Part shown: positions 1-64,000 of the stretch, piece by piece
Position numbering within the stretch: position 1 is the first letter of the stretch
Layout: each line of letters starts with the position of its first letter
Assembly (NCBI GenBank): GCA_044374225.1
Contig: JBILOX010000006.1
Span: 12,861-76,860, forward strand
Length of the DNA stretch: 64,000 nucleotides
Reading direction: 5' to 3'
DNA from: Crocinitomicaceae bacterium
Lineage (GTDB): Bacteria; Bacteroidota; Bacteroidia; Flavobacteriales_D; Crocinitomicaceae
Notes under the pieces: model-generated
What the model saw: only the letters and a program-made list of their open reading frames with translations
Told to the model about the DNA's origin: nothing
Databases searched by the model: none
Translations under genes and position numbers: made by a program

Positions 1-1
1 A

Positions 2-3000
2 GGAAATATCTCTGCGTTTTCTACTGTAAACTCAGGCGCTACTCCTGTTGTTGCAACAATTACTGTTACTCCTACCGCTAACAATTGTTCTGGAAATCCT
101 ATTTCTTTTACAATAACCGTCAACCCTACTCCTCAAGTATTAAACTTGAACAACTTAACGGTATGTCCTCAAGCAATTGTTCCTGCCAATGTATTGACAT
201 CCAATGTTGCCGGCGCAACCTATTCTTGGAATGTAAGTAATTCCAATCTTGGATTAACACCAATCAGTGGAACAACGAACAGCATCCCTGGATTTACTGC
301 TATCAACAATACCACATCACCTGTCACCGGAACAGTAACAATAACACCAAGTGTTTTATTAAATGGTGTAACATGTGCTGGATCACCTGCAACGTATACT
401 ATAACGGTTAATCCAAAACCAACAATGACTCCATACAACCCACAACTATTTGTGTTTTGTGAGGCTACTACTGCAACCGTCAATTTTAACTCCAACATTG
501 CAACAAATATGTCTTATTCATGGACAAATGATAATACTGCCATTGGAATAGGAGCTTCCGGAACAAGTAACTCGCCGGGTGCAGGGCTGTCATTTACAGC
601 TGTGAATAATTCTAATCAACCATTGACATCCAATTTTATAGCAACTCCGTTTTATACCAATAATGGAGTTTCTTGTCCTGGAAATCCCGTTTCGTTTGCT
701 ATCACGATCAATCCGTTACCTGATGTAATTCCGCTTAATTCATATACAATTTGTGCGACTAGCACAGGTTCAAACTTATATTCAAGTTTGAATCCTATTA
801 TTGGTTTAGGAACAACCTATGTGTGGACGAATTCAAATCCCGCAATTGGAATGATTTCTTCTGGCACGGGATCAAACTTTTTTACAGCTACTAATACAAC
901 ACTGAATCCTATTTCAGGATTAATTACTGTAACACCTACCTATACAAATAATAACGTTTCATGCACTGGTGCGCCAATCACCTTTACTATAACCGTTACT
1001 CCAATGCCAACAGTTGATCCAATTGCCAATCAAAGTTTGTGTGTTGGAAGTTCGACCACAGCAGTGATTCCAACGGGTACAATTCCAAATACTGTTTTCA
1101 CATGGAATAATGGAAATACAACAACGGGACTTGGAGCTAATGGACTCGGAACAATTCCCTCTTTTATTGGGATAAACTCTACCAATCAACCAAATGTTTC
1201 AACCATCAATGTAATTCCAAGTTATACTTTTAACAATATTACCTGTACGGGAACTGCAGGACAATTTGGAATAACGGTAAACCCAACTCCAATTTTGGAT
1301 ACAATTATTGACAATCAAGTTTGTTCAGGTAGCAATGTAAACGTTACTTTTAGTTCAGTCTCGAATATTGTAGGAACTACGTATCAATGGTCCAATTCAA
1401 ATCCAAACATCGGTTTAAGTTCTTCAGGAAATGGAAACGTGTCTTTTAATGCAATTAACACAACCAATTCTTCAATTACAGGGCAAATTACCGTTACACC
1501 GAGCTATACCAATGCAGGAATCACATGTACGGGCAATACAAGAACATTCAATATTACAATTTTACCAACTCCAACCGTATCTTCTATCAATGATCAAACA
1601 TTATGCAGCGGAGGAAATACGAATCAAATTAATTTTACTTCCAACTTACCAGGTACTATTTTCGATTGGACAAATTCAAATAATTCAATAGGCTTATCTT
1701 CCAATGGAACAGGCTCAATTGCAAGTTTTGTCACAACTAATTCGGGGACACAGCCAATTCAAGGAATAATTTCTGTTTCTCCCTCTTTATCGACAAATAA
1801 TCAAACATGCACTGGGTCCGCTGTAACTGGAACTTTAACGGTCAACCCAATTCCGGTTATGACACCTATTAGTAGTCAATCATTTTGTCAAGGAGCATCC
1901 GTTAATTTAGTTTTAAATTCAAACCTAACATCTAATGTAGTTTATAACTGGACAAATTCAAATAACGCTATTGGATTAGGGTCTTCAGGGACAGGAAATA
2001 TAAATTTTACGGCATTGAATTCATCAAATAATTCAATAAGCAGCGTCATTAGTGTAACTCCAGTTTATGCTTTTAATGGCGTATTATGTTCAGGAATTCC
2101 ATTGGTTTTCAATATTCAAGTAGTTCCCGCTCCAACTGTAAACCCAATAACCGATCTTGTTTATTGTAATAATACCTTAACAAATCCAATTTCATTTGGA
2201 AGTAATGTTTTAAACACCACCTTTTCATGGGTAAATGGTAATACCAATATTGGCTTGACTTCAAGTGGATCTGGAACTGTACCTGGATTTACAGCAACTA
2301 ATTCAAGTTCAAATTCACCCCTTTCCTCAATTGTATCTGTAACACCAACCCTTTCAACGGGCGGATCAACTTGTACTGGTCAAACCGCAAATTTTACAAT
2401 TACGGTAAATCCTACCACAACGGTTACAGCAATTCCACCTGTTACTTTGTGCAATGGAGCAAACAGTTCAACAATTAATTTTTCTGGTACAGGAAATGCT
2501 TACGCATGGAGTAATAACAATACCTCTATTGGTCTAGCGGCATCTGGAATAGGAAATATAACCCCATTTATTGCTAGCAATTCAGGTACGGCTCCAATAA
2601 CATCCACCATTTCAGTTTTATCGCAATATTCAGGCGGAGGAATCACATGTAATGGAGCAAATAGCACATTTTCAATAACTGTAAATCCAAGTCCATCTGT
2701 CACCCCACCAACGAATCAAATTTTATGTAACGGTTCAACATCGAACTTACTAAGTTTAACAGGAAATGCAACAAATTATACGTGGACAAATTCACTTCCA
2801 AGCATTGGATTAGCTAATTCTGGCTCTGGTGACATTCCTATTTTTACTGCTATTAACACAACAAATAATCCAGTTGTGGCGACAGTTATTATCACTCCTA
2901 TTTATCTATTTGGGAACGCATCCTGTAATGGACCTACTCAAAGTTTTACGTTTACTGTAAATCCAGCTCCAGCAGTAACTTTTAGTTCCGGAAATCAAAC

Positions 3001-6000
3001 AATTTGTTCAAGTTCAACAAGCAATCAGGTTACAATTTCCTCTTCAACGAACAACGCGCTTATTTCTTGGACAGCAACGAATGTTCCAGCCAGTATTTCT
3101 GGTTTGAATGCAACATCAGGAAATAACTCTATACCGAGTTTCAGTTTAGTTAATTCCTCCACGAGCCCTCAAACAATTACCTTATTAGCAAACGCAACAA
3201 CTTCAGGTAATCTCAGTTGTCCCGGTGGTGGAACACCTTATACGATTACAGTAAACCCACCGGCTACTATAAATCCAATAAGTGATCAAGTGATTTGTGC
3301 GGGAACCTCAACTTCCGCAGTAACTTTTGCAGGAAATGCGACAAATTATATTTGGTCAAACAATACCAATACTATTGGATTGGGTTCTTCTGGAAGTGGA
3401 AATATCCCTGTATTTCAGGTAATCAATGGAGGAAATTCAGTTGTAACAGCGACAATTTCTGCCACACCTCAATTTATTAATAATAATGTTACATGTAATG
3501 GAATTCCTGTAAATTTCACAATTACCGTAAATCCAACACCAATAGTTAATGCTATTTCAAACCTCACGATTTGTAATACCTCAACTACTCAACCAATAGC
3601 TATTACTGGAACAGGAACAACCTATAATTGGACAAATTCTAATACTCAAATTGGATTAGGATCAAATGGTATAGGGGATATCAATTCTTTTGTTGCTATA
3701 AATTCAACAAATACTCCCGTAACCTCATCCATTAGTGTGGTGCCAACTTTTACAAATAATGGCGTATCATGTCCTGGTTCACCATTACTTTTTTCAATTA
3801 CTGTTAATCCTACTCCAACGATAAATACAATGAACAACCAAGTAGTTTGTAATGGAGCAAATACAAATGCCATTCAATTTACTGGAACTGGAACATCATA
3901 CAGTTGGTCAAATTCAAATTCAGGAATTAATCTGGCTATTTCAGGAACAGGAAATATTCCTGTTTTCTCAGCAACGAATTCAACTGCAGTTCCATTAATT
4001 GGAACACTTACAGTTACTCCCGTTTATACAAACAATAATGTTGCATGTAACGGAAACGCGATAACAGCCACAATAACAGTTAACCCAACACCTAGTTTGA
4101 ATGTCCCGGTAAATCAAGTAATTTGCAATGGTACATCTACGAGCCAAATTGTATTTTCAGGAACAGGAACATCCTATAATTGGACCAATAGCAATTCATC
4201 TATAGGTTTAAATTCAGTAGGAACCGGAACGATAAATTCTTTTACAGGTATTAATAATTCAGTCAGTGCCATTTCTGGACAAATTAGTGTTACGCCAATT
4301 TTTTTAGGAAATTCCGTTTCATGTTCTGGTGTACCACAGTTGTTTAGTATCACTATTAATCCATCGCCATCTGTTGTTGACCCTGCAGATCAAGTAATTT
4401 GCAATGGTTTGCCAACTAATGCAATAAATTTCTCTGGAAATGGATCATCGTATAATTGGACTAATGATAATTCCGCAATAGGGCTTCCAGCATCAGGTAC
4501 AGGCAATATAGGTAGCTTTAATGCTCTAAATACTACAACTGCCCCAATTACTGCAACCATAACGGTTCAACCCATATTTACCGGTGGAAACTTAAGTTGT
4601 CCAGGAATCAATCAAACATTCACAATTACAGTAAATCCAACACCTACGTTAAATACGCTTTCCAATCAAGTAGTTTGCAGCAGTTCTTCCACGAGTCCAA
4701 TTTTGTTTAGTGGGAATAGCTCTGCATTTTCATGGGTAAATAACACTCCAAATATTGGTTTATCAGCAAATGGAACGGGAAATATTGCAGCATTTACGGC
4801 TTTAAATTCCAGTAATTCAACCACATTAATTGGAACTATTACAGTAACACCACAATATACCAATGGCGGACTAACCTGTAACGGTACCAGTCAGCAACTA
4901 ACAATTACTGTTAATCCAACACCAATTGTTTCATCGGTTCCGGATATTACACTTTGTAATGGTTCACTATCTACAGTAATTTCATTTGGAGGAACTGCAA
5001 CATCTTATACTTGGATAAATAATAATTCAACAATTGGATTGGCAACCAATGGCATTGGAAATATTGCATCTTTTACACCTACAAATTCGGGTATTCAGCC
5101 TGTAGTTGGTTCAATTTCAGTAACTCCAACATACACGGGGAACGGGGTAAATTGTATTGGAAATGATGCTATTTTTAACATTACTATTAACCCAACTCCA
5201 ACCGTTGATGCAATTAGCGATCAAGTGATTTGCAATGGAAGTCCATCGATAAGTGTTGGATTAAGTGGAACTGTTCCTAATACACTATTTAATTGGACAA
5301 ATAACACCCCTTCAATAGGTCTAACAAATAGTGGTACGAGTACTATTCCTTCCTTTAACGGAGTTAATAACTCAACGAATCCTATTATTGCTCAATTAAT
5401 TGCTACGCCGGTTTTTACGAATAATAATGTCTCTTGTGCCGGTACTCCTCAAAATTTCTCTATCACGGTCAATCCAACACCAATCGTCAATTTTAATTTG
5501 TCAAATCAAACGATATGTTCTCAGAATAACAATGCATCTGTTAGCATTAGCTCTCCTACAGCAGGGGCTTCAATTTCATGGAATGTTGTAAGTATTCCTG
5601 CTGATATAAGTGGATTTACATCAACTAGTGGAGGAGCAACCATTCCTTCATTTAATTTAACTAACGCTAGTTCAAGTCCACAAACGATACAACTTATTGC
5701 AAATGCAACAACAGGTGGAAACCTTACTTGTCCAGGTGGTGGTACTCCTTATACAATTACTGTTAATCCTACGCCAATTGTTACGGACCCATCGGATCAA
5801 GTGATTTGCCATAATTCAGCAACTTCAACGGTGATTTTTAGTGGAACTGGAACTTCTTATACTTGGACAAATAATACACCATCTATTGGTTTATCTGCTT
5901 CTGGCCAAGGAAATATAAATTCTTTTTCAGTAATTAATGGGACAAATTCAATTGTAACTGGAACGATAGCCGTTACTCCTCAATATACGTTCAATACTGT

Positions 6001-9000
6001 AACATGTCCAGGGGCAGTAGAGAATTTTTCAATTACCGTAAATCCAATTCCTGTCGTAAATTCTATTTCGAATTCAACTTTTTGCAATGGAACAACAAGC
6101 TCATCCATAGCAATCAACGGAACTGGAACCTCTTATTCGTGGATCAATAGTAATCCATCGATTGGATTAGGCACATCAGGAACAGGAGCAATTTCGCCCT
6201 TTCTAACAACCAATTCCGGAATAACATCTATTAATGGAACCATATCCATTACACCAACTTTTTTAAATGCTGGAGTATCATGTACCGGGAATACTTCAAA
6301 TTTTACAATTACCGTAAACCCAACACCTACTATTAATCCAATTAATAATCAAGTGGTATGTAACAATACATCCACAAGTGCTGTTCTATTCTCGGGTACG
6401 GGAACATCTTACACTTGGTCAAATGATAATCCAACAATTGGGCTTCAAATATCCGGAACAGGAAATATTAGTCCTTTTACAGCCACGAATAGCAGCACAC
6501 AAAACGATGTAATATCAACTGTAATTGCTACTCCAGTTTATACAAATAATTCTGTTTCATGTCTAGGAGCAACCACGTCATTCACCCTAACCGTCAATCC
6601 TACTCCAACGGTTATAGCTCCAAATAATCAAACGGTTTGTAATGGAGGAACAACTTCGCAAATTGTTTTTTCAGGAACAGGTACATCCTACACGTGGACA
6701 AATAGCGATCCTTCTATTTCACTTGCATCAAATGGAACTGGAACGATTAACCAATTTGTAGCAACCAATAATGGCGCTTCTCCAGTAAACGCGCAAATTG
6801 CAGTAACTCCAGTATTTCTAGGGAGTAATATTAGTTGCGCAGGAAATCCACAGAACTTTAGTATTTCTGTTAATCCAACACCAACACTTTTAGATCCAAC
6901 TGATCAAATTGTTTGCAACAACACATTGACGAATGCCGTTAATTTTTCAGGTAATGGAACCTCTTATTCCTGGGTAAATGACAATCCATCAATTGGACTT
7001 TTGGCTGCAGGAACTGGAAATATTTTGGCATTTAATTCAATCAATACTTCTTTAACCCCAATTATTGCAACCATAAGTATTACACCTAATTTCAGCGGTG
7101 GAGCAGCAAGTTGTCCGGGAGTAGGACAATCATTTACAATTACAGTAAATCCAACGCCAAGCTTAACCCAATTAACAAGTGAAGTATTGTGTGATGGCAG
7201 CTCAACTTCGCCGATTATTTTTACAGGCACTGGCACCTCTTATTCATGGACAAATAATACACCAGCGATCAATTTAGCAGCATCTGGGATTGGAGACATT
7301 CCTAGTTTTACAATTGATAACCCAAGCACATCAAATGTTTTAGTTGCAACTATCAGTGCCACTCCTATTTATACAAATGCTGGATTGAATTGTCTAGGAA
7401 ATTCTCAGCAAATGACATTTACAGTAAATCCAACACCTGTAATCACATCAATTTCAAATTTAACCTATTGCAATGCTACAAATACACAGTTAATTAGTTT
7501 TGCTGGAACTGGAACAACTTATAATTGGACAAATAACAATACAACTATAGGTTTAAATACATCAGGGAATGGGAATTCTATAAGTTCTTTTAATGCAATT
7601 AATCAAAGTACTCAAACAGTTAGCTCAACGATTAATGTAACTCCGCAATATGTTGCTAATGGTATAACTTGTCCAGGAAACTCGACCAATTTTACAATTA
7701 CTGTTAATCCCACACCAACGGTTAATCCAATTGCAAATCAATCCCTATGTAATGGAACCTTAACAAATCCAGTAATTTTCACAGGAAATGTTACTAGCAC
7801 AGTATTTAACTGGACAAACAACGTGTCTACAATTGGACTAAGTAATTCGGGCAGTAGTGATATTACATCTTTTAATGGCTTAAATAATGGTACAACGCCA
7901 GTTATCGCTCAAATTAATGTAACACCCATTTTCACAACGAATAATATAAGTTGTCCAGGGAATTCTCAATCGTTTACTTATACGATTAACCCTACTCCAA
8001 GTGTGAATAATCCAGGAAATCAATATTCTTGCGAGGGCGTGAATACAACTAATTTGATTTTTGGAGGAACAGGAAATAGCTACAGTTGGTCTAGTTCCAA
8101 TCAAAGTACTGGAATTCCACAAAATGGATATGATAACATCGCTTCATTTTTAACCCAAAATGGAAGTACGAGTCCTGTTTCAAGTTTAATCACCGTTACA
8201 CCCTATTTTAATGCTTCGCCAGTTTCTTGTCCTGGTGCACCGCAACAATTTTCTTATTTTGTTTTACCTAATCCACAAGTTACACCAATTGTAAATCAAA
8301 ACTATTGTCATCAATCAATTGTTCCAACAACAACAATTACGGGAACAGGAACTTCTTATACTTGGACTAATTCAAATACTTCCACAGGACTTGTTTCTGG
8401 CGGTCAAAACACTGTAAATAGCTTTTCAGGAGTTAATACTTCAGCGATAGCTAATGTTAGTTCTATTGCAGTAATACCTGTTTATTCTTTTCAAGGATTT
8501 TCATGTAATGGTCAAAATTCCAACTATTCGATTACGATTAATCCTCTACCTCATGTAAACGCACTTAATGATACGGTTATTTGTAATTATGAAAGTTTAG
8601 CCGTGAACATTAGTTCAAATATCCCATCTAATTTCACTTGGAATGCGACATCAAACAATAATGTCAATGGAGAATTAACAACAATTCAAACTTCGAATTT
8701 CATAATAGATTCTCTTGCTAATTTATCAAATTCACCACAATTTGTAACCTATACCATTACTCCAACTTCGTTTCCGGAAGGATGCATTGGACCGGATTCT
8801 TCATTTATTGCACAAGTGCAACCTGATGTTGTTTTATCAATCCCTACAAATCTTGAGATTTGTAGTGGGTCACCCGTAAATGCTATTTTGAATGCCAATA
8901 TCCCATCAAATTTTCAATGGTTCGTGTCTATCAATAATCCGAATGTTACGGGTGAATCATTGTTGACAAATACCAATAATGTAATAGGAGATATTTTAAT

Positions 9001-11266
9001 TAATAATGCGAATACTGATCAGGTTGTAATTTATTCAGTGTTTCCAACTTCGATTCAAGGAAATTGTATTGGCGCGGCACAAACCATAACAGTAATCGTA
9101 AAACCTCCACTCGCTTTGTTAAATGTCGACACATTGACAATTTGCAGCAACGACAATGTAAATTTAAATTTAGTGGCGAATACAAATGTCACTTTCAACT
9201 GGTATGCAGATCAGTCACTTAATGTTTTAAATGAGACAACAACCATTACAACATCACCGGTAATTTCTGATGTCTTGGTTAACCCAACTGGTAATGTAGA
9301 AGAAGTTACTTACCATGTAATTGGAACTTCAACTGTAAATGGCTGTTCAAGTCCTATAATTCCGATTACTGTTTTTGTAAATCCATTACCAATTGTTGAT
9401 CCTACACCTGACTTAAATTTATGTCATAATTACTCAAATCCACCAATTCTTTTCACAGGAAATGTTACTGGGGCGATTTACAATTGGACTTCCACCAGTG
9501 TTGCAGTTGGTCTGACTTCATCCAATGGTTCAAACTCTGTTCCTGGATTTACGACTACCAATTTAACCTCATCCCCAATTTCTGCAATTATTGATGTTAA
9601 GCCTATTTATACTAATAATAATGTGTCGTGTATGGGAACGGTTGACCAATTCACGATAACTGTAAATCCTGAACCATCGATTTATCCGTTGCCAAATATT
9701 ACACTTTGTCATGGTTCCCTTTCAAATACGGTTCAAATTGCAGGTCCGATTAGCGGATCTAGCTATACCTGGACAAATTCAAATCCGGCAATTGGACTAG
9801 GAGCTACAGGAACTGGAGATATTCCATCATTCTTTGGCGCTAACTTAACAAATTCATCTATCCAATCTACGATTGAAGTTACCCCAGCTTATATTAATAA
9901 TACAACGACCTGTTATGGTCAAATTAGTACGATTAATGTTACCATACATCCAATGCCTCATGTTTTGAATGGAGATGTTACTATTTGTTCTGGAGAAAAT
10001 ACAAACATAACGTTACAATCTGATATTCCGAGTACGTTTGAATGGCAAGCAATTCCATCCACGGAAGTATATAATGAAACTTCTTACCCCTTGCAAACGA
10101 GTTCTTTAATCTCGGATGATTTGGTTCAATTAGGTAATATACAAGAAGTAGTGCAATATCAAGTAACGCCAATATCTATTCCGTTTGGTTGTGTCGGTCC
10201 TAATTCTACAATTTTTGTTTACGTAAATCCATTACCTTCTGTTAATTTTGCTGCGATTAATCCTCCTTTTTGTGATTTAAATCCTATAGCCTTTCAAAAT
10301 AATTCGATTGGGACGTTGGATTTCATCTGGAGTTTTGGAGATGGAACGCTTTCCTATTTAAATAATCCGACCCATCAATTCCCCTCAGTAGGCAGTTTTA
10401 ATGTACAATTAAATGCAACAAATCCACTTACAGGATGTATAGATAGTTTGGTGCTCCCTATAATTGTTTCTCCTTCTCCTGATGCTAACTTTAATTATTC
10501 AGATTCTATTGGTTGTGATGTGTTAGACGTACTATATTCAGCATCAACCTCTAATCCTGCATGGAATTATTTATGGGATTTTGGAAATGGACAAACCACG
10601 CAGCAAGTTGGTACTGTAGGTTACCAATTTGATCAAGATGGTTGCTACGATGTGAGTCTTACTGTAACGAATAATCAAGGATGTTCATCCTCTGAGACAT
10701 ATTTAAATATTGCTTGTGTTTTTGACAGCCCAATTGCCAGTTTCTACACTGATCAATTGAATATAACTGTAGTCGAACCTCTAGTTTATTTTTATAATGA
10801 ATCTCAAAATACAACATCATTTGAATGGGATTTTGGTGACGGAACCACTGGATTTGCTGAAAATCCAATTCACACTTTTCCAGGAGAAGCGGGAGACTAT
10901 AACGTAATTTTAACTGTGTATAACCAAATTGGTTGTATTGATACCGCATCTTTAATTATCAATGTTTTTCAAGATTTAATTTTTTATGTTCCAAACAGTT
11001 TTACACCTAATGGTGATGAAGAGAATCAGATTTTTCTTCCCATACTTGCCGCAGGATATAAAAAAGACACGTATAGATTAACCATTTATAATCGTTGGGG
11101 GGAAATTGTATTTGAATCGCGAGATGAAAATTTGGGATGGTATGGTTCTTATGGAACTTTAGGAAAAGATTGTCAGATTGGAACTTATACTTGGATTATT
11201 GAAGTTGAAATGTTACAGAGTCAGGAAGTTAAAAAATTTATTGGTCACGTTAATTTAATTAGATAA
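2..11266 (+). CDS. Giant repetitive cell-surface (adhesin-like) protein, 5'-partial (N-terminus upstream of window); T9SS type B (gliding-motility-associated) C-terminal sorting domain
   Basis: Frame 2 is open from nt 2 (GNISAFSTVNSGATPVVATITVTPTANNCSGNPISFTITVNPTPQV precedes the TTG at 146 used by the ORF track), so the CDS runs off the 5' edge. It has at least 33 tandem ~90-aa units with the conserved pattern C-x-G ... Y-x-W-x-N-x-N ... IGL ... G-x-G-x-I ... F ... C-x-G ... F-x-ITVNPTP. A second repeat class occupies ~8.55-10.2 kb. Three PKD-like modules (WSFGDGT, WDFGNGQ, WDFGDGT) lie at ~10.3-10.9 kb. The C-terminus FYVPNSFTPNGDEENQIF...YNRWGEIVFES...GTYTWIIEV resembles the type B T9SS CTD family. 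Confidence 0.9.
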   Translation, partial: GNISAFSTVNSGATPVVATITVTPTANNCSGNPISFTITVNPTPQVLNLNNLTVCPQAIVPANVLTSNVAGATYSWNVSNSNLGLTPISGTTNSIPGFTAINNTTSPVTGTVTITPSVLLNGVTCAGSPATYTITVNPKPTMTPYNPQLFVFCEATTATVNFNSNIATNMSYSWTNDNTAIGIGASGTSNSPGAGLSFTAVNNSNQPLTSNFIATPFYTNNGVSCPGNPVSFAITINPLPDVIPLNSYTICATSTGSNLYSSLNPIIGLGTTYVWTNSNPAIGMISSGTGSNFFTATNTTLNPISGLITVTPTYTNNNVSCTGAPITFTITVTPMPTVDPIANQSLCVGSSTTAVIPTGTIPNTVFTWNNGNTTTGLGANGLGTIPSFIGINSTNQPNVSTINVIPSYTFNNITCTGTAGQFGITVNPTPILDTIIDNQVCSGSNVNVTFSSVSNIVGTTYQWSNSNPNIGLSSSGNGNVSFNAINTTNSSITGQITVTPSYTNAGITCTGNTRTFNITILPTPTVSSINDQTLCSGGNTNQINFTSNLPGTIFDWTNSNNSIGLSSNGTGSIASFVTTNSGTQPIQGIISVSPSLSTNNQTCTGSAVTGTLTVNPIPVMTPISSQSFCQGASVNLVLNSNLTSNVVYNWTNSNNAIGLGSSGTGNINFTALNSSNNSISSVISVTPVYAFNGVLCSGIPLVFNIQVVPAPTVNPITDLVYCNNTLTNPISFGSNVLNTTFSWVNGNTNIGLTSSGSGTVPGFTATNSSSNSPLSSIVSVTPTLSTGGSTCTGQTANFTITVNPTTTVTAIPPVTLCNGANSSTINFSGTGNAYAWSNNNTSIGLAASGIGNITPFIASNSGTAPITSTISVLSQYSGGGITCNGANSTFSITVNPSPSVTPPTNQILCNGSTSNLLSLTGNATNYTWTNSLPSIGLANSGSGDIPIFTAINTTNNPVVATVIITPIYLFGNASCNGPTQSFTFTVNPAPAVTFSSGNQTICSSSTSNQVTISSSTNNALISWTATNVPASISGLNATSGNNSIPSFSLVNSSTSPQTITLLANATTSGNLSCPGGGTPYTITVNPPATINPISDQVICAGTSTSAVTFAGNATNYIWSNNTNTIGLGSSGSGNIPVFQVINGGNSVVTATISATPQFINNNVTCNGIPVNFTITVNPTPIVNAISNLTICNTSTTQPIAITGTGTTYNWTNSNTQIGLGSNGIGDINSFVAINSTNTPVTSSISVVPTFTNNGVSCPGSPLLFSITVNPTPTINTMNNQVVCNGANTNAIQFTGTGTSYSWSNSNSGINLAISGTGNIPVFSATNSTAVPLIGTLTVTPVYTNNNVACNGNAITATITVNPTPSLNVPVNQVICNGTSTSQIVFSGTGTSYNWTNSNSSIGLNSVGTGTINSFTGINNSVSAISGQISVTPIFLGNSVSCSGVPQLFSITINPSPSVVDPADQVICNGLPTNAINFSGNGSSYNWTNDNSAIGLPASGTGNIGSFNALNTTTAPITATITVQPIFTGGNLSCPGINQTFTITVNPTPTLNTLSNQVVCSSSSTSPILFSGNSSAFSWVNNTPNIGLSANGTGNIAAFTALNSSNSTTLIGTITVTPQYTNGGLTCNGTSQQLTITVNPTPIVSSVPDITLCNGSLSTVISFGGTATSYTWINNNSTIGLATNGIGNIASFTPTNSGIQPVVGSISVTPTYTGNGVNCIGNDAIFNITINPTPTVDAISDQVICNGSPSISVGLSGTVPNTLFNWTNNTPSIGLTNSGTSTIPSFNGVNNSTNPIIAQLIATPVFTNNNVSCAGTPQNFSITVNPTPIVNFNLSNQTICSQNNNASVSISSPTAGASISWNVVSIPADISGFTSTSGGATIPSFNLTNASSSPQTIQLIANATTGGNLTCPGGGTPYTITVNPTPIVTDPSDQVICHNSATSTVIFSGTGTSYTWTNNTPSIGLSASGQGNINSFSVINGTNSIVTGTIAVTPQYTFNTVTCPGAVENFSITVNPIPVVNSISNSTFCNGTTSSSIAINGTGTSYSWINSNPSIGLGTSGTGAISPFLTTNSGITSINGTISITPTFLNAGVSCTGNTSNFTITVNPTPTINPINNQVVCNNTSTSAVLFSGTGTSYTWSNDNPTIGLQISGTGNISPFTATNSSTQNDVISTVIATPVYTNNSVSCLGATTSFTLTVNPTPTVIAPNNQTVCNGGTTSQIVFSGTGTSYTWTNSDPSISLASNGTGTINQFVATNNGASPVNAQIAVTPVFLGSNISCAGNPQNFSISVNPTPTLLDPTDQIVCNNTLTNAVNFSGNGTSYSWVNDNPSIGLLAAGTGNILAFNSINTSLTPIIATISITPNFSGGAASCPGVGQSFTITVNPTPSLTQLTSEVLCDGSSTSPIIFTGTGTSYSWTNNTPAINLAASGIGDIPSFTIDNPSTSNVLVATISATPIYTNAGLNCLGNSQQMTFTVNPTPVITSISNLTYCNATNTQLISFAGTGTTYNWTNNNTTIGLNTSGNGNSISSFNAINQSTQTVSSTINVTPQYVANGITCPGNSTNFTITVNPTPTVNPIANQSLCNGTLTNPVIFTGNVTSTVFNWTNNVSTIGLSNSGSSDITSFNGLNNGTTPVIAQINVTPIFTTNNISCPGNSQSFTYTINPTPSVNNPGNQYSCEGVNTTNLIFGGTGNSYSWSSSNQSTGIPQNGYDNIASFLTQNGSTSPVSSLITVTPYFNASPVSCPGAPQQFSYFVLPNPQVTPIVNQNYCHQSIVPTTTITGTGTSYTWTNSNTSTGLVSGGQNTVNSFSGVNTSAIANVSSIAVIPVYSFQGFSCNGQNSNYSITINPLPHVNALNDTVICNYESLAVNISSNIPSNFTWNATSNNNVNGELTTIQTSNFIIDSLANLSNSPQFVTYTITPTSFPEGCIGPDSSFIAQVQPDVVLSIPTNLEICSGSPVNAILNANIPSNFQWFVSINNPNVTGESLLTNTNNVIGDILINNANTDQVVIYSVFPTSIQGNCIGAAQTITVIVKPPLALLNVDTLTICSNDNVNLNLVANTNVTFNWYADQSLNVLNETTTITTSPVISDVLVNPTGNVEEVTYHVIGTSTVNGCSSPIIPITVFVNPLPIVDPTPDLNLCHNYSNPPILFTGNVTGAIYNWTSTSVAVGLTSSNGSNSVPGFTTTNLTSSPISAIIDVKPIYTNNNVSCMGTVDQFTITVNPEPSIYPLPNITLCHGSLSNTVQIAGPISGSSYTWTNSNPAIGLGATGTGDIPSFFGANLTNSSIQSTIEVTPAYINNTTTCYGQISTINVTIHPMPHVLNGDVTICSGENTNITLQSDIPSTFEWQAIPSTEVYNETSYPLQTSSLISDDLVQLGNIQEVVQYQVTPISIPFGCVGPNSTIFVYVNPLPSVNFAAINPPFCDLNPIAFQNNSIGTLDFIWSFGDGTLSYLNNPTHQFPSVGSFNVQLNATNPLTGCIDSLVLPIIVSPSPDANFNYSDSIGCDVLDVLYSASTSNPAWNYLWDFGNGQTTQQVGTVGYQFDQDGCYDVSLTVTNNQGCSSSETYLNIACVFDSPIASFYTDQLNITVVEPLVYFYNESQNTTSFEWDFGDGTTGFAENPIHTFPGEAGDYNVILTVYNQIGCIDTASLIINVFQDLIFYVPNSFTPNGDEENQIFLPILAAGYKKDTYRLTIYNRWGEIVFESRDENLGWYGSYGTLGKDCQIGTYTWIIEVEMLQSQEVKKFIGHVNLIR

Positions 11267-11974
11267 AGATTGAGGAATCCAGTTTCTGAAAGGAGTTAAA
11301 ATTGTTTGACACGAATTATAAATGTTAGCGAAACAATAATTTGCGAATGAAGAGAAATTTAAATACTTGATTTATTTTTTACTGGTAACGAGTCTACCGA
11401 AGCAGCAAGCAAAAGAACGGCAAAATTATTAATAGCGCAATCTTTATTTTCTTCGAGTTATGAATTAATCCACATTCTTTTTTCGAGGTTCGAAAACCCC
11501 GACTAAATTTTTTTTTACAAAAAGTGTTATAATATAGTTTACTTGTCGTTATTAACAAAAACATTCTTTGACGCACGTTTACAAATCTATTTTTTATTCA
11601 CCCAAATTTAAGAATACCGGTTCGTGTGTTATTTTTTTCTAGCAGTAATAATCGGGTCAATATCCTTTTATTTTGTAAAGTACACTGTAAAAGTCACTTA
11701 AACAAAAGCGAATAAACTTACTAAAGTGCCGTATTAATTTCCTTGGTTACACTAGGAAATAGCGATGCGATAAAAGTATTGTGTGCTGAGCAGGTATCGA
11801 AATTAGATTTGGAGATTGGGTGCGTTATCGTTAATAATTTTAAATTAATAAATCAAGTAAAAATGAACAAGACAGCTTTGAAATGTATTGAAAATCTCTA
11901 CGAAGTCTTAAAAGATTGTGAGATGAATTTGGAAAATGTGGAACAGGAAGATTTAATTTTTCTATCCGATTATA

Positions 11975-12478
11975 TTAACATTTCTGCTGAAGAAACAATT
12001 TTTTAGTACAGTATCTGGTCAAACTGAATAAACCGTATTTAAACCAACTGATTGGCGCCAATGATTGACCCTTATGATGGTTTTTGGTGATGAAAAAACA
12101 TGCGAAATTGAAAATCAGAAAAGGATTCAAGAATAAAAGAAATTCACCAACACTTAAAACTCCAGCGTTCAACATTCCATTTATCGTTGCGACTACAATG
12201 ATAATGAATCCCAATTGACGAACCACTCTAATCCAAAGAGGAAGTCCGCTATTTTTGATTTTCACCACCAATATATTATAGGTAATTAACATCGCAGAAA
12301 TAATCCCATAAAAAACGATGTAAACGTTCTGATAGTTCTCATTAACCCAATCCACATTTTGTATCGAATAATACATTAGGGTTGTCAATAATGCGATAAT
12401 GATTAAAGAAATTAATGAAGTGTTAATTCTTCTCTGTTGATTCATTTCACTTCTTACATTGGCTGTTGTTGCATTCAT
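11975..12478 (-). CDS. Hypothetical multi-pass membrane protein
   Basis: 167-aa ORF with several hydrophobic segments (LISLIIIALLTTLMYY, VYIVFYGIISAMLITYNILVV, LGFIIIVVATINGML, FLLFLNPFLIFNFACFFI). No recognisable family. The 3' end overlaps a weak + strand ORF. Confidence 0.5.
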   Translation of the reverse strand: MNATTANVRSEMNQQRRINTSLISLIIIALLTTLMYYSIQNVDWVNENYQNVYIVFYGIISAMLITYNILVVKIKNSGLPLWIRVVRQLGFIIIVVATINGMLNAGVLSVGEFLLFLNPFLIFNFACFFITKNHHKGQSLAPISWFKYGLFSLTRYCTKKLFLQQKC

Positions 12479-12824
12479 AACTATAGATTTTAGGGTTAAT
12501 AATTAAAGTCAGGTGATTACTAAAAATCACCAATGATTGTAAAGCATGTCGATTAAACTTTTGTCTATCGTGGCAAATTCAGTTATTTCTCATTTAATTC
12601 GTGATACTTTTTTGATTCTTCAGAACACTGAACAAAACAATGGCTATTCGTGAAGTACGTGTCTTACAATAGGCGGGATTTTAAGACAATAATGCTAGAA
12701 ATAGGAATTCGTTACTAATAATGATATTGAAATCCATTTCTCATCATCTTTTTCACCTTCGTAATCGTATTCACATGAATTCCCACAATTCTGGAAATTT
12801 CAGAAGCTTTATTTTTCCTTTGCG

Positions 12825-13739
12825 TTATTTAACAAGTAAATTGGTATAAAACGTATACCCCTGAAAACGCAGAATCCACATAAAATTTGAATTGACTTCT
12901 TTTTGAATAGTTGAGCCCAACAACTGTGTTTTTGTATCGTATATAATTTGAAGATCTTTGGTAAATTTTTCATTTTTGTACGTGTGTTTTTCGATCACAT
13001 TTCCAAACGAATCGTATTTGAAAACCCATTCTTCATAAGGTGCTGCTAACTCACTGTGGTACATTGAAACTCTTGAAAGCAAACCTTTTTCGTTGTAGGC
13101 ATACACTTTTTTATATTCAGAAGAAGCCATTCGCATCCGTTGCGTTGTTTCAATTAAATAACCGTCCGAATTACGTTTTTCAGTTTCTTCTAAATACGGT
13201 AAATTGTAATTGTTGTAAATCACTTTTTTCCAGCCATTTTCTATTGGGAAATAGCGCATTGATTCATTATTAATCAAAAAAGATTGACGTACTTTGCCAG
13301 AGTCACCGAGTACATCCCTCCTATTTTCCACGTAAACTAAACGATTTAAGGAATCGTATCTATAATGAAATGAACTAATTCCACCATATTCACTTTTGCG
13401 ATGCATACTAATTTTCCCTTCGCTTGTGTACTGGTAAAAGTTCATTAAAGTATCGGTCTTCGTGTCAACTGTTTTTGTTTCAAAAGTCGAAATTAAATAC
13501 CCCAAACTATCGAATTTATATTCAAAAATGTCTTTGGTATTTCGAATCATATCGTTGTCTTTTTTGCGTGAATAATTCCCTCTAACTGATTTTATTTTAT
13601 TTACACGAATAAAATTTACATCGAAATAAGGCAAATCGGTGAAGGCATTACCTTCCAAATTATAAATCATTTGCGCACTCGAAAACGAAGCGAAAAGTAA
13701 AAAAACAAACAATAAAAGTTTTTGAGACGTACTTATCAA
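12825..13739 (-). CDS. Secreted hypothetical protein with YD/RHS-repeat-like motifs
   Basis: TTG start 2 nt downstream of the glyQS stop, suggesting an operon. Signal peptide MISTSQKLLLFVFLLFASFSSAQ. Recurrent YD-like motifs are present (FDSLGYLIS, YDSLNRLVYVE, SDGYLIE, YNEKGLLSRV, YDSFGNVIEKH). The last codons and the stop lie inside a solo end of the 105-bp repeat family (tttaacaagtaaattggtata). Confidence 0.7.
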   Translation of the reverse strand: MISTSQKLLLFVFLLFASFSSAQMIYNLEGNAFTDLPYFDVNFIRVNKIKSVRGNYSRKKDNDMIRNTKDIFEYKFDSLGYLISTFETKTVDTKTDTLMNFYQYTSEGKISMHRKSEYGGISSFHYRYDSLNRLVYVENRRDVLGDSGKVRQSFLINNESMRYFPIENGWKKVIYNNYNLPYLEETEKRNSDGYLIETTQRMRMASSEYKKVYAYNEKGLLSRVSMYHSELAAPYEEWVFKYDSFGNVIEKHTYKNEKFTKDLQIIYDTKTQLLGSTIQKEVNSNFMWILRFQGYTFYTNLLVK

Positions 13740-13740
13740 T

Positions 13741-15282
13741 TTATAAACTTACTAAAATGGATTTCCAACTTACTTTTTCTGCAATGATTGTTCCAAGATT
13801 TTCAATTGCCACGCGCTCTTGTTGCATCGTGTCTCTATCGCGAATTGTTACGGTGTTGTCTTCCAAAGTTTGGTGGTCCACTGTTATTGCGAAAGGTGTT
13901 CCAATTGCATCTTGACGACGGTATCTTCTTCCGATTGCGTCTTTTTCGTCGTATTGAACGTTGTAGTCGAATTGTAAATCACGAAGAATTTCACGTGCTT
14001 TTTCTGGCAACCCGTCTTTTTTAATCAATGGTAAAATCGCTGCTTTATAAGGCGCAAGTACTGCTGGAATTTTTAAAACCACACGTTCTGAACCGTCTTC
14101 TAATTTTTCGTTTTGGTAAGCAGCACTCAGCACAGACAAGAACATTCTGTCCAAACCAACAGACGTTTCAACCACATACGGAACGTAACTTTGATTCATT
14201 TCTGGATCGAAGAATTGCAGTTTTTTACCTGAAAATTGCTCGTGTTGTTTCAAATCGAAATCGGTGCGCGAGTGAATTCCTTCCAATTCTTTGAATCCCA
14301 TTGGGAAATTGTACTCGATATCTGCTGCTGCGTTAGCGTAATGTGCCAATTTGATGTGGTCGTGGAAACGGTATAAATTATCACCTAAGCCAAGGTTTTT
14401 ATGCCATTTTGCACGCGCATCTTTCCAGTATTCGTACCATTTCATTTCTTCTCCTGGACGCACAAAAAATTGCATTTCCATTTGTTCAAATTCGCGCATT
14501 CTGAAAATAAACTGTCGCGCAACAATCTCGTTTCTAAACGCTTTTCCGATCTGTGCGATTCCAAAAGGAATTTTCATTCTTCCTGATTTTTGCACATTTA
14601 AGAAGTTCACAAAAATACCTTGAGCTGTTTCTGGGCGCAAATAAATCGTGGAAGCATCACCAGCAACAGAACCCAATTCGGTAGAAAACATCAAGTTGAA
14701 TTGGCGCACTTCTGTCCAGTTTTTAGAACCCGAAACCGGACAAACTATTTCTAAATCGATAATTAAATTACGAACACCATCCAAATCATTGTTTTCCAAC
14801 GCGGTGCGCATTCTATTTTCGATTTCTTCGATTTTCAAGAGGTTTCTCAATACGTTTGGATTCGTTGCCCGGAATTGAGCCTCGTCAAACGATTCACCAA
14901 ATTTCTTGATGCCTTTTTCAACCTCTTTCTCAATTTTCTGACGGATTTTCTCCATGTGTTCTTCCAATAGAACATCTGCGCGGTATCTTTTTTTAGAATC
15001 TTTGTTATCAATCAATGGGTCGTTGAACGCATCCACGTGACCTGAAGCTTTCCAAGTGGTTGGGTGCATAAAAATCGCTGCGTCAATTCCCACAATGTTT
15101 TCGTGCATTTGCACCATGGATTTCCACCAATACGTTTTGATATTATTTTTCAATTCGGAGCCCAACTGACCGTAGTCATAAGTGGCAGCCAATCCGTCGT
15201 AAATTTCTGATGAAGGAAAAACGAAACCATACTCTTTCGCATGGGAAATAATGTCTTTTAATTTGTCTTGATTTTGTTCCAT
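13741..15282 (-). CDS. glyQS: Glycine--tRNA ligase (homodimeric class II GlyRS)
   Basis: 513 aa. The N-terminus KDIISHAKEYGFVFPSSEIYDGLAATYDYGQLGSELKNNIKTYWW and the overall length and layout are typical of bacterial alpha2 GlyRS. Confidence 0.95.
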   Translation of the reverse strand: MEQNQDKLKDIISHAKEYGFVFPSSEIYDGLAATYDYGQLGSELKNNIKTYWWKSMVQMHENIVGIDAAIFMHPTTWKASGHVDAFNDPLIDNKDSKKRYRADVLLEEHMEKIRQKIEKEVEKGIKKFGESFDEAQFRATNPNVLRNLLKIEEIENRMRTALENNDLDGVRNLIIDLEIVCPVSGSKNWTEVRQFNLMFSTELGSVAGDASTIYLRPETAQGIFVNFLNVQKSGRMKIPFGIAQIGKAFRNEIVARQFIFRMREFEQMEMQFFVRPGEEMKWYEYWKDARAKWHKNLGLGDNLYRFHDHIKLAHYANAAADIEYNFPMGFKELEGIHSRTDFDLKQHEQFSGKKLQFFDPEMNQSYVPYVVETSVGLDRMFLSVLSAAYQNEKLEDGSERVVLKIPAVLAPYKAAILPLIKKDGLPEKAREILRDLQFDYNVQYDEKDAIGRRYRRQDAIGTPFAITVDHQTLEDNTVTIRDRDTMQQERVAIENLGTIIAEKVSWKSILVSL

Positions 15283-15286
15283 GCTG

Positions 15287-15294
15287 CAAAGATA
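15287..15294 (-). promoter_or_regulatory. Candidate Bacteroidetes -7 box (TAnnTTTG) for glyQS
   Basis: The plus strand reads CAAAGATA, which is TATCTTTG on the minus strand. It lies only 4 nt upstream of the glyQS ATG, implying a leaderless or near-leaderless mRNA. Confidence 0.45.
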
Positions 15295-15389
15295 AGCTAG
15301 ATATTAGAAGTGATTATGTGCAAGCGGAAACAATTTCAACATCGAAGTATTGAAAGTGGGAATTAGACTTGTATTTTTCAAATCTTTAT

Positions 15390-15397
15390 TACATTTG
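15390..15397 (+). promoter_or_regulatory. Candidate -7 box (TACATTTG) for the cyclase-like gene
   Basis: Matches TAnnTTTG and lies 4 nt upstream of the ATG at 15402. Confidence 0.45.
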
Positions 15398-15401
15398 ATT
15401 T

Positions 15402-16163
15402 ATGCGACTATATCTGAACGAAAAAGAATACATTGAAACGAATGAACCTTTGGATCTTTCCATTGGTTTGCAAGCAGGAGAAGGAAATTTAAGAGCTTGG
15501 TATGTGAATCCTCCAACTTTTGAACCTGTTCGTGCTAATGGTTTTATTGGAAGCGTAAAAGAGGGTGGTGGTGTAAACTTTCGCGATGTGTTTTTTAACC
15601 CACACGGACATGGTACGCATACAGAATGCCATGGTCACATTACACCTGAAGTTGTTTCCGTTAATCAAAAGTTACGCTCGTATTTTTTTAAAGCAAGAGT
15701 GGTTTCCGTTCAACCAGAAATTTTGGAAAATGGTGATGAATTAATAACAAAAAATCTGTTCGCGGAAAAAATTGACGATTCACCCTTCGAAGCTTTGATT
15801 ATTCGAACACTTCAAAATTCGTTTGATAAAACTTCCAAAAATTATTCTGACACCAATCCACCTTATTTGGACTTATCCGTTATGGAAATTATTGAAAAGC
15901 ATGATATTCAACATTTATTAGTCGATATGCCTTCTGTTGACAGGGAATCTGATGAGGGTAAATTGGCCTTTCACCACGCATTTTGGAATGTTCCCGAAAA
16001 TCCGAATGACAAAACGATCACTGAATTGATTTATGTTAAAGATGAAATCATAGATGGGTTATACATTTTAGAAATGCAAATGGCTCCTTTTGAGAATGAT
16101 GCGAGTCCTAGTCGCCCTGTTCTTTACAAAATACAGGGTAGGGAAAAGTTCCGCAGGATTTGA
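15402..16163 (+). CDS. Putative cyclase / arylformamidase-family protein
   Basis: 253 aa. The motif HGHGTHTECHGH resembles the HxGTHxDxPxH metal-binding signature of the putative cyclase (kynurenine formamidase-like) family. The last six codons and the TGA stop (EKFRRI*) are supplied by the palindromic repeat at 16145. Confidence 0.65.
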   Translation: MRLYLNEKEYIETNEPLDLSIGLQAGEGNLRAWYVNPPTFEPVRANGFIGSVKEGGGVNFRDVFFNPHGHGTHTECHGHITPEVVSVNQKLRSYFFKARVVSVQPEILENGDELITKNLFAEKIDDSPFEALIIRTLQNSFDKTSKNYSDTNPPYLDLSVMEIIEKHDIQHLLVDMPSVDRESDEGKLAFHHAFWNVPENPNDKTITELIYVKDEIIDGLYILEMQMAPFENDASPSRPVLYKIQGREKFRRI

Positions 16164-16197
16164 AAGTTCTGCAGGATTTGAAATCCTGCGGAACTTT
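16145..16197 (+). repeat. Palindromic junction repeat, copy 1 (one extra left half-site plus a ~29-35-nt palindrome followed by a T-run)
   Basis: aaagttccgcaggatttga / aagttctgcaggatttgaaatcctgcggaactttttt. Same family as the copies at 21725, 23257 and 24819. The stem plus T6 resembles an intrinsic terminator. Confidence 0.9.
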
Positions 16198-16831
16198 TTT
16201 CCACTATTTCTCCAACGTTCTAAATCTAAAAGTACTTTACGATTCATTTTCTATAATAATTTGGATGTTACATTACATTATTTATCCGTCTAAAAACACA
16301 AAGTAAAGGCAAATTATTTTTTTACTTCTGATTAGAAAAAAATCAAACCACAGAGTAAACGGAGGATGCAGAGATGAATTAACAACTAAAAAAGTAATTT
16401 TTTTTTGTTTGCTTCTTTTGTGAAAATGTATTTGATTCACTTTGACAAACTAAGGTATTTAAAAAAAAAATGTTTTTTTTCTCCTTTAACTCTTTGATCC
16501 TCTGCGGTAAAAACAACATAATCTTCTGTTTTATTTTTCTAATTATTGTAATCGAAAAGGATACAAGAAAATTGGTTCTCCCAATACTTATGTTAGAAAA
16601 TGAACAAAATTTCAAACTGCAAACTGATTGTACTACCTTGATTTTTCTTTGCACCGATGATGGAAAATTCTATCTGAGGTGGAATCTTGCGAGCCAGATG
16701 CGCGAGAAAGTAGAATTGTCACTAATGAAATGAATCTATTTCTTTTGGTTGAAAGCAATTGCAAAAAAAAATGTTTGCAAAATGTTTAATGTAATCGGGA
16801 CAAATCTCCTTCTCACTCTACTTAGTGGTAT

Positions 16832-17314
16832 ATGCATTTAGAAAAACTGAGAAAATTCATTCATTTGGTGGAGCGCAAGCAGACGGGAAAACCTGCTGAT
16901 GTTGCAAAGATATTAGGCGTTTCGGAGCGAATGATTTACAATTACACCAATTTTATTCGCAAAGAGTTGAATGCTCCCATTGTGTGGAATAACTTCAAGC
17001 AAAGCTATTTGTTTGCTGAAAGTGGCGTTTTGATTTGGAAATACAATAAAAATCATTCTATTGAACAAACAGATGCTGTATTTAATAACAAGCAACTGGC
17101 AACCTTGAACCGCATTTATTTGGGAATTAAACAAAACAATATCGTTTCTGCCGCTCAGTTTGCAAAGCAACTTGATATATCAGAACGCAGTTTTTTTAAT
17201 TATTTAAACGTGCTTAAAAACGAATTTCAGTGCCCTTTAATTTTTGACAAAAGCAGCAACAGCTACCAATTCAAACAAACTGGAAATTTGAACTTAAAAT
17301 GGCAAGCAAAATAA
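16832..17314 (+). CDS. Transcriptional regulator made of two tandem HTH modules
   Basis: 160 aa with a clear internal duplication: GKPADVAKILGVSERMIYNYTNFIRKELNAPIVWNNFKQSYLF versus VSAAQFAKQLDISERSFFNYLNVLKNEFQCPLIFDKSSNSYQF. The modules are HTH_11 / YafY-N-terminal-like. Confidence 0.75.
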   Translation: MHLEKLRKFIHLVERKQTGKPADVAKILGVSERMIYNYTNFIRKELNAPIVWNNFKQSYLFAESGVLIWKYNKNHSIEQTDAVFNNKQLATLNRIYLGIKQNNIVSAAQFAKQLDISERSFFNYLNVLKNEFQCPLIFDKSSNSYQFKQTGNLNLKWQAK

Positions 17315-17370
17315 TTTTTAGACTGCAAAGTGGTTGCAGTTGATTGATTTAAAATTGCAAAACCAAAAAA

Positions 17371-17425
17371 GACTTACTGCTGATTTCAGTAAGAGCGAAA
17401 CCCGAAAAGCTGGAGAGTAAGGGGG
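17371..17425 (+). repeat. Conserved 55-nt leader motif, copy 1 (possible cis-regulatory RNA)
   Basis: gacttactgctgatttcagtaagagcgaaacccgaaaagctggagagtaaggggg, about 90% identical to 27760-27815. It contains the hairpin cttactg/cagtaag and a second gtaag that could pair alternatively. It ends 25 nt upstream of the ATG at 17450. Confidence 0.7.
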
Positions 17426-17449
17426 AAATTGTTAATTAAATAAAAAAAG

Positions 17450-18001
17450 ATGCTGGAAATTTTACGAATTGCAATTAAGAATATTAACGAAAAATATTTT
17501 TTCAGAAAGGAACGTGATTTTTCTCACGAATTATACCATCAAATACGATTACAAAAGCTACCACTTGATACAGAAGTAACTTGCGAACATCCCAAAAGAA
17601 GATTCTCACATAGTGATACAATTTTTGAAGATCCGCTAGTTAAGCGTTATTTCTTCGCTGATGAAATCGATGAAGCAAAAAAGATTTTTCGATATCCAGA
17701 CTTGCTGATTCATGAGTTTGAAAATAGAACCCAACAATTGCTGGCGGTTGAAATAAAAAAACAATTTAATGTATCCCAAATTAAACGGGATTTGGCGAAA
17801 CTTATAGTTTATTGCAGAGGGCGCTTGAGATACAAAAACGGGGTGTTAATTATTACTCAACAAGCAAATACCAGACGAATAATTGAAGTGCGCGACATTA
17901 GAGAAATGCTTAGGAAATATCCCGAAGTAGAAATTTGGACGGTTTGTCCTGAAAGAATTGATGTTTATAATTCAATAACTATTAATAACCAAAATCAATA
18001 A
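17450..18001 (+). CDS. Hypothetical protein with PD-(D/E)xK nuclease-like motifs
   Basis: 183 aa. FRYPDLLIHEF ... LLAVEIKKQF gives D-(x17)-E-x-K with plausible beta-strand context, and an upstream acidic helix is present (FSHELYHQI). The stop lies 3 nt before the next start codon. Confidence 0.6.
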   Translation: MLEILRIAIKNINEKYFFRKERDFSHELYHQIRLQKLPLDTEVTCEHPKRRFSHSDTIFEDPLVKRYFFADEIDEAKKIFRYPDLLIHEFENRTQQLLAVEIKKQFNVSQIKRDLAKLIVYCRGRLRYKNGVLIITQQANTRRIIEVRDIREMLRKYPEVEIWTVCPERIDVYNSITINNQNQ

Positions 18002-18003
18002 CA

Positions 18004-21000
18004 ATGAAAAAAATAATTTTATTATTATTTACTGGAATATGTCTAATTTCTTTCGGTCAGCAGTTTAAAGCGGATTTAACTTTTAACACTGGAATTGGTT
18101 TTGACCAAGGTGTGACAGACATAATAACACAACAAGACGGAAAAATAATTGTTGGAGGAAGGTTTGAATTATATGGAATGAATACAACGTATACTAGACG
18201 TATAGCACGTTTGAATTCAAATGGTTCACTTGATAATACATTCAATACTGGATCTGGATTTAACAATGACGTAACATCTTTAGCCATTCAGACTGATGGT
18301 AAGATAGTTGTTGGAGGTGAGTTTTCATCTTTCAATGGAATAGCAAGAAATCGTATTGCACGTTTGAATAATGACGGATCACTTGATACCACGTTCAATC
18401 CGGGTTCAGGATTTTTTAACGGATTTGATTTCTGTAGTGTCTATTCTATTAGTATTCAGTCTGACGATAAGTTAATTGTTGGAGGTGGGTTTTCTTCTTT
18501 CAATGGGGTATCAAGAAAATGTATTGCACGTTTGAATAATGACGGTTCCCTTGATGCCACGTTCAATCCGGGTTCAGGATTTTTTAACCAATTTGATTTC
18601 TGTAATGTCTCTTCTACTAGTATTCAGTTTGATGGTAAGTTAATTGTTGGAGGTGGGTTTTCATCTTTCAATGGTATAGGAAGAAATAATATCTTACGTT
18701 TGAATAGTGATGGTTCACTGGATAATACATTCAATCCTGGTAGTGGATTTGATACAGAGGTGAGTTCCACTGCAATACAGTCTGATGGAAAATTAATTGT
18801 TGGAGGTGGGTTTACGTCATTCAACGGAATATCAAGAAACGGCATTACGCGATTGAATTCTGATGGATCAATAGACAATTCTTTTAATATTGGTTCTGGT
18901 TGCAGTGGATCAATACCTTCGGTTTTATCTTTAGCAATTCAGACAGATGGAAAGATTTTAATAGGTGGCTTATTTACATCATTCAATGGAATTAATATTA
19001 AAAGTATTGCAAGATTAAATATTAATGGAACTCTAGATAATTCATTCAATACAGGGACAGGCTTTATTGATTCAAATAACGGTCCTGGTTTTATTTCATC
19101 AATTTTAACATTATCTGATGATAAATTTGTTGCTACTGGTGAATATTCTAGTTTTAATGGAGTTAATAGAAATAAAATTTCAAGAATAATTGATTGTAGT
19201 TCTAATTCATCAAATAATATAGCAAATGTCACGGTTTGCGATTTAACAGTTATCCAAATTGGAAATCAAAATTATGCCACATCGAATAGCTATACATGGC
19301 CATTAAATGGAGAAACCTATTATGAGACTGGTCAATACAATACAAATATTACAATTAATTCTGTTGGATGTGATTCTGTCAATACACTAGACTTAAATTT
19401 TCATCAAAATTGGCGAGAAACTTCAATATTAGCCTGTTATTTAGATACTTTTTATATTGATGGATATGGTTATATTTCAAATCAGTCTGGATATTTCTTT
19501 GCTTATTCAAATCAACCGGCATTATACGGTTGTGACTCTTTGGTTATATATGATTTAACCTCAATTTCGCCTATTTATAACTCCTTTAATGTATCTATTT
19601 GTCCCGGTTCAAGTTATACTTGGAATGGTCAGCAGTATAATTCGGATGGTCAATTCCAACAAACTTTTTCAAGTTTAATAACTGGTTGTGATAGTATTGT
19701 AACTTTGAATCTTTCATATATCTTACCAGTTTATACATCATTTAACGTATCAATATGTCCTAGCTCAAGTTATATTTGGAATGGCCAACAATATAATTCA
19801 CCTGGGCAATATCAGCAATCTTTTTCAAGTTTCCTAACAGGTTGTGATAGTATTTCAACATTGAATCTTTCTTTTGTACCAAATAATTTCAACCCAACCT
19901 TCTCAAGCGCTCAACAATTGTACACTGCTCCTCCATTTGCTGTGCAGTTTACCAATTCAACGGCCAATCCTTCCAATTATTCATTTACATGGGATTTCGG
20001 AGATGGTACAACATTGGCATCTAACAATGCAACGGTTTTTCATCAGTATTTGTACAATGGACAATATACACTTTCATTGATTGCTACTAGCAACACAACA
20101 GGTTGTTCCGATACTACTACTCTTTCTGATTATATTTTCTGTACGGGTGGTGTGAGTTGTACGCATGTAGCAACAATTAATCAAACGAGTCCACAACAAG
20201 CGTGTCAAGGAACACCACTTTGGTTGTCGTGTAATAACGATCCTTCATTTACATACCAATGGAGAAGAAATGGTGTAACTATTCCAGGAAATAACAACGA
20301 CAGTTTGGCTGTAACACAATCAGGCACTTATTCTGTAATAATTTCGGTAAACAATTGTCCAATTACTTCAGGAGATGTGGTGGTAACAATTTTTTCTGCT
20401 CCATCAACTCCGATTATTACTTCTTCAGGAGCAATTCAACCATGTGTGGGAGGTTCGGTTACTTTGAATGCCGGAAGTTACACTACTTACAACTGGTCAA
20501 CAGGAGCAACAACACAAAGTATCAATGTTAACTCTTCAGGAACTTACTCGGTTTCTGTAACTGGAGCTAATGGTTGTTCGGCTTCTTCTACTCCATTTAA
20601 TGTAAATGCTTCTTTTGTTGCGCCTCCACAAGTTTGTATCGTTGGAATGGATTCATTAACAAACGAAAACAGAATCGTTTGGGAAAAACCGTTGACTTTG
20701 GGTATTGATTCATTCTACGTTTATAAAGAAAGTAATGTATCCAATGTTTACACAAAAATCGGCGCAACAGATTACAATCAATTAGCAGTTTTCTTAGATG
20801 CTAATTCAAATCCTGCTGTTCAAGCCTATCGTTATAAAATCTCAGCTTTAGATACATGTGGAACTGAATCAAACGTTGGAGATTTTCACAAAACCATACA
20901 CTTAACTATTAACCAAGGAGTTGGGAATTCTTGGAATTTAATTTGGAGTCATTATGAAGGTTTAACTTTTGGAAGTTATAGAATTTACAGGGGAACGAGC

Positions 21001-21432
21001 TTATCAAATATGGCTCTTTTGACAACTATCCAAAGTAATTTGAATTCATATACAGATTTAACTCCACCAACTGGACCAGTATTTTACCAAATTGAGGTTG
21101 TAAATCCTAATAATTGTGATCCAACTAAAATAATGAATTATGGTCTTTCAAAGTCTAATATTGTAGATAATGGAGTAAGTGGAATAAGTGAGGAAGTATT
21201 GTCAACAATAAATGTTTATCCGAACCCAACCAATGATAAATTTACTCTGAATGTTTCAAACGATTTGTTAGGAAAAGGATATGTAATCACTGATTTTTCT
21301 GGAAGAATAATTTCTCAAGGAAAAATTAATTCATTGATTCAAACCATAGATGTTCAGGAAATTTCTAAAGGTGCGTATTTCTTACAAATTGATAAATCAA
21401 CTACAAAAGCAATTAAAATTATCAAACAATAA
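18004..21432 (+). CDS. Large secreted multidomain protein: beta-propeller-type ~60-aa repeats, PKD domain, Ig/Fn3-like region, T9SS type A C-terminal sorting domain
   Basis: Signal peptide MKKIILLLFTGICLISFG. About 7 repeats of DGSLDxxFNxGSGF...IQxDGKxxVGGxFxSFNGxxRNxIxRLN (delta-60 / DUF5122-like). Two near-identical ~52-aa CxxSSYxWNGQQYNS...GCDSxxTLNLS repeats. PKD motif WDFGDGT. The C-terminus INVYPNPTNDKFTLNV...GAYFLQI...IKIIKQ is typical of Por/T9SS type A CTDs. Confidence 0.9.
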   Translation: MKKIILLLFTGICLISFGQQFKADLTFNTGIGFDQGVTDIITQQDGKIIVGGRFELYGMNTTYTRRIARLNSNGSLDNTFNTGSGFNNDVTSLAIQTDGKIVVGGEFSSFNGIARNRIARLNNDGSLDTTFNPGSGFFNGFDFCSVYSISIQSDDKLIVGGGFSSFNGVSRKCIARLNNDGSLDATFNPGSGFFNQFDFCNVSSTSIQFDGKLIVGGGFSSFNGIGRNNILRLNSDGSLDNTFNPGSGFDTEVSSTAIQSDGKLIVGGGFTSFNGISRNGITRLNSDGSIDNSFNIGSGCSGSIPSVLSLAIQTDGKILIGGLFTSFNGINIKSIARLNINGTLDNSFNTGTGFIDSNNGPGFISSILTLSDDKFVATGEYSSFNGVNRNKISRIIDCSSNSSNNIANVTVCDLTVIQIGNQNYATSNSYTWPLNGETYYETGQYNTNITINSVGCDSVNTLDLNFHQNWRETSILACYLDTFYIDGYGYISNQSGYFFAYSNQPALYGCDSLVIYDLTSISPIYNSFNVSICPGSSYTWNGQQYNSDGQFQQTFSSLITGCDSIVTLNLSYILPVYTSFNVSICPSSSYIWNGQQYNSPGQYQQSFSSFLTGCDSISTLNLSFVPNNFNPTFSSAQQLYTAPPFAVQFTNSTANPSNYSFTWDFGDGTTLASNNATVFHQYLYNGQYTLSLIATSNTTGCSDTTTLSDYIFCTGGVSCTHVATINQTSPQQACQGTPLWLSCNNDPSFTYQWRRNGVTIPGNNNDSLAVTQSGTYSVIISVNNCPITSGDVVVTIFSAPSTPIITSSGAIQPCVGGSVTLNAGSYTTYNWSTGATTQSINVNSSGTYSVSVTGANGCSASSTPFNVNASFVAPPQVCIVGMDSLTNENRIVWEKPLTLGIDSFYVYKESNVSNVYTKIGATDYNQLAVFLDANSNPAVQAYRYKISALDTCGTESNVGDFHKTIHLTINQGVGNSWNLIWSHYEGLTFGSYRIYRGTSLSNMALLTTIQSNLNSYTDLTPPTGPVFYQIEVVNPNNCDPTKIMNYGLSKSNIVDNGVSGISEEVLSTINVYPNPTNDKFTLNVSNDLLGKGYVITDFSGRIISQGKINSLIQTIDVQEISKGAYFLQIDKSTTKAIKIIKQ

Positions 21433-21456
21433 ACAATTTTTATTATAGTTTAGTTT

Positions 21457-21491
21457 AAATCCCATCAGCTTCGGTTGGTGGGATTTTTTTT
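21457..21491 (+). terminator. Intrinsic terminator (13-bp stem, UUCG loop, T-run) after the 1142-aa gene
   Basis: aaatcccatcagc-ttcg-gttggtgggattt followed by T8. This is the first part of the ~230-bp 3'-flank module. Confidence 0.75.
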
Positions 21492-21567
21492 ATATTGTTT
21501 TTTGAGAAATTTCAGATTATTTCAAAAACCTAGACCCCAATCAAAAAACAATTTCGATTATATAATG

Positions 21568-21684
21568 GATAAATGGTTTAAACCATTTTTTATATGTATT
21601 CATTTCATCATAGGGGAGGTTTTAAAACCTCCCCTATGATAAATCACCAAATAATTCAATAACCATTTCAATGGTTTGAGGTTG
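21568..21684 (+). repeat. Hairpin module, copy 1
   Basis: taaatggtttaaaccatt palindrome, then a perfect 17-bp-arm palindrome atcataggggaggtttt/aaaacctcccctatgat (21607-21640), then aaccatttcaatggtttgaggttg. The flanks are homologous to 23388-23505. Confidence 0.9.
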
Positions 21685-21724
21685 TTCATTTAATTCGTGC
21701 CAACGAAATACAGTTTCGGTTAAT

Positions 21725-21807
21725 AAAGTTCCGCAGGATTTGAAACGTAAAGTTCCGCAGGATTTCAAATGTAAAGTTCCGCAGGATTTGAAATCCTGCG
21801 GAACTTT
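21725..21807 (+). repeat. Palindromic junction repeat, copy 2 (two 24-bp left half-site units plus a 35-nt perfect palindrome)
   Basis: aaagttccgcaggatttgaaacgt | aaagttccgcaggatttcaaatgt | aaagttccgcaggattt-g-aaatcctgcggaacttt. Confidence 0.95.
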
Positions 21808-21829
21808 ACTGAAATCACAAAATAAATGT

Positions 21830-21837
21830 TATATTTG
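21830..21837 (+). promoter_or_regulatory. Candidate -7 box (TATATTTG) for the ATPase gene
   Basis: Matches TAnnTTTG. It lies 23 nt after the palindrome and 30 nt upstream of the ATG at 21868. Confidence 0.45.
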
Positions 21838-21867
21838 TGTAAATAATCACATTTTACATACTTATAT

Positions 21868-23178
21868 ATGGAAAGAGACCTACAACTTCAATTAATTAAA
21901 TGGAAAAACAAAACCGAGAGGTTACCATTAATTCTTCAAGGAGCGAGACAAGTTGGTAAAACCTATCTTATGCGTTGGTTTGGAGAAAATGCCTTTTCAC
22001 AATTTATTTACTTCAACTTTGACGAACGTCCAGAGTTAAAAGATTTTTTTCAAAAAAATAAAGATATACATCGAATCCTTGAGTCGTTTTCGCTTATCAG
22101 TGGTAAAGAAATAAATAGCGAAACATTGATAATTTTAGATGAAATCCAAGAATGTCCAGAGGCTTTGAATACCTTGAAATATTTTGCAGAACAAAAACCT
22201 GAAATTCCAATTATATGTGCTGGCTCACTTTTGGGTATATTGTTAAATTCAGGTAATTCTTTTCCTGTTGGGAAGGTTGAGTTTTTAACGCTTTATCCAA
22301 TGACATTTCGAGAAGTATTACCTAATTGGAGTAATTCTTTATCGAAGTATGTAGAGCAATTAGATGCACTAACTCCCATTCCTGACTATTTTTTTAATGA
22401 TTTATTACATCATTTCAAAAAATACATGATTACAGGAGGAATGCCGGCAATTGTTAAATCCTTTAACGACTCGAATACATTTGAAAATACAGACGAAACC
22501 TTAAACAATCTTATTCTTTCGTACAAAGGTGATTTTGCGAAACATCCAATTATGACAAACGTTGCTAAAATTGGCGAAGTGTTTAATTCGTTGCCCGCAC
22601 AACTTGCGAGAAAAAACAAAAAATTCATTTATCAATTAATTCGAACGGGAGCAAGAGCAAGAGAATATGAAGATGCAATTCAATGGTTGATAAATGCAGG
22701 ATTAGTATATCAAGTGAAATTAAATACAAAGCCATCATTACCACTAAGCGCTTATGAAGATCAAAGTGCATTTAAATTATATGCTTTAGACGTGGGAATT
22801 ATAAGAAACTTAGCTAAACTTTCACCAAGTGTTTTTTTAGAAGGAAATCGCCTTTTTTCTGAGTTTAAAGGTGCGTTGATAGAAAATTACATCCTACAAA
22901 GTTTGGTTGCTCAATTAAAAACTCCTCCTAGATATTGGACATCTGGAAATACTGCTGAAATTGACTTTTTAATTCAAATTGAAAATGAAATTATTCCAAT
23001 CGAAGTGAAGAGCGATGAAAATGTTAAAAGTAGAAGTCTCTCGTTATATAATGAAAAGTTTAATCCTTCATTAAGAATACGGTATTCATTGAAAAATTTA
23101 CAATATAGAGATGGCTTGTTGAATATTCCTCTTTTTCTAGCAGATTACACCATAGAAATGATTCGACGGGTTAAATAG
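21868..23178 (+). CDS. AAA+ ATPase with C-terminal DUF4143 / restriction-endonuclease-like domain
   Basis: 436 aa. Walker A is GARQVGKT and Walker B is LIILDEIQ. The C-terminal AEIDFLIQIENEIIPIEVKSDENVKS is typical of the AAA_14 + DUF4143 family. Confidence 0.85.
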   Translation: MERDLQLQLIKWKNKTERLPLILQGARQVGKTYLMRWFGENAFSQFIYFNFDERPELKDFFQKNKDIHRILESFSLISGKEINSETLIILDEIQECPEALNTLKYFAEQKPEIPIICAGSLLGILLNSGNSFPVGKVEFLTLYPMTFREVLPNWSNSLSKYVEQLDALTPIPDYFFNDLLHHFKKYMITGGMPAIVKSFNDSNTFENTDETLNNLILSYKGDFAKHPIMTNVAKIGEVFNSLPAQLARKNKKFIYQLIRTGARAREYEDAIQWLINAGLVYQVKLNTKPSLPLSAYEDQSAFKLYALDVGIIRNLAKLSPSVFLEGNRLFSEFKGALIENYILQSLVAQLKTPPRYWTSGNTAEIDFLIQIENEIIPIEVKSDENVKSRSLSLYNEKFNPSLRIRYSLKNLQYRDGLLNIPLFLADYTIEMIRRVK

Positions 23179-23256
23179 AAAATGAGCAAATGGTTTTTAA
23201 CGATTAAATTGACAGACAAAATAAAGGATTCAGGTAAGAAAAATTCTATTGAAATT

Positions 23257-23307
23257 AAAGTTCAGCAGGATTTGAAATCCTGCGGAACTTTCAAATCCTG
23301 CGGAACT
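23257..23307 (+). repeat. Palindromic junction repeat, copy 3 (palindrome followed by an extra right half-site, so inverted polarity relative to the other copies)
   Basis: aaagttcagcaggatttgaaatcctgcggaacttt + caaatcctgcggaact. Confidence 0.9.
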
Positions 23308-23337
23308 CCCGTTCGCTTCGGTTGGTGGGATTTTTTT
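23307..23337 (+). terminator. Degenerate copy of the UUCG-loop terminator hairpin
   Basis: tcccgttcgc-ttcg-gttggtggga followed by T7. Homologous to 21457-21491 but with more G-U pairs and mismatches. Confidence 0.4.
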
Positions 23338-23387
23338 GTCGCCAAATTTTGGTTAGTTGGTATTTTTTGGGAAATAAAAATTTTCGA

Positions 23388-23505
23388 GGGTAAATGGTTA
23401 AAACCATTTTATGTACGTGTGGTTTTCTCCTTAGGGTCGGATTTAAATCCGACCCTAAGGAGAAACACCAAAAAATTCATCAACCATTTCAATGGTTTGA
23501 GATTG
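23388..23505 (+). repeat. Hairpin module, copy 2
   Basis: taaatggttaaaaccatt, then a perfect 20-bp-arm palindrome ttctccttagggtcggattt/aaatccgaccctaaggagaa (23425-23464), then aaccatttcaatggtttgagattg. Same architecture as copy 1, but the central hairpin has a different sequence. Confidence 0.9.
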
Positions 23506-23610
23506 GAGTTTACTAAACTTGATATGAAATTATATTCAATAGTATATTGAGGAATCTAATTTCTTTGTAGGTAATGATAATGTTTTAGCAAAGAAATAAA
23601 ATCACAAAAA

Positions 23611-23628
23611 GTAAACAGATTTGTTTAC
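23611..23628 (+). promoter_or_regulatory. Candidate operator (inverted repeat GTAAACA-N4-TGTTTAC) upstream of the HigA-like gene
   Basis: Perfect 7-bp inverted repeat ending 16 nt upstream of the -7 box, roughly where a -33 element would be expected. This fits autoregulation by the HTH antitoxin. Confidence 0.4.
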
Positions 23629-23643
23629 TAAATAAAAATTTTT

Positions 23644-23651
23644 TACCTTTG
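23644..23651 (+). promoter_or_regulatory. Candidate -7 box (TACCTTTG) for the HigA-like/AbiEii-like pair
   Basis: Matches TAnnTTTG and lies 16 nt upstream of the ATG at 23668. Confidence 0.5.
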
Positions 23652-23667
23652 ATAAAAAACAAAGAAT

Positions 23668-24174
23668 ATGTTGCCTGAAATTTCAAAGATAAAAGGAATT
23701 CATCCTGGAGCTATTTTAAAAAGAGAACTCAAAAATCAAAGCCTGAAAAGTAGTGAATTAGCCAAATCAGTTAATGAACACAAGCAAACTATCAGTGCAA
23801 TTCTCAATGAAAAAAGAAGTGTTAATCCTGGACTTTCAATCAAACTGGCAAAACATTTCGGAGTAGCATCGGATTACTTTATGCATGTTCAAGCCAGTTA
23901 TGATATCCAAATAGAATTACAAAAAGACGCTGAAAAAAGTACCCCAGACCTCAAGAAGATACGGAAAATAGTATTTTGGGATACTGATTTCAACCTATTG
24001 GATTGGGAAAAACAAAAATCTGCTATTATCAAGCGTATCTTCGAAAGGGGAAATGATACAGAGATTAAGGAGATTATTTCTTTTTATGGACTTTCAACTG
24101 TGAAACAAACAATTGATGCTACTAAAAATAATTTTCTTCCTGCTTTCAATGAAAATGTAAAAAAGTACTTATAG
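23668..24174 (+). CDS. HigA-type XRE-HTH antitoxin-like protein fused to a C-terminal domain of unknown function
   Basis: The N-terminus IHPGAILKRELKNQSLKSSELAKSVNEHKQTISAILNEKRSVNPGLSIKLAKHFG is typical of HigA addiction-module antidotes. The C-terminal ~80 aa (IVFWDTDFNLLDWEKQKSAIIKRIFERGNDTEIKEIISFYG) is an extra domain. Confidence 0.75.
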   Translation: MLPEISKIKGIHPGAILKRELKNQSLKSSELAKSVNEHKQTISAILNEKRSVNPGLSIKLAKHFGVASDYFMHVQASYDIQIELQKDAEKSTPDLKKIRKIVFWDTDFNLLDWEKQKSAIIKRIFERGNDTEIKEIISFYGLSTVKQTIDATKNNFLPAFNENVKKYL

Positions 24175-24189
24175 ATAATACAGCATAAA

Positions 24190-24837
24190 TTGAATACACT
24201 TCACAGAAATACCGTTTCAGAATCGCTTTGGGTTTCATTAAATAAACTCATGAAAATTGAAGAATTAAAGAGTTTTCGATTGGTTGGTGGTACTTCTTTA
24301 AGTTTGCAAATTGGACACAGAATGTCCGTCGATATTGATTTGTTTACTGATGCACCTTATGATTCTATCGATTTCGACCGAATTGATGAAGTGATATGTT
24401 CAACCTTTCCAACAGTTGAAATGGGATATGGAGGAAATCACTCTATGGGTAAATCTTACTTTGTAGGAACATCAAAGGAAGACCTCGTCAAATTAGATTT
24501 TTTTTACACAGATTCATTTGTCTTTCCAGTACTTATTGAGCAGGATATTCGATTTGCAAGATTAGAAGAAATTGCGGCAATGAAACTAGAAGTGATAGGT
24601 AACAATGGAAGAAAAAAAGACTTTTGGGACCTTCATGAATTAATGGATCATTTTTCTCTAAATCAAATGATTGAATTTTATGAAAAACGCTATCCGTATA
24701 GCCTTACGAAAAAAGAAATAATATCCCAACTTACCTTTTTTGATAATGCAGACGAAGATTTTGATCCAATTTGCCTTCGTAATAAATATTGGGAGTTGAT
24801 AAAATTAGATTTTGAGGAAAAGTTCCGAAGGATTTGA
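24190..24837 (+). CDS. Nucleotidyltransferase, AbiEii/AbiGii toxin-like (DUF1814) family
   Basis: TTG start. FRLVGGTSLSLQIGHRMSVDIDLFTD matches the GGTAL...HR.S.DIDLF NTase signature of AbiEii-like proteins. The N-terminal LHRNTV segment argues for the TTG start rather than the internal ATG. The last six codons and the stop (EKFRRI*) come from the junction repeat. Confidence 0.75.
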   Translation: MNTLHRNTVSESLWVSLNKLMKIEELKSFRLVGGTSLSLQIGHRMSVDIDLFTDAPYDSIDFDRIDEVICSTFPTVEMGYGGNHSMGKSYFVGTSKEDLVKLDFFYTDSFVFPVLIEQDIRFARLEEIAAMKLEVIGNNGRKKDFWDLHELMDHFSLNQMIEFYEKRYPYSLTKKEIISQLTFFDNADEDFDPICLRNKYWELIKLDFEEKFRRI

Positions 24838-24925
24838 AACGCAAAGTTCCGAAGGATTTGAAACGCAAAGTTCAGCAGGATTTGAAACGTAAAGTTCCGC
24901 AGGATTTGAAATCCTGCGGAACTTT
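24819..24925 (+). repeat. Palindromic junction repeat, copy 4 (three 24-bp left half-site units plus a 35-nt perfect palindrome)
   Basis: aaagttccgaaggatttgaaacgc x2 | aaagttcagcaggatttgaaacgt | aaagttccgcaggattt-g-aaatcctgcggaacttt. Confidence 0.95.
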
Positions 24926-25039
24926 CTGCTAAAAGGATTTTTTATTCAAACTTGAAAAAACTTGCACTATAGATTTAATAGGCGACTGCAAAAATAGTTC
25001 ACTGTATTTTGTTTCTTTTGCAAGACTATATTTATAGAT

Positions 25040-27388
25040 ATGCGAAGTTGGTTTCTTTTGTTTCTGTTTTTAATTGTTTCAGCTGGTTTCGCAACTGCCA
25101 CTGTTTCTGAGAAATTGTTTCTTACAAAGAAAAGTGAACTTACCTTTTTGATAAATAGAGGTAGCTTGAATACTGCACTTTTGAAATGCGAAAAGCTTTT
25201 AGCTAGTAATTTAAGTAAGGATCAGCGTTATCAAATTTTAACCACTCAATCTAAGATTTATTTTTGGACAGAAAATTTATATGAATTTAATAGGACAGCA
25301 AAATCGGCTTATGAAATAAAAAAGAAAAATTTGGCAATTTACAAAGCGTATTATTATTCGCAGAAAGCAGCATTTTTTCATTATCATATTTTAGCTGATT
25401 CTGCTGTCTACTATTCTGACAAATCAATAGAACTACTTAGTAAAAACTGGCAATTTCGAACAAAAGTACCTTTTCATTTTATTTATCAAATTTATGGAAC
25501 GGTTTTTCTTTATAGAAATATAAATGGAAAATTTTATTCAAACTCTGAATTTGATTGCAATAATAGATTACCCTTGATTTTAAACTATCAGGATTCTGCT
25601 TTAAAGCATATCAATCAAGTCCCGCATTTTAAACAGGAGGAAGCAATTATACATCGATCAAAAGGAAATCGGATAATGGATCTTGTAGGTTATAGTGTTC
25701 GTAACAGCAAATCGGATTTTAATAATTATGCTTTTCAGATAAGTAAAGCAAACCAAGCAATTAATGAATATCGAATGGCTTTAAAGGTTTTAGACAAAAA
25801 TGAACATACCTTATCAAATGGAATCAAAAGTTTAATTGCTTTGGCTTTTTATTGTACAAATAGAGAGCATGAAGGGGATGCGATTTTGTGGCCAATTATT
25901 AAGAAGTTGAAGAAAGATAAAATAAAGGATATAAATTCGGAGAATATCCAATTATTGAATGTCCTGCAAACATTTTCTCACAGCATTATTTCTAAAAATA
26001 AATTTGATTCAAGAATCTATTCCGTTATCCGAATTTATAAATCCCTACGTGATGATTGGTATTGGTATTTAATTTCAAAAAACAAAAATTACCTCGATTC
26101 ATACGGAGAATCTCCTACATCCATGCTTTCCATTATCTATATTTGGCTCAACAATTTAGAAATTGAAAATTTAAATTTAAATTATAATTTGAGGTACAGT
26201 GCACTCGATAATTACATTTATTATAGTAAAACCTTAGATTTTCTTGTTAACAAAAATGGTCTTTCATTATCAAAAAAAGTGGAGATAAAAGCTTCAATCT
26301 TAACACTTCTTAATCTTTATAAAATCCAAAAGAAACTTAGTGAAAAAGATGCGGTAATGGTTCAGATTTTTGCAGCAATGAAAAAAGAGAAATATCTCTT
26401 AATTACAAAAAAAGCGCTTTATGTAGATACTTTTAAAAGACTACCATTAACACATTATACAAGTTTACAAATTGATGGATTAACGGAATTTAAAAGAAAA
26501 GGATTTGAAAATTTTTCAAGTTCTCCATTTTGCTATATTTTAAAAAAAAATAAAATTTCAAAGCTGTATGTAGCAATTGATATTCATGAAAATTTTGATT
26601 TGATGATTATGGACACATTAGGTGATTCATTTGAAGAATTAAACTATTTTAAAAGTAAAATTAATGTTATTAAAGTATATAATCCAATTGATTTTTTTTC
26701 AATATATCCTTCAACTGATTTACTAATTAAAGAAAACATAGCTCCATTTTATACTGACATTAATAGTAAAGATAGATTGCCTTTTTCACAATCGATTTTT
26801 ACTAATTTCAATAGAAAAAGAATAAAACCTTTACGATTTATAAATTTAAATGATAACGGAATAGCTCATATTATTGGTCACGGAAATTTGAAATTGGAAA
26901 AAGACAGACAATCTTATACCAACTATTTGCAATCAAATCAATTGAAAAAAGATTTAATAGGAAACCAGCGAATTAAAACTGACTTATTTATTTTAAATTT
27001 ATGTTTTGGTGCATACAAAAGAAGTATGTTTTATCCAGATCGTGATTTACAAAATCAACTAATTTCTAAAGGTGCTAAAGCTGTAATTGCCTCACCTTAC
27101 CAAACTATAGATCAAAGTTCAGCCTATATTTTTGAAAAATTTTATCACTATCTTTTCAAAGGAGAAACAGTAGAAGATGCATTACAGCTAGCAAAATTAG
27201 ACTATTTAAAAACGCATACAGGAATGGAGGCTCATCCACAATATTGGTCAACCTACGAACTTACCTCCAACGTCAAAGACCTACGTTTAGCCCTTGATCC
27301 AATACCAGATAAATCGTGGCAAGCGTATTTAGTGCTATTAGTTTTGATTGCAATAGTGTTGTGGTTTTATTTGTATTGGGAGGATTGA
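25040..27388 (+). CDS. CHAT-domain (caspase-like) protease with N-terminal signal peptide, helical-repeat region and C-terminal TM anchor
   Basis: 782 aa. Signal-like MRSWFLLFLFLIVSAGFATA. CHAT His/Cys dyad context GIAHIIGHGN ... TDLFILNLCFGAY, followed by GAKAVIASPYQTIDQSSAYIFEKFYHYLFKGETVEDALQLAKLDYLK. C-terminal hydrophobic WQAYLVLLVLIAIVLWFYLYW. Confidence 0.8.
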   Translation: MRSWFLLFLFLIVSAGFATATVSEKLFLTKKSELTFLINRGSLNTALLKCEKLLASNLSKDQRYQILTTQSKIYFWTENLYEFNRTAKSAYEIKKKNLAIYKAYYYSQKAAFFHYHILADSAVYYSDKSIELLSKNWQFRTKVPFHFIYQIYGTVFLYRNINGKFYSNSEFDCNNRLPLILNYQDSALKHINQVPHFKQEEAIIHRSKGNRIMDLVGYSVRNSKSDFNNYAFQISKANQAINEYRMALKVLDKNEHTLSNGIKSLIALAFYCTNREHEGDAILWPIIKKLKKDKIKDINSENIQLLNVLQTFSHSIISKNKFDSRIYSVIRIYKSLRDDWYWYLISKNKNYLDSYGESPTSMLSIIYIWLNNLEIENLNLNYNLRYSALDNYIYYSKTLDFLVNKNGLSLSKKVEIKASILTLLNLYKIQKKLSEKDAVMVQIFAAMKKEKYLLITKKALYVDTFKRLPLTHYTSLQIDGLTEFKRKGFENFSSSPFCYILKKNKISKLYVAIDIHENFDLMIMDTLGDSFEELNYFKSKINVIKVYNPIDFFSIYPSTDLLIKENIAPFYTDINSKDRLPFSQSIFTNFNRKRIKPLRFINLNDNGIAHIIGHGNLKLEKDRQSYTNYLQSNQLKKDLIGNQRIKTDLFILNLCFGAYKRSMFYPDRDLQNQLISKGAKAVIASPYQTIDQSSAYIFEKFYHYLFKGETVEDALQLAKLDYLKTHTGMEAHPQYWSTYELTSNVKDLRLALDPIPDKSWQAYLVLLVLIAIVLWFYLYWED

Positions 27389-27445
27389 TTTTTTTTTAAG
27401 AAAGTATTAAAAGTTATATTGTTTTATTGATACTAAAAGCGTCTA

Positions 27446-27550
27446 ATACCAATTTACTTGTTAAATGACGTAATTGAAAATCTATCTGGTATAATGCCGA
27501 GTTAGTTTTCAACGAGTATTCTACACGACAATTGAAAACAACTTCGGTAT
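27446..27550 (+). mobile_element. 105-bp MITE-like element (family A), copy 1
   Basis: ataccaatttacttgttaaatgacg...gaaaacaacttcggtat. Its reverse complement is identical (105/105, checked base by base) to 34809-34913. Short imperfect terminal inverted repeats (ATACC...GGTAT) and an internal gttttcaa/ttgaaaac hairpin. No coding capacity. Confidence 0.9.
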
Positions 27551-27759
27551 AACAATTACTTGATTTAATCTAGAAGAAAACATTCTCCGATTAAAAATTC
27601 ATGCTGTTTTATAAGTGTTTCAAATCACAATCGTTTTTTTATGGACATATTTATTGATTAGAAATAATTTAAAAAGATCTTTCATCTTACATGATAAGCA
27701 AAATATCACTTAAAGTGCAAGATTGTTTCAGTTAATTAACGTTTCTTTGCATACTACTA

Positions 27760-27815
27760 GACTTACTACTGATTTTTCAGTAAGAGCGAAACTCGTAAAG
27801 CTGGAGTGTAAGGAG
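27760..27815 (+). repeat. Conserved 55-nt leader motif, copy 2
   Basis: gacttactactgatttttcagtaagagcgaaactcgtaaagctggagtgtaaggag. It ends 39 nt upstream of the ATG at 27854. A partial third copy (ctggagtgtgggaa) lies at 30051-30064. Confidence 0.7.
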
Positions 27816-27853
27816 TATTAAAAATAAATTTTATTTAATTTTAAAAAATAACA

Positions 27854-28528
27854 ATGAAAAAAACAATTTTAATTCTAGGTGTCGTGTTCCTGGGTGGAAT
27901 AACATTAAACAGCTGTGGAGGATCAGAAGAAAAGAATTCAGCTGAAAACAAAACAAAAAAAGGCACTGCAACAGTGAAAAATGAAAAAGTAGAAGAAGAG
28001 TCAAAACCAATAGTTAGTTTGTCAAAAAAAGAGGCCCTCGATCGAATGAAAGCTTTTTTAAAAGATAATCGAAAAAAATACAGTGATTTCGGCGAGGTAC
28101 AGGACATGTCTGCAGTTGGAGGTAATTATTCTAAAGATGGGGCACTCGACTATTTTTATACAGTAGATTTCTATCCCGGTGGTGATTTTATCTATCCTTC
28201 TCATTTTTTCTATGAATCCGATCAGGATAAAATTCGTGAGCTTTCTATAAATAAGGCTACCGATTTTATGAAAAGCATCGACGTAAAAGAAATTATAGAA
28301 GGAAAGCTCATCGGATCGGCTAATTTGTGGAATGCATTTAGTGGAGAGCATGTTGCTTGGAGATCCGTGAATGCTGAGTTTACAATTGATGGAAACAAAA
28401 TATATTTCGATAATAAATACATCTCAAAATTTAAAAAAGGAGAAAAGGAAATTGCTAGTGAATTAAAAAAAATGGAAGAAGATATGATGAATGAATCAGA
28501 TGCATATAACTCTGAATTAGCAGAATAA
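27854..28528 (+). CDS. Hypothetical lipoprotein
   Basis: 224 aa. Lipobox-like LGGITLNSC followed by a charged low-complexity linker (GGSEEKNSAENKTKKG). Confidence 0.75.
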   Translation: MKKTILILGVVFLGGITLNSCGGSEEKNSAENKTKKGTATVKNEKVEEESKPIVSLSKKEALDRMKAFLKDNRKKYSDFGEVQDMSAVGGNYSKDGALDYFYTVDFYPGGDFIYPSHFFYESDQDKIRELSINKATDFMKSIDVKEIIEGKLIGSANLWNAFSGEHVAWRSVNAEFTIDGNKIYFDNKYISKFKKGEKEIASELKKMEEDMMNESDAYNSELAE

Positions 28529-28554
28529 ATTATTAAATATTTAAAAAAGTGAAT

Positions 28555-28896
28555 ATGAAATACATTATTACACTTACATTTTTCCTTTCTACACAACTAT
28601 TGTTTTCTCAAATGGAAAATGGCAGCTATAAATTCTCAAATAACAATATTACATTGGAGTTTATTATCGAAGATGATGGTTGGGTTATTTCATCTGGGAA
28701 AGTATCAAATAACCAATCGAAAATAAGCTTTGTGGGAAAAGGTGAATATCGCAGCAAAGATGACTACGAATGGTATGAATTTCAAACGAACGAATGTAAT
28801 TACTCTTTTAGTCTCCCAACAAATAAATTGACGCTAGAAATATTCGACTGTAAAAACGGAAGTAAATCAACTGAAGTTATTTTAGAAAGAAAATAA
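28555..28896 (+). CDS. Small secreted hypothetical protein
   Basis: An ATG at 28555 (MKYIITLTFFLSTQLLFSQ signal peptide) is preferred over the GTG at 28549 used in the ORF track. Confidence 0.65.
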   Translation: MKYIITLTFFLSTQLLFSQMENGSYKFSNNNITLEFIIEDDGWVISSGKVSNNQSKISFVGKGEYRSKDDYEWYEFQTNECNYSFSLPTNKLTLEIFDCKNGSKSTEVILERK

Positions 28897-28972
28897 TTTT
28901 CAAATAGCTTAAGTTAAAAAATAGAGTATACCGAAAATCTTTAAGAGTAGGTAAAATATCAAAAATGAAAAA

Positions 28973-29482
28973 ATGAAAAAAACGATTACAATGATTGGCG
29001 CACTAATGTTGCTTTCAATTTCAATGGTAAGTTGCAGCGACGCTAATTCAGCTGAAAAAACTGACAAAGGGGCTGTTAATGAAAAGAAGGATACAACAGC
29101 TACGAAGGAAACAAATGTTGAAGTTGAAGATAAAATTGAGCCAGGAAAAATACTAAAAGTCACATTGACTTATTCTGAATCTACGCTTGACAACGAAGAT
29201 TTAGGAAATCTAACAGAAACTCTTAAAAATGGTTCTGAATTATACTTGAATGGATGCAATACTCAAAAAATTAAAAACATTAAGATTGAAGGGTCAGGTA
29301 ACCATTTGACACTGTCTATAAAATCATCTGATGGTAAAGTTATTTTTGAGAAAAAGGATTTTTCAATCGACAAATCGATCACATTAACAGAAAAAGATAA
29401 AATTACTCTTGGTTCTATTACAATCACTCAAGAAAACAAAAACTTGTTCAAAAATGCAACTTTAATTAGTGGATGTAATTAG
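28973..29482 (+). CDS. Hypothetical lipoprotein
   Basis: 169 aa. MKKTITMIGALMLLSISMVSC lipobox, then a linker SDANSAEKTDKG similar to that of the 27854 product. Confidence 0.75.
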   Translation: MKKTITMIGALMLLSISMVSCSDANSAEKTDKGAVNEKKDTTATKETNVEVEDKIEPGKILKVTLTYSESTLDNEDLGNLTETLKNGSELYLNGCNTQKIKNIKIEGSGNHLTLSIKSSDGKVIFEKKDFSIDKSITLTEKDKITLGSITITQENKNLFKNATLISGCN

Positions 29483-29526
29483 ACATTCAAAAATGAATTT
29501 AATTCAAATTCTAGCAAAAACAAAAT

Positions 29527-29928
29527 ATGAAAAAAATAATTAGCTCAATCGTAACGATTTATTGTTGTTTTTTGGCTTTTGGTCAAAGCAACATTGGTAA
29601 AGCTTCAACTGAAAATAATTCGGTTACAAATCAATTACTACAAGGGAAATGGCAAGCAGTTGACGACAAAAAGAATTTCTTGGTGTTTGACAAAAATGAA
29701 AGAAAGGAAACTGGAGATGGGTCTACTTGGGATTCTGAAACGTATGTTTTATCGAACAAATGCATGAATGAAAGCGATTTGGAAAACGGTATTGAACCTG
29801 AAAAAGATAAATATATTTCTTGTGCTGAGTCAGATTTGTGCTGGTATATTGTTTTAATAAATAAGGATTTCTTGACGCTCAGTTATATGGGAAGGGGAAA
29901 TTCTTTGGAATACAAAAGAGTAAAATAA
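29527..29928 (+). CDS. Small secreted hypothetical protein
   Basis: 133 aa. Signal peptide MKKIISSIVTIYCCFLAFGQ. No recognisable family. Confidence 0.65.
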   Translation: MKKIISSIVTIYCCFLAFGQSNIGKASTENNSVTNQLLQGKWQAVDDKKNFLVFDKNERKETGDGSTWDSETYVLSNKCMNESDLENGIEPEKDKYISCAESDLCWYIVLINKDFLTLSYMGRGNSLEYKRVK

Positions 29929-29962
29929 TTTAAAGAATTCATTTTAGTAAGTAGGTTAGGTT

Positions 29963-30112
29963 AAATCTCATCGGTGTGAGTTGGTAGGATTTATTCGTAT
30001 TGTTTTTTTTGAGAAATTTTAGTTTATTTCAAAGACCAAAACCCCTGAATCTGGAGTGTGGGAATTAATAAGTTGAAAAGAACAATAATTAATTTTCAAC
30101 TAGGTTTGAGGT
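29963..30112 (+). repeat. 3'-flank module, copy 3 (partial and diverged)
   Basis: Hairpin aaatctcatcgg...ttggtaggattt plus a spacer attgttttttttgagaaattttagtttatttcaaagaccaaaacccc homologous to 21457-21538. This is followed by the hairpin gttgaaaa-N13-ttttcaac and taggtttgaggt (compare ggtttgaggttg in copy 1). Confidence 0.75.
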
Positions 30113-30198
30113 CCAAAATACGTACTATTTTTCAATGTAATTTAGCTGATTGGCTAATCCAAGAATAGCTCTACAAATAACTTCTGCGCGAGAAAAAA

Positions 30199-30248
30199 TA
30201 AGACTGTTTCAAAAGCCTAGATGAGAAATGGGTTTTGCAACGGTCTTA
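30199..30248 (+). mobile_element. MITE-like element family B, short (50-bp) form
   Basis: taagactgtttcaaaag...gggttttgcaacggtctta. The termini are inverted repeats (TAAGACTGTT / AACGGTCTTA) and are shared with 32173-32295. Confidence 0.8.
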
Positions 30249-30366
30249 TGCTGCGATTGTCAGCAAAATAAAGACCCAACTCTAATGGCAAAGTGAAAAA
30301 TTCGATTATGAAATTATTTACGAAAGTTTTATAGTTTCATATTTCCAATAAATCCTATCTGTTTTG

Positions 30367-30374
30367 TACCTTTG
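30367..30374 (+). promoter_or_regulatory. Candidate -7 box (TACCTTTG) for holA
   Basis: Matches TAnnTTTG and lies 7 nt upstream of the ATG at 30382. Confidence 0.45.
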
Positions 30375-30381
30375 AAATCCG

Positions 30382-31380
30382 ATGGATCACAAACTCATAA
30401 TTAAAGATATTAAGAACAAAAAGCTCGAGAAGATTTATTTTCTTCACGGAGAAGAACCTTTTTATATCGACTTGATTAGTAATGCTGTTGCCGAACACGC
30501 TTTAGAAGATTTTGAGCGCGACTTTAACCAAACAGTTTTATATGGTAAAGATTGTGATATTCTCGCACTTTTAAGTGAGTTGAAATCCTATCCAATGATG
30601 TCGGAAAGGCGAGTAGTGATCTTAAAAGAAGCACAAGATTTAAAACAATTTGATGAATTAGAATCCTATCTCGATTCTCCGTTGGAATCAACAGTTTTCG
30701 TAATTTGCTACAAGTATAAAGCTTTTGATGCGCGCAAAAAGTCAATTAAAAACGCTGCAAAAAACGGAATTGTTTTTAAATCCGAAAAAGTAAAAGAGTA
30801 TCAATTATCCGAATGGATTCAAGCTTACGTTAAATCGCTAGGTTTTGGAATCACTTCAAAAGCGGGAATGCTTTTAGCGGAGTTTTTAGGAAATGACCTT
30901 GGAAGAATTGTAAAGGAAATCGAAAAATTGTCCTTGCTAATAGAAGCTGGAACTACGATAAATGAAATTCACATCGAAGAAAACATTGGGATTTCTAAAG
31001 ACTACAATATTTTTGAGTTGACAAATGCAATCGCTACAAAAGACAGCGTAAAAGCGTTTAAAATTGTTCAGTATTTCGAGTATAATCCGAAAGCGGGGGA
31101 ATTAATTGTGATTATTCCTAATTTATTTAAGTTGTTTACTCAGCTAATGAAAATTCACTTTTTACCGAATAAATCACGAGAAGCAGTTGCCCAGGCTTTA
31201 GGTGTTCATCCTTTTGTGGCTGGAGAATTGACCAATCAGCGCAATAATTATGACCCAAAAAAGTTAGCTCAAAACATTGCGACACTTCACGAATATGATT
31301 TAAAGGCTAAAGGAGTTGGAAATTCAACCTTTCCATCAGGTGAATTAATGCGCGAAATGACGTATAAACTTTTGTACTAA
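30382..31380 (+). CDS. holA: DNA polymerase III subunit delta
   Basis: 332 aa. The N-terminus IYFLHGEEPFYIDLISNAV and the overall length and layout are typical of HolA. Confidence 0.85.
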   Translation: MDHKLIIKDIKNKKLEKIYFLHGEEPFYIDLISNAVAEHALEDFERDFNQTVLYGKDCDILALLSELKSYPMMSERRVVILKEAQDLKQFDELESYLDSPLESTVFVICYKYKAFDARKKSIKNAAKNGIVFKSEKVKEYQLSEWIQAYVKSLGFGITSKAGMLLAEFLGNDLGRIVKEIEKLSLLIEAGTTINEIHIEENIGISKDYNIFELTNAIATKDSVKAFKIVQYFEYNPKAGELIVIIPNLFKLFTQLMKIHFLPNKSREAVAQALGVHPFVAGELTNQRNNYDPKKLAQNIATLHEYDLKAKGVGNSTFPSGELMREMTYKLLY

Positions 31381-32060
31381 TGGCTTCTTTTTTCGCACCA
31401 GAAATCATTTTAGAAACGAAAGCTTACACACTTTCCGAAGAAGAATCAAAACATTGTGTGCGCGTTTTACGCAAGAAAAAAGGAGATTTTTTAGAATTAT
31501 TGAATGGTAAAGGAGTGCAATTGAAAGCGCGAATCATTGATGATAATCCAAAAAAATGTTCCGTTGAAGTGCTCGAAGCTATTTTGCATCCAGAAGCTGA
31601 AAATGAAATTCATATTGCTGTTGCTCCCACAAAAAATATGGACAGAATCGAGTGGTTTTTAGAAAAAGCTACAGAACTTGGTTTAACAAAATTGACTTTT
31701 TTAAAGTGCGCCAACAACGAGCGAAACAACGTAAATTTAGAACGCATTCATAAAATTACAGTGGCTGCGATGAAGCAATCCAAACGTTTCTATTTACCTG
31801 AAATTGAAGATTTAAAATCGGTAACTGCTTTTATCAATGAAACTCCAAAAGCATACATTGGACATTGCTACGAAGAAGAAAAAGCACCATTGAAATCAAT
31901 GAACGAATTTATTCCCTTTTTAATTGGTCCAGAAGGCGATTTTTCTGAAACAGAAGTTAAATTAGCTCTGGAAAAGGGATTCATTCCAATCAATCTTAGC
32001 GAAAATCGATTGCGAACTGAAACTGCTGCGCTGACGGCTGTTTTTGGATTGGTTTATTGA
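31380..32060 (+). CDS. rsmE: 16S rRNA (uracil1498-N3)-methyltransferase
   Basis: 226 aa. Motifs KQSKRFYLPEI, GPEGDFSETE and ENRLRTETAAL are characteristic of RsmE. The start overlaps the holA stop. Confidence 0.9.
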   Translation: MASFFAPEIILETKAYTLSEEESKHCVRVLRKKKGDFLELLNGKGVQLKARIIDDNPKKCSVEVLEAILHPEAENEIHIAVAPTKNMDRIEWFLEKATELGLTKLTFLKCANNERNNVNLERIHKITVAAMKQSKRFYLPEIEDLKSVTAFINETPKAYIGHCYEEEKAPLKSMNEFIPFLIGPEGDFSETEVKLALEKGFIPINLSENRLRTETAALTAVFGLVY

Positions 32061-32172
32061 TTTTGTTATCCTAATTTAAGACTTATTTTTGCTCATATAT
32101 TTATTATTACAAATTAAATACAAAAAAAAAGACCTCTTTATTTTCTGTAAATTCAACCTTACATCATAATCT

Positions 32173-32295
32173 TAAGACTGTTTCAAAAGTTATTAATCGA
32201 GGCTTTGCAAAAATTTAATACCGGAGTTAACCCTTGTTAATGAGGATATTAAATTTTTGAAGTAACGATGAGAAATGGATTTTGCAACGGTCTTA
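32173..32295 (+). mobile_element. MITE-like element family B, long (123-bp) form
   Basis: taagactgtttcaaaagttattaatcgaggctttgcaaaaatttaataccggagtt...tattaaatttttgaagtaacgatgagaaatggattttgcaacggtctta. The two halves are largely self-complementary (caaaaatttaata / tattaaatttttg), giving a long imperfect hairpin. Confidence 0.85.
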
Positions 32296-32542
32296 ATCTT
32301 TTGATTAAAATTATTTCGAGTAAGAAAAGAGTGGTTGAGCTTTGTGTTATGAATAAGAAATAAAGGAATAATTTTAGGACAAATAGACTTTTGGATGTTA
32401 GGGTATTAAAACATTACGATAATCCTCAATTCGTTATCATCTAATCCGCAATCATCCAATTTCATTTCTAGGTGAATTCGATATTGTTTTAAAAGGCTTG
32501 TGGTTTGTCAAATGCTTTTCTTTCGTAACTTGGCACCCCAAT

Positions 32543-33277
32543 ATGCCAAGGTATTTCATAGAGATCGCTTATAACGGCGCTGACTTTCACGGTTGGCAAA
32601 AGCAACCCAACGCTCCAAGTGTTCAAGAAACGATTGAAAAATGTTTGTTTAAGCAGTTTGGAAATTCAGAAGTCCCTATTGTTGGCTGTGGAAGAACGGA
32701 TGCTGGTGTACATGCTAAACAGTACTTTTTTCACCTTGATTTAACGATGGAAGTAGATGAAATTCAATTTGTTTATAAGTTAAATCGAATGTTTCCTAAA
32801 GGAATCGCTGCCTATTCAATGAATAAGGTAGCTTCGGATTTACACGCACGTTTCGATGCTAACAAAAGAACCTATCGTTATTTTATTCATCGATCAAAAA
32901 ATCCATTTCGAGAAGAATTAAGTTGGTATTTTCCACATGATTTGGATTTTGAAAAAATGAATCAAGCAGCAAAATTATTGGTAGGTGAAAAAGATTTTGG
33001 GTCTTTCGCTAAGGCACATACGGATGTCAAAACGAATATTTGTACCGTTTTTAATGCGGAGTGGATCGCCGATGAAAATGGCTATTATTTTGAAATCAGC
33101 GCCAATCGATTTTTGAGAAATATGGTGCGTGCAATTGTTGGAACTTTGATAGATATAGGCTCAGGAAAATTGAAATTAGCAAACATTCCTGTAATTTTAG
33201 AAGCAAAAAACAGACAAGAAGCATCAGTTTCAGTTCCAGGACATGCCTTGTTCTTGTGGAAAATTGACTACGAGTGA
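32543..33277 (+). CDS. truA: tRNA pseudouridine(38-40) synthase
   Basis: The start is set at the ATG at 32543 (MPRYFIEIAYNGADFHGWQKQ), not the upstream TTG of the ORF track. Catalytic motif GCGRTDAGVHA. Confidence 0.9.
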   Translation: MPRYFIEIAYNGADFHGWQKQPNAPSVQETIEKCLFKQFGNSEVPIVGCGRTDAGVHAKQYFFHLDLTMEVDEIQFVYKLNRMFPKGIAAYSMNKVASDLHARFDANKRTYRYFIHRSKNPFREELSWYFPHDLDFEKMNQAAKLLVGEKDFGSFAKAHTDVKTNICTVFNAEWIADENGYYFEISANRFLRNMVRAIVGTLIDIGSGKLKLANIPVILEAKNRQEASVSVPGHALFLWKIDYE

Positions 33278-33855
33278 AAAAAGTAATCCTTGTTTTATTC
33301 CTCACTTTCTATGGCTACGCAATCATTCGTTACCATATAGGCAAAAATATTTCGGGTTTGATGGCGTTTTTCTTCGTACTAAATAAAGCTTTCGCATGGA
33401 CAGCAGGAACGCTTTTGATTTTGAGTGTTTTACCTTCTTACTTTTTAGAAAAATATAAGTTAAAAAGAAGAGCAATTGGCTTATTTGCGTACACAATTGC
33501 TCTAATTCATATTAACAGTTCCATTCTGTTGTTAAATGAGAAATTCTATCCAAATTTCTATTCTCATTCGTGCCTCAATTTGAATGGTTGGCTTTACATT
33601 ACCTTGGGTGTACTATCTATTTTGTTGTTCACTATTCCTTTAATTGCGAGTAAGTTAAATTTACCTGAAGGTCATTTTATGTATCGCTTTGGTCGTTACG
33701 GAATTTTAATGAACTTGGCCCACGTAGCGGCAATAGGTTTCAAAGGTTGGTTGAGTTATCAAGATTGGCCTTATTTTATGCCTCCCATCACACTGCTTTT
33801 CGTTTTTAGTGGATTGCTGATTCTTGGACTTCGGTATTTGATTTTAAGAAAATAA
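33274..33855 (+). CDS. Hypothetical integral membrane protein
   Basis: 193 aa. The GTG start overlaps the truA stop. About 6 hydrophobic segments and no recognisable catalytic motif. Confidence 0.6.
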   Translation: MKKVILVLFLTFYGYAIIRYHIGKNISGLMAFFFVLNKAFAWTAGTLLILSVLPSYFLEKYKLKRRAIGLFAYTIALIHINSSILLLNEKFYPNFYSHSCLNLNGWLYITLGVLSILLFTIPLIASKLNLPEGHFMYRFGRYGILMNLAHVAAIGFKGWLSYQDWPYFMPPITLLFVFSGLLILGLRYLILRK

Positions 33856-33862
33856 TAACTGA

Positions 33863-33955
33863 GGATTACTGATTGCGGATTACTGATTGCGGATTACTGA
33901 TTGCAAATTGATTTTTTTTAATCTGCAATCTGTAATTTTCCAATCTGCAATCTAA
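33863..33955. terminator. Low-complexity tandem/inverted repeat between convergent genes (probable bidirectional terminator)
   Basis: ggattactgattgc x3, then gattgcaaattgattttttttaatctgcaatc, which forms an inverted repeat, plus further aatctgcaatc copies. Confidence 0.55.
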
Positions 33956-33957
33956 TT

Positions 33958-34665
33958 CTACCTGTTTTGAGCCTCCCAAGCGCGATATAACTCAAAGTAA
34001 CTTTTTGTTTCAACCACAATTGCTCCGCCCAGAGTATCTCCATATTTTGCTGGAAGCCCGCCTGTATAAACCATCATTCTGCTAATTGAACAACTCGGTA
34101 CATTAAAAACTTCATTGCATTTAATTCCGTCTAAAACATAGATCATATCTCCTTTACGTGCACCTCGGAACATCAATTGACCATCTTCGTCCATTTTAAT
34201 TTCAGAAGACATTGAAGTTGCCATTCCTGCCACACTAAATTTTAAAGTACTTTTCGTAATCTCCTCTGAAGTTAACTCTTTCACAGGTAAAAAACCTTTT
34301 ACTAATCTAACAGGTGGTTTAACTCTAACTTCAACTAAAGATAGAACTTTTGATTCAAATTTTATGGTACCCAAATCACACAATGCTTCAATTGGAACAT
34401 CGCATTTAATGTTTGAAAGTGTATCGCCCAAATACGTGATTTTCATTAAATACTTTCCCGCTGGAATCTCAGAAATTCTAAATCTTCCGTCGGCATCTAC
34501 TGTCGATTGGTATTTTCTACCATTATCATCAACAACTGCTCGCGCTCCAAATAACTTTTCACCTGTTTTAAGAGAAATTACTGTTCCAACGATATCGCCT
34601 GTTACTTGTTGTCCAAATGTGCTTCCTGCTATCAATAACATCCACACTGATACTAACTTTTTCAT
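33958..34665 (-). CDS. Carboxypeptidase-regulatory-like plus TonB-dependent-receptor Plug-like domain protein (no barrel)
   Basis: 235 aa. Signal peptide MKKLVSVWMLLIAGSTFGQ. GTVISLKTGEKLFGARAVV...DADGRFRISEIPAGKY is CarbopepD_reg-like. FRGARKGDMIYVLDGI is Plug-like. The ORF ends without any beta-barrel region. Confidence 0.7.
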   Translation of the reverse strand: MKKLVSVWMLLIAGSTFGQQVTGDIVGTVISLKTGEKLFGARAVVDDNGRKYQSTVDADGRFRISEIPAGKYLMKITYLGDTLSNIKCDVPIEALCDLGTIKFESKVLSLVEVRVKPPVRLVKGFLPVKELTSEEITKSTLKFSVAGMATSMSSEIKMDEDGQLMFRGARKGDMIYVLDGIKCNEVFNVPSCSISRMMVYTGGLPAKYGDTLGGAIVVETKSYFELYRAWEAQNR

Positions 34666-34808
34666 GGTTTTAAGTTTTATTTCTTTTAAGATGCAAAGCG
34701 GGTAACTTTTCCATAAATTTATTGTTTATTTTTTGGATGGTATCGGTTCAATACTAAAATTTGCACCATAGATTCGTAACGCAATTGTTTCACTTCCTGC
34801 TAGTAGTA

Positions 34809-34913
34809 ATACCGAAGTTGTTTTCAATTGTCGTGTAGAATACTCGTTGAAAACTAACTCGGCATTATACCAGATAGATTTTCAATTACGTCATTTAACA
34901 AGTAAATTGGTAT
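34809..34913 (-). mobile_element. 105-bp MITE-like element (family A), copy 2, inverted
   Basis: The reverse complement is 105/105 identical to 27446-27550. Confidence 0.9.
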
Positions 34914-34982
34914 AATTTCACTTTTTAGCTACCTAAACTAAAATTTATGTTGCTCCATTGTTAATAATCAACTAAAGATGCT

Positions 34983-34990
34983 TAAATTTG
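34983..34990 (+). promoter_or_regulatory. Candidate -7 box (TAAATTTG) of the ilv operon promoter
   Basis: Matches TAnnTTTG. A TTG at 34958-34960 could be the -33 element. The box lies 16 nt upstream of the leader-peptide ATG. Confidence 0.5.
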
Positions 34991-35006
34991 CAGAACAATT
35001 AAAAAA

Positions 35007-35060
35007 ATGACTCAACAAAAAAACATTAACGTAATTATTATCGTTCCAAGCGACCGGTGA
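35007..35060 (+). CDS. Candidate ilv leader peptide (17 aa, MTQQKNINVIIIVPSDR)
   Basis: A short ORF between the promoter box and a strong terminator, directly upstream of ilvE. Six of seven consecutive codons (INVIIIV) encode Ile or Val. Confidence 0.6.
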   Translation: MTQQKNINVIIIVPSDR

Positions 35061-35085
35061 GAAAGTGTTATAACTATATAATTCG

Positions 35086-35117
35086 AAGCCTTTCTCTCAA
35101 CAGAAAGGCTTTTTTTT
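35086..35117 (+). terminator. Attenuator terminator of the ilv leader
   Basis: aagcctttct-ctcaac-agaaaggctt followed by a T-run (35111-35117). It ends 18 nt before the ilvE ATG. The upstream gagaaag (35059-35065, overlapping the leader stop codon) is complementary to ctttctc (35090-35096) in the left terminator arm, giving a candidate antiterminator. Confidence 0.7.
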
Positions 35118-35135
35118 GAACTAAAAAAAACAAGT

Positions 35136-36023
35136 ATGTATTACAACGCTGATTCAAAAGTTTACTTAGACGGAAAGTTCATTTTGGCAAAGGATGCACA
35201 AACTGATTTGTATTCTCAGACACTTCACTATGGGAGTGGGGTTTTTGAAGGAATTCGAGCCTATGATACCCCTGATGGAGTTCGGATTTTTAAAGCAAAG
35301 GAGCATTACGAACGTCTAAAGTACTCAGCTGAGTCCATGCACATGCCTTTTCCTTGGACTGTTGAGGAACTGACAAAAATATCGTATGAATTACTAGAAA
35401 TCAACAACTTAAAAGATGCATACATCCGACCTTTAGTTTATTTAGGCGCAAATATGTCACTCACTCCCACAAATGAGGTGCATATTGTTTTAATGGCGTG
35501 GGAATGGGGCAAATATCTTGGAGATACCTTATTACATGTGATGTTATCCTCTTACCAACGTCCAAATCCAAAGAGTTGTCATGTTCAGGCAAAGGTTGTT
35601 GGTCATTATACAAATAGTATATTAGCAACCACAGAAGCAAAACAAAAAGGATATCACGAGGCTTTATTGACAGATATAAATGGCTTTATCGCAGAAGGTC
35701 CTGGGGCAAATTTCTTTTATGAAAAAGCAGGTAAGTTATTTACACCTCCACTCGGAAATATTTTGTCAGGAATAACCAGAGCAACTGTATTTGAAATTGC
35801 CAAAGAATTGGACATAGAAGTAGAAGAACGATTATTCAAACCAGAAGAAATCTATTCGGCTGATGCTGCATTTTTCTGTGGAACAGCCGCAGAAGTCATA
35901 GGCATCGGAAAATTCAATGATTATGTTTTACCCATGAAATGGGAAGACTCTAATTCCTCACTGATCCAACGAAAATATAAGAGAAGAGTAGCTTTTAACG
36001 AATATAAAGAATTCTATTTATAA
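35136..36023 (+). CDS. ilvE: Branched-chain-amino-acid aminotransferase (class IV)
   Basis: 295 aa. [14 protein letters not shown] and EGPGANFF motifs are typical of IlvE. It sits in the ilv operon. Confidence 0.9.
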
Positions 36024-36024
36024 T

Positions 36025-37698
36025 ATGGAACTGAATAAATATAGTAAAACACTAACGCAGGACGAAACTCAACCAGCGGCAAAAGCTATGTTGTATGGCG
36101 TAGGGTTGACAGAAAATGATATGAACAAAGCACAAGTTGGAATTGTGTCCAGCGGTTACGAGGGTAATACGTGTAATATGCACCTAAATGACCTTGCTAA
36201 AACTGTTAAAATGGGCGTTCAATCAGCTGAACTGGTTGGTCTAACTTTTCATACAATTGGTGTCAGTGATGGAATGGCAAACGGAACCGACGGAATGCGT
36301 TATTCCCTAGTTTCTAGAGATATTATTGCTGATTCTATTGAAGCCGTGACAGGAGCACAATGGTATGATGGAATCATAGCAGTTATGGGTTGCGACAAGA
36401 ATATGCCCGGTTCAATTATTGCCATGGGAAGACTGAATCGACCAGCAATAATGGTTTATGGAGGAACAATCCATTCAGGAAAATGGAAGGGAGAGGATTT
36501 AAATATTGTTTCTGCTTTTGAAGCTTTAGGAAAACGAATTGCCAATAATATCTCTGACGAAGATTTCAAAGGAATCATTCAGAATGCCTGTCCTGGTGCT
36601 GGTGCTTGTGGCGGAATGTACACAGCAAACACCATGGCGTCAGCCATCGAAGCGCTTGGAATGAGCTTACCTTACAGTTCATCCAATCCTGCTACAAGTG
36701 AAGAAAAACAACACGAATGTTTGCGAGCAGGAAGTACAATTCGATTATTACTCGAAAAAGATATTAAGCCAAGTGATATTATGTCGCGAAAGGCTTTTGA
36801 AAATGCAATGGTAATGGTTTCAGCACTTGGAGGTTCAACAAATGCAACTTTACATTTATTGGCAATGGCCCACGCTATAGGAGTAGATTTAAAACTTTCC
36901 GACTTTCAGGAAATAAGTGACCGAATACCGTTGATAGCCAATTTGAAGCCAAGTGGAAAATTCTTAATGGAAGATGTTCACCGAGTAGGCGGAACTCCAG
37001 CGATAATGAAGTATTTGTTAGAGAAAGGTCTTCTCCATGGTGATTGTTTGACAGTAACAGGAAAAACGCTCGCGGAGAATTTAGCGGGAGTTCCATCACT
37101 TATTGAAGGCCAAGAAGTAATTGTTCCATTAGAAACACCAATAAAGAACTCTGGGCATATTCAAATTTTGTTTGGAAACCTAGCAGAACGAGGTTCGGTA
37201 GCTAAAATCACAGGAAAAGAAGGTGAATTTTTCCGTGGCCCTGCAGTCGTTTTTGACAATGAATTCGATACAATTAAAGGTATTTCATCAGGAAATGTAA
37301 AAGCAGGCGATGTAGTAGTAATTCGCTATTGTGGTCCGAAAGGAGGTCCTGGAATGCCCGAAATGTTGAAGCCAACCTCAACGATTATTGGCGCTGGTTT
37401 GGGATCTTCTGTTGCATTGATTACCGATGGTCGCTTTTCAGGTGGTACTCACGGGTTTGTAGTAGGTCATATTTCGCCAGAAGCGTTTGATGGTGGAACG
37501 ATTGCATTAGCAAAAGACGGTGACATGATTACTATTGATACAATTAAAAATAAGCTCTTTCTTGAAGTTTCGGAAAAAGAATTGGCGGAAAGAAAAAGCC
37601 ATTGGAAACAACCAGAACTAAAAGTAAAATCCGGTGTTTTATACAAGTACGCGAAAAGTGTTTCGTGCGCTTCATTAGGTTGTATAACAGATTTATAA
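36025..37698 (+). CDS. ilvD: Dihydroxy-acid dehydratase
   Basis: 557 aa. Motifs GCDKNMPG and TDGRFSGGT. Confidence 0.95.
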
Positions 37699-37704
37699 AA
37701 GATT

Positions 37705-39420
37705 ATGAACAAATTATCGATTTCCGGTGCCGAGGCAGTTATTCGATCTCTCTTAGCAGAGGATGTATCCACTATTTTTGGTTATCCTGGCGGTGCCATC
37801 ATGCCAATTTATGATGCACTTTACGATTTTAAAGAAGAAGTAAATCACATTCTCGTAAGACATGAACAAGGCGCAATTCATGCTGCACAGGGCTTTGCAA
37901 GAGCTTCAGGCAAAACAGGAATTGTTTTCGCAACATCAGGACCCGGTGCTACAAATCTTATAACAGGATTGGCAGACGCTCTAATTGATTCTACACCAAT
38001 TGTATGTATTACTGGACAAGTTGCCTCTCATCTTTTGGGAACCGATGCATTTCAAGAAACGGATGTAATTGGTATCTCTATGCCAGTAACAAAGTGGAAT
38101 ATTCAAGTAACAAAAGCAGAGGATATTCCGTCAGCTATTGCTCGAGCATTTCACATTGCATCAACAGGAAGACCAGGGCCAGTTTTAATTGACATTACCA
38201 AAGACGCACAATTCGGGAAAATGGATTTCGCCTATGAAAAGTGCATTTCTGTACGAAGCTATGTTCCTGTGCCAAAAGTTGATCTTAGTATTTTGGAAAA
38301 GGCAGTAGAGCTGATTGATCGAGCAGAAAAACCGTATTTATTGATCGGACAAGGAATTTTGTTAGCTGAAGCAGAAAATGAGTTACTTCAATTTGTTGAA
38401 AAATCAGGAATCCCTGTCGCTTCAACACTTTTGGGTTTAGGGGCTTTTCCTGCCAATCACCAAAATTATGTAGGTTATTTGGGTATGCACGGAAACTATG
38501 CTCCAAATGTTTTGACCAACGAATGTGACTTACTCATTGCAATCGGAATGCGTTTCGATGATCGAGTAACAGGAGATGTCTCTCGATATGCCAAACAAGC
38601 CAAAATTATTCACGTAGATATTGATAAGGCAGAGATCAATAAAATCGTAAAAGTAGATATCGCCATTAATGCAGATGCTAAGGAAACCTTATCAATTTTG
38701 ACTAAATTCGTTCAAAATAAATCGCATAAAGCTTGGATTCAAGAATTTAGAAAATTAGAACAGGAAGAACATCAAGAAGTTATAATTGATGCAATAAATC
38801 CACAAGGCCCAGAATTAAAAATGTCTGAGGTGGTAAATTTAATTTCAGAAACACTGAAAGGAAATGCGATTGTTGTATCAGATGTCGGTCAGCACCAAAT
38901 GATTACATCACGTTATTTTAAGTATCAACATCCAAAAACAAACATTACATCAGGAGGTTTGGGTACCATGGGATTTGCACTTCCCGCTGCAATTGGAGCG
39001 AAACTTGCAAAACCTGAAAAAGAAGTTATTGCTATAATTGGTGACGGCGGTTTTCAAATGACTATTCAAGAATTAGGAACCATCTTACAAGCTGAAATTG
39101 CGGTTAAAATTGTCATTTTGAATAATAACTTTTTAGGAATGGTTCGTCAGTGGCAGCAATTATTTTTTGATAAACGATACTCATTTACAGATATAAAAAA
39201 CCCAAATTTTCTCAAGATTGCCGAGGGTTACGGAATTCAAGGCCGAAAAATTACGTCGCGTGATGAACTTCAAGATGGACTAAACGCCATGTTGTCGTGC
39301 AAAGAAAGTTATTTATTGGAAGTTATGGTGGAGCAAGAGGAAAATGTATTTCCAATGCTTCCAACCGGAGCCTCTGTTTCAGAAATTATTTTAAGTGAAA
39401 AACATGCATCAAACGTATAA
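37705..39420 (+). CDS. ilvB: Acetolactate synthase large subunit
   Basis: 571 aa. N-terminal GYPGGAIMPIYDAL and ThDP-binding motif GDGGFQMTIQEL. Confidence 0.95.
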   Translation: MNKLSISGAEAVIRSLLAEDVSTIFGYPGGAIMPIYDALYDFKEEVNHILVRHEQGAIHAAQGFARASGKTGIVFATSGPGATNLITGLADALIDSTPIVCITGQVASHLLGTDAFQETDVIGISMPVTKWNIQVTKAEDIPSAIARAFHIASTGRPGPVLIDITKDAQFGKMDFAYEKCISVRSYVPVPKVDLSILEKAVELIDRAEKPYLLIGQGILLAEAENELLQFVEKSGIPVASTLLGLGAFPANHQNYVGYLGMHGNYAPNVLTNECDLLIAIGMRFDDRVTGDVSRYAKQAKIIHVDIDKAEINKIVKVDIAINADAKETLSILTKFVQNKSHKAWIQEFRKLEQEEHQEVIIDAINPQGPELKMSEVVNLISETLKGNAIVVSDVGQHQMITSRYFKYQHPKTNITSGGLGTMGFALPAAIGAKLAKPEKEVIAIIGDGGFQMTIQELGTILQAEIAVKIVILNNNFLGMVRQWQQLFFDKRYSFTDIKNPNFLKIAEGYGIQGRKITSRDELQDGLNAMLSCKESYLLEVMVEQEENVFPMLPTGASVSEIILSEKHASNV

Positions 39421-39919
39421 CATATCACTCTTTACAGAAAACAGTATCGGGATTTTAAATCGCATCACGATCATTTTTACACGACGACACTTAAATATTG
39501 AAAGTATAACAGCTTCTGAATGTGAAATTCCGGAGGTTTACCGCTACACAATTGTTGTCAATACCTCTTTGGAACAAGTAATAAAAGTAGTGAATCAAAT
39601 TGAGAAACAAGTAGACGTTTTAAAAGCGTTTTACCATGCAGATGCGGAGGTCGTATATCAAGAACTGGCTTTATATAAGCTTCCAACAAATCTATTGAAG
39701 GGAGAGGAAATTGAAAAAGTGCTCCGACAACATCATGCGCGTATTTTATCGTTCAGTGCTGAATTTACAACGATTGAAAAAACAGGGAGACCGGAAGAAA
39801 TTAACAGTCTATTTGCAGATTTAAAACCATTTGGCGTTCTAGAATTTGCAAAGTCAGGTCGAGTGGCAATTTCAAAACCAATGAAAACATTGGAAGATTA
39901 TTTAAAAGAATTAGGGTGA
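39404..39919 (+). CDS. ilvN: Acetolactate synthase small (regulatory) subunit
   Basis: ACT-domain N-terminus ISLFTENSIGILNRITIIFTRRHLNIESI. The ATG at 39404 is preferred over the GTG at 39395. It overlaps the ilvB 3' end. Confidence 0.9.
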   Translation: MHQTYNISLFTENSIGILNRITIIFTRRHLNIESITASECEIPEVYRYTIVVNTSLEQVIKVVNQIEKQVDVLKAFYHADAEVVYQELALYKLPTNLLKGEEIEKVLRQHHARILSFSAEFTTIEKTGRPEEINSLFADLKPFGVLEFAKSGRVAISKPMKTLEDYLKELG

Positions 39920-39999
39920 AAATAAAATAAATAAATGTAAAATAACGATTTAGCTTGATTAATTCTAAATTCTTCATTCTAAATTTTAAATTAAAGTAT

Positions 40000-41043
40000 A
40001 TGGCAACAATAAATTTTGGAGGAGTTAATGAAAGAGTAGTTTTGCGAGAAGAATTTCCATTGGAAAAAGCGCAAGAAGTATTGAAAAACGACACAATCGC
40101 TGTAATTGGCTATGGTGTACAAGGCCCAGGACAAGCAATGAACCTAAGGGATAATGGCTTTCATGTACTAGTTGGACAGCGCAAAGGAGGCAAAAGTTGG
40201 GACAAAGCAGTTACTGATGGTTGGAAGGAAGGCGAAACACTACTCGAAATCGATGAAGCATGTAAAAAAGCAAGTGTAATCATGTATTTACTTTCCGATG
40301 CGGGACAAATAGATTCATGGAAAACAATTGAAGCAAATTTAAGCGAAGGTAAGACTCTATATTTTTCACACGGTTTCGGTGTTACTTTTCATGAACAAAC
40401 AGGCATTATTCCACCGAAAAATGTGGATGTCGTATTGGTTGCTCCAAAAGGTTCTGGTACATCGTTAAGACGATTATTTTTAAAAGGAGAAGGAATCAAT
40501 TCAAGTTTTGCTATATATCAAGATTTTACAGGAAAAGCTGAAGAAAGAACCTTGGCCTTAGGAATTGGTGTTGGTTCAGGTTATTTATTCGAAACTGATT
40601 TCAAAAAAGAAGTGCTGTCAGATCTAACAGGAGAAAGAGGTATACTAATGGGGGCATTGGCTGGAATGTTTGAGGCACAATATCAAGTATTGAGAGGTCA
40701 TGGCCATTCTCCGTCTGAGGCATTTAATGAAACAGTTGAGGAATTAACACAAAGTCTCATGCCATTGGTTGCAGAAAACGGAATGGATTGGATGTATGCA
40801 AACACATCTGTTACAGCACAAAGAGGAGCTTTGGATTGGAAGAATAAATTTAGAGATGCAGCCTTACCCGTTTTCAATTCATTATACGAAGAGGTTGCTT
40901 CGGGAAGAGAAGCTAAGCGTGTTATAGAAGAAGGAAGCAAACCAGATTACCGCGAAAAGTTGGAGAAAGAATTGAAAGAAATTCGTGAATCTGAATTGTG
41001 GCAAGCTGGAAGAGCTGTTCGTGGATTACGACCTAAACAATAA
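40000..41043 (+). CDS. ilvC: Ketol-acid reductoisomerase
   Basis: The start is set at the ATG at 40000 (MATINFGG). NADPH-binding motif GYGVQGPGQAMNLRDNG. Confidence 0.95.
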   Translation: MATINFGGVNERVVLREEFPLEKAQEVLKNDTIAVIGYGVQGPGQAMNLRDNGFHVLVGQRKGGKSWDKAVTDGWKEGETLLEIDEACKKASVIMYLLSDAGQIDSWKTIEANLSEGKTLYFSHGFGVTFHEQTGIIPPKNVDVVLVAPKGSGTSLRRLFLKGEGINSSFAIYQDFTGKAEERTLALGIGVGSGYLFETDFKKEVLSDLTGERGILMGALAGMFEAQYQVLRGHGHSPSEAFNETVEELTQSLMPLVAENGMDWMYANTSVTAQRGALDWKNKFRDAALPVFNSLYEEVASGREAKRVIEEGSKPDYREKLEKELKEIRESELWQAGRAVRGLRPKQ

Positions 41044-41044
41044 A

Positions 41045-42283
41045 ATGAACAAAAGTCAATTTATAAAAGGAAAGTTTCCCTATTTTGTCCGAGAAACACC
41101 ACTAGAATTCAGTAAGAAATTATCTGAAAGATTCGGTGCACAAATTTATTTAAAACGGGAGGACTTACAAACTGTCCGTTCATATAAAATTCGTGGTGCT
41201 TTTGCAAGAATGTTACAATTGACAGATGACCAAAAAAGTAAAGGGGTTATTTGTGCCTCCGCGGGTAATCATGCACAAGGAGTGGCTTTTTGCTGTAAAG
41301 AAATGCAAGTAAAAGGAACGATTGTCATGCCTGAAACTACACCTAAGCAAAAAATAAACATGGTAAAAAGCTTTGGTGAGGAATGGGTAACAATTTTATT
41401 AGTTGGGGATACCTTTGATGCAGCGAAGCATGTGGCTGAAATCAAAGCTGCTTCAGACGCCTTGTGTTTTATTCCACCATTTGATGATGAATGGGTAATT
41501 GCAGGTCAAGGCACTGTTGGAATTGAAATATTGAGTCAATTGGGAGCCTTGCCTAATTTTGTATTAGTTCCTGTGGGAGGAGGCGGTTTGGCGGCAGGGA
41601 TTTGCAGTGTAATGTCAGAAACTTCACCTGAAACTAAAATAATTGGCGTTGAGCCAACAGGCGCACCTTCAATGACAGAGGCACTTAAAAATGGTGCTCC
41701 CGTTGAACTTCAACAGATCGATAAATTTGTGGATGGAGCGTCAGTAAAACGAGTAGGCGATTTGAATTTTTCGATTTGTAAAAATAAACTATCAACGATG
41801 CTTTTAGTTGATGAAGGCAAAATCTGTGGGACAATCCTACAATTGTATAATGAATTTGGAATCATTGTAGAACCCGCTGGGGCGCTAACTGTGGCAGCAT
41901 TGGAACAATTAAATCCAGAAGAAATAAAAGACAAAACCGTTGTTCTAATTGTCAGTGGAGGAAACAACGATATAACTCGAACGGAAGAAATTAGAGAGCG
42001 CTGGATGTTGTACGAGGGATTGAAACATTATTTTCTGATACGCTTTCCGCAGCGACCTGGAGCCCTCAAAGAATTCGTTTCAGATGTGGTGGGACAAAAT
42101 GACGATATTGTATATTTTCAATTTTCCAGCAAAACAGGTCGTGAAAGTGGCCCTGCAGTTGTTGGAATTGAAACAGCCCAATCAGAAGATCGAATTTCTA
42201 TTGAAAACAAACTTCGAGAAAAAGGATTTGATTTTGAATACCTCCAACCAAACTCACTACTTTTTCAGCAATTGGTCGGCTAG
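41045..42283 (+). CDS. ilvA: Threonine ammonia-lyase (biosynthetic threonine dehydratase)
   Basis: The start is set at the ATG at 41045 (MNKSQF), 1 nt after the ilvC stop. PLP-lysine motif SYKIRGA, a GGGGL loop and a C-terminal ACT-like regulatory domain. Confidence 0.9.
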   Translation: MNKSQFIKGKFPYFVRETPLEFSKKLSERFGAQIYLKREDLQTVRSYKIRGAFARMLQLTDDQKSKGVICASAGNHAQGVAFCCKEMQVKGTIVMPETTPKQKINMVKSFGEEWVTILLVGDTFDAAKHVAEIKAASDALCFIPPFDDEWVIAGQGTVGIEILSQLGALPNFVLVPVGGGGLAAGICSVMSETSPETKIIGVEPTGAPSMTEALKNGAPVELQQIDKFVDGASVKRVGDLNFSICKNKLSTMLLVDEGKICGTILQLYNEFGIIVEPAGALTVAALEQLNPEEIKDKTVVLIVSGGNNDITRTEEIRERWMLYEGLKHYFLIRFPQRPGALKEFVSDVVGQNDDIVYFQFSSKTGRESGPAVVGIETAQSEDRISIENKLREKGFDFEYLQPNSLLFQQLVG

Positions 42284-42434
42284 TTTGGGTCACTGGTTAT
42301 TTGAATAAAGTTTAAGTTCCAATTGCGAATTTTATTTTGAATATTGAATAGCAGTAAATTTTCGACTGAAAAAAGGTAAATTCAATTTCAAGTACATTTA
42401 TTTAAAATTCTATCCGCTATTCCGTTCTCCTTTC

Positions 42435-42442
42435 TAAATTTG
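42435..42442 (+). promoter_or_regulatory. Candidate -7 box (TAAATTTG)
   Basis: Matches TAnnTTTG and lies 16 nt upstream of the ATG at 42459. Confidence 0.45.
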
Positions 42443-42458
42443 TGGGTAAACTTTTTTT

Positions 42459-43232
42459 ATGGAAATTCTGAGATCAGATTTAAATGGAGTGTGTACGTTG
42501 ACACTCAATCGTCCGAACGTTTTTAACTCGTTCAATAAAACAATGGCACTTCAATTACACGCGGCCTTGGACGCTTGTGCTGTTGATGATAATGTGCGTG
42601 TTGTAGTAATCAAAGGCGAAGGAAAAGCTTTTTGTGCAGGACAAGATTTAGCAGAAGTAATCGATCCTGAAGGACCAGAAATGAAAAATATCGTTGGAGA
42701 ACATTACAATCCAATTATACTTAAAATCAGAAACTTAGAAAAACCAGTTATTGCCGCTGTCAATGGCGTTGCCGCTGGAGCAGGTGCAAATATAGCTTTG
42801 GCTTGTGACATTACGATCGCAAAAAAATCGGCAGCGTTTATTCAAGCTTTTTCCAAAATCGGCTTGATTCCAGATTCTGGAGGAACGTTCTTTTTACCAC
42901 GTTTAATCGGACTTCAAAAAGCTATGGCTTTAATGTTTACTGGCGAAAAAGTGGGCGCTGAACAAGCTGAAAAATTGAATATGATTTACAAAGCTGTAGA
43001 CGATGAAACTTTTGAAGAAGAAGTTTTGAAATTCGCTGAAACACTTGCCGTGATGCCAACTCGCGGTTTAGGTTTAACGAAAAAAGCGGTAAATTTAGGA
43101 CTATTCAATAACTTGGAAGATCAGTTAGCTGTGGAAGGTTTATTGCAAACTGAAGCTGGTGAAACAGAAGATTTCCGTGAAGGAGTGAATGCATTTTTGG
43201 AGAAAAGAGCTGCTGTTTTTAAGGGGAGATAG
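42459..43232 (+). CDS. Enoyl-CoA hydratase/isomerase family protein (PaaG-like)
   Basis: 257 aa. Crotonase-fold motifs KAFCAGQDL and AAVNGVAAGAGANIALACD. Confidence 0.85.
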   Translation: MEILRSDLNGVCTLTLNRPNVFNSFNKTMALQLHAALDACAVDDNVRVVVIKGEGKAFCAGQDLAEVIDPEGPEMKNIVGEHYNPIILKIRNLEKPVIAAVNGVAAGAGANIALACDITIAKKSAAFIQAFSKIGLIPDSGGTFFLPRLIGLQKAMALMFTGEKVGAEQAEKLNMIYKAVDDETFEEEVLKFAETLAVMPTRGLGLTKKAVNLGLFNNLEDQLAVEGLLQTEAGETEDFREGVNAFLEKRAAVFKGR

Positions 43233-43342
43233 TTTTAAAATTAAGAATTGAAAATGTAGAATGTAAAATTGAAAATGTGGTTCGCCGTGATGGAGAAATT
43301 CAAGGTTCGCAATTCGCAATTGATAATTCGCAATTATAAAGT

Positions 43343-44485
43343 ATGAAAGAAATTATAGGAGTTTTAGGAGCAGGCACAATGGGTGCTGGAATTGCGCAAG
43401 TAGCGGCTCAAAGTGGTCACGAGGTGATTTTGGTAGATTTGAATGCTGCCCAACTTGAAAAAGCTAAAAGCAACTTAGATAAAACCTTAACAAAACTGGT
43501 TGAAAAAGGAAAAATCGATGCATCAGAAAAAGACGCAATCGAAGGAAAAATTAGATATGCCAGTGAAATCAGCGAGTTTTCATTTTGTAATTTAATCATT
43601 GAAGCAATTGTTGAAGATTTAGACGTGAAACATAAAGTTTTTGCATCGCTTGAAGAAATCGTTTCTGAAGATTGTATTTTGGCAAGTAACACCTCTTCCC
43701 TATCCATTGCTTCGATTGGTTCGGTACTTAAAAATGCCAATCGCATTATTGGAATTCACTTTTTCAACCCAGCGCCTTTGATGCCTTTGGTAGAAATTAT
43801 TCCAGCGGTTCAAACAAGCGAAGAGACTTTATCAAAAGCAGTAGATTTAATCAAAAGCTGGAAAAAAACGGTTGTAGTTTGTAAAGACACACCTGGATTT
43901 ATTGTGAATAGAGTTGCTCGTCCATTCTATGGTGAAGCCTTAAGAATTTATGAAGAAGGAATAGCAGATTTCGCAACAATCGATTGGGCTATGACGCATT
44001 TCGGAGCCTTCAAAATGGGTCCGTTTACCTTGATGGATTACATTGGAAACGATGTGAATTACGCCGTGACCGAATCTGTTTTTCAAGCATTCTATTACGA
44101 TCCACGATTCAAACCATCTTTCACTCAAAAACGTCACCGTGAAGCAGGATACTTCGGTAGAAAAACAGGTCGTGGCTATTACAATTATGCAGAAGGAACA
44201 ACTTTGCCGCTACCAACTGAAAACGAAGAATTAGGAAAGCAAATTTTCAACCGTATCTTAGTAATGTTAATCAACGAAGCTTTTGACGCTGTTTTTATGC
44301 AAGTAGCATCACGCGAAGATGTTGATTTAGCAATGACTAAAGGCGTAAATTATCCAAAAGGATTATTAGCTTGGGCGGATGAAATCGGATTGAAAAATAT
44401 ATTAGCGCAACTACAAGCATTATTTGATGAATATGGAGAAGACCGTTATCGTCCGAATCCATTGTTGAAGAGAATGGCGAGTTAG
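43343..44485 (+). CDS. 3-hydroxyacyl-CoA dehydrogenase (PaaH/Hbd-like, with extra C-terminal domain)
   Basis: 380 aa. Rossmann motif GVLGAGTMGAGIAQV and GFIVNR. The TAG stop lies in a partial family-A repeat (gagttagttttcaa). Confidence 0.85.
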   Translation: MKEIIGVLGAGTMGAGIAQVAAQSGHEVILVDLNAAQLEKAKSNLDKTLTKLVEKGKIDASEKDAIEGKIRYASEISEFSFCNLIIEAIVEDLDVKHKVFASLEEIVSEDCILASNTSSLSIASIGSVLKNANRIIGIHFFNPAPLMPLVEIIPAVQTSEETLSKAVDLIKSWKKTVVVCKDTPGFIVNRVARPFYGEALRIYEEGIADFATIDWAMTHFGAFKMGPFTLMDYIGNDVNYAVTESVFQAFYYDPRFKPSFTQKRHREAGYFGRKTGRGYYNYAEGTTLPLPTENEELGKQIFNRILVMLINEAFDAVFMQVASREDVDLAMTKGVNYPKGLLAWADEIGLKNILAQLQALFDEYGEDRYRPNPLLKRMAS

Positions 44486-44530
44486 TTTTCAAGAAGTTTT
44501 TATATGACTTTGCCGCAACGGAAGCAATTA

Positions 44531-47068
44531 TTATAAAAACGCAGGTGGTTTTCTAATTTCAATCTTCGCATCTCTGAACACTGACGAAGTGTTACGAATG
44601 CTGAACAAGAAACTTTTATTACCTCCGATTGGAGTCCAAAAAAACGAGAGTGCCCAACAATGCATATTGCGATTTAAGGAAAAATAAAGATTCGTTACAG
44701 CAAATTCCTCCAAATTTAAGTTCAAATTCCCAGAAATATTCCAACGCTTTGTAAAACTCATATCGCCATTCAAAACCAAAGTTTGAACTTGATTGTAAAT
44801 TTTTGGGGAAGAAATTGTTATGTTTTGATTGGCATTAATTGTGTAAACGTGTGAAAGCGACATTTTCCAAGGAATATCAAAATAAATAGCACGTTCAGGA
44901 TACAAGGCAAAATAATTAAAATCGCTATTCCAGTTAGTATTTAATCGTTCGCCAGTTTCTTGAATTTTTTTACGGTCTTTTTGTGGAGCAAGCGTTAAAG
45001 CTGTTGTTAAACCTGTACTTAAAAATCTACCAAGTCCCTGTGCTGTGTTTAATGCGTAATCGCCAATCGTTCTTCCAGTTGTTTCATTCCATCCGTAAGG
45101 GCTGAAAGTAGCATTCGATACAAAATTAATCCAATTAAAAGGAGCAATTCTCAACGCTAAGGTAATATTCGATAAATTCATAGAATCGCGCATAAAATCG
45201 TAGTTTCCATTGATTGAAAACTGATCTATTAATCGTGTTTTTTTGAAACCAGTCAGCGTATCTTTATCCGATTTATATTTCAATTCAAACGTATTGTTGA
45301 TTCCAAAATTCAAAAACGCAGCTTGGTTGGAATTGCCTACATTATATATACTTCGCTCGAAAGGGGAATAAGTAACTAAAGTTTGATTTACTCCTACACT
45401 TTCGGAAATTAATGGATTTAACAAGGGAACATAACGAAAGCCAACACTTGGAGTCATTAAATGGCGCATTTTAGGCTTGTTTTTTCCAACGAAATTATAA
45501 TACGTGTAAAGATTGGTCGTTAAACTTACATTCATATTAAATTCGTGCCCCATTCCATAACTTCTGATTGTATCAGTGATGGTTGAATTGGAAAGTAAAT
45601 CATACGATTTGTCAACTTGTTGAAAGTTAATTTTATTTCCATAATTAATAGAAGGATTGATTTTGAGGGTATTACTTATTAAACCGAAATTTGTTTGAAG
45701 CGCTGCCGTCTGTGAGATACCATTTAAAAATTGATTGGAAATCCCTTGAAAATCGCCTACAGAAAGTAAATTCGCATCAAAATTAGAACGATTTTGGCCT
45801 TCTAAATTGTAAGTTAAACCAATGCGAGCAATCGTTTTTTTCCATTCTTTGTTGGCAACTTTAAACATGTTTTTAAATGGAAAAACCCGTGTTAAATTGG
45901 CATTAAAAACAGGGCTTATTAATGAAATGTTATTTGCAATTGAACTTTGACGCATAGATAATTTCATTCCCATTGTTAAGGGTTTACCTGGGAAAAAACG
46001 ATTGATGTTAATATCTGAGTTGAAGGAATTATTAAAAAATTCTGGATTGATTGGGTCTAAATTATTTTTGGTGGTATTATCAGAAATAAAATTTACACTC
46101 GAAGAAAAATTCCAATAAGGATTTGATTTAGGTTCTTTCCGATGTGACCAGTTAACACTCACTTTGTTTGAATTACTATTTTCTGGAAATCCAGATCGAA
46201 ACTGCTGAAAACCAACAGAAAGTCTCCCCGAAAAGCCATAACGCTTCGAATAGTCTAAATCGTTTCTCAATCCCCAACTTCCGCGGCTGTATAAATTGGC
46301 ATAAAGTGAAGTTTGTAAATTATCATTGATTGGAATGTAGTATCCCAAATTCTGAAAACCAAAACCAAACTGAGAAAATGGCACAAATTCAGGAAACAAT
46401 AAACCGGAAGTCTGTTCTTTTTGATTAGTTGGGATAAGTGCAAAAGGAAGGCCAAATGGTGTTGGTATTCCTTTAACCCATAAATTCATTGGTCCGGTTA
46501 CGATGCGCTCATTCGGAACAACAACACCTTTCGACAATTGGAAATGATAATGTGGTTCTTCTAAATCACAAGTTGTGAGCCTTCCTTGTCGCAAGTGAAT
46601 TTCATCGTTCGGATGACGTTTTGCAATTCCCATGTGAAAATAAAACTCATCTTGCTTAAGCGAGAGTTCTTCCAAAAACCCTTTTTTTGTCTCAGTATTG
46701 TATCGCAATTTATATGCAGTAACAACCTCACTACCATCTGTAAAGGTTGGAAATTCAACCTTGTTGCTATCTTTGTCATACGCATAACTTGCTGAAATTT
46801 CATTGGTATTCAGATCCACCAATATATAACCCGAACTCATATTTATTTCGTCCATCTGAATTTTAGCATCACCATAAAGATGAACTTGCTTCTTCTTCAA
46901 GTCGTTAAAAATAGAATCGCGCGCACTGTAGCGAATGATACTCTCCAATGAATTATCATTAATCACAAGCGTGTCTTTTTGTCCAACCTGCGCTGTAACA
47001 AAAACTTGCCCGAACATTATTAACAATGTGACGAAGAAAAGTTGTTGTATGTTGATAAACTTGTTCAA
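44531..47068 (-). CDS. lptD: Putative LPS-assembly outer-membrane protein (LptD/OstA-like)
   Basis: 845 aa. It has a signal peptide, an OstA-like N-terminal segment (VHLYGDAKIQMDEINMSSGYILVD) and a long beta-rich C-terminal region. It is divergent from an amidase gene, as recalled from other Flavobacteriia. Confidence 0.65.
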   Translation of the reverse strand: MNKFINIQQLFFVTLLIMFGQVFVTAQVGQKDTLVINDNSLESIIRYSARDSIFNDLKKKQVHLYGDAKIQMDEINMSSGYILVDLNTNEISASYAYDKDSNKVEFPTFTDGSEVVTAYKLRYNTETKKGFLEELSLKQDEFYFHMGIAKRHPNDEIHLRQGRLTTCDLEEPHYHFQLSKGVVVPNERIVTGPMNLWVKGIPTPFGLPFALIPTNQKEQTSGLLFPEFVPFSQFGFGFQNLGYYIPINDNLQTSLYANLYSRGSWGLRNDLDYSKRYGFSGRLSVGFQQFRSGFPENSNSNKVSVNWSHRKEPKSNPYWNFSSSVNFISDNTTKNNLDPINPEFFNNSFNSDININRFFPGKPLTMGMKLSMRQSSIANNISLISPVFNANLTRVFPFKNMFKVANKEWKKTIARIGLTYNLEGQNRSNFDANLLSVGDFQGISNQFLNGISQTAALQTNFGLISNTLKINPSINYGNKINFQQVDKSYDLLSNSTITDTIRSYGMGHEFNMNVSLTTNLYTYYNFVGKNKPKMRHLMTPSVGFRYVPLLNPLISESVGVNQTLVTYSPFERSIYNVGNSNQAAFLNFGINNTFELKYKSDKDTLTGFKKTRLIDQFSINGNYDFMRDSMNLSNITLALRIAPFNWINFVSNATFSPYGWNETTGRTIGDYALNTAQGLGRFLSTGLTTALTLAPQKDRKKIQETGERLNTNWNSDFNYFALYPERAIYFDIPWKMSLSHVYTINANQNITISSPKIYNQVQTLVLNGDMSFTKRWNISGNLNLNLEEFAVTNLYFSLNRNMHCWALSFFWTPIGGNKSFLFSIRNTSSVFRDAKIEIRKPPAFL

Positions 47069-47132
47069 GCTATGTTGCTAATTTTGTAGTATAAAGAAAA
47101 TTGGTGCAAAACTACCAAAATTCAAGGTGCGA

Positions 47133-48308
47133 ATGAAAAACGAAATACAAGTAAAAATATTTGCCAAATTAATGTTTATGCTTTTTAGCATGTTCACACT
47201 TAGTGGATATTCTCAAAGTGGAAAAGCTGAAAAACAATTAATCAAAACCGTTGTCATTGATGCAGGACATGGAGGAAAAGACCCCGGCTGTCACGGAAAT
47301 TTTGCGAATGAAAAAGCTGTTTGTCTTGAAATGGCATTAAAACTAGGAACTTTAATAAAGACAAAATACCCTGACGTTAAAGTTGTTTACACGCGTGACA
47401 AAGATATTTTTATTGAATTAATTGAACGAGCAAACATCGCCAATCGCAATAAAGCCGATTTATTTATTTGTATTCATGCCAACGCAGGAAGCGCTGCAGC
47501 TTTTGGGACCGAAACGTATGTCTTGGGTTTACATCGAACAGATGCACAACAAAAAGTAATGGAAAGAGAAAACTCGATTATTGCTTTAGAAGACGATAAA
47601 GGCGCTAAGTACAAAGACTTTGACATGTCTCCAGATGCAATTATTGCTAAACACTTACAAGGCGCCGTTTATTTAAATAATTCGATTCTGTTTGCTGAAA
47701 ATTTACAACGTGAATTTAAAAAGATGGGTCGCTATGACCGCGGTGTAAAGCAAGCAGGATTTTTAGTTTTATATAAAACAACAATGCCAAGTGTTTTAAT
47801 TGAAACAGGATTTTTAACTAATCCATCGGAGGAAAAATTTTTAGGTGTTAAAGATGGCCAAGATCAAATGGCTAACTCAATGTTTAAAGCCTTTGAAAAT
47901 TACAAAAATCAAATGGAAGGAAGAACAGTTGTTAGAGCTACGCAAACAGAATCAAATCTAGTCGTGTCAACAACTCCAAATTCAAATAATACGGAAACAA
48001 CGGCAAACTCTTCTAAAGATCAATTCGTAACAAAAGATAGCACGGGGCTGATATTTCGAATTCAAATTCATACCTCTGACAGAAAAATATCGTTGACGTC
48101 TTCTCGTTTTAAAGGAATGGAAATATTTGAATATCAAGAGGATAATTTATATAAATATTGTGTGGGAATTTTTCAAAATAATCTTCAAGCCGCCAAAAAC
48201 TATAAAAATGAACAGATTGAAAATGGCTTTCAAAACGCATTTGTTGTAGCTTTCTTTAACGGAGAGCGAATTAGTATTGAAAAAGCTATTAAATTAGCAG
48301 AAAAATAA
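47133..48308 (+). CDS. N-acetylmuramoyl-L-alanine amidase (Amidase_3) with C-terminal SPOR-like domain
   Basis: VVIDAGHGGKDPG and IHANA motifs. The C-terminal region LIFRIQIHTSDRK...YKYCVGIF...A is SPOR-like. The ATG at 47133 is preferred over the GTG at 47127. Confidence 0.85.
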   Translation: MKNEIQVKIFAKLMFMLFSMFTLSGYSQSGKAEKQLIKTVVIDAGHGGKDPGCHGNFANEKAVCLEMALKLGTLIKTKYPDVKVVYTRDKDIFIELIERANIANRNKADLFICIHANAGSAAAFGTETYVLGLHRTDAQQKVMERENSIIALEDDKGAKYKDFDMSPDAIIAKHLQGAVYLNNSILFAENLQREFKKMGRYDRGVKQAGFLVLYKTTMPSVLIETGFLTNPSEEKFLGVKDGQDQMANSMFKAFENYKNQMEGRTVVRATQTESNLVVSTTPNSNNTETTANSSKDQFVTKDSTGLIFRIQIHTSDRKISLTSSRFKGMEIFEYQEDNLYKYCVGIFQNNLQAAKNYKNEQIENGFQNAFVVAFFNGERISIEKAIKLAEK

Positions 48309-48312
48309 GAAA

Positions 48313-49350
48313 TTGAAATTAGCAAAAGAAATAAAAGTAGGTGTTATAGCAATTTTGGCAATCGTTGTCCTTGTGGCTGGTGTCAATTTCCTTAAAGGAA
48401 ATAGTTTTTTTGGAGGCGACGTTAAATACACTTCATTCTTTCCGAACTCAGGAAATATTATGGTTTCAAGTAATGTTACTTTAAATGGCGTTGTTGTTGG
48501 AAAAGTAATGTCAATAAAAAATATTTCAACTAATCCACCTGACAAAAGGGTTAAGATTGAGTTCAGTATTCAAGATGAAAATATCAAATTACCAAAAGGC
48601 ACCGTAATTGAAATTGGTTCACTAGATGTACTCACCAAAGCAATAATCGTTCAAATCCCACTAAATTCCAATAAAGGATATTATAAAGCGGGTCAAGTTT
48701 TACCGGGAAAATTATCTGTTGATATGATGTCTCAAGTTAAACAATATGCCGATCCAATTTCACAGCGTTTGCAGGCAATGATGAGTTCAATTGATAAAAT
48801 GGTAGTTTCACTCGGCGCCTTTTGGGATACAACTGCAACTTCAGAAATTGAAGGGAGCCTTAGACAAGTAAAAATCACAATTCAAAAATTAGGAAACGTT
48901 GCAGAAGAGATTGAATCATTTGTTGGTGAGGAAAAAATTCTATTTGCGAGAATAATGACAAACGTTGAAAACATAACCGGAAATTTAAAGAAAAGTAATG
49001 ATCAAGTTACTGCAATCATTGGTAACACAAAGAAAATATCAGACGATTTAGTAACTGCAGATTTTAAAAGTGTAGTATTGGATGCACAAACAACCATTAA
49101 GAAATTGAACCTAGTTTTAGCTGATGTGGAAAACGGAACTGGTACGATGGGTAAATTATTGAAAGATGAAAAGCTCTATTCAGAATTAGTTGAAACGAAC
49201 AATGAACTACAAAATCTTGTTAATGACTTGCAATTGCATCCAGAAAGATACATACACTTTTCCGTGTTTGGCGCAAAAACAAAAGGTGTTCCTTTGACAT
49301 CACAAGAAGAAAAGAAGTTTAGAAAATTATTGGATACCATCCCAGATTAA
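48313..49350 (+). CDS. MlaD/MCE family protein
   Basis: TTG start. The N-terminal TM KVGVIAILAIVVLVAGVNFLKG is followed by an MCE-like beta domain and a long helical C-terminal region. Confidence 0.8.
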   Translation: MKLAKEIKVGVIAILAIVVLVAGVNFLKGNSFFGGDVKYTSFFPNSGNIMVSSNVTLNGVVVGKVMSIKNISTNPPDKRVKIEFSIQDENIKLPKGTVIEIGSLDVLTKAIIVQIPLNSNKGYYKAGQVLPGKLSVDMMSQVKQYADPISQRLQAMMSSIDKMVVSLGAFWDTTATSEIEGSLRQVKITIQKLGNVAEEIESFVGEEKILFARIMTNVENITGNLKKSNDQVTAIIGNTKKISDDLVTADFKSVVLDAQTTIKKLNLVLADVENGTGTMGKLLKDEKLYSELVETNNELQNLVNDLQLHPERYIHFSVFGAKTKGVPLTSQEEKKFRKLLDTIPD

Positions 49351-49359
49351 GTTAAAAAT

Positions 49360-50694
49360 ATGATTCAAATTATCGTTTTCACACTTATTTCTATCGCCGG
49401 TTTTGGCGTCTTTGGATATAATATTTGGAAAGTTCGAAGCAATATTTTACTCGGTAGAGACATTGATAGAAAAGGAAATTCAAGTGAGCGTTGGAAAACA
49501 ATGCTTTTAGTGGCATTTGGTCAACAAAAAATGTTCAGTAAACCTATTCCAGCTTTCTTACATCTAGCACTTTATGTTGCTTTTGTAATTACACAAATCG
49601 AATTGATTGAGATTATCGTTGATGGTTTAACCGGTAATCATCGTGTTTTTTACTTTGCGCTTGGTGGATTTTATACCTTCATGATTAGCTTCATTGAGTT
49701 ACTGTCGCTTTTAGCTTTAATCGCGACTATCGCTTTTTTAGCAAGGAGAAATTTGTTGAAGTTACCAAGATTCACAATGAAAGAATTAGCAGGATGGCCA
49801 ACTAAAGATGCCAACTTAATTTTAATCATGGAAATCGTTTTAGTGACGTGTATATTTACAATGAACACCACAGACGAAATTTTATATAGAATTGGTGGTT
49901 CACACGTTGCACATGCCAATGGTTCGTTTGGTTTCTTAATATCTAATTTTATGGCTGATATGTTGATGCCGATGTTTGCCGATGGTTATCCAACAAGCAC
50001 ATTAGAATTATTGGAGCGTATTGGTTGGTGGGGACACATTGCAATGGTTTTTGCTTTTTTAAATTATTTACCTTATTCCAAGCATTTTCATATTGTATTA
50101 GCATTTCCGAATACTTATTTTTCAAATTTAGAAAAGAAAGGGAAATTCACCAATATGGAATCGGTTACAAATGAGGTAAAATTGATGTTGGATCCAAGCG
50201 CAGATACATTTGCCCCTCCAGCAAATGCTACACCTCAACGTTTTGGAGCAAAAGATGTACAGGATTTAACTTGGAAAAATTTATTGGATGCCTACACCTG
50301 TACAGAGTGTGGACGTTGTACTTCGTCTTGTCCTGCAAATCAAACAGGGAAATTACTTTCACCACGAAAAATAATGATGGACACACGCGATCGCTTGGTG
50401 GAGGTTGGTAATAATGTTCGCCAGCACGGGGAAGGGTATGATGATGGAAAAAGCTTGTTTTCATATATTTCAGAAGAAGAAATTTGGGCATGCACAAGTT
50501 GTAATGCATGTGTGGAAGAATGTCCAATAAATATTGATCCGCTTTCTGTAATTATTGATTTACGTCGCTATCTAGTGATGGAAGAATCGAAAATGCCATC
50601 AGAATTAACAGGTATGTTGACAAATATTGAGAATAATGGTGCACCTTGGCAGTTCTCACCAAGTGATCGATTAAATTGGGCTAAAGAAGATTAA
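49360..50694 (+). CDS. (Fe-S)-binding membrane protein (heterodisulfide-reductase-like, 2x[4Fe-4S])
   Basis: 444 aa. N-terminal multi-TM region, then CTECGRCTSSCP and CTSCNACVEECP ferredoxin-type motifs. Confidence 0.8.
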   Translation: MIQIIVFTLISIAGFGVFGYNIWKVRSNILLGRDIDRKGNSSERWKTMLLVAFGQQKMFSKPIPAFLHLALYVAFVITQIELIEIIVDGLTGNHRVFYFALGGFYTFMISFIELLSLLALIATIAFLARRNLLKLPRFTMKELAGWPTKDANLILIMEIVLVTCIFTMNTTDEILYRIGGSHVAHANGSFGFLISNFMADMLMPMFADGYPTSTLELLERIGWWGHIAMVFAFLNYLPYSKHFHIVLAFPNTYFSNLEKKGKFTNMESVTNEVKLMLDPSADTFAPPANATPQRFGAKDVQDLTWKNLLDAYTCTECGRCTSSCPANQTGKLLSPRKIMMDTRDRLVEVGNNVRQHGEGYDDGKSLFSYISEEEIWACTSCNACVEECPINIDPLSVIIDLRRYLVMEESKMPSELTGMLTNIENNGAPWQFSPSDRLNWAKED

Positions 50695-50695
50695 A

Positions 50696-51118
50696 ATGGA
50701 AAACAAGTTTTTAAACAATATTCAAGTTGACGGAAAAAATGTTTCACCAATTCTACCTAGTCATATTAAAAACTATTTAATTGATATTGATGGGACGATA
50801 TGTGATGATATTCCAAATGAAGAGCCACAAAGAATGGAAACGGCTGATCTTTATCCAGATGCCTTAAAAATTATTAATGAATGGTATGCTCAAGGACACA
50901 TCATTACTTTTTTTACATCTAGACTGGAAGAACATAGGGAGGTTACAGAAAATTGGTTGAATAACAATGGTTTTAAATTCCACGGAATCCTTATGAATAA
51001 ACCAAGAGGAGGAAACTACCACTGGATTGATAATCATATCGTTAGGGCTACAAAATATAATGGTAAATTTACCGACCTTACAAGTAAAGTGAGTAATATT
51101 CAAGTTTTCGAAGATTAA
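50696..51118 (+). CDS. HAD-superfamily-like small protein
   Basis: 140 aa. The DxDxT-type motif LIDIDGTICDD suggests a HAD phosphatase fold. The specific function is unknown. Confidence 0.55.
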   Translation: MENKFLNNIQVDGKNVSPILPSHIKNYLIDIDGTICDDIPNEEPQRMETADLYPDALKIINEWYAQGHIITFFTSRLEEHREVTENWLNNNGFKFHGILMNKPRGGNYHWIDNHIVRATKYNGKFTDLTSKVSNIQVFED

Positions 51119-51120
51119 TT

Positions 51121-51909
51121 ATGAGTTTACACGTACCTACTATGGCCGAAATGATGGCTAATGGCGAAACACCAGATGTACTATTTTGGGTGGGTTGCGC
51201 TGGAAGTTTTGACGATAGAGCAAAGAAAATAACTAAGGCTTTGGTGAAGATTTTAAACCATTGTAACGTAAAATTCGCTGTTTTAGGAACCGAAGAAAGC
51301 TGTACTGGCGATCCTGCAAAACGCGCTGGAAATGAATTTACATTTCAAATGCAAGCCATGATGAATATTCAAGTCTTGAACGGTTATGAAGTAAAAAAAA
51401 TCGTAACGGCTTGTCCGCATTGTTTTAATACCTTGAAAAACGAATATCCTGAATTAGGTGGAAATTACGAAGTGGTTCACCATACACAATTAATTCAAGA
51501 TTTAATCAACACCGGAAAATTAGCTTTAGAAGGAAAACAAACTTACAAAGGCAAAAAAATCACGTTCCACGATCCATGTTATCTAGGAAGAGCAAACGAT
51601 GTTTACGAAGCTCCGCGTGCTTTAATTGAAAAATTAGACGCCGAATTAGTGGAAATGAAACGCTGCAAAACAAAAGGATTGTGCTGTGGCGCTGGAGGTG
51701 CACAAATGTTTAAAGAGGCTGAAAAAGGGAACAAAGAGGTCAACATTGAAAGAACAGAGGACGCTTTGGAAACAAGTGCAGGAATTATTGCAACAGGTTG
51801 TCCTTTTTGCAATACAATGATGACGGATGGGGTTAAAAACTTCAACAAAGAAGACGAAATCAAAGTATTGGATGTTGCTGAACTAATTGCAAATGCTGCC
51901 GAACTTTAG
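51121..51909 (+). CDS. (Fe-S)-binding protein with CCG cysteine-rich domains (HdrB/GlcF-C-like)
   Basis: 262 aa. CPHCFNT, DPCYLGR, CCGAGG and CPFCNTM motifs. Confidence 0.8.
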   Translation: MSLHVPTMAEMMANGETPDVLFWVGCAGSFDDRAKKITKALVKILNHCNVKFAVLGTEESCTGDPAKRAGNEFTFQMQAMMNIQVLNGYEVKKIVTACPHCFNTLKNEYPELGGNYEVVHHTQLIQDLINTGKLALEGKQTYKGKKITFHDPCYLGRANDVYEAPRALIEKLDAELVEMKRCKTKGLCCGAGGAQMFKEAEKGNKEVNIERTEDALETSAGIIATGCPFCNTMMTDGVKNFNKEDEIKVLDVAELIANAAEL

Positions 51910-52324
51910 TCAACTTTTCCCGAATTTACCTAATCATAGTCGCGTTTGGTTATATCTTGCCGATCGAAAATTAGACGCTACAGAAGCGCAGTATGTCAAT
52001 GAACAAATTCACCATTTCTTGTCCAATTGGGCAGCACATAACAAGAAACTTAGTTGCGACGGAACTTTACTTTTCAATCAATATCTAATGCTAGCCGTGA
52101 ATGAGGATATTGAATCAGCTTCCGGTTGTTCTATCGATAGTTCGGTTCGTTTTGTAAAAAGTCTAGGTGCAGAATTAGCTGTTGATTTCTTTAATCGCTT
52201 AAATGTAATGGTGCTAGAAAATAAAGAACCCATCATCAGTTCCTATCTTGAGGCCGTTGAGAAGAAAAAAATATTCATCAATCCAATGATTACAAAACTG
52301 GAAGAATTGCGTGAAATCTATTGA
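51887..52324 (+). CDS. Conserved hypothetical protein
   Basis: 145-aa ORF overlapping the upstream gene by 23 nt. No recognisable motif, and the start codon is uncertain (51887 or 51893). Confidence 0.5.
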   Translation: MQMLPNFSQLFPNLPNHSRVWLYLADRKLDATEAQYVNEQIHHFLSNWAAHNKKLSCDGTLLFNQYLMLAVNEDIESASGCSIDSSVRFVKSLGAELAVDFFNRLNVMVLENKEPIISSYLEAVEKKKIFINPMITKLEELREIY

Positions 52325-52678
52325 ATTTAAAGTTTAAATTAGTTTTCAAATAATCACTTTAACGCCGTATTTCGTTCATTAAATCTTATGAAAATTAAAA
52401 ATAGGGACTAAAATATTTTAGATTCTTTCCTTATGCATTTTAATACAATCAACTATAACAACTCATCACAATGTAATTGATGATTCGAAATATTTGTATC
52501 AAATTTTTCTCCTTTTTTTCGCTTTTACAAATTCGCATTAGAGAGGTCAAAAAAAATAAACTATAACTATCATTTAACATTTGGTTTGTGTTAATAAACA
52601 GTTAACACTATTTCAAAAACAGTTTAAAACTCTTTTGTATTTCAATTGTTCATTGATTTATGTTTCACTTTGAAACTG

Positions 52679-52686
52679 TATATTTG
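52679..52686 (+). promoter_or_regulatory. Candidate -7 box (TATATTTG) for gcvP
   Basis: Matches TAnnTTTG and lies 23 nt upstream of the ATG at 52710. Confidence 0.45.
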
Positions 52687-52709
52687 ACCCCGCATTAAAA
52701 TCTCTTTTT

Positions 52710-55550
52710 ATGAATCCTTTTTCTAGAAGACACATCGGTCCAAGCGAAGCTGAAAAGCAAGCGATGTTGCAAAAAATTGGAGTAAACTCAACAGCAGAAT
52801 TAGTAGATAAAACGATTCCTGCACACATCCGTTTGAACGGTGAATTGAACATCGCAGACGCAATGACAGAGCAAGAATATTTACAACATATCAATGAATT
52901 AGGAAAGAAAAATCAGGTGAATAAATCATTCATCGGGATGGGTTATAATGAAACAATCGTTCCTTCTGTGATTTTGAGAAATGTATTGGAAAATCCAGGA
53001 TGGTACACGGCTTATACGCCTTATCAAGCTGAGATTTCGCAAGGACGTTTAGAGGCTTTGTTGAATTTTCAAACGATGGTTTTGGAATTAACAGGAATGG
53101 AAATTGCAAATGCATCTTTGTTAGATGAAGCTACAGCAGCAGCCGAAGCAATGATTATGTTCTACAATTCACGTTCAAGAGCGGAAATCAAAGAAGGGAA
53201 AAATAAATTCTTTATCGCTTCAAATGCATTTCCACAAACGATTGATGTAGTAACAGGTCGAGCTTTGAATTTAGGAATTGAATTGGTAATTTCTGACCCA
53301 GCAACTTTTGAGGCAGATGCTCAATTCTTCGGTGCTTTGGTTCAATATCCAGATGCAAATGGAGCAATTACAGACATCGCTTCATTCATCACAAAAATGA
53401 AAAACTTTGGAATTCAAGTCGCAGTTGCTGCTGATATTCTTTCTTTAGTTTTATTAAAATCCCCAGGTTCATTTGGAGCTGATGCTGTTTTGGGCACGAC
53501 TCAACGTTTCGGTGTGCCAATGGGTTACGGTGGTCCTCACGCGGCATTTTTTGCAGTGAAAGAAGATTACAAACGTAATTTACCAGGTAGAATTATTGGT
53601 GTTTCAAAAGATGCAGATGATAATATGGCCTTACGTATGGCATTGCAAACACGTGAGCAACACATCAAACGCGATAAAGCAACTTCAAATATTTGTACAG
53701 CTCAAGCTCTTTTGGCTGTGATGGCAAGTATGTATGCCGTTTACCACGGTCCAAATGGAATGAAAGCGATAGCAACACATGCGCACAAATTAGCGGCAAC
53801 AACGGCAGCTGGTTTGAATAAATTAGGTATTTCATTAGGTGCTAACTCTTATTTTGATACTATTTGGTTGAAAGGTGTTGATTGTGCTTCAATTCGTTCA
53901 AAAGCAGAAGCAGCCGGAATGAATTTCAATTATTTGAACGATTCAGAATTAACGATTAGCTTCGGTGAGCCACATACACTAGCTGATGTAAATGCAATTT
54001 TGGCTGTTTTTGGAAATGAAAGTGCATGCGAACTTTCTGCAACAAGCCTAACATCAGAACTTTTAAGAACGGATGCTATTTTTTCTCACAAGGTATTTAA
54101 CAGTTATCATTCAGAATCAAGAATGATGCGTTATTTGAAACGTTTGGAGAATAAAGATTTATCATTGGTACACAGTATGATTCCATTAGGATCTTGTACC
54201 ATGAAATTAAATGCTGCAAGTGAATTGATTCCGATAACTAATCCACAATTTGCGAACATGCATCCATTTGCACCGCTTTCACAAGCTGCAGGTTACCACG
54301 AACTATTCCGTAAATTGGAAAAAGATTTGTGTGAATGTACTGGATTCGCAGCGGTTTCATTGCAACCAAACTCTGGAGCACAAGGTGAATACGCTGGTTT
54401 AATGGTGATTAAAGCATACCATGAATCTCGTGGCGATTTCCACAGAAAGAAAATGATTATTCCTTCCTCTGCACATGGAACAAATCCTGCTTCAGCTGTT
54501 ATGGCTGGTTTTGAGGTGGTGGTTACAGGTTGCGACGAAAACGGAAATATAGATGTAGAAGAATTAAAAAGAGTAGCTATTGAATTAAAGGATTCATTGG
54601 CAGGATTGATGGTTACCTATCCGTCTACACATGGTGTTTTCGAAGAAGAAATTCGCGAAATCACTTCTATCATCCACGAAAATGGAGGACAAGTTTACAT
54701 GGATGGTGCAAATATGAACGCACAAGTTGGCTTAACAAATCCAGGAAATATTGGAGCAGATGTTTGCCACTTGAATTTACATAAAACGTTTGCAATTCCT
54801 CACGGTGGTGGTGGTCCTGGAATGGGTCCAATTGGAGTTGGAGCGCATTTAGCGCCGTTCTTACCGGGAAGTCCACTTGTGGAAGCTGGAGGAACAAATG
54901 CTATTCACGCAGTTTCTGCTGCACCTTATGGAAGTGCCCTGATTTTATTGATTTCTTACGGATACATCAAAATGTTAGGAGCAATTGGTTTACGCGAATC
55001 AACTGAAATTGCGATTTTAAATGCCAATTATATCGCAGCTTCTTTGAAAGGACATTACGATATTTTGTACACAGGAAAAAATGGTACAGTTGCTCACGAA
55101 ATGATTTTAGATTGCCGTGATTTCAAACGCACTTCAGAAGTTGAAGTTGCAGACATTGCGAAACGGTTGATTGACTTTAATTTCCACGCACCAACGGTTT
55201 CTTTCCCTGTTGCAGGAACATTAATGATTGAGCCAACTGAATCTGAAGACAAAGAAGAATTGGATCGTTTTATCGAAGCAATGATTAAAATTCGTGAAGA
55301 AATTCGTGAGATTGAAAACGGTCACGCAGATAAATCGAACAACTTATTGAAAAATGCACCACACACAGCGGATTGTATCATTAATAAAGATTGGAATTAT
55401 CCATATTCACCACAAGAAGCTGTTTATCCTTTGCCTTACTTGAAAGAATTTAAATACTGGGTTCCTGTTCGTCGTGTTGACAATGCATACGGAGATAGAA
55501 ACTTGATTTGTTCTTGCCCGAGTGTGGAAAGCTACGCTACGGTTGAATAA
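52710..55550 (+). CDS. gcvP: Glycine dehydrogenase (aminomethyl-transferring), glycine cleavage P protein
   Basis: 946 aa. N-terminal FSRRHIGPSEAE and the PLP-lysine context NLHKTFAIPHGGGGPG. Confidence 0.95.
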   Translation: MNPFSRRHIGPSEAEKQAMLQKIGVNSTAELVDKTIPAHIRLNGELNIADAMTEQEYLQHINELGKKNQVNKSFIGMGYNETIVPSVILRNVLENPGWYTAYTPYQAEISQGRLEALLNFQTMVLELTGMEIANASLLDEATAAAEAMIMFYNSRSRAEIKEGKNKFFIASNAFPQTIDVVTGRALNLGIELVISDPATFEADAQFFGALVQYPDANGAITDIASFITKMKNFGIQVAVAADILSLVLLKSPGSFGADAVLGTTQRFGVPMGYGGPHAAFFAVKEDYKRNLPGRIIGVSKDADDNMALRMALQTREQHIKRDKATSNICTAQALLAVMASMYAVYHGPNGMKAIATHAHKLAATTAAGLNKLGISLGANSYFDTIWLKGVDCASIRSKAEAAGMNFNYLNDSELTISFGEPHTLADVNAILAVFGNESACELSATSLTSELLRTDAIFSHKVFNSYHSESRMMRYLKRLENKDLSLVHSMIPLGSCTMKLNAASELIPITNPQFANMHPFAPLSQAAGYHELFRKLEKDLCECTGFAAVSLQPNSGAQGEYAGLMVIKAYHESRGDFHRKKMIIPSSAHGTNPASAVMAGFEVVVTGCDENGNIDVEELKRVAIELKDSLAGLMVTYPSTHGVFEEEIREITSIIHENGGQVYMDGANMNAQVGLTNPGNIGADVCHLNLHKTFAIPHGGGGPGMGPIGVGAHLAPFLPGSPLVEAGGTNAIHAVSAAPYGSALILLISYGYIKMLGAIGLRESTEIAILNANYIAASLKGHYDILYTGKNGTVAHEMILDCRDFKRTSEVEVADIAKRLIDFNFHAPTVSFPVAGTLMIEPTESEDKEELDRFIEAMIKIREEIREIENGHADKSNNLLKNAPHTADCIINKDWNYPYSPQEAVYPLPYLKEFKYWVPVRRVDNAYGDRNLICSCPSVESYATVE

Positions 55551-55576
55551 ATAAATTACAGATTGACAGATTGCAA

Positions 55577-55608
55577 ATTGCAGATTGAATTAATACTTAA
55601 TCTGCAAT
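55577..55608 (+). terminator. Hairpin after gcvP within a gattgca-type low-complexity tract
   Basis: attgcagatt-N12-aatctgcaat (10-bp stem), with no strong T-run. Confidence 0.45.
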
Positions 55609-55641
55609 TTGTAATCTGCAATCATTTAATTTTAATAAACT

Positions 55642-56358
55642 ATGAAACTCGACATCCTAGCCATTGCAGCACATCCAGACGACGTTGAATTATCAGCTTC
55701 GGGAACACTTATGCGCTATGTTGCGGAAGGAAAAAAAGTTGGGATTATTGATTTAACAGAAGGTGAATTAGGAACAAGAGGTACAGTCGAAACACGCTAT
55801 GAAGAAGCTGCAGATGCATCCAAAATTATGGGTTTATCAGCACGTGAAAACTTACGAATGCCCGATGGTTTTTTTGAAGACAATGCAGAAAACAAACGCT
55901 TAATCATTGAACAAATTCGTAAGTATCAGCCAGAAATTGTTTTGGCAAATAGTGTAACCGACCGTCACCCAGATCATGGAAGAGCTGGAAAATTAATCGA
56001 AGACGCTTGTTTTTTAGCAGGTTTACGCAAAATCGAAACAAGTTTGGAAGGACAAGAACAACTTCCACATCGTCCGCGTTTGGTAGCACATTACATTCAA
56101 GATTTTTATTTGGAGCCGGACTTCGTAATTGATGTTTCGCTTTTTGTTGAGCGTAAAATCGAAGTCATAAAAGCATTTAAAACGCAATTCTACGACCCAA
56201 ATAGTCCAGAGCCAAACACACCAATTTCTGGTGAAGAGTTCTTCGATTTCATCAAAGGTAGAATGCTCAATATGGGACGACCAGCTGGAATGAAATATGC
56301 TGAAGGTTTTACTGTTTCAAGAGTGTTTGGTGTGAAGGATTTGTTTGGGGTTGTTTAA
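55642..56358 (+). CDS. bshB1: PIG-L/LmbE-family deacetylase, bacillithiol biosynthesis BshB1-like
   Basis: 238 aa. AHPDDVELSASGT and HPDH motifs. Confidence 0.7.
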   Translation: MKLDILAIAAHPDDVELSASGTLMRYVAEGKKVGIIDLTEGELGTRGTVETRYEEAADASKIMGLSARENLRMPDGFFEDNAENKRLIIEQIRKYQPEIVLANSVTDRHPDHGRAGKLIEDACFLAGLRKIETSLEGQEQLPHRPRLVAHYIQDFYLEPDFVIDVSLFVERKIEVIKAFKTQFYDPNSPEPNTPISGEEFFDFIKGRMLNMGRPAGMKYAEGFTVSRVFGVKDLFGVV

Positions 56359-56406
56359 TTCTGATAAAAATTCTTAATTAAATTTCCCATTTCGGTAACT
56401 TTATTT

Positions 56407-56414
56407 TATATTTG
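56407..56414 (+). promoter_or_regulatory. Candidate -7 box (TATATTTG) for higBA
   Basis: Matches TAnnTTTG and lies 14 nt upstream of the TTG start at 56429. Confidence 0.4.
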
Positions 56415-56428
56415 ATAAAATTTTTCAA

Positions 56429-56722
56429 TTGAGAATAATTGCAAAGAAAATACTAAGAGATTTTTGGATTAAACACAATGATTCAGAACAGCAACTCAAA
56501 TCTTGGTTTAAAGAAATTGGAAAAGTTGAATGGGAAACACCTAATGAAATAAAACACGATTATCCAAGTGCAAGTATTTTGAATGAAAACCGTGTTGTTT
56601 TTAATATAAAAGGAAATAAATATAGGTTAATTGTAAAAATTAATTTTGAATATAAAATGGTTTGGATTAGGTTCATTGGAACTCATTCTGAATATGATAA
56701 AATAAATGCAAACACAATTTAA
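56429..56722 (+). CDS. higB: Type II toxin HigB (mRNA interferase) family
   Basis: 97 aa. ILRDFW...W...P.E.K...PSASIL.ENRVVFNIKGNKYRLIV.I.F....V.IRFIGTH.EYDKI is the typical HigB_toxin pattern. Confidence 0.8.
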   Translation: MRIIAKKILRDFWIKHNDSEQQLKSWFKEIGKVEWETPNEIKHDYPSASILNENRVVFNIKGNKYRLIVKINFEYKMVWIRFIGTHSEYDKINANTI

Positions 56723-56723
56723 G

Positions 56724-57080
56724 ATGAATATTCACCTTATTAAAACAGAAGAAAATTATAATCAAGCTTTAAAAAGATTGGATGAGATTTTTGATGCAAA
56801 AAAAGGAACTGAAGAAGGTGATGAACTTGAACTTCTAGGTTTATTAATTGAACAGTATGAAAATGAACATTTTCCAATTGAATTACCCGACCCTATTGAT
56901 GCTATCAAATTTAGAATGGAACAGTTAGGATATAATCAAAATGATTTAGCTAAAATTATTGGTTTTAAAAGTAGAGCAAGTGAAATTCTAAATAAAAAAA
57001 GAAAGCTGTCTTTAGAAATGATAAGGTTAATTCATACTAGTTTAAACATTCCAACTGACGTTTTAATTCAAAGCTATTAA
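56724..57080 (+). CDS. higA: Type II antitoxin HigA (XRE-HTH) family
   Basis: The start is set at the ATG at 56724, 1 nt after the higB stop. C-terminal HTH NQNDLAKIIGFKSRASEILNKKRKLSLEMIRLI. Confidence 0.8.
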   Translation: MNIHLIKTEENYNQALKRLDEIFDAKKGTEEGDELELLGLLIEQYENEHFPIELPDPIDAIKFRMEQLGYNQNDLAKIIGFKSRASEILNKKRKLSLEMIRLIHTSLNIPTDVLIQSY

Positions 57081-57178
57081 ATTCATAAAATGAAATAAGC
57101 CATAGTGTGATTCGTCACAATAAAGGATGAATTTAATTGGCGATTGCATATGACTATTGAAAAAATAATTAAACACAT

Positions 57179-57973
57179 ATGAAACAATACCACGATTTAT
57201 TACAACATATATTAGATAAAGGTGTAACGAAAGAAGACCGCACAGGAACGGGAACGATTTCTGTTTTTGGTTACCAAATGCGCTTTGACTTGAATGAAGG
57301 TTTTCCTGCATTGACAACTAAAAAACTACATCTACGTTCGATTATTCACGAATTGTTGTGGTTTTTAAAAGGCGATACCAACATCCAATATTTGAAAGAT
57401 AACAATGTTTCAATTTGGGACGAATGGGCAGATGAAAATGGAAATTTAGGTCCAGTTTACGGATCGCAATGGAGAAGTTGGCCTACAGCTGATGGACGTC
57501 ACATCGACCAAATCAAAAAAGTAGTTGATCAACTTAAAAATAATCCTGATTCACGACGTATCATTGTTTCTGCTTGGAATGTAGGTGAAATTGAGAATAT
57601 GAAATTGCCTCCTTGCCACGCCTTTTTTCAGTTTTATGTTGCCGAAGGAAAATTGAGTTGCCAATTGTATCAACGCAGTGCCGATACATTTTTAGGTGTT
57701 CCCTTCAACATTGCATCTTATGCTTTATTGACGATAATGATGGCGCAAGTTTGTGGTTTACAACCTGGAGATTTCGTTCACACATTGGGCGATGCGCATT
57801 TGTATTCCAACCATTTGGAGCAGGCACGTTTACAATTGACCCGTGATTTCAGACCTTTACCAACTATGAAAATCAATCCTGAAGTGAAAGATATTTTTGA
57901 CTTTAAATTTGAAGATTTTGAATTAGTAGGTTACGACCCGCATCCACACATTAAAGCAGCCGTAGCCGTTTAA
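57179..57973 (+). CDS. thyA: Thymidylate synthase
   Basis: 264 aa. EDRTGTGT, active-site [11 protein letters not shown] and [18 protein letters not shown]. Confidence 0.97.
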
Positions 57974-57977
57974 GAAT

Positions 57978-58484
57978 ATGAAAGTAGCACTAATTGTGGC
58001 AATGGATGCCGAAAGAGGAATCGGAAAAAACAACGATTTAATGTGGCATTTGCCCGCCGATATGCGATTTTTTAAAGAAACGACTAAAGAACATATCGTA
58101 GTTATGGGACGAAGAAATTACGATTCCATTCCAGAAAAATACCGTCCTCTTGCAAATCGTTTGAATGTAATTTTAACGCGTAATCAAACCTTAGAAGCAC
58201 CAAACTGTTTGATTTTCCATTCCTTAGAAGACTGTTTAAATGCCTTTCAAAATGAAACCGAACGCACTGTTTTCATCATTGGTGGCGGAGAAATTTACAA
58301 AATGGCCTTGGAATTAGATTGCCTAAACGAACTATATATCACCTATGTTCAAGGAGTTTTTGGTGCTGATACTTTTTTTCCAACATTTGATGAAAGCCAA
58401 TGGGAACAATCGATTTTAGGTCATCAAGCGCCTGATGAAAAACACTCGCACGGTTTTGTGATTATGAAATACACCAAGGATTAA
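57978..58484 (+). CDS. folA: Dihydrofolate reductase
   Basis: 168 aa. IVAMDAERGIGKNNDLMWHLPADMRFFKETT and IGGGEIY. Confidence 0.95.
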   Translation: MKVALIVAMDAERGIGKNNDLMWHLPADMRFFKETTKEHIVVMGRRNYDSIPEKYRPLANRLNVILTRNQTLEAPNCLIFHSLEDCLNAFQNETERTVFIIGGGEIYKMALELDCLNELYITYVQGVFGADTFFPTFDESQWEQSILGHQAPDEKHSHGFVIMKYTKD

Positions 58485-58589
58485 AATTAATTTATTTCAG
58501 TCATTGCTATTTTACTAAACTCCCTTTAACCCAAAATTCAATAAAACTCACGGATATTCCAATATTCGATTCCTTTTGAATTCGATATA

Positions 58590-58668
58590 GGAGTTTCATC
58601 CATGCCCTAATTAATGAAAATGTTAAATTTTGAAGTAACGATGAAAAATGGGTTTTGCAACGGTCTTA
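58590..58668 (+). repeat. Right-half copy of MITE-like family B
   Basis: ggagtt...ccctaattaatgaaaatgttaaattttgaagtaacgatgaaaaatgggttttgcaacggtctta aligns with 32224-32295. The left half (taagactgtttcaaaag) is absent. Confidence 0.75.
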
Positions 58669-58886
58669 TCTCATTTATATACTGAATTTGGAAGGGTAAA
58701 ATTGCATTTCGCATTCCGATATCTTCAAAGTAAAATTTTTTACCAATTTCAAAGATTTTTTTACCGTGAATATCGGCCCGACGAACTCCATCAATAAACT
58801 TGAATCTCGATCAAGAATTTCATCTTTGATTTTATTCTCTCTTAAAATCAATCCCTCTTTTACATTAACTTCGCAAAAAAAATTAA

Positions 58887-59972
58887 ATGTCAGAAAAATT
58901 CCGCACCATTTGGACCACAAGCGACGGATTCGTTGAAGTAATCGACCAACGTCAGCTACCACATAACTTAGTAACTGTTAAATTATTAACTTACAAGGAT
59001 GCAGAAATCGCTATAAAAAATATGACCGTTCGTGGTGCACCTTTAATTGGAGCAACTGCAGCTTATGGTATTTACTTGGCAACGCGAGAAATGGCTGAAA
59101 AACAACTTGAAGCCGACTTTTTAAATCAAGCTTTTGAAGATTTACGCAATTCTCGACCAACTGCTGTCAACTTGTTTTGGGCTTTGGATAAAATGAAAAA
59201 AGCACTTGAATCAACTCCTGATTTAGTGAAAACTGCTTGGGAAGAAGCGGGAAAAATCGTAGATGAAGATATTGAAACGTGTCGTATGATTGGCGTACAC
59301 GGACTTCCTATTATTGAAGAAATTTCGAAACGCAAAAACGGCGAAGTTGTAAATATTTTAACACACTGCAACGCAGGAATGTTAGGCTGTATCGAATGGG
59401 GAACCATCACCTCCCCTATTTATCAAGCGCAAGAAAAAGGGATTAAAGTACACGTTTGGGTTGACGAAACACGACCGCGCAATCAAGGTTCAAATTTGAC
59501 TGCTTATGAATTAACACGTCACGGAATCGACCATACGTTAGTTGTTGATAACACGGGCGGACATTTAATGCAACACGGTTTGGTGGATATGGTAATCGTT
59601 GGAACCGATCGAACAACAAGAAATGGAGATGTGGCAAATAAAATTGGAACTTACTTAAAAGCTTTGGCTGCAAAAGACAATGAAATTCCTTTTTATGTTG
59701 CTTTGCCAAGTACGACATTAGATATGACGATTCGCGATGGTTTGAAAGAAATTCCGATTGAAGAACGCGATCAAAACGAAGTGAAATACATTCAAGGAAA
59801 ACGTTCTGATGGTCAAATTGATAGCGTTTTGATTTGCCCTGAAACTACCAAAGCTAGCAATTATGGTTTTGATGTTACCCCAGCGCGTCTAGTCACTGCA
59901 TTGATTACAGAAAGAGGTGTTTGTGAGGCCAACGAAGCTGGAATTGTTTCACTTTTCCCTGAATATAAATAA
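58887..59972 (+). CDS. mtnA: S-methyl-5-thioribose-1-phosphate isomerase
   Basis: 361 aa. IDQRQLPH, MTVRGAPLIGATAAYG, THCNAG and GTDR...NGDVANKIGTY are typical of MtnA/eIF-2B-like isomerases. Confidence 0.85.
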   Translation: MSEKFRTIWTTSDGFVEVIDQRQLPHNLVTVKLLTYKDAEIAIKNMTVRGAPLIGATAAYGIYLATREMAEKQLEADFLNQAFEDLRNSRPTAVNLFWALDKMKKALESTPDLVKTAWEEAGKIVDEDIETCRMIGVHGLPIIEEISKRKNGEVVNILTHCNAGMLGCIEWGTITSPIYQAQEKGIKVHVWVDETRPRNQGSNLTAYELTRHGIDHTLVVDNTGGHLMQHGLVDMVIVGTDRTTRNGDVANKIGTYLKALAAKDNEIPFYVALPSTTLDMTIRDGLKEIPIEERDQNEVKYIQGKRSDGQIDSVLICPETTKASNYGFDVTPARLVTALITERGVCEANEAGIVSLFPEYK

Positions 59973-59973
59973 G

Positions 59974-61350
59974 ATGAAAATACATTTTCTATTCATTTTT
60001 CTCGTTTTTGCCAATTGGAGTTTCTCGCAAATTACGGGTGTTTGGCATACCTCGTTCACAGTTGCAGGAACAAATAATCGAATGGATTTATACATAGATG
60101 GTATCGGAAGAGATGGAACTTTAAAAATTGGCTTACCTGACGTTGCTGATTTTGAACCTAAATTGATGGAGGATGCAATAATTTTAAAAGAAAACTTAGA
60201 GTTTTCTTGGCAGACATTAGCTTTGAAATACAAAGGAAAATATTCCTCGAAAGGAGATTCTATTTATGGTATTATGTCGCAATCAGGCTTAGAATGGGAC
60301 GTTACTTTCAAACGAGAAGAACAAGTTTTAAAGAAAACGATTCGTCCACAAGAACCAAAAGCGCCATTTGATTACACTGTTGAAGAATTGATTATCACCA
60401 ACGGAAAATTCAATATTGGAGCGACTTTAACGGCACCAAAAAATGTAAAAAACTTTCCAATCGTTGTACTTGCATCCGGATCAGGTCCACAAAATCGCGA
60501 TTGTGAAATTATGGGTCACAAACCTTTTTGGGTAATTGCTGATTATTTAACTAAGAATGGAATTGGCGTGCTTCGCTTTGATGATCGTGGAACAGGAAAA
60601 AGTACTGCTGATTATTCGAAAGCAAATCTCGAAGATTTTTCGAGTGATGTAGAGGCTTGTTATAAATTTCTTCGCAGAAAATACAAGAAAAATAAAATTG
60701 GTCTAGCAGGACATTCGGAAGGCGGAATGCACACTTTAATTGCAACGACTCAACTCAAAAAGGTAGATTTTTTAATTCAATTGGCAGCAGTTGGAACAAA
60801 TGGACGAGACGTTTTAGTGGAGCAACAATACTTGATTCCACTAAAAAATGGTCAAGCGGAAGAATTAGCAAAATGGAACAGCGCAACTTATGACACCTTG
60901 ACAAAGCTATTAATTCAAACTCCGAAAGAAGATTTTGCAAATCAAGTAATTGCTTTTGTGGAACGAAATTTTGAATCAATTCCAAGTGAATTAAAGGAAA
61001 AAGCAACGAAACAAGAATTTTTAAATGGGTACATTTCCTTTTTGGATAATACCTGGGCACGTGGATTTATGACCTTCAATTCAAGCGTTTATCTTCAAAA
61101 AATCAACTGTCCGATTTTAGTTATTAATGGCTCGGAAGATATTCAAGTGCCACCACTAAAAAATCAAGAAGGCTTTAGAACTAACCTCTCTGAAAAAAGT
61201 AAATTGAAATCAAAAATTGTACTTTTACCTGGCTTGAATCATTTATTTCAGACGTGTAAAAAATGTAGTATTTTAGAATATGGCGATTTGGAAGAAACAG
61301 TTTCTCCTAAAGTCTTAAATGAGATAGTTAGTTGGATTAAAGGAGTTTAA
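59974..61350 (+). CDS. Secreted alpha/beta-hydrolase family protein
   Basis: The start is set at the ATG at 59974 (MKIHFLFIFLVFANWSFSQ signal peptide), 1 nt after the mtnA stop. Nucleophile elbow GHSEGG. Confidence 0.8.
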   Translation: MKIHFLFIFLVFANWSFSQITGVWHTSFTVAGTNNRMDLYIDGIGRDGTLKIGLPDVADFEPKLMEDAIILKENLEFSWQTLALKYKGKYSSKGDSIYGIMSQSGLEWDVTFKREEQVLKKTIRPQEPKAPFDYTVEELIITNGKFNIGATLTAPKNVKNFPIVVLASGSGPQNRDCEIMGHKPFWVIADYLTKNGIGVLRFDDRGTGKSTADYSKANLEDFSSDVEACYKFLRRKYKKNKIGLAGHSEGGMHTLIATTQLKKVDFLIQLAAVGTNGRDVLVEQQYLIPLKNGQAEELAKWNSATYDTLTKLLIQTPKEDFANQVIAFVERNFESIPSELKEKATKQEFLNGYISFLDNTWARGFMTFNSSVYLQKINCPILVINGSEDIQVPPLKNQEGFRTNLSEKSKLKSKIVLLPGLNHLFQTCKKCSILEYGDLEETVSPKVLNEIVSWIKGV

Positions 61351-61534
61351 ATCAATAATTTTTTACCCACGAAAAATGTTCTTCAATAATTGACTCTTTT
61401 TCCGAATTGACGAAATCAATAAATGCTTGTGCAATTGAAAATTATGCAGTTTTCAATACAACAGTGATTCTTTGAAACCCATTTATAATTTTATAATTCT
61501 AAGTTAAATAATTACAAATCACCCGTGTTTCATT

Positions 61535-61542
61535 TAACTTTG
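61535..61542 (+). promoter_or_regulatory. Candidate -7 box (TAACTTTG) for the histidine kinase gene
   Basis: Matches TAnnTTTG and lies 5 nt upstream of the ATG at 61548. Confidence 0.45.
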
Positions 61543-61547
61543 CGCTG

Positions 61548-62888
61548 ATGAATAATAAAACCATTAATGCAGTAGTAATTTTAGGCGTACTTTCCTTGAT
61601 AAGTATTTTATTTGTCCAGCTTGTTTGGGTGAGTAAAACCATGGAAATGCAAGCGAAAAATATCGCCATCCAAGAAAAAGAGGACAGCCTAAACTTGAAA
61701 GAATTTTCGGAGCAAGCGCATATCGCTTTGACTAACGTTTTGGAAATAACCACCAAAAAAACAGATGACAAATCCGATTTATATGGCGCTGTAAAACAGT
61801 TGAGAACCAATCATTTCACCGTTGATATCAATCAAGAACTGCAACCATTTTACTTAGAAACTTTATTGAAGAAAGCACTTTACAATCAAAACATCCATCA
61901 AGATTTTGTGTACGGAATTTACGATTGTTTTACGGATACATTGATTTTTAGTAATCTCATAAAATTCTCAAAAGATTCGCTTTATGCACCAGTAAATGAA
62001 TCTATTCCTGGATTAACTTCTGCAAAATTACGACTGAAAAAAGATGGACATTACTTTACTGTTTTCTTTCCGAAAGTGAAGGCAAAATCAATTGAACCAA
62101 CCGTTTTTATTTCGCCTTGGATTTATATCTCGATTATAGTTGTTTTAGTATTAATTTTCTTTGCCTATAGCTTAACAATCATCATTCGCCAAAAACGACT
62201 TTCGGAAGTTAAAAACGACTTCATTAATAATATGACGCACGAGCTCAAAACACCGATTTCGACCATAAGTTTATCAAGTGAATTGCTTTTAAGAATGGAC
62301 GAAGAAAACAACATTGAAAAAGTACGTCGTTATGCAGGAATCATTTACAAAGAAAACAAACGCCTTGAAAATCAAGTAGAAAGAGTTTTAAATGTCGCTA
62401 AATTGGACAAAGACAAAGTAGTATTGAACAAAGAAAACTTTAACATTCATGAATTATTAGATGAAGTGAAAGACAATTTTGAGTTCAACCATTCCGAAGC
62501 TGGGGGTGAAATTGAATTATTAAAAAACGCAACTAATTTTTGTATTCAAGCAGATCCAGTTCATATCACAAATGTGGTTTATAATTTATTGGATAATGCG
62601 GTGAAATATTGCGCTGAAAAACCTAAAATTAAAATTACAACTCGTAATGAAAAGAGTGGTTTATCATTAGAAATAACTGATAATGGAATTGGTATGAAAC
62701 GCGAGCACAGTAAACTGATTTTTGATAAATTCTATCGAGTTCCAACTGGAAATCTTCACAATGTAAAAGGTTTTGGGCTTGGTTTATATTACGTTAAATT
62801 AATCGTTGAAGCACATCAAGGAAAAATCGACGTTAAAAGCACCGTTGGAAAAGGGACGACGTTTGTATTATTGTTTCCTTTGGGGTGA
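61548..62888 (+). CDS. Membrane sensor histidine kinase
   Basis: 446 aa. Two TM segments, H-box FINNMTHELKTPIST, N-box LLDNAVKY and G-boxes DNGIGM / GFGLGL. No cognate response regulator is present in the window. Confidence 0.9.
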   Translation: MNNKTINAVVILGVLSLISILFVQLVWVSKTMEMQAKNIAIQEKEDSLNLKEFSEQAHIALTNVLEITTKKTDDKSDLYGAVKQLRTNHFTVDINQELQPFYLETLLKKALYNQNIHQDFVYGIYDCFTDTLIFSNLIKFSKDSLYAPVNESIPGLTSAKLRLKKDGHYFTVFFPKVKAKSIEPTVFISPWIYISIIVVLVLIFFAYSLTIIIRQKRLSEVKNDFINNMTHELKTPISTISLSSELLLRMDEENNIEKVRRYAGIIYKENKRLENQVERVLNVAKLDKDKVVLNKENFNIHELLDEVKDNFEFNHSEAGGEIELLKNATNFCIQADPVHITNVVYNLLDNAVKYCAEKPKIKITTRNEKSGLSLEITDNGIGMKREHSKLIFDKFYRVPTGNLHNVKGFGLGLYYVKLIVEAHQGKIDVKSTVGKGTTFVLLFPLG

Positions 62889-63000
62889 GGGTAAATGATA
62901 GCGGTAAATTGACTTGATTTTGATCATTTTAGCTTCCTCCCTTGAGGGAGGATTAAGGAGGGTGACCACGTGATTATCAATTATTCAATGTATTATATCA

Positions 63001-63157
63001 ACTTACATACTAAATGACGCAATGGAAAATCCGTCTGGTATATTGCAAAGTTAGTTTTCTACAAGTATTTTTTTTATGACTTCGAAGCTACGAATGAAAA
63101 CAACTCCGGTATTAAATTTTTGCAAAGCCTCGATTAATGACTTTTGAAACAGTCTTA
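63001..63157 (-). repeat. Mosaic repeat: diverged family-A element fused to the left half of family B
   Basis: taaatgacgcaatggaaaatccgtctggtata...agttagttttc...gaaaacaactccggtat is a diverged family-A copy. It is followed directly by taaatttttgcaaagcctcgattaatgacttttgaaacagtctta, the reverse complement of the family-B left half (32173-32225). Confidence 0.8.
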
Positions 63158-63352
63158 TAATTTGATTATTTTAGCTATTTGTAAGCGGTTTAACAAAAGT
63201 TGAAAAGTGAGTAATATTCTTAATAATAGATCCAGTTTTCATTGCTAAAAGTTTCTACAATTCAACTACAACAAAAATTCAATATATTTCCACCTTTTAG
63301 CGAAAATAACTAGAAAAAATCATCCGAAAAAAGATAAAACCAAGAAAATTAT

Positions 63353-64000
63353 TTAATCGTTTTTTCCAGAACATACCAATTTCATTACTCGCCCAGAATT
63401 TTTGAATTTCAACAGATAGATTCCCCCAGAATTATTTATGAGTTCAAATTTGTTTTCTCCAATTTCGAGTTTACGTTCTTCGAGTTTTTGACCCAAATAA
63501 TTAAAGATTTCAAGCTCTTCTTTAATCGAAGATTTAATGGTTATTTCGTTTTCAAATGGATTTGGGAACACACTAATTTCAGGAACACTTTCAATTTCGT
63601 TGATTCCTAAATTGCTTCCTTCCCTATGTTCTAAATGGAAAATTCCACCTAAATCTTGTCCGACGAATAAATCTAATTTTCCGTTTGCATCAATATCAGT
63701 AACAGCACAAGCGCTGAAGGCCCCAATTTCTTTTTGGAGTCCAAGAAAATTAAAGGTTCTCAAACGAAAAGTTGAACCACTTGTTAAGTTTAAATCAATC
63801 GAATCATAAAAACGAATTGCTCCATCATAAGCTCCCAACATTAAATAAGTGGTGTCGTTGTAACTAAAAAAGTTTGGGATTGGAAAACCATCTGGATTTG
63901 TGGTTGCTACATCAATTCCTCCTAAATTGCTGTTTTGAAGCTCAAATAGCGGATTTGTACTCGTTCCAACGTTTTGATAATAAACAAGTTCTCCCGTTTT
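63353..64000 (-). CDS. FG-GAP/VCBS-like repeat protein with T9SS type A C-terminal sorting domain (5'-partial, N-terminus beyond window)
   Basis: The minus-strand frame stays open from 63841 to the window edge (...GELVYYQNVGTSTNPLFELQNSNLGGIDVATTNPDGFPIPNFFSYNDTTYLM...), so the ORF-track start is an artefact. The DIDANGKLDLFVGQDLGG motif is FG-GAP-like. The C-terminus ISVFPNPFENEITIKS...GIYLLKF is T9SS CTD-like. Confidence 0.85.
   Translation of the reverse strand, partial: KTGELVYYQNVGTSTNPLFELQNSNLGGIDVATTNPDGFPIPNFFSYNDTTYLMLGAYDGAIRFYDSIDLNLTSGSTFRLRTFNFLGLQKEIGAFSACAVTDIDANGKLDLFVGQDLGGIFHLEHREGSNLGINEIESVPEISVFPNPFENEITIKSSIKEELEIFNYLGQKLEERKLEIGENKFELINNSGGIYLLKFKNSGRVMKLVCSGKND

Follow-up and report, generated by a model that had tools for sequence, protein, structure and literature searches.

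Palindromic arm arrays in a variable accessory island of a Crocinitomicaceae bacterium: probable terminator-derived hairpins at rearrangement scars

The 64-kb stretch of Crocinitomicaceae DNA analysed here (the window) contains a real variable accessory/defence island, as shown by comparison with 44 related loci (all of them metagenome contigs or MAGs). Four of its junctions, J1 to J4, carry a perfect palindrome extended by further copies of its arms, a low-copy family that some, but not all, lineages of a freshwater Crocinitomicaceae-like clade possess. We consider, with a probability of roughly 0.55, that these palindromes and arm arrays are terminator-derived, fragile and recombinogenic hairpins which mark rearrangement scars, and not an integron-like cassette system. 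An earlier sequence-only reading had proposed a cassette-capture or recombination system reminiscent of integron arrays and, as a cautious alternative, no more than a terminator/REP family that is clustered in a variable region; the 44-locus comparison favours the latter.

Anatomy of the arrays and of the island

The structured repeats that had been noticed at the block ends are real, since the 17-nt arm AAAGTTCCGCAGGATTT gave 15 matches in 16145-24925 against 0.01 expected from shuffles, counted with the 21-nt unit AAAGTTCCGCAGGATTTGAAA and up to two mismatches, and is absent from the rest of the 64 kb; the sole further match to the 21-nt unit (51887, three mismatches) lies inside a coding sequence. 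As seen directly in the window, the four junctions share the build (left arm)n, 35-bp perfect palindrome and (right arm)m, the palindrome consisting of two 17-nt arms and a 1-nt centre (Table 1). All copies lie 0-10 nt 3' of a stop codon, and the AbiEii stop codon even falls within the first repeat unit of J4. Six T's lie 3' of the J1 array, and just three follow the stem at J2-J4. Folding of the junctions as ssDNA and RNA, which the earlier reading had suggested, predicted strong hairpins for J1-J4 in both forms (z = -3.5 to -8), and in the whole 64 kb a perfect hairpin whose stem reaches 11 bp or more occurs only at 21607, 21771, 23424 and 24891. The J2 counterpart in L014 is 98.8% identical. 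The inner 35-mer is the same in the window, L001-L004 and L007 though its flanks are 82-92% identical; a 25-nt core is also present in unrelated Bacteroidota contigs and its hairpin is found 3' of housekeeping genes in other Bacteroidota, a conservation that is partly ascertainment, as the searches demanded exact 21-24-mers. Sequence-specific recognition of the 35-mer by a protein is possible, because selection on structure only would permit more drift than the inner 35-mer and core show.

Table 1. Features of the island and its junctions (L, left arm; R, right arm)
Feature	Position	Strand	Remarks
J1	16145..16197	.	L-L-R, left-arm spacing 18 nt
Lost AAA_14/DUF4143 cassette remnant	16198..16592	-	first 16 codons and upstream region
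Conserved island head	16593..17430	+	tandem-HTH regulator (16832-17314) plus leader-like element
Leader-like element	17295-17430	+	conserved; weak DUF805b-like match (Rfam)
Variable-slot gene, 183 aa	17450..18001	+	visible PD-(D/E)xK-like motif
T9SS cargo protein (DUF5122/PKD/Por_Secre_tail)	18004..21432	+	Pfam
Terminator T and conserved 55-nt tail X	21457..21545	+	canonical intrinsic terminator
H element copy 1	21566..21685	+	three hairpins, central hairpin type A
J2	21725..21807	.	L-L-L-R, left-arm spacing 24 nt
AAA_14/DUF4143 ATPase cassette	21868..23178	+	PADLOC candidate PDC-S01, 3e-165
J3	23257..23309	.	L-R-R, right-arm spacing 18 nt; runs into terminator T'
Terminator T'	23304-23337	+	directly joined by J3
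H element copy 2	23387-23506	+	three hairpins, central hairpin type B
HTH_3+DUF6922 antitoxin-like gene and AbiEii nucleotidyltransferase toxin gene	23668..24837	+	
J4	24819..24925	.	L-L-L-L-R, left-arm spacing 24 nt
CHAT-domain protein	25040..27388	+	
105-bp repeat	27446..27550	.	real element; occurs beyond island too
Four small secreted proteins or lipoproteins	27854..29928	+	this lineage only
Degenerate T/X module	29963..30063	+	right edge of island

Other repeat families accompany the palindromes. The terminator module was confirmed as real at its three positions, and T/X also occurs in L001, L002, L029-31 and L043; the H element, 118 nt long, has two copies in the window. The 105-bp element, likewise real, is not island-specific: it recurs in inverted orientation with 100% identity at 34809-34913 and in part at 63011. 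A motif near 30220 repeats at 32267 and 58640.

Searches of Pfam and PADLOC supported most of the earlier gene calls (cyclase, tandem HTH, T9SS cargo, AAA_14/DUF4143, HTH_3+DUF6922 with AbiEii, CHAT and holA). The 183-aa product is PD-(D/E)xK-like by the motif PDLL...VEIKK only, searches of Pfam, NCBIfam, PADLOC and PDB giving no family match, and two of the called ORFs are probably not genes: the 87-aa ORF 16470-16733, which spans the synteny boundary at ~16593, and 23182-23550, which reads through repeats. Two of the supposed four small lipoproteins have a lipobox and two a plain signal peptide. The real island genes are indeed all on the + strand in the window, a uniformity that does not extend to relatives, which carry opposite-strand cassettes (an outer-membrane-like one and one with a second AAA_14 gene). 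In agreement with the earlier statement that the window holds no recombinase, no recombinase or transposase domain was detected in the 36 window ORFs scanned, each 150 aa or longer and including all in and around the island (ORFs 146-11266, 11975-12478, 63353-63841 and the amidase-like 47127-48308 stood outside the scan), and no recombinase was found in the ORFs scanned beside copies in L001-L004, L006, L010 and L015.

Breakpoints among related loci

The island head is 85-95% identical in L001, L002, L029, L033 and L036, its homology beginning at ~16593 in most lineages (16734 in L036) and stopping at ~17423-17469. The tandem-HTH family is limited to this clade (39 proteins), and its gene stands at the head of the island in every lineage. 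The variable slot holds an unrelated 191-aa gene in L001 and a 114-aa gene in L002, and the T9SS cargo gene is conserved in its 3' part past ~19881 and differs by lineage in its N-terminal part, blastn homology starting at 19881-19883 in L029, L031 and L033. The CHAT gene was found in every lineage whose contig reaches so far, and at the position of the four small proteins relatives have Fic or MNT-HepT.

Several observed breakpoints between relatives land exactly in palindromic arrays. Two blocks are swapped in L004, with flanks travelling with their genes, a swap known, like the order AbiEii-AAA-CHAT, from that contig only. An outer-membrane-like insertion, present in L001, L002 and L044, is bracketed in L001 and L002 by two palindromes, and empty sites have one. 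The 5' boundary of the AAA cassette at the right arm is constant behind three upstream neighbours (window/L043, L004 and L001/L044), which also fits a site-specific mechanism. Other breakpoints lie in the leader element (~17430), the interior of the T9SS gene (~19881) or the CHAT C-terminus, or, for the AAA cassette indel between the window and L029, in H elements. The sequence-only reading would have taken the repeats as generic had they followed core genes in a fully syntenic island; only half of that picture was found, because copies after core genes exist yet synteny is incomplete and repeat-bounded indels occur.

Islands of similar layout without any palindrome were directly observed in L029-32, the closest relatives by the island HTH marker (95% aa), and in L036-40, comprising the HTH gene, the variable slot with secreted-protein genes and then, on contigs that are long enough, cassette blocks and CHAT. 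The HigA-AbiEii to CHAT order is kept in L029-31, which lack the AAA cassette. Since these islands exist and other breakpoints lie elsewhere, the palindromes are not needed for the modularity of the island.

Block shuffling could also be produced by metagenome assemblers misjoining contigs via shared repeats, an artefact to which the nature of the comparison sequences, the many contigs that stop at or near arrays (L043, short contigs) and the single-contig order of L004 would lend themselves. We regard it as very improbable. The same J1 junction was found in the independent assemblies L023, L025 and L033; three independent assemblies agree exactly over it and its flanks, as does a fourth, L033, with a diverged island interior. 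Likewise, the unusual 3' array of L004 recurs in L043, from a different study, the outer-membrane-like insertion and the AAA-free state are each seen in three loci (L001, L002 and L044; L029-31), both L041 and L042 have the order LptD-AAA(-)-HTH, and the arm pattern is unique to each array, with exact shared stretches of at most ~45 nt.

Scar, terminator origin and enzyme-based alternatives

The cyclase gene takes its final 8 codons and its TGA stop from J1 and is missing its original last three codons (...KIQGREKFRRI* here, ...KIQKKG* in homologues). On its other side, the 16 codons of the cassette remnant (16247-16200, minus strand, MNRKVLLDLERWRNSG) are cut exactly at the palindrome; they match the N-terminus of the intact 452-aa AAA_14 gene of L041/L042 at 14/16 positions (tblastn), and DNA homology (91%) starts at 16198. 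J1 fuses the truncated cyclase gene to an AAA_14 gene, intact in L041/L042, at its codon 16.

At the junction orthologous to J4, L029/L031 have an ordinary terminator of 77 nt and no palindrome. This AbiEii-CHAT junction reads GAGGAAAAATTCCGCAGG-TAAA-GTTGGTGGGATTTTTT, an imperfect hairpin with a T-run. The left arm of this hairpin is the repeat arm with one mismatch and encodes EEKFRR*, and its right arm is the one found in the T terminator; a proto-arm, AAAGTTCCGTAGGGTAAGTTT, lies 3' of LptD in L036. Arm spacings are 14, 16, 18, 19, 21 and 24 nt, with 1-5 left or 1-4 right arms, orthologous junctions differ in arm spacing and number, and repeat-unit boundaries, as read from the sequences, match AAA or GAAATC microhomology. 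Concerted change and decay of arms are seen directly: L043 shows a compensatory pair, GTTGCGCAGG/CCTGCGCAAC, in 3/3 arms, L044 has a decayed palindrome beside an AAA gene 98% identical to that of the window, and the central base is G or C irrespective of context.

Hairpins have been documented to arise and to become perfect through template switching (PMC8794818, PMC7202029). Just past stop codons, the hairpins of the island probably still terminate or stabilise transcripts and, being long perfect palindromes, they would be unstable whenever the DNA is replicated or repaired. At short AAA/GAAATC microhomologies, slippage and template switching could duplicate arms, maintain their complementarity and flip the central base. 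Hairpin breaks or misalignments might be repaired by joining, either homologous or microhomology-mediated, with further copies or with unrelated DNA. In an island that was modular beforehand, gene blocks would thereby change order or undergo insertion, deletion or truncation, and the scars would lie at the palindromes. We infer that replication slippage and host recombination suffice, with no dedicated enzyme.

It is less likely, albeit worth considering, that the palindromes are recombination sites between which blocks move as cassettes, served in trans by a RAYT-like, Xer-like or other host enzyme that may be encoded elsewhere in the genome, such as an Xer-like tyrosine recombinase (compare Acinetobacter pdif modules) or a hairpin-specific HUH enzyme (compare REP/RAYT). 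The constant ends of the AAA cassette at the arms behind three different neighbours, the doubly flanked outer-membrane-like cassette, the L004 swap, the inner 35-mer more conserved than its flanks and a low, clustered copy number unlike that of generic REPs would all suit such an enzyme. However, the palindrome-free relatives share the layout and show structural variation of their own, the AAA indel relative to L029 leaves no palindrome, arm number and spacing are unconstrained, arms decay or co-vary, and fusion of J1 arms to truncated coding sequences is unexpected of precise site-specific exchange. Moreover, 17-nt arms with a 1-nt centre are unlike dif-type sites, a GTAG/CGTC tag is absent (PMC3733652), the scanned ORFs of all loci yielded no candidate enzyme, and the L004 swap is a single-contig case.

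Arms acting as sites of a DNA-binding protein, for example the island tandem-HTH regulator or a nucleoid protein, that tunes expression of neighbouring blocks, with rearrangements being incidental, seem improbable. The clade-restricted HTH gene at every island head, the motif GGATTT-N-AAATCC common to the palindrome and the type B hairpin of the H element, and the sequence-level conservation of the core point to this role; against it, the HTH gene is kept at 84-95% identity in lineages without any palindrome, arm spacing (14 to 24 nt) has no fixed helical phase, and copies follow unrelated housekeeping genes in fetched loci without island-head/HTH homology.

Resemblance to known systems

Integron cassette arrays and CALINs resemble the window in their co-oriented, TA/defence-rich blocks each ending in a palindromic element. 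The palindrome falls outside attC in consensus, as the sequence-only reading itself had recognised, and in structure: it lacks R''/L''/L'/R' boxes and extrahelical bases, and is perfect and identical at all junctions. No integrase (IntI) gene was found among the scanned ORFs, each block of the island seems to be a transcription unit with a terminator and a probable promoter of its own, and relatives carry blocks in opposite orientation. The similar layouts without palindromes, the AAA indel breaking in H elements and the core hairpin after housekeeping genes in other genomes further speak against the integron-like proposal.

With REP/BIME elements the island shares short (35 nt) palindromes just 3' of genes, sometimes clustered, that are rearrangement hot spots and possibly terminators or mRNA stabilisers. 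Unlike REPs, which are imperfect, the island palindrome is perfect and bears no GTAG or CGTC tag; a handful of copies were seen per genome, clustered in one island, their arrays consist of same-orientation half-sites instead of alternating whole REPs, and no RAYT gene was seen with them in the scanned ORFs. The plasmid-borne, Xer-dependent pdif modules of Acinetobacter likewise comprise TA-containing blocks bounded by short dyad-symmetric sites, in varied orders and contexts and with no recombinase nearby (PMC6449649, PMC13141974). Their sites have an 11-6-11 architecture, whereas those of the island show no dif resemblance and lie on the chromosome. Close relatives do without the island sites, which have varying numbers of arms and are joined to truncated genes.

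Parallels to the favoured terminator-derived origin come from quasipalindrome template-switch mutagenesis and palindrome fragility (PMC7202029, PMC8794818), with imperfect terminator hairpins apparently perfected, concerted arm change, inversion of the central base, short tandem arm duplications at microhomologies and deletions ending at the hairpin. That work describes a mutational process, whereas the island holds a repeat family, the product having spread over several junctions and been retained from lineage to lineage.

Palindromic arrays and gene content of the island

The four gene-block junctions J1 to J4 carry arrays of left (L) and right (R) arms, the innermost L and R of each array forming a perfect 35-bp palindrome of 17 + 1 + 17 nt, AAAGTTCCGCAGGATTT-G-AAATCCTGCGGAACTTT, whose central base is G or C independently of the context (Table). 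The sequence-only reading had placed shared repeats at these junctions, and this was borne out: the 21-nt unit AAAGTTCCGCAGGATTTGAAA has 15 matches with at most two mismatches in the 64-kb window, all within 16145-24925, versus 0.01 expected in shuffled sequence. The sole further match (~51891, three mismatches) lies within a gene at chance level and was discarded. The proposal to fold the junctions was likewise rewarded, as all four arrays gave very stable hairpins either as DNA or as RNA, with an inner palindrome stem devoid of bulges. The palindromes are located 0-10 nt 3' of stop codons; the units are preceded by CGT, TGT, CGC, AAT or GGA, and the bases after them vary. Six T's follow the stem at J1 and only three at J2-J4, and a simple terminator scan picks the canonical terminator T at 21457 and none of the four palindromes.

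Features of the island and of related loci (window positions unless a related locus is named)
Feature	Position	Composition or annotation
Junction J1	16145-16197	L-L-R, 18-nt spacing
Junction J2	21725-21807	L-L-L-R, 24-nt spacing
Junction J3	23257-23309	L-R-R
Junction J4	24819-24925	L-L-L-L-R
All perfect hairpins with stem of at least 11 bp in the 64 kb	21607; 21771; 23424; 24891	
Terminator T	21457; 23304; 29963	with conserved tail X
H element	21566-21685; 23387-23506	118 nt, three hairpins
H element, L001	298-422; 1667-1784	
H element, L002	359-479; 1776-1894	
H element, L029	6490-6607	
AAA_14/DUF4143 stub at J1	16200-16247	minus strand, first 16 residues
Intact counterpart of the stub, L041	7962-9320	452 aa
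Cyclase/arylformamidase		Pfam, NCBIfam, PADLOC set
Tandem-HTH protein		Pfam, NCBIfam, PADLOC set
T9SS cargo protein	18004-21432	Pfam, NCBIfam, PADLOC set
AAA_14/DUF4143 ATPase		PADLOC candidate PDC-S01, 3e-165
HTH_3+DUF6922 and AbiEii pair		Pfam, NCBIfam, PADLOC set
CHAT protein; holA		Pfam, NCBIfam, PADLOC set
87-aa ORF	16470-16733	probably not a gene
122-aa ORF	23182-23550	probably not a gene
Element after the HTH gene	17295-17430	
DUF805b motif matches	28921-28953; 17392-17423; 27783-27813	
105-bp element	27446-27550	
105-bp element, inverted copy	34809-34913	100% identical
105-bp element, partial copy	63011-63069	
Motif near 30220, further copies	32267; 58640	
14-bp perfect tandem repeat	33863-33904	three copies, intergenic
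Variant array, L043	2210-2270	compensatory change in three arms
Small-gene pair, L006	2668-3850	146 and 173 aa

Most of the earlier gene calls were supported by Pfam, NCBIfam and PADLOC, whereas the PD-(D/E)xK call for a 183-aa protein goes no further than a visible motif and a lipobox is found in two of the four small 'lipoproteins'. As a candidate junction nuclease the 183-aa protein was discarded, since it is not conserved in the related loci L001 or L002 and therefore has no part in a shared mechanism. Two short ORFs are doubtful, the 87-aa one because it spans the boundary (~16593) where homology to most relatives starts, and the 122-aa one because it runs through the J3 array, the terminator copy T' and the H element. 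Recombinase or transposase domains, Phage_integrase included, were absent from 36 scanned window ORFs with a length of 150 aa or more, a set covering every such ORF of the island and its surroundings; the right-hand 34 kb of the window is housekeeping. The window holds no tRNA or tmRNA gene, so that the region is no tRNA-linked integration site, and a likeness of the palindrome centre to the tRNA T-arm was dropped as unsupported.

Breakpoints at the palindromes in related loci

Using the cyclase and the clade-restricted HTH protein as anchors, 44 related loci (L001-L044), all of them metagenome contigs or MAGs, were gathered. In all lineages the HTH gene and a conserved leader-like element head the island; a variable small gene comes next, then a variable gene for a T9SS cargo or other secreted protein. 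The later blocks vary, including an outer-membrane-like protein, AAA_14, HigA-AbiEii and CHAT and, further on, Fic, MNT-HepT or small lipoproteins. The flanks also change with the lineage, with cyclase (window, L033), S51 peptidase (L002, L029) or LptD (L001, L036-42) on the left, and holA (window) or an ECF sigma factor gene (L004, L030, L031, L036, L038) on the right. Identity between the locus L033 and the window is 99% up to 16527 and only 86-92% inside the island, a drop that indicates allelic replacement. As a separate observation, the T9SS cargo gene is a mosaic with a joint near 19881: L029, L031 and L033 share its C-terminal part (PKD, Por_Secre_tail) at 82-90% identity and have an unrelated N-terminal passenger, and the position of the joint is common to the three comparisons.

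The order AAA, array, HigA-AbiEii, array, CHAT of the window becomes HigA-AbiEii, array, AAA, array, CHAT in L004, a block swap seen in one contig only; the unique flanks stay with their genes, which places the exchange inside the arrays. The odd 3' array of L004, with three 14-nt units, one 24-nt unit and then L and R, recurs in L043, an independent contig in which T-X-H-palindrome and not AbiEii lies upstream of AAA. The arm boundary of the AAA cassette is unchanged behind each of three different neighbours, though the L004 swap comes from a single contig. This constant boundary, together with an inner 35-mer better conserved than its flanks, would fit a site-recognising protein, possibly a recombinase or HUH enzyme encoded elsewhere, although part of that conservation is due to the exact-word searches. 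The outer-membrane-like gene lies on the opposite strand in L001, L002 and L044; in L001 and L002 it stands between two modules of H plus palindrome, of which the window and L043 carry one, and the one junction seen in L044, 5' of AAA, is a decayed palindrome. The 350-aa protein of the L001/L002 cassette was considered as a recombinase and rejected, as it has a signal peptide and outer-membrane-like sequence and no Pfam or NCBIfam match.

J1 is a rearrangement scar. The window cyclase ends in ...KIQGREKFRRI* in place of the ...KIQKKG* of its homologues, and directly past the J1 palindrome lies, on the minus strand, the beginning of a second AAA_14/DUF4143 (PDC-S01-like) gene truncated at that palindrome, with DNA homology starting at 16198. 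The gene stubbed here is intact in L041 and L042, between LptD-palindrome and HTH, and the J1 junction recurs in four assemblies.

The arms are spaced by 14, 16, 18, 19, 21 or 24 nt and number one to five L and one to four R per junction, with counts that vary between orthologous junctions; as read from the sequence, unit ends fall at AAA or GAAATC microhomologies. The compensatory change found in all three arms of one L043 array (GTTGCGCAGG / CCTGCGCAAC twice) is direct evidence of arm homogenisation within an array. In L044 the palindrome has decayed beside an AAA gene 98% identical to that of the window, and the H element has lost its centre by deletion between AACCATTT repeats. Slippage and template switching at (quasi)palindromes leave known signatures (PMC7202029, PMC8794818), and the arm variation, concerted change and decay described here are of this kind.

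Palindrome-free relatives and known systems

The lineage closest to the window by the HTH marker (L029-32, 95% aa identity) lacks the palindrome, as do L036-40, with a similar island layout in both groups and the HigA-AbiEii to CHAT order kept in L029-31. At the AbiEii-CHAT junction of L029 there are 77 nt with a T-run and an imperfect hairpin; the left arm of this hairpin is the repeat arm bar one mismatch and encodes the native C-terminus EEKFRR*, and the right arm is that of terminator T. A proto-arm follows LptD in L036, and a degenerate right arm lies at the island head in L029. Relative to L029, the window has the extra segment palindrome-AAA-palindrome-T'-H; the alignments of both loci overlap within H and no palindrome is left in L029. 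Further recurrent breakpoints fall at the leader element (~17423-17430), inside the T9SS gene (~19881) and in the CHAT C-terminus. On the earlier question of whether block breakpoints in relatives fall on the palindromes or hairpin modules, the comparison places some in palindromic arrays and others in H, in the leader or inside genes.

These palindrome-free relatives provide the decisive control against mistaking such arrays for integron-type ones. An attC site is an imperfect palindrome of 57-141 bp with R'' (RYYYAAC) and R' (GTTRRRY) boxes and extrahelical bases, features that the window palindrome lacks. Integron and CALIN cassettes are co-oriented and mostly promoterless with one 3' attC each, whereas the L029-31 junctions are without the element; the co-orientation noted earlier holds in the window only, as the outer-membrane-like gene and the second AAA_14 gene are inverted in L001, L002, L041 and L044. 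IntI, expected beside an integron array and absent by definition in CALINs, was not found in the scanned window ORFs. The integron-like interpretation, lacking attC boxes, uniform orientation and an IntI among the scanned ORFs, was consequently abandoned.

With its 35 bp and extragenic location the palindrome resembles REP/BIME elements, palindromes of 20-40 bp. One end of a REP bears a conserved tag, GTAG or CGTC (PMC3733652), that the units here lack, and REPs are dispersed through genomes in high copy, unlike the sites of the window, four in 64 kb and confined to 9 kb; the scanned ORFs of the window and of neighbouring loci yielded no RAYT (Y1 HUH) gene. The 28-bp pdif (Xer/dif) sites, related to the host dif site and with 11-bp arms around a 6-bp spacer, differ from the 17-1-17 arrangement, and bound the same module in different contexts; the AAA cassette has a constant boundary here, yet its absence in L029 leaves no site. 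MITEs have TIRs flanking a 50-500-bp body, whereas these arms abut with a 1-nt centre, and no target-site duplications flank any array. As far as tested, the element lacks what defines attC/CALIN, REP/RAYT (bar size and position), the pdif site and MITEs. An intrinsic terminator has a stem-loop after a gene and a U-tract; all copies have stable stems and the orthologous L029 junction has the T-run, and from the sequence it is plausible that the palindromes act as intrinsic terminators. In behaviour, the element comes closest to an extragenic palindrome of the REP type with palindrome instability added.

The palindrome family is rare and of low copy number, since an exact 24-mer search of one genome per species (185,579 species) gave six loci in five MAGs, an exact 21-mer scan of JGI metagenomes gave nine loci, and viral contigs held no exact copy; the genome-collection counts rest on exact matching and incomplete MAGs. 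One MAG carries three exact sites, on 427-kb and 246-kb contigs. Among the five MAGs are one of Crocinitomicaceae and two that are labelled Chitinophaga pinensis, with fetched stretches at 87-94% identity to the window island. A lone palindrome is conserved between the MORN-repeat and aldose epimerase genes of L003 and L007, and the 25-nt core TCCGCAGGATTTSAAATCCTGCGGA occurs in unrelated Bacteroidota contigs directly 3' of FAD oxidase, 2-hydroxyacid dehydrogenase and methyltransferase genes, often between convergent genes; these are terminator positions. In L006, an unrelated Bacteroidota MAG, two small genes lie between copies of the core hairpin, inserted between an FAD-oxidase gene and purL. 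A search of the literature on Crocinitomicaceae and palindromic repeats found nothing.

The most economical reading, whose molecular steps we infer, is that ordinary island terminators would have been perfected in some lineages into a long palindrome, which may have spread to a few junctions by recombination and would now be a fragile, recombinogenic site beside the shared modules T, X, H and leader. The alternative that the 35-bp palindrome is the site of a chromosomal enzyme acting in trans (tyrosine recombinase, hairpin-specific HUH or structure-specific nuclease), which would shuttle defence/TA blocks among junctions and leave half-site arrays as footprints of repeated imprecise events, takes the palindrome-free lineages to have lost the enzyme and seems to us rather improbable. 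If true, these junctions would be a chromosomal equivalent, in Bacteroidota, of the Acinetobacter pdif modules. Discovery of a dedicated enzyme would make this a new cassette system; otherwise it is an instructive but ordinary instance of repeat-driven plasticity. Scars and arm arrays of this clarity are unusual, but the process proposed for them is ordinary. The island offers a sequence-level case of accessory/defence island remodelling in uncultured freshwater Bacteroidota, where a few short structured repeats are the points of exchange for blocks (PDC-S01 ATPase, AbiEii pair, CHAT, Fic, MNT-HepT, outer-membrane-like protein), one repeat family being a perfect palindrome visibly breaking, duplicating arms and fusing to truncated genes. 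It also advises caution in genome scans, as co-oriented blocks with palindromic junctions can mimic an integron-type array.

Other structured elements of the window

The H element, more widespread than the palindrome, has conserved flanks with the mini-hairpins AAATGGTTNAAACCATTT and AACCATTTCAATGGTT, and a central perfect hairpin that differs in sequence and is alike in shape between copies, at least three types (A, B and C) being unrelated in sequence. Possible identities of the H element are a small RNA, a MITE-like element and a further family of palindromes. Rfam gave no match at the gathering threshold in the whole window; in an E-value search of 15-31 kb, microRNA-type hairpin matches on the palindromes were rejected as spurious. 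Matches to the DUF805b cis-regulatory motif lie 5' of small secreted, lipoprotein or slot genes, the best scoring 35.4 bits versus a gathering score of 35.6 and the second 25 bits. The element at 17295-17430 is kept after the HTH gene in all lineages and coincides with a synteny breakpoint.

A replication origin near 15 kb was discarded, as DnaA-box-like sites were not enriched (22 found versus 22 expected). The GC skew changes sign at ~11000-15400, with a cumulative minimum near 15 kb, gene orientation flips at glyS(-)/cyclase(+), and a giant + strand ORF (146-11266) has negative skew; the interval could lie close to an origin or mark the edge of an inversion.

The 105-bp element described earlier is real but, like the motif near 30220, not confined to the island, as both recur beyond it. 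The inverted 105-bp copies lie 7.3 kb apart and bracket lipoprotein genes, holA, and rsmE-like RNA methyltransferase and truA-like pseudouridine synthase genes, a segment that the pair could invert. Past the ORF at 33274-33855 lies the tandem repeat of GGATTACTGATTGC.

Follow-up and report, generated by a model that had tools for sequence, protein, structure and literature searches.

Structured repeats around a candidate defence ATPase cassette in the variable island of a Crocinitomicaceae-like bacterium

How single-gene defence systems move without a recombinase of their own is an open question. The window analysed here (the whole 64-kb stretch of DNA) comes from a freshwater Crocinitomicaceae-like bacterium and includes an ATPase gene that lies between repeated sequences in a hypervariable island (Table 1). 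Based on Pfam and PADLOC, the island genes comprise a cyclase, HTH160, orf183, a T9SS protein, the ATPase, a HigA-like/AbiEii pair, CHAT and four unknown ORFs, and comparison with the loci of related genomes shows that both the order and the content of these genes vary. The HigA-like and AbiEii genes (23668 to 24837) are an AbiE-type TA pair and form the next cassette after that of the ATPase. No recombinase or transposase domain was detected by Pfam in the island ORFs scanned, nor among the gene-call Pfam families of the remaining ORFs, and no recombinase domain was found by Pfam between 12.8 and 36 kb.

Table 1. Genes and repeats of the island and its edges (positions in the window)
Feature	Position	Strand	Description
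Variable (defence-type) island	15402-30300	.	~15 kb; Pfam, PADLOC and comparison with relatives
GlyRS gene	13741-15282	-	One edge of the island
Cyclase ORF	15402-16163		
Palindrome array	16145-16197	+	F, F, R with 18-nt period; supplies the cyclase stop codon
T9SS gene	18004-21432		
TERM	21457-21490	+	Intrinsic terminator hairpin and T-run after the T9SS gene; folding, terminator prediction
Spacer alpha	21491-21566	+	Precedes a type II module in 6/6 other genomes
Left module (winL), type I	21567-21684	+	H1 21571-21588; H2 21604-21643 (GGGGAGG stem); H3 21661-21676
Left palindrome array	21724-21809	+	F, F, F (24-nt period), then R; core palindrome 21773-21807 is the left cassette boundary
ATPase upstream region	21810-21867	+	TATATTTG at 21830-21837, taken as a Bacteroidota-type -7 box
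ATPase ORF	21868-23178	+	AAA_14 and DUF4143 (PD-(D/E)xK-like); PDC-S01
Right palindrome array	23257-23309	+	F, R, R with 18-nt period; first F unit is the right cassette boundary
TERM'	23304-23337	+	Degenerate terminator copy, 88% to the left copy
Spacer beta	23338-23387	+	Precedes a type I module in 5/5 other contexts
Right module (winR), type II	23388-23505	+	H1 23392-23409; H2 23424-23465 (GGGTCGG stem); H3 23482-23497
HigA-like gene	23668-24174	+	HTH and DUF6922; Pfam, PADLOC
AbiEii gene	24190-24837	+	Pfam, PADLOC
Palindrome array	24819-24925	+	Four F (24-nt period), then R; supplies the AbiEii stop codon
Third TERM and spacer alpha copy	29942-30051	+	Partial and degenerate, at the right island edge; 78% to 21438-21538
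holA gene	30382-31380	+	Other edge of the island

Repeats between the genes of the island

Between the island genes lies a mosaic made up of four kinds of repeat: terminator hairpins (TERM), spacers (alpha or beta), three-hairpin modules (types I-III) and palindrome arrays. All of the elements that a previous, sequence-only reading had described around the ATPase gene lie where it placed them, and far above chance: the terminator 23-mer has two exact matches in the window (0 expected), the 21-nt array unit 16 (0.01 expected), and the module hairpins H1 and H3 two each (0.36 and 0.24 expected, respectively). The left TERM, with a 13-bp stem and T-run (-18.4 kcal/mol, z -6.7), qualifies as an intrinsic terminator (21457-21486 plus TTTTT) and is the sole strong terminator call in the region. 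TERM' has the same 3' arm and T-run and a mutated 5' arm; it folds no better than shuffled sequences (z -0.5) and is not called as a terminator. The two spacers are of unrelated types. In the window, no Rfam family scores at or above its gathering threshold, and the matches at E<=1 are generic long-hairpin look-alikes such as miRNA precursors (18-28 bits, against thresholds of 42-245).

The palindrome arrays are built of units of 17-21 nt and end in a perfect 35-bp palindrome, which is formed by an F-R doublet, the F unit alone forming no hairpin. The unit is not peculiar to the ATPase, since further arrays occur at 16145-16197 and 24819-24925, where they encode the last residues (KFRRI, then stop) of the cyclase and AbiEii ORFs; in the related locus L031, the ATPase cassette occupies the site of the second of these arrays. 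The two arrays around the ATPase had been described as oppositely oriented, which is correct for their extra half-units but not for the core 35-bp palindromes, which are all alike in their centre base. Among related genomes, either side may carry the extra half-units. We also considered, and rejected, a genome-wide REP-like distribution of the palindrome: of 50 stretches in a scan of reference genomes, just 7 proved real, and with the exception of L022 these lie in this island. Viral contigs do not contain the palindrome, and blastn of the composite element against plasmids and phages gave no match. Three viral matches to the H3 19-mer are chance hits inside a coding region.

The two modules fold well beyond their shuffles (z -4.9 and -6.6). 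H1 and H3 are invariant in sequence, whereas H2 is kept in structure alone, apart from an invariant TAG..CTA at its foot that is base-paired within the stem and preceded by A or T. Among the island copies, H2 is 98.8% paired and 8 of 18 pairs are compensated, a covariation that largely reflects one split between types I and II. When the copies adjacent to RAYT genes (see below) are added, H2 is 95% paired, 17 of 31 pairs are compensated, and the covariation of 0.447 compares with at most 0.12 in slid controls and is reached in 0 of 500 shuffles. The left module is 88-91% identical to copies in L047, L061 and L071, and the right module 88-95% identical to those in L075, L018 and L012a. Aligned with each other, a comparison that had been proposed as a way of dating their duplication, the two are only 76-77% identical and fall into two subfamilies rather than being copies of one target. 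The 64 kb contain two full copies and one partial copy, all inside the island, and a metagenome scan yielded only five true module loci. Four candidate loci that were fetched via the H3 19-mer (L058, L063, L064 and L082) score 33-44 bits with the module model. Chimeric and fused forms also occur, namely a chimeric H2 in L061 and an H1/H3-fused module in L073. A supposed linker hairpin between module and array folds no better than shuffles (z -0.7), although the linker sequence itself is conserved, and an apparent second switch in the left module, a type II-like H2-H3 connector, is a polymorphism within type I that is also found in L061.

Our analysis delineates the three-hairpin module as a new family that flanks RAYT genes across Bacteroidota. 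In five other Bacteroidota lineages, modules directly flank genes for RAYTs (IS200-like Y1 transposases) in direct orientation, and the module is therefore a structured REP-type element. In L065, where the ORF is a Y1_Tnp (E 2.7e-28), and in L107, modules lie on both sides of the RAYT gene. When RAYT loci were picked by protein alone, the gene-adjacent module matches scored 52-71 bits (both sides in L100; also L101/102 and L105/106); over all five lineages, including L065 and L107, the flanking modules score 32-71 bits with model R1. The RAYT protein has ~2,100 homologues; the family is 72-93% identical across families and occurs once per contig in five loci, with ordinary genes around it, and so looks domesticated, unlike a multicopy insertion sequence. 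Neither the window nor the 763 kb of loci from the organism and its close relatives yielded a RAYT or Y1_Tnp gene, and no palindrome F unit lies next to any RAYT locus.

The ATPase cassette in related genomes

The ATPase matches the Pfam families AAA_14 (3.8e-29) and DUF4143 (2.2e-36) and, over residues 1-428, the PADLOC model PDC-S01 (E 3e-165). The match is full-length, the domain architecture is that of the family, and no difference from it is seen at the protein level. PDC-S01 is a single-gene candidate defence system that combines an AAA ATPase with a PD-(D/E)xK domain and whose antiviral activity is unvalidated (PMC12988326). The gene is thus annotated as a candidate single-gene anti-phage defence cassette of putative function. 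As had been suggested, the ATPase is typical of variable regions, and the nuclease-like C-terminal domain ascribed to it agrees with the PD-(D/E)xK-type C terminus and the PDC-S01 match (PMC12988326). The upstream region of the gene is kept in homologues that are 73-78% identical. The TAnnTTTG box previously noted after the left palindrome is present there as TATATTTG, which we take to be a -7 box on the basis of the Bacteroidota consensus.

A segment of 1.45 kb containing the ATPase recurs in four other contexts among related genomes. In L031 the same cassette lies between AbiEii and CHAT; in bin81 (L039 and L012) between another module and CHAT; in L087 behind a different upstream gene; and in L073 as a deleted remnant, with the ORF truncated internally and joined to a terminator T-run. 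In a three-way alignment the shared segment, from ~21773 to ~23277, is 92-98% identical, and the sequences outside it are unrelated. The similarity ends exactly at palindrome arrays in each context, and the arrays are the ends of the shared ATPase segment wherever it occurs. This bears out the earlier suggestion that the arrays delimit the ATPase as a discrete unit.

The ATPase DNA of the window is 95% identical to that of bin81, compared with 82% for a housekeeping stretch. In L031, by comparison, the ATPase (92%) is no more similar to that of the window than the flanking TA genes are (94.5%), so that recent horizontal spread is indicated by bin81 only. The 73-78% homologues (L088-L092) carry neither arrays nor modules. 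The repeats thus belong to the host island and not to the ATPase family, and the idea that they are a trait of that family is ruled out.

Spacer and module combinations and the arrival of the cassette

Sites without the ATPase are found in several relatives. L075 has the order T9SS-TERM-alpha-II-HigA-AbiEii-CHAT, with one terminator and one module, and is the empty site that the sequence-only reading had proposed to look for. L047 and L053 have an empty arrangement of module, array and CHAT. L018 has TERM-module-array-TERM' and no ATPase, which makes the second terminator independent of the ATPase.

Of particular interest is the pairing of spacers and modules. Elsewhere, alpha is always followed by type II (6/6) and beta by type I (5/5), in 11 copies from six genomes; the window alone has alpha with type I and beta with type II. 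At either flank the diagnostic positions change type within ~30 bp of sequence around H1, which places the crossover intervals at ~21567-21598 in the left module and ~23388-23419 in the right module. The swapped pairs point to a single reciprocal crossover within H1, the conserved palindrome, an event that would leave attL/attR-like hybrids. The comparison thus identifies the direct repeat of the window as a pair of hybrids that would have come from a single reciprocal crossover. The right module ends directly past H3, where it is joined to the HigA upstream region, and the identical junction is found in L075.

We propose that the ATPase arrived by recombination between repeats and not by the jump of a target-duplicating transposon, and assign this explanation as a whole a probability of roughly 0.6. 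The resident state would have been T9SS-TERM-alpha-II-HigA, as in L075. A single crossover inside or beside H1 with an element beta-I-array-ATPase-array-TERM' would then give TERM-alpha-I-array-ATPase-array-TERM'-beta-II, a Campbell-type integration of ~1.82 kb. The incoming DNA would have been a circle, or an equivalent intermediate, cut from a related island. The crossovers would use short conserved repeat cores (~25 bp at H1; the 35-bp palindrome plus array), most likely through host homologous or short-homology recombination following the exchange of DNA among related strains. The ~25 bp of identity at H1 is at the lower limit for RecA-type recombination, and junctions that fall repeatedly on conserved motifs would suit a site-specific enzyme too. 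Whether the event was an insertion or a deletion is judged by parsimony, from the way in which alpha/beta and I/II are combined. Searches for exact matches to the ATPase, the HigA-like protein and HTH160 revealed no filled/empty polymorphism within the species and returned only the window arrangement or short contigs broken at repeats. Lake time-series metagenomes (samples 3300042465, 3300044533, 3300042894 and 3300043435) contain contigs of this comparison.

An enzyme may instead drive the rearrangements, a possibility that we consider unlikely. Module-cargo-module would then be a non-autonomous REPtron or IS200-like element, which a genomic RAYT, acting in trans, excises in circular form and inserts at H1/H2, and the arrays would be sites of a second site-specific activity. 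The layout is the same as that of module-RAYT-module in L065, L100 and L107, and the direct orientation of the RAYT-flanking modules in five lineages is consistent with it. Invariant H1 and H3 and a structure-conserved H2 with its TAG..CTA foot are also what would be expected of protein-recognised hairpins; junctions fall on H1, on the H1/H3 fusion of L073, or directly past H2 or H3; and the cassette ends exactly at the palindrome in five contexts. However, no RAYT is found in the window or in any Crocinitomicaceae locus examined, the copy number of the module is low, the palindrome unit is next to no RAYT, and some events are plainly illegitimate, such as the truncated ATPase joined to a T-run in L073 and the chimeric H2 in L061. 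It is likewise doubtful that a domesticated RAYT elsewhere in the genome recognises H1-H2-H3 and moves whole defence cassettes between modules, with the arrays as a second layer of joints; if true, this would be a recombinase-free, integron-like shuffling of immunity genes, built on REP-type DNA.

It is also conceivable, though improbable, that there was no insertion, and that the window arrangement is ancestral and L075, L047 and L018 are deletion derivatives formed via the repeats as the ATPase is being lost. Deletions do occur, as seen in the ATPase remnant and fused module of L073; L075 retains just half a palindrome unit at its AbiEii end; and, through an H1 x H1 deletion, the window arrangement would turn into precisely that of L075. 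Yet alpha with II and beta with I are found in all 11 other copies, so that the commonest forms would all be recombinants, and L031 has the same cassette at AbiEii/CHAT, a position taken by a single array in the window, which requires gain or movement somewhere.

A reading of the repeats as chiefly functional RNA 3'-end elements (terminator, insulator or mRNA stabiliser), with boundaries that coincide simply as gene ends, is very improbable. Such roles are known for the REPs of other bacteria (PMC3733652). Every element here is 3' of plus-strand genes, with a canonical terminator in the left TERM; arrays and modules alike form very stable folds, and two arrays overlap stop codons. This reading leaves unexplained the reciprocal alpha/beta-I/II swap, the adjacency to RAYT genes, and the perfect strand-symmetric palindromes with nearly no G-U pairs; moreover, the left array and module lie upstream of the ATPase promoter and not behind a gene of their own. 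An RNA role fits recombination between repeats as an addition, not as a replacement: the repeats may double as 3'-end hairpins (terminator or insulator) between cassettes.

Finally, the model with which the locus had been introduced, a transposon-like unit with inverted terminal palindrome arrays that duplicated ~230 bp of terminator plus module on insertion, is almost certainly wrong: direct copies of terminator plus module do bracket the gene, the extra half-units of the arrays point outward and an empty site exists in L075, but the copies belong to different subfamilies with unrelated spacers in swapped combinations, L018 has the second terminator without the ATPase, the cassettes of L031, bin81 and L087 lack any such duplication, the island has no transposase, and the orientation of the half-units is inconsistent across contexts. 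In relatives, modules also flank unrelated genes (ORF357, ORF401, ORF368 and RAYT genes), a pattern that goes part of the way to what that model said would contradict it.

Likeness to known repeat and cassette systems

REP and REPIN sequences and their RAYT (Y1 HUH) transposases make up the 'REPtrons' (PMC3116915, PMC3733652, PMC5581495). The module resembles them in being a short extragenic hairpin element whose structure is conserved more than its sequence; complementary changes in the stem distinguish its subfamilies, and a TAG at the hairpin foot is invariant. Modules also lie mostly 3' of genes, clustered with other repeats, and are found on the flanks of a single-copy Y1_Tnp gene. Rearrangements are known to join at REP clusters. 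The module differs in its three parts, with invariant 16-18-bp palindromes (H1 and H3) around a hairpin of ~40 nt, and in its direct rather than inverted orientation around RAYT genes. Very few copies occur, in one island, in contrast to the tens to hundreds of REPs chromosome-wide. The TAG of the module is paired inside the stem; the tetranucleotide by which REPs are defined, GTAG (or CGTC), is conserved, unpaired and located at one hairpin end (PMC3733652). RAYT-linked GTAG REPs were not reported in Bacteroidetes in a 2013 survey (PMC3733652). REPINs consist of two inverted REP units that fold into a long hairpin and are found near a RAYT; the palindrome array differs from them in that its F unit forms no hairpin and has no RAYT neighbour. 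Elements of the IS200/IS605 family combine a TnpA Y1 transposase with subterminal hairpins at either end. With this family, the module shares same-orientation hairpin ends on both sides of a Y1_Tnp gene (L065, L100 and L107), and cargo between two such ends could in principle move in trans; unlike that family, there is no TnpB and the RAYT occurs once per contig.

In integrons and CALINs, single-gene cassettes are delimited by attC sites. The island similarly has same-strand single-gene cassettes, including TA genes, imperfect or perfect palindromic sites that keep structure while sequence varies, and the same cassette at different positions. However, there is no IntI or tyrosine recombinase nearby, the ATPase cassette includes a promoter, perfect palindromes of 35 bp with tandem half-units serve as the sites, and inspection of the module and palindrome showed no R''/R' boxes (RYYYAAC/GTTRRRY). 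Integron/attC and Xer/dif-like identities were both rejected, as neither a recombinase nor fitting core motifs are present. Neisserial NIMEs (RS repeats bounded by dRS3 inverted repeats) and E. coli BIMEs are intergenic mosaic elements. Like these, the island repeats are mosaics of several types that vary in order and number, lie at gene 3' ends in strain-variable regions and coincide with rearrangement breakpoints; the sequences are unrelated, and the mosaic here is concentrated in a single island and linked to a RAYT-type module.

PDC-S01 is among the commonest candidate defence genes, and here it can be traced through five arrangements and an empty site, with repeats of two kinds at its joints. 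Should these repeats be active sites of recombination, REP-type DNA would serve to join cassettes in defence islands; should they be passive, the locus still shows cleanly how short structured repeats direct the mosaicism of an island.

The ATPase gene and the island around it

The ATPase gene belongs to an already known candidate defence family: its product matches PADLOC PDC-S01 along its whole length (E 3e-165), a single-gene candidate system in which an ATPase is fused to a PD-(D/E)xK nuclease (PMC12988326). A reading of 21200-23800, together with a repeat finder, confirmed every flanking element that the sequence-only reading had described, each in its place (Table). None of these repeats is due to chance: the palindrome unit matches 16 times where 0.01 matches are expected, and the terminator 23-mer twice where 0 are expected.

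Table. Features of the window and arrangement of relatives (plain coordinates, window; L-numbers, loci or contigs of other genomes or metagenomes; bin81, the MAG behind L012+L039 and L022; TERM and TERM', left and degenerate right terminator hairpin; A, palindrome array; F and R, forward and inverted palindrome units)
Feature	Position	Description
TERM, canonical terminator	21457-21490	13-bp stem, T-run, -18.4 kcal/mol, z -6.7
Left module (winL)	21567-21684	118 nt
Left palindrome array	21724-21809	three F units at 24-nt period and one R
ATPase ORF	21868-23178	Pfam AAA_14 and DUF4143
Right palindrome array	23257-23309	F, R, R; 18-nt period
TERM'	23304-23337	88% identity to left terminator; folding no better than shuffles
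Right module (winR)	23388-23505	about 76-77% identity to left module
T9SS-gene tandem repeats	18286-18741 and 19574-19871	
PDC-S01 upstream-stretch copies	L088:3945-4000, 5318-5375; L092 flanks of 429-1745; L073 ~6625-6715 (window orientation)	
L088 terminator-type hairpins	L088:3842-3880, ~5400-5440	…CCCATCAGCCTCGGTTGGTGGGAG TTTTT and …TTCCATCAACCTCGGTTTTTGGGAG
Sites compared, bin81 array junction	L012:3505-3607; window 16197 and 44518	
Window map		cyclase-A-…-HTH160-orf183-T9SS-TERM-module-A-ATPase-A-TERM'-module-HigA-AbiEii-A-CHAT
L031 map		HigA-AbiEii-A-ATPase-A-CHAT
bin81 map		module-A-ATPase-A-TERM-CHAT
L087 map		orf172-TERM-module-A-ATPase-A
L073 map		module (H1/H3 fused)-A-ATPase promoter and about 11 codons, joined to terminator T-run; deleted remnant
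L018 map		without ATPase: T9SS-TERM-module-A-TERM'-(unrelated ORF, other strand)-module-A
L047 and L053 map		module-A-CHAT
L075 map		without ATPase: HTH160-…-T9SS-TERM-module-HigA-AbiEii-CHAT

Further palindrome arrays lie at 16145-16197 and 24819-24925, and the repeats are thus not private to the ATPase; the first unit of these arrays supplies the last residues and stop (…KFRRI*) of the cyclase and AbiEii ORFs, respectively. A third, partial copy of terminator and spacer lies at 29942-30051. All these repeats are confined between GlyRS (13.7-15.3 kb) and holA (30.4 kb), a stretch in which Pfam and PADLOC searches found no recombinase or transposase. The island also holds a HigA-like/AbiEii pair, a CHAT protein, a T9SS-secreted protein, a small double-HTH protein and four ORFs without Pfam match.

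Several island genes vary among relatives. The CHAT protein (25040-27388) is only 36-48% identical, with neighbouring genes at 89-96%, and yet the last ~315 nt of its gene keep 92% identity in L031, and as much as 77-83% in L047 and L053; the gene is either a mosaic or replaced as a unit, its 3' end being conserved. L001, 99% identical to the window, parts from it exactly after the CHAT stop (window 27396 on, L001:9548 on). Where the window has the four Pfam-less ORFs (27854-29928), L001, L031 and L075 carry MNT/HepT, Fic and a sigma-70 ECF-type gene, with another palindrome array (L001:12742-12833). The T9SS protein (1142 aa; 1081 aa in L018, 787 aa in L075) contains in-frame tandem repeats of 168 nt (2.7 copies, 85%) and 156 nt (1.9 copies, 80%). 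HTH160 (16832-17314), a protein of 160 aa with two HTH motifs, keeps its place at the island's left end in all relatives (81-95% identity in close ones, 46% in L061), is preceded by 635 bp without ORF (16198-16831), matches weakly, in PADLOC, the N-termini of WYL/CARF-type regulators, and may be a regulator of the island. Outside the island, a very large ORF with PKD and CHU_C domains (146-11266, +) is cut by the window start to 3706 aa and measures 5445 aa in metagenome gene calls.

Around the ATPase itself, a 122-aa ORF (23182-23550, +) called in metagenome annotations has no Pfam match, consists almost wholly of right array, TERM' and module, and is probably not a real gene. A ~55-nt stretch 5' of PDC-S01 genes (CACAnAATAA…TAnnTTTGTG…AATCACA…ACTTATA-ATG; window 21810-21867) is kept in homologues of 73-78% identity, recurs directly 3' of the gene in L088 and L092, and persists in L073 as promoter and 11-codon stub; an operator is one possible reading of it, a recurrent leftover of tandem copies another. 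The 76% homologue in L088 has no arrays or modules and again sits between a good and a degenerate copy of one and the same terminator-type hairpin; in islands of this sort each cassette seems to be closed by a TERM-type terminator.

Cassette positions and hybrid flanks

The exact ATPase protein occurs on five metagenome contigs, L001 among them, arranged as in the window. A reference-genome scan for the palindrome unit returned 50 stretches, mostly single chance matches; the true ones are in bin81 (Crocinitomicaceae; L012+L039 and L022), two MAGs labelled Chitinophaga pinensis (L018 and L031), L047, and L053, labelled Lishizhenia. A metagenome scan for the invariant 19-mer of H3, the third module hairpin, added L061, L070, L071/L073 and L075. 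Across these loci and the window the ATPase cassette is found at no fewer than four different positions. In a three-way alignment the ATPase segment is 92-98% identical from ~21773 (left core palindrome) to ~23277 (first unit of the right array), and outside it the three contexts are unrelated; because identity stops at these palindromes, the arrays are real cassette ends. The ATPase DNA of the window is 95% identical to that of bin81 and a housekeeping stretch 82%, an excess that fits recent exchange; no such excess is seen against L031.

The sequence-only reading had taken the ATPase for a discrete inserted unit, and this part stands: the unit ends at the arrays within the shared segment, recurs in several contexts (L031, bin81, L087 and the L073 remnant), and is missing from an empty site in L075. 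The duplication of the target also proposed there fails, since L031, bin81 and L087 hold the cassette without duplicated terminator and module, and since winL and winR are only 76% alike, fall into different subfamilies and have swapped spacer/module pairing.

Type I modules (winL, L047, L061 and L071) share 86-96% identity and type II modules (winR, L012a, L018a/b and L075) 88-96%, and the spacer between terminator and H1 likewise has two unrelated types, alpha and beta. Across six other genomes alpha is always paired with type II (6/6) and beta always with type I (5/5); the pairings alpha with I (left) and beta with II (right) are found in the window only. On both sides the diagnostic positions pass from one parent to the other in an interval of about 30 bp at H1 (21567-21598 and 23388-23419). 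The swapped pairing and this switch of parent are the trace of a single reciprocal exchange, in which a resident alpha-II element crossed over with an incoming beta-I element; this makes the two flanking copies attL/attR-like hybrids. The resident state so predicted, T9SS-TERM-alpha-II-HigA, is exactly the arrangement of L075. The insert is about 1.82 kb long and is made up of module I, the linker, the ATPase with an array on each side, TERM' and spacer beta. In L018, TERM-module-A-TERM' exists without the ATPase.

The three-hairpin module and the palindrome arrays

The module consists of H1 (AAATGGTTnAAACCATTT), H2 (~20-bp stem) and H3 (AACCATTTCAATGGTT), and matched no Rfam family. Among island copies H1 and H3 are invariant and H2 varies by paired changes (98.8% of cells paired, 8/18 pairs compensated). 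A covariance model (R1) built from nine copies found a match in the marine contig L065, away from the 19-mer through which that contig was fetched; two module-like copies there lie in direct orientation either side of a Y1_Tnp ORF (Pfam, E 2.7e-28), a REP-associated transposase (RAYT) whose homologues, 72-93% identical across Bacteroidota, are in many cases annotated RayT by JGI. Five homologue loci were picked by protein alone. Module copies stand on both sides of the RAYT gene in L100 and L107, L101/102 and L105/106 each have one match, immediately upstream and ending 12-14 nt before the ATG, and L103/104 has H2-type hairpin arrays only. In RAYT-adjacent copies H1 and H3 covary too (for example AACCGTTTCAACGGTT). 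Across 14 aligned sequences 95% of cells pair, 17/31 pairs are compensated and TAG…CTA at the H2 foot is invariant; covariation is 0.447 against <=0.12 in slid controls, and 0/500 shuffles reach 0.447. Structure, covariation and adjacency together therefore identify the module as a REP-type element that goes with RAYT genes. From classical REPs (PMC3733652, PMC5581495) it differs in its three-part architecture, in its paired TAG, in the direct orientation of the copies flanking RAYT and in its low copy number here.

At L103:1200-2500 and L104:1-400, at least three tandem ~410-470-bp units 5' of the RAYT homologue, each with a CATATAGCCCACGAATTAATT…-type hairpin, form a REP cluster built differently from the module. 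L058:7609-7719, L064:280-390, L063 and L082 (another organism) show, at module spacing, a degenerate H1, then a hairpin and T-run resembling a terminator, then an exact H3, and R1 scores them at 33-44 bits. Because the H3 19-mer was what retrieved these contigs, their relatedness is uncertain.

The array core, formed by an F-R doublet, is a perfect 35-bp palindrome with 17-bp arms around G/C, and the four cores in the window share one centre base. Extra half-units repeat at 24-, 18-, 17- or 14-nt periods, either upstream (F) or downstream (R) of the core. Compared with shuffled sequence, the arrays form much more stable structures (z -5 to -7). Units within an array evolve in concert, since the three units of one L087 array share the same G/C variant on both arms. 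The sole copy found outside the island is a single F-R doublet 3' of a housekeeping-type gene (L022); in the close relative L075 the palindrome is absent, and a half unit within the AbiEii stop region is all there is. The arrays behave as a low-copy, lineage-specific palindromic repeat at cassette joints. In bin81 an array joins the HTH160 side of the island to DNA 82% identical to window 44518-48935, relatively inverted, which suggests a ~28-kb inversion with its breakpoint at the array.

Proposed exchange at repeat cores

Cassette ends coincide with palindromes, and a single crossover fell at H1; both are shown. In addition, ORF401 cassettes are joined directly after H2 (L061 and L073), the HigA cassette directly after H3, and a joint in L073 lies between the AATGGTTT words of H1 and H3. 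Plainly illegitimate events also occur, the L073 ATPase being cut inside its ORF and the L061 H2 being chimeric. We infer that island DNA is exchanged between related strains, recombining at short conserved repeat cores, most simply through the host's own recombination, homologous or short-homology.

The main rival, a putative mobilisation of the cassette in trans by a RAYT, is attractive in that module-cargo-module is the same layout as module-RAYT-module; however, neither the window nor the fetched loci of close relatives yielded a RAYT. Very likely the repeats also act as 3'-end hairpins between cassettes, but this role alone leaves the reciprocal swap and the RAYT link unexplained.

No new biochemical principle is demonstrated; what is new is a repeat system that is a variant of the REP/RAYT kind and serves as the joints of a defence-gene cassette array. 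The comparative series of empty site, five filled contexts and hybrid flanks is unusually clean, which makes the mechanism testable.

Follow-up and report, generated by a model that had tools for sequence, protein, structure and literature searches.

The window analysed here, a 64-kb stretch of a Crocinitomicaceae genome (64,000 nt), carries two copies of a structured module on its + strand. Both lie in a low-GC stretch (0.31-0.33, versus 0.35-0.37 in the flanks) which is bounded by a cyclase gene and holA and has all of its genes on +: an HTH gene, genes for a T9SS substrate protein, an AAA_14/DUF4143 ATPase, an HTH_3-DUF6922 protein with AbiEii and a CHAT protein, and small unknown ORFs. The two modules are co-oriented and bracket the ATPase gene, a candidate defence gene; the same module-ATPase-module arrangement was present in four of four metagenome contigs encoding an identical ATPase, among which strain polymorphism was sought and none was found. 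Each copy is located 170-190 nt 5' of a gene, and HTH genes are found nearby at 16832-17314 and 23668-24174. Both copies are intergenic; a 122-aa ORF spanning the second copy (23182-23550) has no Pfam match and was read as spurious. In the window the module top strand coincides with the G-rich strand, on which most of the genes also lie. No Y1 HUH transposase gene was detected in the 64-kb window by tblastn, and therefore its two copies can only be non-autonomous or relics. The features of the locus are as follows.

21457..21494 (+): terminator-like hairpin with T-run, 5' of the module (terminator scan)
21568..21684 (+): module copy 1, solo, with no adjoining transposase gene (direct-repeat family D17; covariance model R1)
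21571..21588 (+): P1 palindrome of copy 1, AAATGGTT T AAACCATTT (inverted repeat I5)
21607..21640 (+): central perfect palindrome of copy 1, ATCATAGGGGAGGTTTT followed directly by AAAACCTCCCCTATGAT, 17-bp arms
21661..21676 (+): P3 palindrome of copy 1, AACCATT TC AATGGTT (inverted repeat I19)
21677..21724 (+): conserved tail after P3, TGAGGTTG..TTTAATTCGTG..TTTCGGTTA (window copy 1 and loci L001, L002, L004, L038 and L040)
21725..21809 (+): 24-nt tandem repeat AAAGTTCCGCAGGATTTGAAACGT ending in a palindrome, follows the module (likewise in L002 and L004)
21868..23178 (+): AAA_14/DUF4143 ATPase, bracketed by the two co-oriented modules, candidate defence gene (Pfam; PADLOC PDC-S01, E = 3e-165)
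23388..23505 (+): module copy 2, solo (direct-repeat family D17; covariance model R1)
23392..23409 (+): P1 palindrome of copy 2, AAATGGTT AA AACCATTT (inverted repeat I10)
23424..23465 (+): central perfect palindrome of copy 2, TTTCTCCTTAGGGTCGGATTT followed directly by AAATCCGACCCTAAGGAGAAA, 21-bp arms (inverted repeat I1)
23482..23497 (+): P3 palindrome of copy 2, AACCATT-TC-AATGGTT (inverted repeat I20)

The window modules are 117-118 nt long and are composed of three palindromes apiece, P1, central and P3, with the P1-to-P3 distance equal in both. P1 has the general form AATGGTT-N-AAACCATT, realised in the two window copies as AAATGGTT-(T/AA)-AAACCATTT, and TGAG follows directly 3' of P3. 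The first-pass annotation had described two copies with conserved flanks at 21568-21684 and 23388-23505, and this description was borne out: both are on +, belong to family D17 and share 77% ungapped identity, and the 20-mer AACCATTTCAATGGTTTGAG occurs twice in the window versus 0.03 times expected. Covariance model R1 scores copy 1 at 104 bits on + versus 68 on -, and copy 2 at 103.6 bits on +. When folded as single-stranded DNA both copies form three hairpins as the minimum-energy structure, whichever strand is taken, with z = -5.7 (copy 1) and -8.4 (copy 2) against shuffles. The central palindromes are both perfect, with zero spacer; their self-complementarity and the 17-bp arms of the first stand as originally noted, but the arms of the second are of 21 bp and not 20. 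They had also been said to differ in sequence. When their centres are superposed, the two palindromes agree at 11 of 17 arm positions, and each of the six differences has its counterpart on the opposite arm; on this alignment they are homologous with every difference compensated.

A further stretch, 29963-30112, had been taken for a third, diverged copy. It is not a module, as R1 matches only two copies in the window at E<=0.01, and its likeness to the region of copy 1 consists of the upstream terminator-like hairpin with a GAGAAATTT box (21484-21538 versus 29991-30045, D19) together with a 10-nt GGTTTGAGGT match. The window copies fall in a TAGGG/TAGGT subfamily, and the repeat unit of the subfamily exceeds the module: terminator-like hairpin, spacer, module, conserved tail, and the 24-nt tandem repeat ending in a palindrome. 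The hairpin has a partial second copy at 23313-23337 and a third at about 29963-29995, and alignment of the flanks showed that L002, L004, L038 and L040 also have this hairpin ahead of their modules.

Several other repeats were observed in the window. The AAAGTTCCGCAGGATTTGAAACGT family, with further copies at 16148-16198, 23256-23307 and 24819-24926, is unrelated to the module; it is made of one to four tandem units with a closing palindrome of 17-19-bp arms, and 15 matches at <=1 mismatch were counted versus 0.1 expected. Its copies stand at the ends of the gene blocks of the island, and beside the module in the relatives L002 and L004. A direct repeat of about 85 bp (21457-21541 and 29963-30047), which contains the terminator-like hairpin and the GAGAAATTT box (80% identical over 55 nt), encloses an 8.5-kb low-GC stretch encoding the PDC-S01 ATPase, an AbiE-like pair, the CHAT protein and four small unknown ORFs; these repeats look like the borders of an acquired island. 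A third family of intergenic repeats, about 110 nt long and with internal inverted repeats, ATACCAATTTACTTGTTAAATGACGTAATTGAAAATC..TGGTATAATGCCGAGTTAGTTTTCAAC..GAAAACAACTTCGGTATTA, occurs at 27446-27550 (+), 34807-34915 (-) and 62993-63114 (+), and in a related assembled genome (L003, about 680-800) about 100 nt from a module. A 44-nt motif, ..GATGAGAAATGG(G/A)TTTTGCAACGGTCTTA, is present in four intergenic copies (30205-30248, 32252-32295, 58625-58668 and 63114-63157; D15), the one at 30198-30249 forming an imperfect inverted repeat with 20-nt arms upstream of holA. The start of the window is occupied by a 3706-aa ORF (146-11266, +), presumably a giant cell-surface protein, in which a unit of about 276 nt (about 92 aa) with conserved W..N...IG and C..G motifs recurs dozens of times, and this ORF drives the negative GC skew of the first 8 kb.

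Conserved pairing across the module family

The distribution of the module was addressed by a single scan of one genome per prokaryotic species with a strict P1...P3 pattern whose interior was left free. The same architecture was found at 41 loci, all of them in Bacteroidota save for mislabelled assembled genomes, with representatives in Crocinitomicaceae, Chitinophagaceae, Roseivirga, Cyclobacteriaceae, Galbibacter and Saprospira. That P1 and P3 do not vary among these loci is solely a consequence of the search pattern, which demanded both. Family members are about 95-112 nt long (~105 nt), and homology ends sharply, at the 5' side between A and AATGGTT and at the 3' side after AATGGTTT, with flanks that are unrelated between loci; the A 5' of P1 is conserved and often preceded by T or A, and no other flank base is. 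The interior consensus is CATAGCCCACGGTTTAAACCGTGGGCTATG. Its most conserved central parts are a TAG...CTA foot and a TTTAAA centre; the foot reads [ACT]TAG, with T-A-G kept in 36-41 of 43 copies, a first base that is not G, and a mirror image CTA on the 3' side. Assembled genomes carry one to five modules (strict pattern or fetched loci), a lower bound, as the strict pattern misses the common P3 variant AACCGTT.

Solo modules occur in unrelated genomic contexts. A same-strand gene lies upstream of about 23/32 of them (nearest upstream ORFs), often with the module 0-40 nt past the stop codon, and overall modules were found after genes as often as before them. Comparison of module loci showed no target-site duplication above chance, and a scan of viral contigs for phage carriage with a relaxed P3 pattern gave 0 matches. 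At one locus (L021) the aspartyl-tRNA synthetase gene (32-1069) ends ..LNG* with its stop codon inside P1 of the module at 1061-1162, as is seen with the transposase gene described below, so that P1 gives a housekeeping gene an in-frame 'N G stop'.

The first-pass annotation had proposed selection on pairing and a covariation analysis on a larger alignment, and both the proposal and the analysis gave a positive outcome: in the collected homologues all three helices covary. Over 43 genome copies, pairing in the central helix amounts to 81.9%, versus 63.5% in shuffles, and the helix contains 157 double-change cells versus 64, a value reached by 0/500 shuffles; controls in which the helix was slid gave 27-42%. 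In 52 protein-anchored copies, whose MAFFT alignment was made without reference to the structure, two-sided changes were present in all three helices. P1 appears as AATGGTT/AACCATT, AATGGAT/ATCCATT, AACGGTT/AACCGTT and AATGGCT/AGCCATT, P3 in the protein-anchored set as AACCGTT/AACGGTT (n = 32) and AACCATT/AATGGTT (n = 14), and GC, CG, AT and TA pairs all occur at positions 6-10 in the central stem. The shuffle controls disregard relatedness between sequences, but the slid controls, and the fact that single positions show several types of pair, speak against an artefact. Independent insertion of unrelated palindromes, which would have undone the proposal, is excluded since the central palindromes are homologous across the module family; their arms are more alike within a locus (0.877) than between loci (0.74), a difference reached by 0/2000 permutations. 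The suggestion that the flanking boxes pair with each other across the module did not hold up: P1-P3 cross-pairing shows no covariation (392-493 of 500 shuffles do as well) and has an A·C mismatch at one position in 35/51 sequences, and P1 variants are found in free combination with those of P3.

Mismatches of the G·T and A·C kinds in the helices number 33 versus 41 in one count and 36 versus 36 in another, with no G·T excess. Palindromy runs into the loops, with a TTAA centre that is self-complementary in 42/43 copies, while the P1 and P3 'loops' are only 2 nt long and keep an innermost T·A. The Rfam scan that had been suggested for the locus came back empty, with 0 matches in the whole window at the gathering threshold and a best sub-threshold score of <=28 bits versus thresholds of 37-245; a permissive scan of 21400-23700 returned only generic hairpin noise, for example miRNA and snoRNA models. 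Partial duplications or tandem arrays of the module were observed in L042 (2390-2450), L045 (774-809 and 1069-1104), L056 (2929-2960), L064 (2055-2461) and L050 (1-513). Their junctions are at hairpin loops, for example between ..GGTTTAAACC and TAGCCC.. or between ..AACCGTTTTAA(A/C)C and ATAGCCC.., and could mark points of enzyme cleavage or replication slippage at hairpins.

An IS200-like Y1 HUH gene beside the module

Clustering of the ORFs around the genome loci identified one common neighbour, a ~146-aa protein encoded at nine loci and present as a C-terminal remnant at two more; the module thus adjoins this Y1 HUH gene or its remnant in 11/41 loci. The gene is always on the module strand. 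Its placement takes one of two forms: its stop codon falls within P1 (AAT GGT TAA), as is often the case, or its ATG follows the end of the module by about 25-50 nt. In L006, L030, L031 and L032 modules are found on both sides of the gene as direct repeats. The protein has the motifs DH[IV]H, WQ and YIxNQKxHH and matches Pfam Y1_Tnp (E = 1e-26 to 1e-32) and NCBIfam transpos_IS200 above cutoff, whereas REP_Tyr_transpos (NF047646) gave 31.5 and 38.4 bits versus a cutoff of 80. Its closest solved relatives are the TnpA proteins of ISDra2 and IS608, and the E. coli RAYT chain was not among its PDB matches.

The association was also approached from the protein side with 80 metagenome loci picked by the protein alone. 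These proteins have a median length of 145 aa and the motifs DH[IVL]H (75/80), WQ (77/80) and Y...Q..HH (73/80). TnpAY1 subclass 1.2, found in Bacteroidetes or Cyanobacteria, has the signature DH[IV]H, WQ and Y---Q--HH (YIKNQKEHH) and a length of about 148 aa (PMC6006769, Quentin et al. 2018), and by these motifs and this length (PMC6006769 Table 1) we assign the partner protein to that subclass. A module match was obtained with a sequence profile in 65 of the 80 loci, the other 15 having none. The covariance model placed a module upstream of the gene in 48/78, mostly ending 6-30 nt before the ATG, downstream in 25/73, typically beginning in the last codons, and on both sides in 16/71; of the distinct module sites, 77/85 are on the gene strand. 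Some of the protein-picked loci carry tandem arrays of partial modules.

Subclass 1.2 has been described as a low-copy gene class (mean 1.7 copies, 36% identity; Table 1) that does not behave as an IS, and no partner REP is listed for it in the main text or supplements (PMC6006769). We searched the literature for the module by sequence strings and by the terms RAYT, REPIN, TnpAY1 and Bacteroidetes, and no description of it was found. The pairing of the module with subclass 1.2 appears to be new in that no earlier description was found and the sole paper found on the subclass (PMC6006769) reports no partner repeat.

Interpretation of the modules

The explanation that we favour, with a probability of roughly 0.72, is that each module is a solo copy of a cis-acting DNA element belonging to the IS200-like Y1 HUH transposases (TnpAY1 subclass 1.2) of Bacteroidota. 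From the association with the gene and the mode of pairing we infer that the module would serve these enzymes as a single-stranded DNA recognition element, akin to a REP or an IS200 end. Its hairpins would extrude on single-stranded DNA, probably the lagging-strand template, and be bound by the transposase in the manner of REPs and of IS608 and ISDra2 ends; the IS608/ISDra2 and REP/RAYT paradigms, including the lagging-strand template, are summarised in PMC6006769. The enzyme would then cut and rejoin close to the module boundaries, and modules may spread either by mobilisation in trans or as units with the gene between two modules, from which the gene is later lost when these direct repeats recombine. 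Compensatory changes could accumulate because the protein would read the shape of the hairpin plus a few fixed bases. The position of the module top strand on the G-rich strand fits, weakly, exposure on the lagging-strand template. No clean filled/empty pair for a solo module was found among the fetched loci, and the mobility of solo modules is put forward from their many contexts. Against this explanation we count the seemingly low copy number (1-5, a lower bound), the 15/80 transposase loci that have no module, and the absence of a transposase gene from the window. It should be noted that cleavage sites are not assignable, as the same module stands at both ends, has three hairpins and has no conserved flanking tetranucleotide, all of which sets it apart from characterised IS200/IS605 ends.

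The features of the module can be compared with those of known systems. As with the ends of IS200/IS605 elements (IS608, ISDra2, IS200), modules flank a ~145-aa Y1 HUH TnpA, their hairpins are on the gene strand at both ends in an orientation consistent with the lagging-strand template, and there are no terminal inverted repeats (P1 and P3 are self-palindromic and not mutual inverted copies). No target duplication above chance was seen at module loci. Unlike these ends, which are two different ones with one imperfect hairpin each, the same ~105-nt three-hairpin module is found on both sides, its P1 overlaps the stop codon, and no conserved guide, target or cleavage tetranucleotide was recognised; solo modules and tandem arrays are common, the gene class is low-copy and not IS-like (PMC6006769), and the window copies enclose no Y1 HUH TnpA, although related loci do. 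With the REP/BIME/REPIN and RAYT system (REPtron) the modules share a location as short intergenic palindromes on the flanks of a single Y1 HUH gene, with further copies dispersed through the genome, repeats clustering by the gene, copies often just past stop codons, and covarying stems with a conserved foot that contains TAG in the module and GTAG in REPs. REP hairpins have a conserved GT[AG]G at the 5' foot (PMC6006769, PMC3733652), whereas the foot of the module is [ACT]TAG with no G in first place. The partner protein belongs to class 1 (Y---Q--HH) and not class 2 (Y---NP), modules flank the gene as direct and not inverted repeats, each is a ~105-nt composite of three hairpins in contrast to the 20-40-nt single hairpin of a REP, and copy number appears low (1-5, a lower bound from the strict pattern) when compared with tens to hundreds of REPs per genome. 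In comparison with subclass 1.2 as described without a REP (PMC6006769), a structured module adjoins the gene at 65/80 loci.

Neighbouring modules were co-oriented in all 12 of the 12 pairs seen, and several pairs bracket defence-type genes in stretches of 1-3 kb: a Shedu-like protein in Roseivirga seohaensis SW-152 (L013), an EcoRI-type methylase with GmrSD/HNH (L041), an ATPase_2/DUF234 protein (L015) and Abi_2-like genes (L040 with L038, and L075). This association with defence cargo is a collection of individual examples and not a statistical result. Pairs in L002 and L004 bracket a 350-aa unknown protein, and compared with the window these two loci have one extra cassette, which separates the module from the ATPase promoter; the difference can be explained by ordinary homologous recombination between repeats. 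L041 (841-3743) and L015 (3456-5795) hold different cargo within common frames, on the left a module and about 110 nt, on the right about 80 nt and a module without P3, and as judged from these two sequences the site is a cargo-swap hot spot, with cargo breakpoints about 80-130 nt from the modules and not at the modules. That co-oriented pairs might be the ends of non-autonomous single-stranded DNA transposons, moved in trans by the subclass 1.2 enzyme and acting as a cassette-shuttling platform which exchanges anti-phage and accessory genes in Bacteroidota chromosomes, is a tentative extension that we consider more probably wrong than right.

Integron attC sites are structured, variable in sequence and conserved in pairing, and are recognised as single-stranded folds. 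It could be argued that the modules, terminator and 24-nt repeats are the boundaries of a cassette array, either attC-like or as a homologous recombination scaffold of a defence island, to which the transposase link would be secondary. As in attC cassette arrays, co-oriented modules separate accessory genes, and the 12/12 co-orientation, the 1-3 kb of defence-type genes between pairs (window, L013, L041, L015, L040 with L038, L075), the different cargo in the same frames of L041 and L015 and the extra cassette of L002 and L004 all speak for such boundaries. We nevertheless regard this reading as very unlikely. Among the ORFs of the island that were scanned (11975-33855) there was neither an integrase nor another recombinase, the module has three separate local hairpins in place of one long imperfect hairpin with extrahelical bases, it has no RYYYAAC/GTTRRRY core and no conserved P1-P3 pairing, and the breakpoints of L041 and L015 are about 80-130 nt off the modules. 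Replication-linked insertion bias of a single-stranded DNA transposase could explain the co-orientation without functional pairing, and variable regions in any case accumulate both mobile elements and defence genes. Both an attC and a MITE reading of the module itself were rejected, as its architecture does not fit.

The first-pass annotation had left the choice between an RNA and a cruciform or single-stranded DNA site; recognition as single-stranded DNA is the part now favoured, given the tie to the Y1 HUH gene, the lack of a G·T excess and the empty Rfam result, and RNA is disfavoured. A structured RNA would be a 5'-leader or 3'-end element that controls or stabilises the mRNA of the transposase or of the upstream gene, or else a small RNA. 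Such an RNA would agree with the co-orientation of modules and transposase gene (77/85), with the same-strand gene that most solo copies follow (about 23/32) and with an upstream copy that ends 6-30 nt before the ATG and is probably in the leader. IS200 is known to limit transposase expression through leader hairpins (PMC4513863). Set against this are a palindromy which extends into the loops (TTAA in 42/43, 2-nt loops in P1 and P3) and is unneeded for RNA pairing, strands that fold equally well, the absence of an Rfam family at gathering score, and a central hairpin that has no T-run and was not called by the terminator scan. RNA helices normally show a clear G·U excess, but in the module G·T mismatches do not outnumber those of A·C, and on balance we hold the RNA explanation to be unlikely. 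Even less probable, and in our view barely credible, is that the palindromes are double-strand operators for dimeric proteins such as the nearby HTH proteins, in a regulatory region that was duplicated before genes. P1 and P3, short palindromes with 2-nt centres, do have the typical layout of a dimer site, HTH genes are located at 16832-17314 and 23668-24174, and each window copy has a gene 170-190 nt downstream. The stem sequence varies freely while symmetry is kept, however, which fits recognition of shape and not base-specific reading, the neighbour common to distant loci is the Y1 transposase and not an HTH protein, and modules are found after genes as often as before.

If the module is the DNA element of subclass 1.2 transposases, this subclass, which has been known since 2018 without recognisable ends, REPs or role (PMC6006769), gains a candidate DNA substrate, and the idea of the REP or IS200 end would be widened to a composite, directly repeated unit. 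It would also account for strongly covarying intergenic hairpins in Bacteroidota that could otherwise be mistaken for non-coding RNA. Should it be true in addition that module pairs move cargo, they would represent a new route of defence-gene shuffling, and module and TnpA together would be a functional analogue of integron cassettes in which an HUH enzyme replaces the integrase.

Follow-up and report, generated by a model that had tools for sequence, protein, structure and literature searches.

A short perfect palindrome bounds exchanged gene modules in a defence-type island of freshwater Flavobacteriales: a candidate recombination hot spot

The locus

The window, that is the whole 64-kb stretch of DNA that was analysed, has a GC content of ~33% and is Flavobacteriales-like. 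A stretch of ~9 kb within it carries a palindromic repeat, termed P, at four sites (A–D, to which no strand is assigned), and all genes of this stretch lie on the + strand. Their order is formamidase gene, site A, genes for a 160-aa double-HTH protein, a 183-aa protein and a 1,142-aa T9SS-sorted protein, S element and site B, continuing with an ATPase gene, site C, a truncated S copy, a HigA-like gene, an AbiEii gene, site D and a CHAT gene. The first ORF (15402–16163) was assigned to Pfam Cyclase, kynurenine formamidase. The gene of the T9SS-sorted protein (18004–21432) has its own terminator, T (21457–21486, + strand), consisting of a hairpin and a T-run. The ATPase cassette (21808–23256, + strand, 1,449 bp) contains an AAA_14/DUF4143 ATPase gene (21868–23178), and the ATPase matched PDC-S01 of PADLOC at 3e-165. 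The toxin–antitoxin module (23668–24837, + strand) comprises the HigA-like HTH_3/DUF6922 gene (23668–24174) and the AbiEii nucleotidyltransferase gene (24190–24837). Neither the 160-aa HTH protein nor the 183-aa protein had a significant match among PDB sequences; the other window ORFs scanned with Pfam either had no match or fell into housekeeping families (ilv genes, thyA, holA, truA and others).

The S element (21549–21722, + strand) is a relic of a T9SS C-terminal-domain coding end and runs directly up to site B. It contains a perfect palindrome of its own, P2 (21604–21643). A second, truncated copy, S' (23388–23504, + strand), corresponds to S positions 23–138, has P2 at 23424–23465 and precedes the HigA/AbiEii module in every relative examined. 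A role of S as a structured RNA partner of P was considered and rejected, its 3' half being the T9SS coding relic. P, P2 and terminator T are possibly alike, with GGATTT/AAATCC in common, a match that is too short to test.

At site D (24819–24925), which joins the AbiEii module to the CHAT gene (25040–27388), P is a 35-nt perfect palindrome, AAAGTTCCGCAGGATTT-G-AAATCCTGCGGAACTTT. It is preceded by three 24-nt units (AAAGTTCCGAAGGATTTGAAACGC twice and AAAGTTCAGCAGGATTTGAAACGT once), as the first-pass annotation of this DNA had described, and TRF reported the site with a period of 24, 3.9 copies and 94% matches. Site B (21725–21807), which joins S to the ATPase cassette, consists of two 24-nt units and the perfect 35-nt palindrome. 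Site A (16145–16197), at the left edge of the island, overlaps the final codons of the formamidase gene; it has two left arms with a period of 18, the second with T at position 8, and one right arm. Site C (23257–23309) is a palindrome, with A at position 8 of its left arm, followed by one extra right arm at a period of 18. The array units abut, and the 0–7 nt between arms belong to the palindrome itself.

The same annotation had read the array as one to three tandem copies of a single 24-nt left arm placed before a complete palindrome, and as a right arm placed after it at site C. The extra right arm 3' of the palindrome at site C was confirmed. Extra left arms of 24 nt were found at B (two) and D (three); the extra arm at A has a period of 18, i.e. 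the arm plus G. The units are not uniform repeats, since they differ from one another in sequence, and at A and C the innermost arm pair has one mismatch each.

The 17-nt arm AAAGTTCCGCAGGATTT was searched for in the 64-kb window with up to two mismatches allowed, and 100 shuffles served as the control. There were 15 occurrences, all within the four sites and hence confined to 16.1–24.9 kb (~9 kb). Shuffled sequence gave a mean of 0.35 matches, and a count of 17 was reached in none of the 100 shuffles.

Comparison with related loci

The comparison set comprised ~45 related loci, numbered with the prefix L, of which L009 and L001 are contiguous and both belong to the MAG JBILHL01. All comparison sequences are metagenome assemblies, in which repeats can yield chimeric joins. 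Most of the arrangements were met again in independent samples, namely L020, L037–L040, L021–L023, L025/L027/L028, L026/L029/L030 and, for what lies to the right in L006, L047; the order in JBILHL01 and the left junction of L006 are single-contig observations.

Across these loci the same types of flank are paired in different combinations, and homology stops at the outer edge of the array. The window reads S-P-ATPase-P-T'-S'-HigA/AbiEii-P-CHAT and L006 reads HigA/AbiEii-P-ATPase-P-CHAT-Fic. In JBILHL01 (L009 plus L001) the order is LptD-like-P-HTH160-191aa-S-P-[348-aa cassette]-P-ATPase-P-CHAT-Fic; the extra P-bounded 348-aa cassette is also present in L003. L012 and L017 contain no cassette at all (T9SS-S-P-CHAT), L026 and L029 read T9SS-S'-HigA/AbiEii-scar-CHAT, and the orders T9SS-ATPase401-DUF1016 and T9SS-DUF1016-ATPase401 were found in L025 and L032, respectively. 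The S-P-ATPase joint is common to the window, L047, L046 and JBILHL01, the ATPase-P-CHAT joint occurs in L006 and JBILHL01, and an AbiEii-P-ATPase joint was seen in L006. The housekeeping neighbour of the island also varies by genome, being the formamidase gene, an LptD-like gene or Peptidase_S51.

Between its arrays the ATPase cassette measures 1,449–1,450 bp and has P on both sides in four genomes. The window copy is 96.3% identical to that of JBILHL01, 94.7% to that of L047 and 92.3% to that of L006. Over 4.4 kb of housekeeping genes the window and JBILHL01 are 82% identical, and in CHAT 65–72%; in 60-nt windows the identity climbs to 0.9–1.0 at site B, and at site C it drops back. This step in identity at P on both sides points to horizontal replacement of the P-bounded unit. 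Taken over the loci compared, the alignments show P as the boundary of gene modules in a small, variable island of defence type (PDC-S01 ATPase, HigA/AbiEii, CHAT and others), and they show modules to have been rearranged, gained, lost and horizontally replaced between genomes exactly at P. Module exchange at the palindromes is the main point that was missing from the first-pass annotation. Some module joints lie elsewhere than at P, namely at terminator T (the DUF1016 cassette) or at S position 138 (the HigA/AbiEii module), which points to general recombination among intergenic repeats. In L045, a more distant relative, the order T9SS-ATPase-DUF1016 is found without any P.

The formamidase and AbiEii ORFs of the window both end in EKFRRI-TGA, and these codons fall inside the first arm, as had been noted before. 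It had further been proposed that the repeat replaced the native ends of both genes, and comparison of the C-termini bore this out: EKFRRI is absent from more than 50 formamidase orthologues and from AbiEii homologues at 60–87% identity. The formamidase orthologues (85–92% identity) end in ...VLYKIQKK(G), and the window protein ends in ...VLYKIQGREKFRRI, its tail GREKFRRI* (16137–16163, + strand) replacing the native KK(G)*. An island-free relative, L034, has kept the GlyRS and formamidase genes; its DNA homology to the window is lost at window position 16120, 25 nt before the repeat, and its formamidase gene ends in a separate stop and terminator, beyond which the genes are unrelated. The AbiEii homologues at 60–87% identity end in ...LDFEE(R/K)VQKEFN*, a native tail of ~7 residues that is replaced in the window by the repeat-encoded KFRRI* (24820–24837, + strand). 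Tails of the form EEK(F/I/L)RRI or EEKFRR are limited to a clade at 92% identity or more. In L041 an AbiEii protein that is 86% identical retains the native tail, and a P-like array lies ~60 nt 3' of its stop, before the same CHAT gene; the window tail thus appears to have arisen by an ~85-nt deletion onto a pre-existing array. A third case is the S element, the 3' half of which translates as ...NGLRFVHLISAQGNIISVSKV|PQDLK, compared with ...NGLYFVHLIDAQGNTVTVRNIVLQ* at the end of intact T9SS genes, so that P took the place of the final few codons in a T9SS gene, which has since decayed. In three different genes (formamidase, AbiEii and the T9SS relic) the alignments thus show the last codons to have been replaced by P. 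The stop codon of a gene overlaps the first bases of P in L019, and an array in L001 begins 2 nt after the stop of the LptD-like gene.

Among relatives the number of extra arms ranges from 0 to 4, array periods of 14, 16, 18, 19, 23, 24 and 26 nt occur across loci, and the extra arms flank P on one side, left or right, or on both. Every unit begins again at AAAGTT and breaks off 13–21 nt into the palindrome. The AbiEii–CHAT joint illustrates this range: L021–L023 have three extra units (periods 23, 23 and 24), the first of which is mutated to give EKIRRI; L032 and L033 have no extra unit, the stop lying in the loop and a canonical terminator following; and L024–L031 retain a mere scar, AAAATTCCGCAGGTAAAGTT. 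Mirror arrays of the form ++-- are present in L001, L006 and L009. At 3505–3598 of L001 there is a nested palindrome, +++---, the inner variant arms of which are exact mirror images (AAGTTTCGCAGGGT and ACCCTGCGAAACTT). Extra right arms accompany the downstream ATPase cassette in L006, L046 and L047.

In contigs of the same strain (L020 and L037–L040) the copy number was constant and a single SNP was seen; site B was unchanged in L020, and site A was the same in four independent contigs of one strain (L037–L040), one of which shows the consensus C. The 24-nt unit is homologous to the 26-nt unit of L041, which implies that some arrays persist over appreciable divergence. The comparison as a whole shows arm arrays that, to judge by these loci, turn over quickly between relatives, and the copy-number variation of the unit that had been predicted was present between related genomes. 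The accompanying view that amplification of one arm is a designed feature, giving competing structures or iteron-like sites, was not supported: the number (0, 1 or 3 extra arms, or a deletion scar alone, at one and the same junction), the period (14–26 nt) and the side of the extra arms all vary, and mirror images occur. Such rapid and unconstrained turnover is better explained by a mutational by-product than by an array of binding sites fixed in number.

The 27 distinct core P sites comprise 16 with the perfect consensus, nine with one to three uncompensated mismatches and two compensated variants. One of the latter is L047, where GTTGCGC/GCGCAAC is found in all three arms; in the other, at position 3536 of L001, the outer pair is compensated. 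In both, matching changes have preserved the palindrome. Such variants would fit selection for pairing or templated correction between arms, and the arms of L047 would not fit a mirrored protein half-site. The central base of P is G, C, A or T and differs even between orthologous joints; it was rejected as a polarity marker, being uninformative.

As DNA, the P hairpin was predicted to fold with −18 kcal/mol and a z-score of −9.5. Predicted RNA folds gave alternative pairings at sites A and B, the minimum-energy structure differing from the centroid. The terminator scan called P at none of the four sites, and a T-run after the stem was seen by eye at site A only, with none at the other three; a standard intrinsic terminator was thus rejected for three of the four sites. 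Canonical terminators directly adjoin P in several relatives' loci, and members of the terminator T family adjoin P in several loci. A permissive Rfam scan of 15–31 kb returned chance microRNA-type matches on the palindromes and no RNA family for P or S.

When the arm was searched for in 185,579 species genomes, 18 stretches matched, of which seven look real. The real arm matches were all in the Crocinitomicaceae MAG JBILHL01, in two close MAGs labelled 'Chitinophaga pinensis' and, as degenerate copies, in one Lishizhenia MAG and one Bacteroidota MAG; the whole representative MAG JBILHL01 has ~5 P sites. The exact palindrome was found in only two contigs of the metagenome scan, and further arrays, beyond that scan, were reached via protein relatives. 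There were no matches in viral contigs, and no real match to S plus P in plasmid and phage collections. Given so few matching genomes and contigs, P is rare and lineage-restricted, its range as sampled being a narrow freshwater Flavobacteriales (Crocinitomicaceae-like) lineage. No recombinase or transposase was found by Pfam on 29 ORFs of the 64-kb window or near P in the gene tables of ~25 related contigs; the sole integrase seen lies in L043, beside a distant AbiEii homologue without P.

Discussion

On balance the evidence leans towards P being a lineage-restricted junction element that forms a hairpin or cruciform and acts as a recombination hot spot, with the arrays and chimeric tails as by-products. 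Exchange would then be ordinary recombination stimulated by a short perfect palindrome. A hairpin formed during replication would lead to stalling or cleavage, the ensuing repair would draw on incoming DNA or a further copy of P, and P would supply the homology shared by cassettes for swapping or import. Extra arms may arise from slipped realignment and template switching at the hairpin, and the EKFRRI tails from deletions ending at the hairpin foot. We infer that half-site arrays would have no function of their own under such a mechanism; P may in addition act between cassettes as an insulating 3' stem-loop, functional in both orientations. The proposed roles of hairpin cleavage, slippage and RNA are drawn from general knowledge of palindrome instability. 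In E. coli, palindrome-associated deletions end at the hairpin foot, slipped realignment produces duplications and templated changes turn imperfect palindromes into perfect ones. The truncated gene ends, variable periods, mirror arrays and compensated variants described here resemble palindrome-stimulated deletion, slippage and quasipalindrome correction in that organism; the E. coli processes are laboratory mutational phenomena that define no named genomic element.

Several observations count against a hot spot with by-product arrays. P is conserved in sequence as well as in structure across ~18% divergence of housekeeping genes, as one would expect, too, if a sequence-specific protein recognised it; 35–107 bp is short for efficient RecA-dependent exchange; the clean P-to-P limits of a 96%-identical cassette would be the expected outcome of a site-specific system; and some arrays persist, as the homology between the 24-nt unit and that of L041 implies. 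It is conceivable, if rather unlikely, that a dedicated site-specific recombination system, encoded at another place in the genome, uses P as its core site, cassettes being excised as circles with one P and re-inserted at another P. The site could possibly be read as a 7-nt spacer between two 11-bp arms, GTTCCGCAGGA; the extra arms would then be accessory binding sites comparable to the third arm of native FRT, and the system would be a Bacteroidota counterpart of integron cassettes or of Acinetobacter pdif modules. Such a reading would account for a discrete 1,449-bp cassette that is P-bounded in four genomes and several contexts, for the difference in cassette order between the window and L006, for the resemblance of L012 and L017 to an empty site with a single P, for the strict conservation of P, for the toxin–antitoxin and defence cargo, which recalls chromosomal integrons, and for the extra right arms that travel with the downstream ATPase cassette. 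Against it, no tyrosine, serine, HUH or DDE enzyme was found in the 64-kb window or the ~45 P-bearing related loci, some joints lie at terminator T or within S, local duplication alters arrays even where both flanks are constant, and the compensated variants, in which both arms change together, are not predicted by half-site exchange. Similarly doubtful is an undescribed chromosomal Bacteroidota system in which a recombinase or a structure-specific nuclease would move P-bounded defence and toxin–antitoxin cassettes between species and leave the extra arms as accessory sites or scars; it would be a functional analogue of integrons or pdif modules with a site type of its own.

The closest comparison for such a system is with sites of known type. 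The pdif site is 28 bp long, with distinct XerC and XerD arms of 11 nt each and a 6-bp spacer, and is found on plasmids. The P modules, often toxin–antitoxin or accessory genes, resemble pdif modules in being bounded by short inverted-repeat sites, in their shuffled contexts and in having no recombinase gene in or adjoining them (PMC6449649, PMC13141974). Modules were indeed found in varied order and context; P, however, is chromosomal and has identical 17-nt arms, one central base and tandem arm copies. A dif-type or Xer site was rejected, since the two arms of P do not differ and its odd total length leaves room only for an odd spacer (1, 3, 5 or 7 nt).

With integrons P shares one-directional cassettes each followed by a palindromic site, toxin–antitoxin and defence cargo, variable order and content and the lack of an adjacent integrase, as in CALINs, which are cassette clusters without an adjacent integrase. 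It differs in that several P modules are multi-gene with their own promoters and terminators and in the lack of IntI: no Phage_integrase match was found in the window or in the gene tables of the related P-bearing loci. An attC site has R'' (RYYYAAC) at its 5' end, R' (GTTRRRY) at its 3' end and extrahelical bases, and is 57–141 nt long. P was rejected as an attC because it reads GTTCCGC...GCGGAAC, with GTT first and AAC last, and fits one of three R and one of three Y positions, and because its stem is a perfect 17 bp and its core 35 nt, without bulges. This absence of attC features also weighs against a dedicated system of that kind.

A role in RNA appears quite improbable. P and its arrays would act as a 3' stem-loop that terminates or stabilises cassette transcripts, and competing left arms, through alternative structures, would tune upstream expression or translation termination, for example of the AbiEii toxin. 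In keeping with this, at least six different genes have P at their 3' end or no more than 80 nt away from it, the predicted hairpins are strong, with differing minimum-energy and centroid pairings at A and B, compensating changes keep the pairing and the toxin stop codon is within the loop in L032; REP elements likewise supply stop codons and lie 3' of genes (PMC3733652). The T-run is missing at three of the four sites, however, with no terminator call, and a canonical terminator adjoins P in several loci; moreover, arm number and spacing are unconserved at orthologous positions, and the variation is mostly uncompensated while the sequence itself is conserved.

It is very unlikely that the arms are iteron-like sites for a DNA-binding protein of the island. 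The putative binder would be either the HigA-like antitoxin or the 160-aa double-HTH protein, which invariably occurs at the island's left end. Strict conservation of the arm sequence and a palindrome that would suit a dimeric binder agree with such a role, and in the window, JBILHL01 (L001), L003, L025, L026 and L029 a conserved HTH gene is found close to the left-most P. But arms of 17 bp separated by 1 nt would be exceptionally long in an operator, the sites are 3' of genes and not at promoters, relatives differ in the number, spacing and side of their arms, and a mirrored compensating change would weaken both half-sites.

REP elements are imperfect palindromes that are dispersed in tens to hundreds of copies. 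They are defined by a conserved GTAG or CGTC tetranucleotide at one end of the stem (PMC3733652). P resembles REPs and BIMEs in being short, palindromic and extragenic, in lying 3' of genes singly, as dimers or in arrays and in being able to supply stops or lie in gene ends (PMC3733652); it differs in being perfect, tagless and limited to few copies in one island. Least probable of all is the spread of P, as a REP- or MITE-like element, by a tyrosine transposase of the RAYT type (IS200/IS605-like): a ~35-nt palindromic extragenic repeat with dimers, arrays and stop-codon overlap is REP-like (PMC3733652), and the absence of P from the same gene order in the distant L045 suggests that it was added to existing intergenic spaces, but there are only four sites in 9 kb of the 64-kb window, ~5 in the MAG JBILHL01, seven stretches that look real among the 18 from 185,579 species genomes, two metagenome contigs and no real viral, plasmid or phage match, the perfect palindrome lacks the REP bulge and a conserved GTAG/CGTC tag (the flanks of P differ by site, and GTAG occurs only at site A, 5 nt upstream) and no RAYT was seen in the window or related loci.

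Should P-to-P exchange prove real, uncultured freshwater Flavobacteriales would have a small chromosomal defence island that reshuffles and imports single cassettes, such as the PDC-S01 ATPase and AbiE-like toxin–antitoxin modules, without visible mobile-element machinery, and P would be a compact, testable DNA signal with which to find such cassettes in Bacteroidota, a phylum in which integrons are rare. If a dedicated enzyme exists, this would be a new site-specific system; otherwise, it would be a clean case of repeat-guided modular evolution of a defence island. The locus further offers a natural case in which short perfect palindromes have rewritten gene 3' ends, three different proteins having gained tails encoded by the repeat.

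A CRISPR array was rejected, as the units abut and there are no unique spacers. The dRS3 element, a target of phage integration, is a repeat of 20 bp that has short inverted repeats at its ends. In Neisseria, NIMEs (dRS3 repeats) and minimal mobile elements are recurring intergenic repeat blocks that serve as substrates for inter-strain recombination and cassette replacement (PMC1797815). The present sequences and host phylum are different, and P is a long perfect palindrome with arm arrays; the likeness is that here too the intergenic regions are built from a few recurring repeat blocks.

Defence-related cargo and palindrome joints

The AAA_14/DUF4143 ATPase encoded at 21868–23178 was matched to PDC-S01 (3e-165), which is listed in PADLOC as a candidate single-gene defence system. 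Because this ATPase is accompanied by the HigA/AbiEii module and CHAT, and because further genes in the region in relatives include MNT/HepT, Fic and DUF1016, the region looks like a small defence island.

The HigA/AbiEii toxin–antitoxin module forms one segment with T' (a relative of the terminator) and S' (a truncated copy of the S element). This segment lies between sites C (23257–23309) and D (24819–24925) of P, the 35-nt palindrome found at joints between gene modules. The left arm of site C (23257–23273) and unit 3 of site D (24867–24883) are the same variant of the 17-nt arm, AAAGTTCAGCAGG, with A at position 8. Since these two copies stand on either side of the T'-S'-HigA/AbiEii segment, it may be an insertion that was accompanied by duplication of the arm.

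In the related locus L025, and also in L027 and L028, a P site is followed by a fragment (7975–8075 in L025) that comprises the initial ∼100 nt of the cassette for the 436-aa ATPase, start codon included, and ends abruptly in a terminator remnant. It is the stub of a decayed cassette that has remained at the P joint.

S element and the adjacent T9SS gene

The S element, a block of roughly 180 nt that neighbours many P sites, is present in the window at 21549–21722 and 23388–23504. Both copies contain a second perfect palindrome, P2 (21604–21643 and 23424–23465), which comes in two forms that differ by compensating changes, ATCATAGGGGAGGTTTT/AAAACCTCCCCTATGAT and TCTCCTTAGGGTCGGATTT/AAATCCGACCCTAAGGAGA; the motif GGATTT/AAATCC is common to P2, P and the local terminators. 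The 3' half of S originated from the coding end of a T9SS C-terminal domain and is now a relic. The gene upstream of S (18004–21432) encodes a T9SS-sorted protein of 1,142 aa and holds long tandem repeats at 18286–18741 (168 nt, 2.7 copies) and 19574–19871 (156 nt, 1.9 copies). Among relatives, T9SS genes at this position are of entirely different sizes (448–1,142 aa).

Other features of the window

A 183-aa ORF (17450–18001) beside the gene for the 160-aa double-HTH protein contains a PD...ExK-like motif recognized by eye (YPDLLIHE...AVEIKK); it had no match in Pfam, PADLOC or NCBIfam and no significant match in a PDB search. In relatives its position is occupied by other small genes (172, 149 and 191 aa). 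The stretch between the HTH and 183-aa genes, which is kept in relatives, includes a match to the Rfam DUF805b RNA motif (17392–17423, 25.1 bits); another lies at 28921–28953 (35.4 bits against a gathering score of 35.6).

The GC skew switches sign at about 10000–16000, with a cumulative minimum near 14–16 kb; it is negative over the giant plus-strand ORF at 146–11266 (3,706 aa) and positive over later plus-strand genes. This change might mark a switch linked to replication, or else simply reflect an unusual base composition of the giant gene. At 33863–33953, between convergent genes, three perfect tandem copies of a 14-nt repeat, GGATTACTGATTGC, precede a T-run and repeats of the AATCTGC type.
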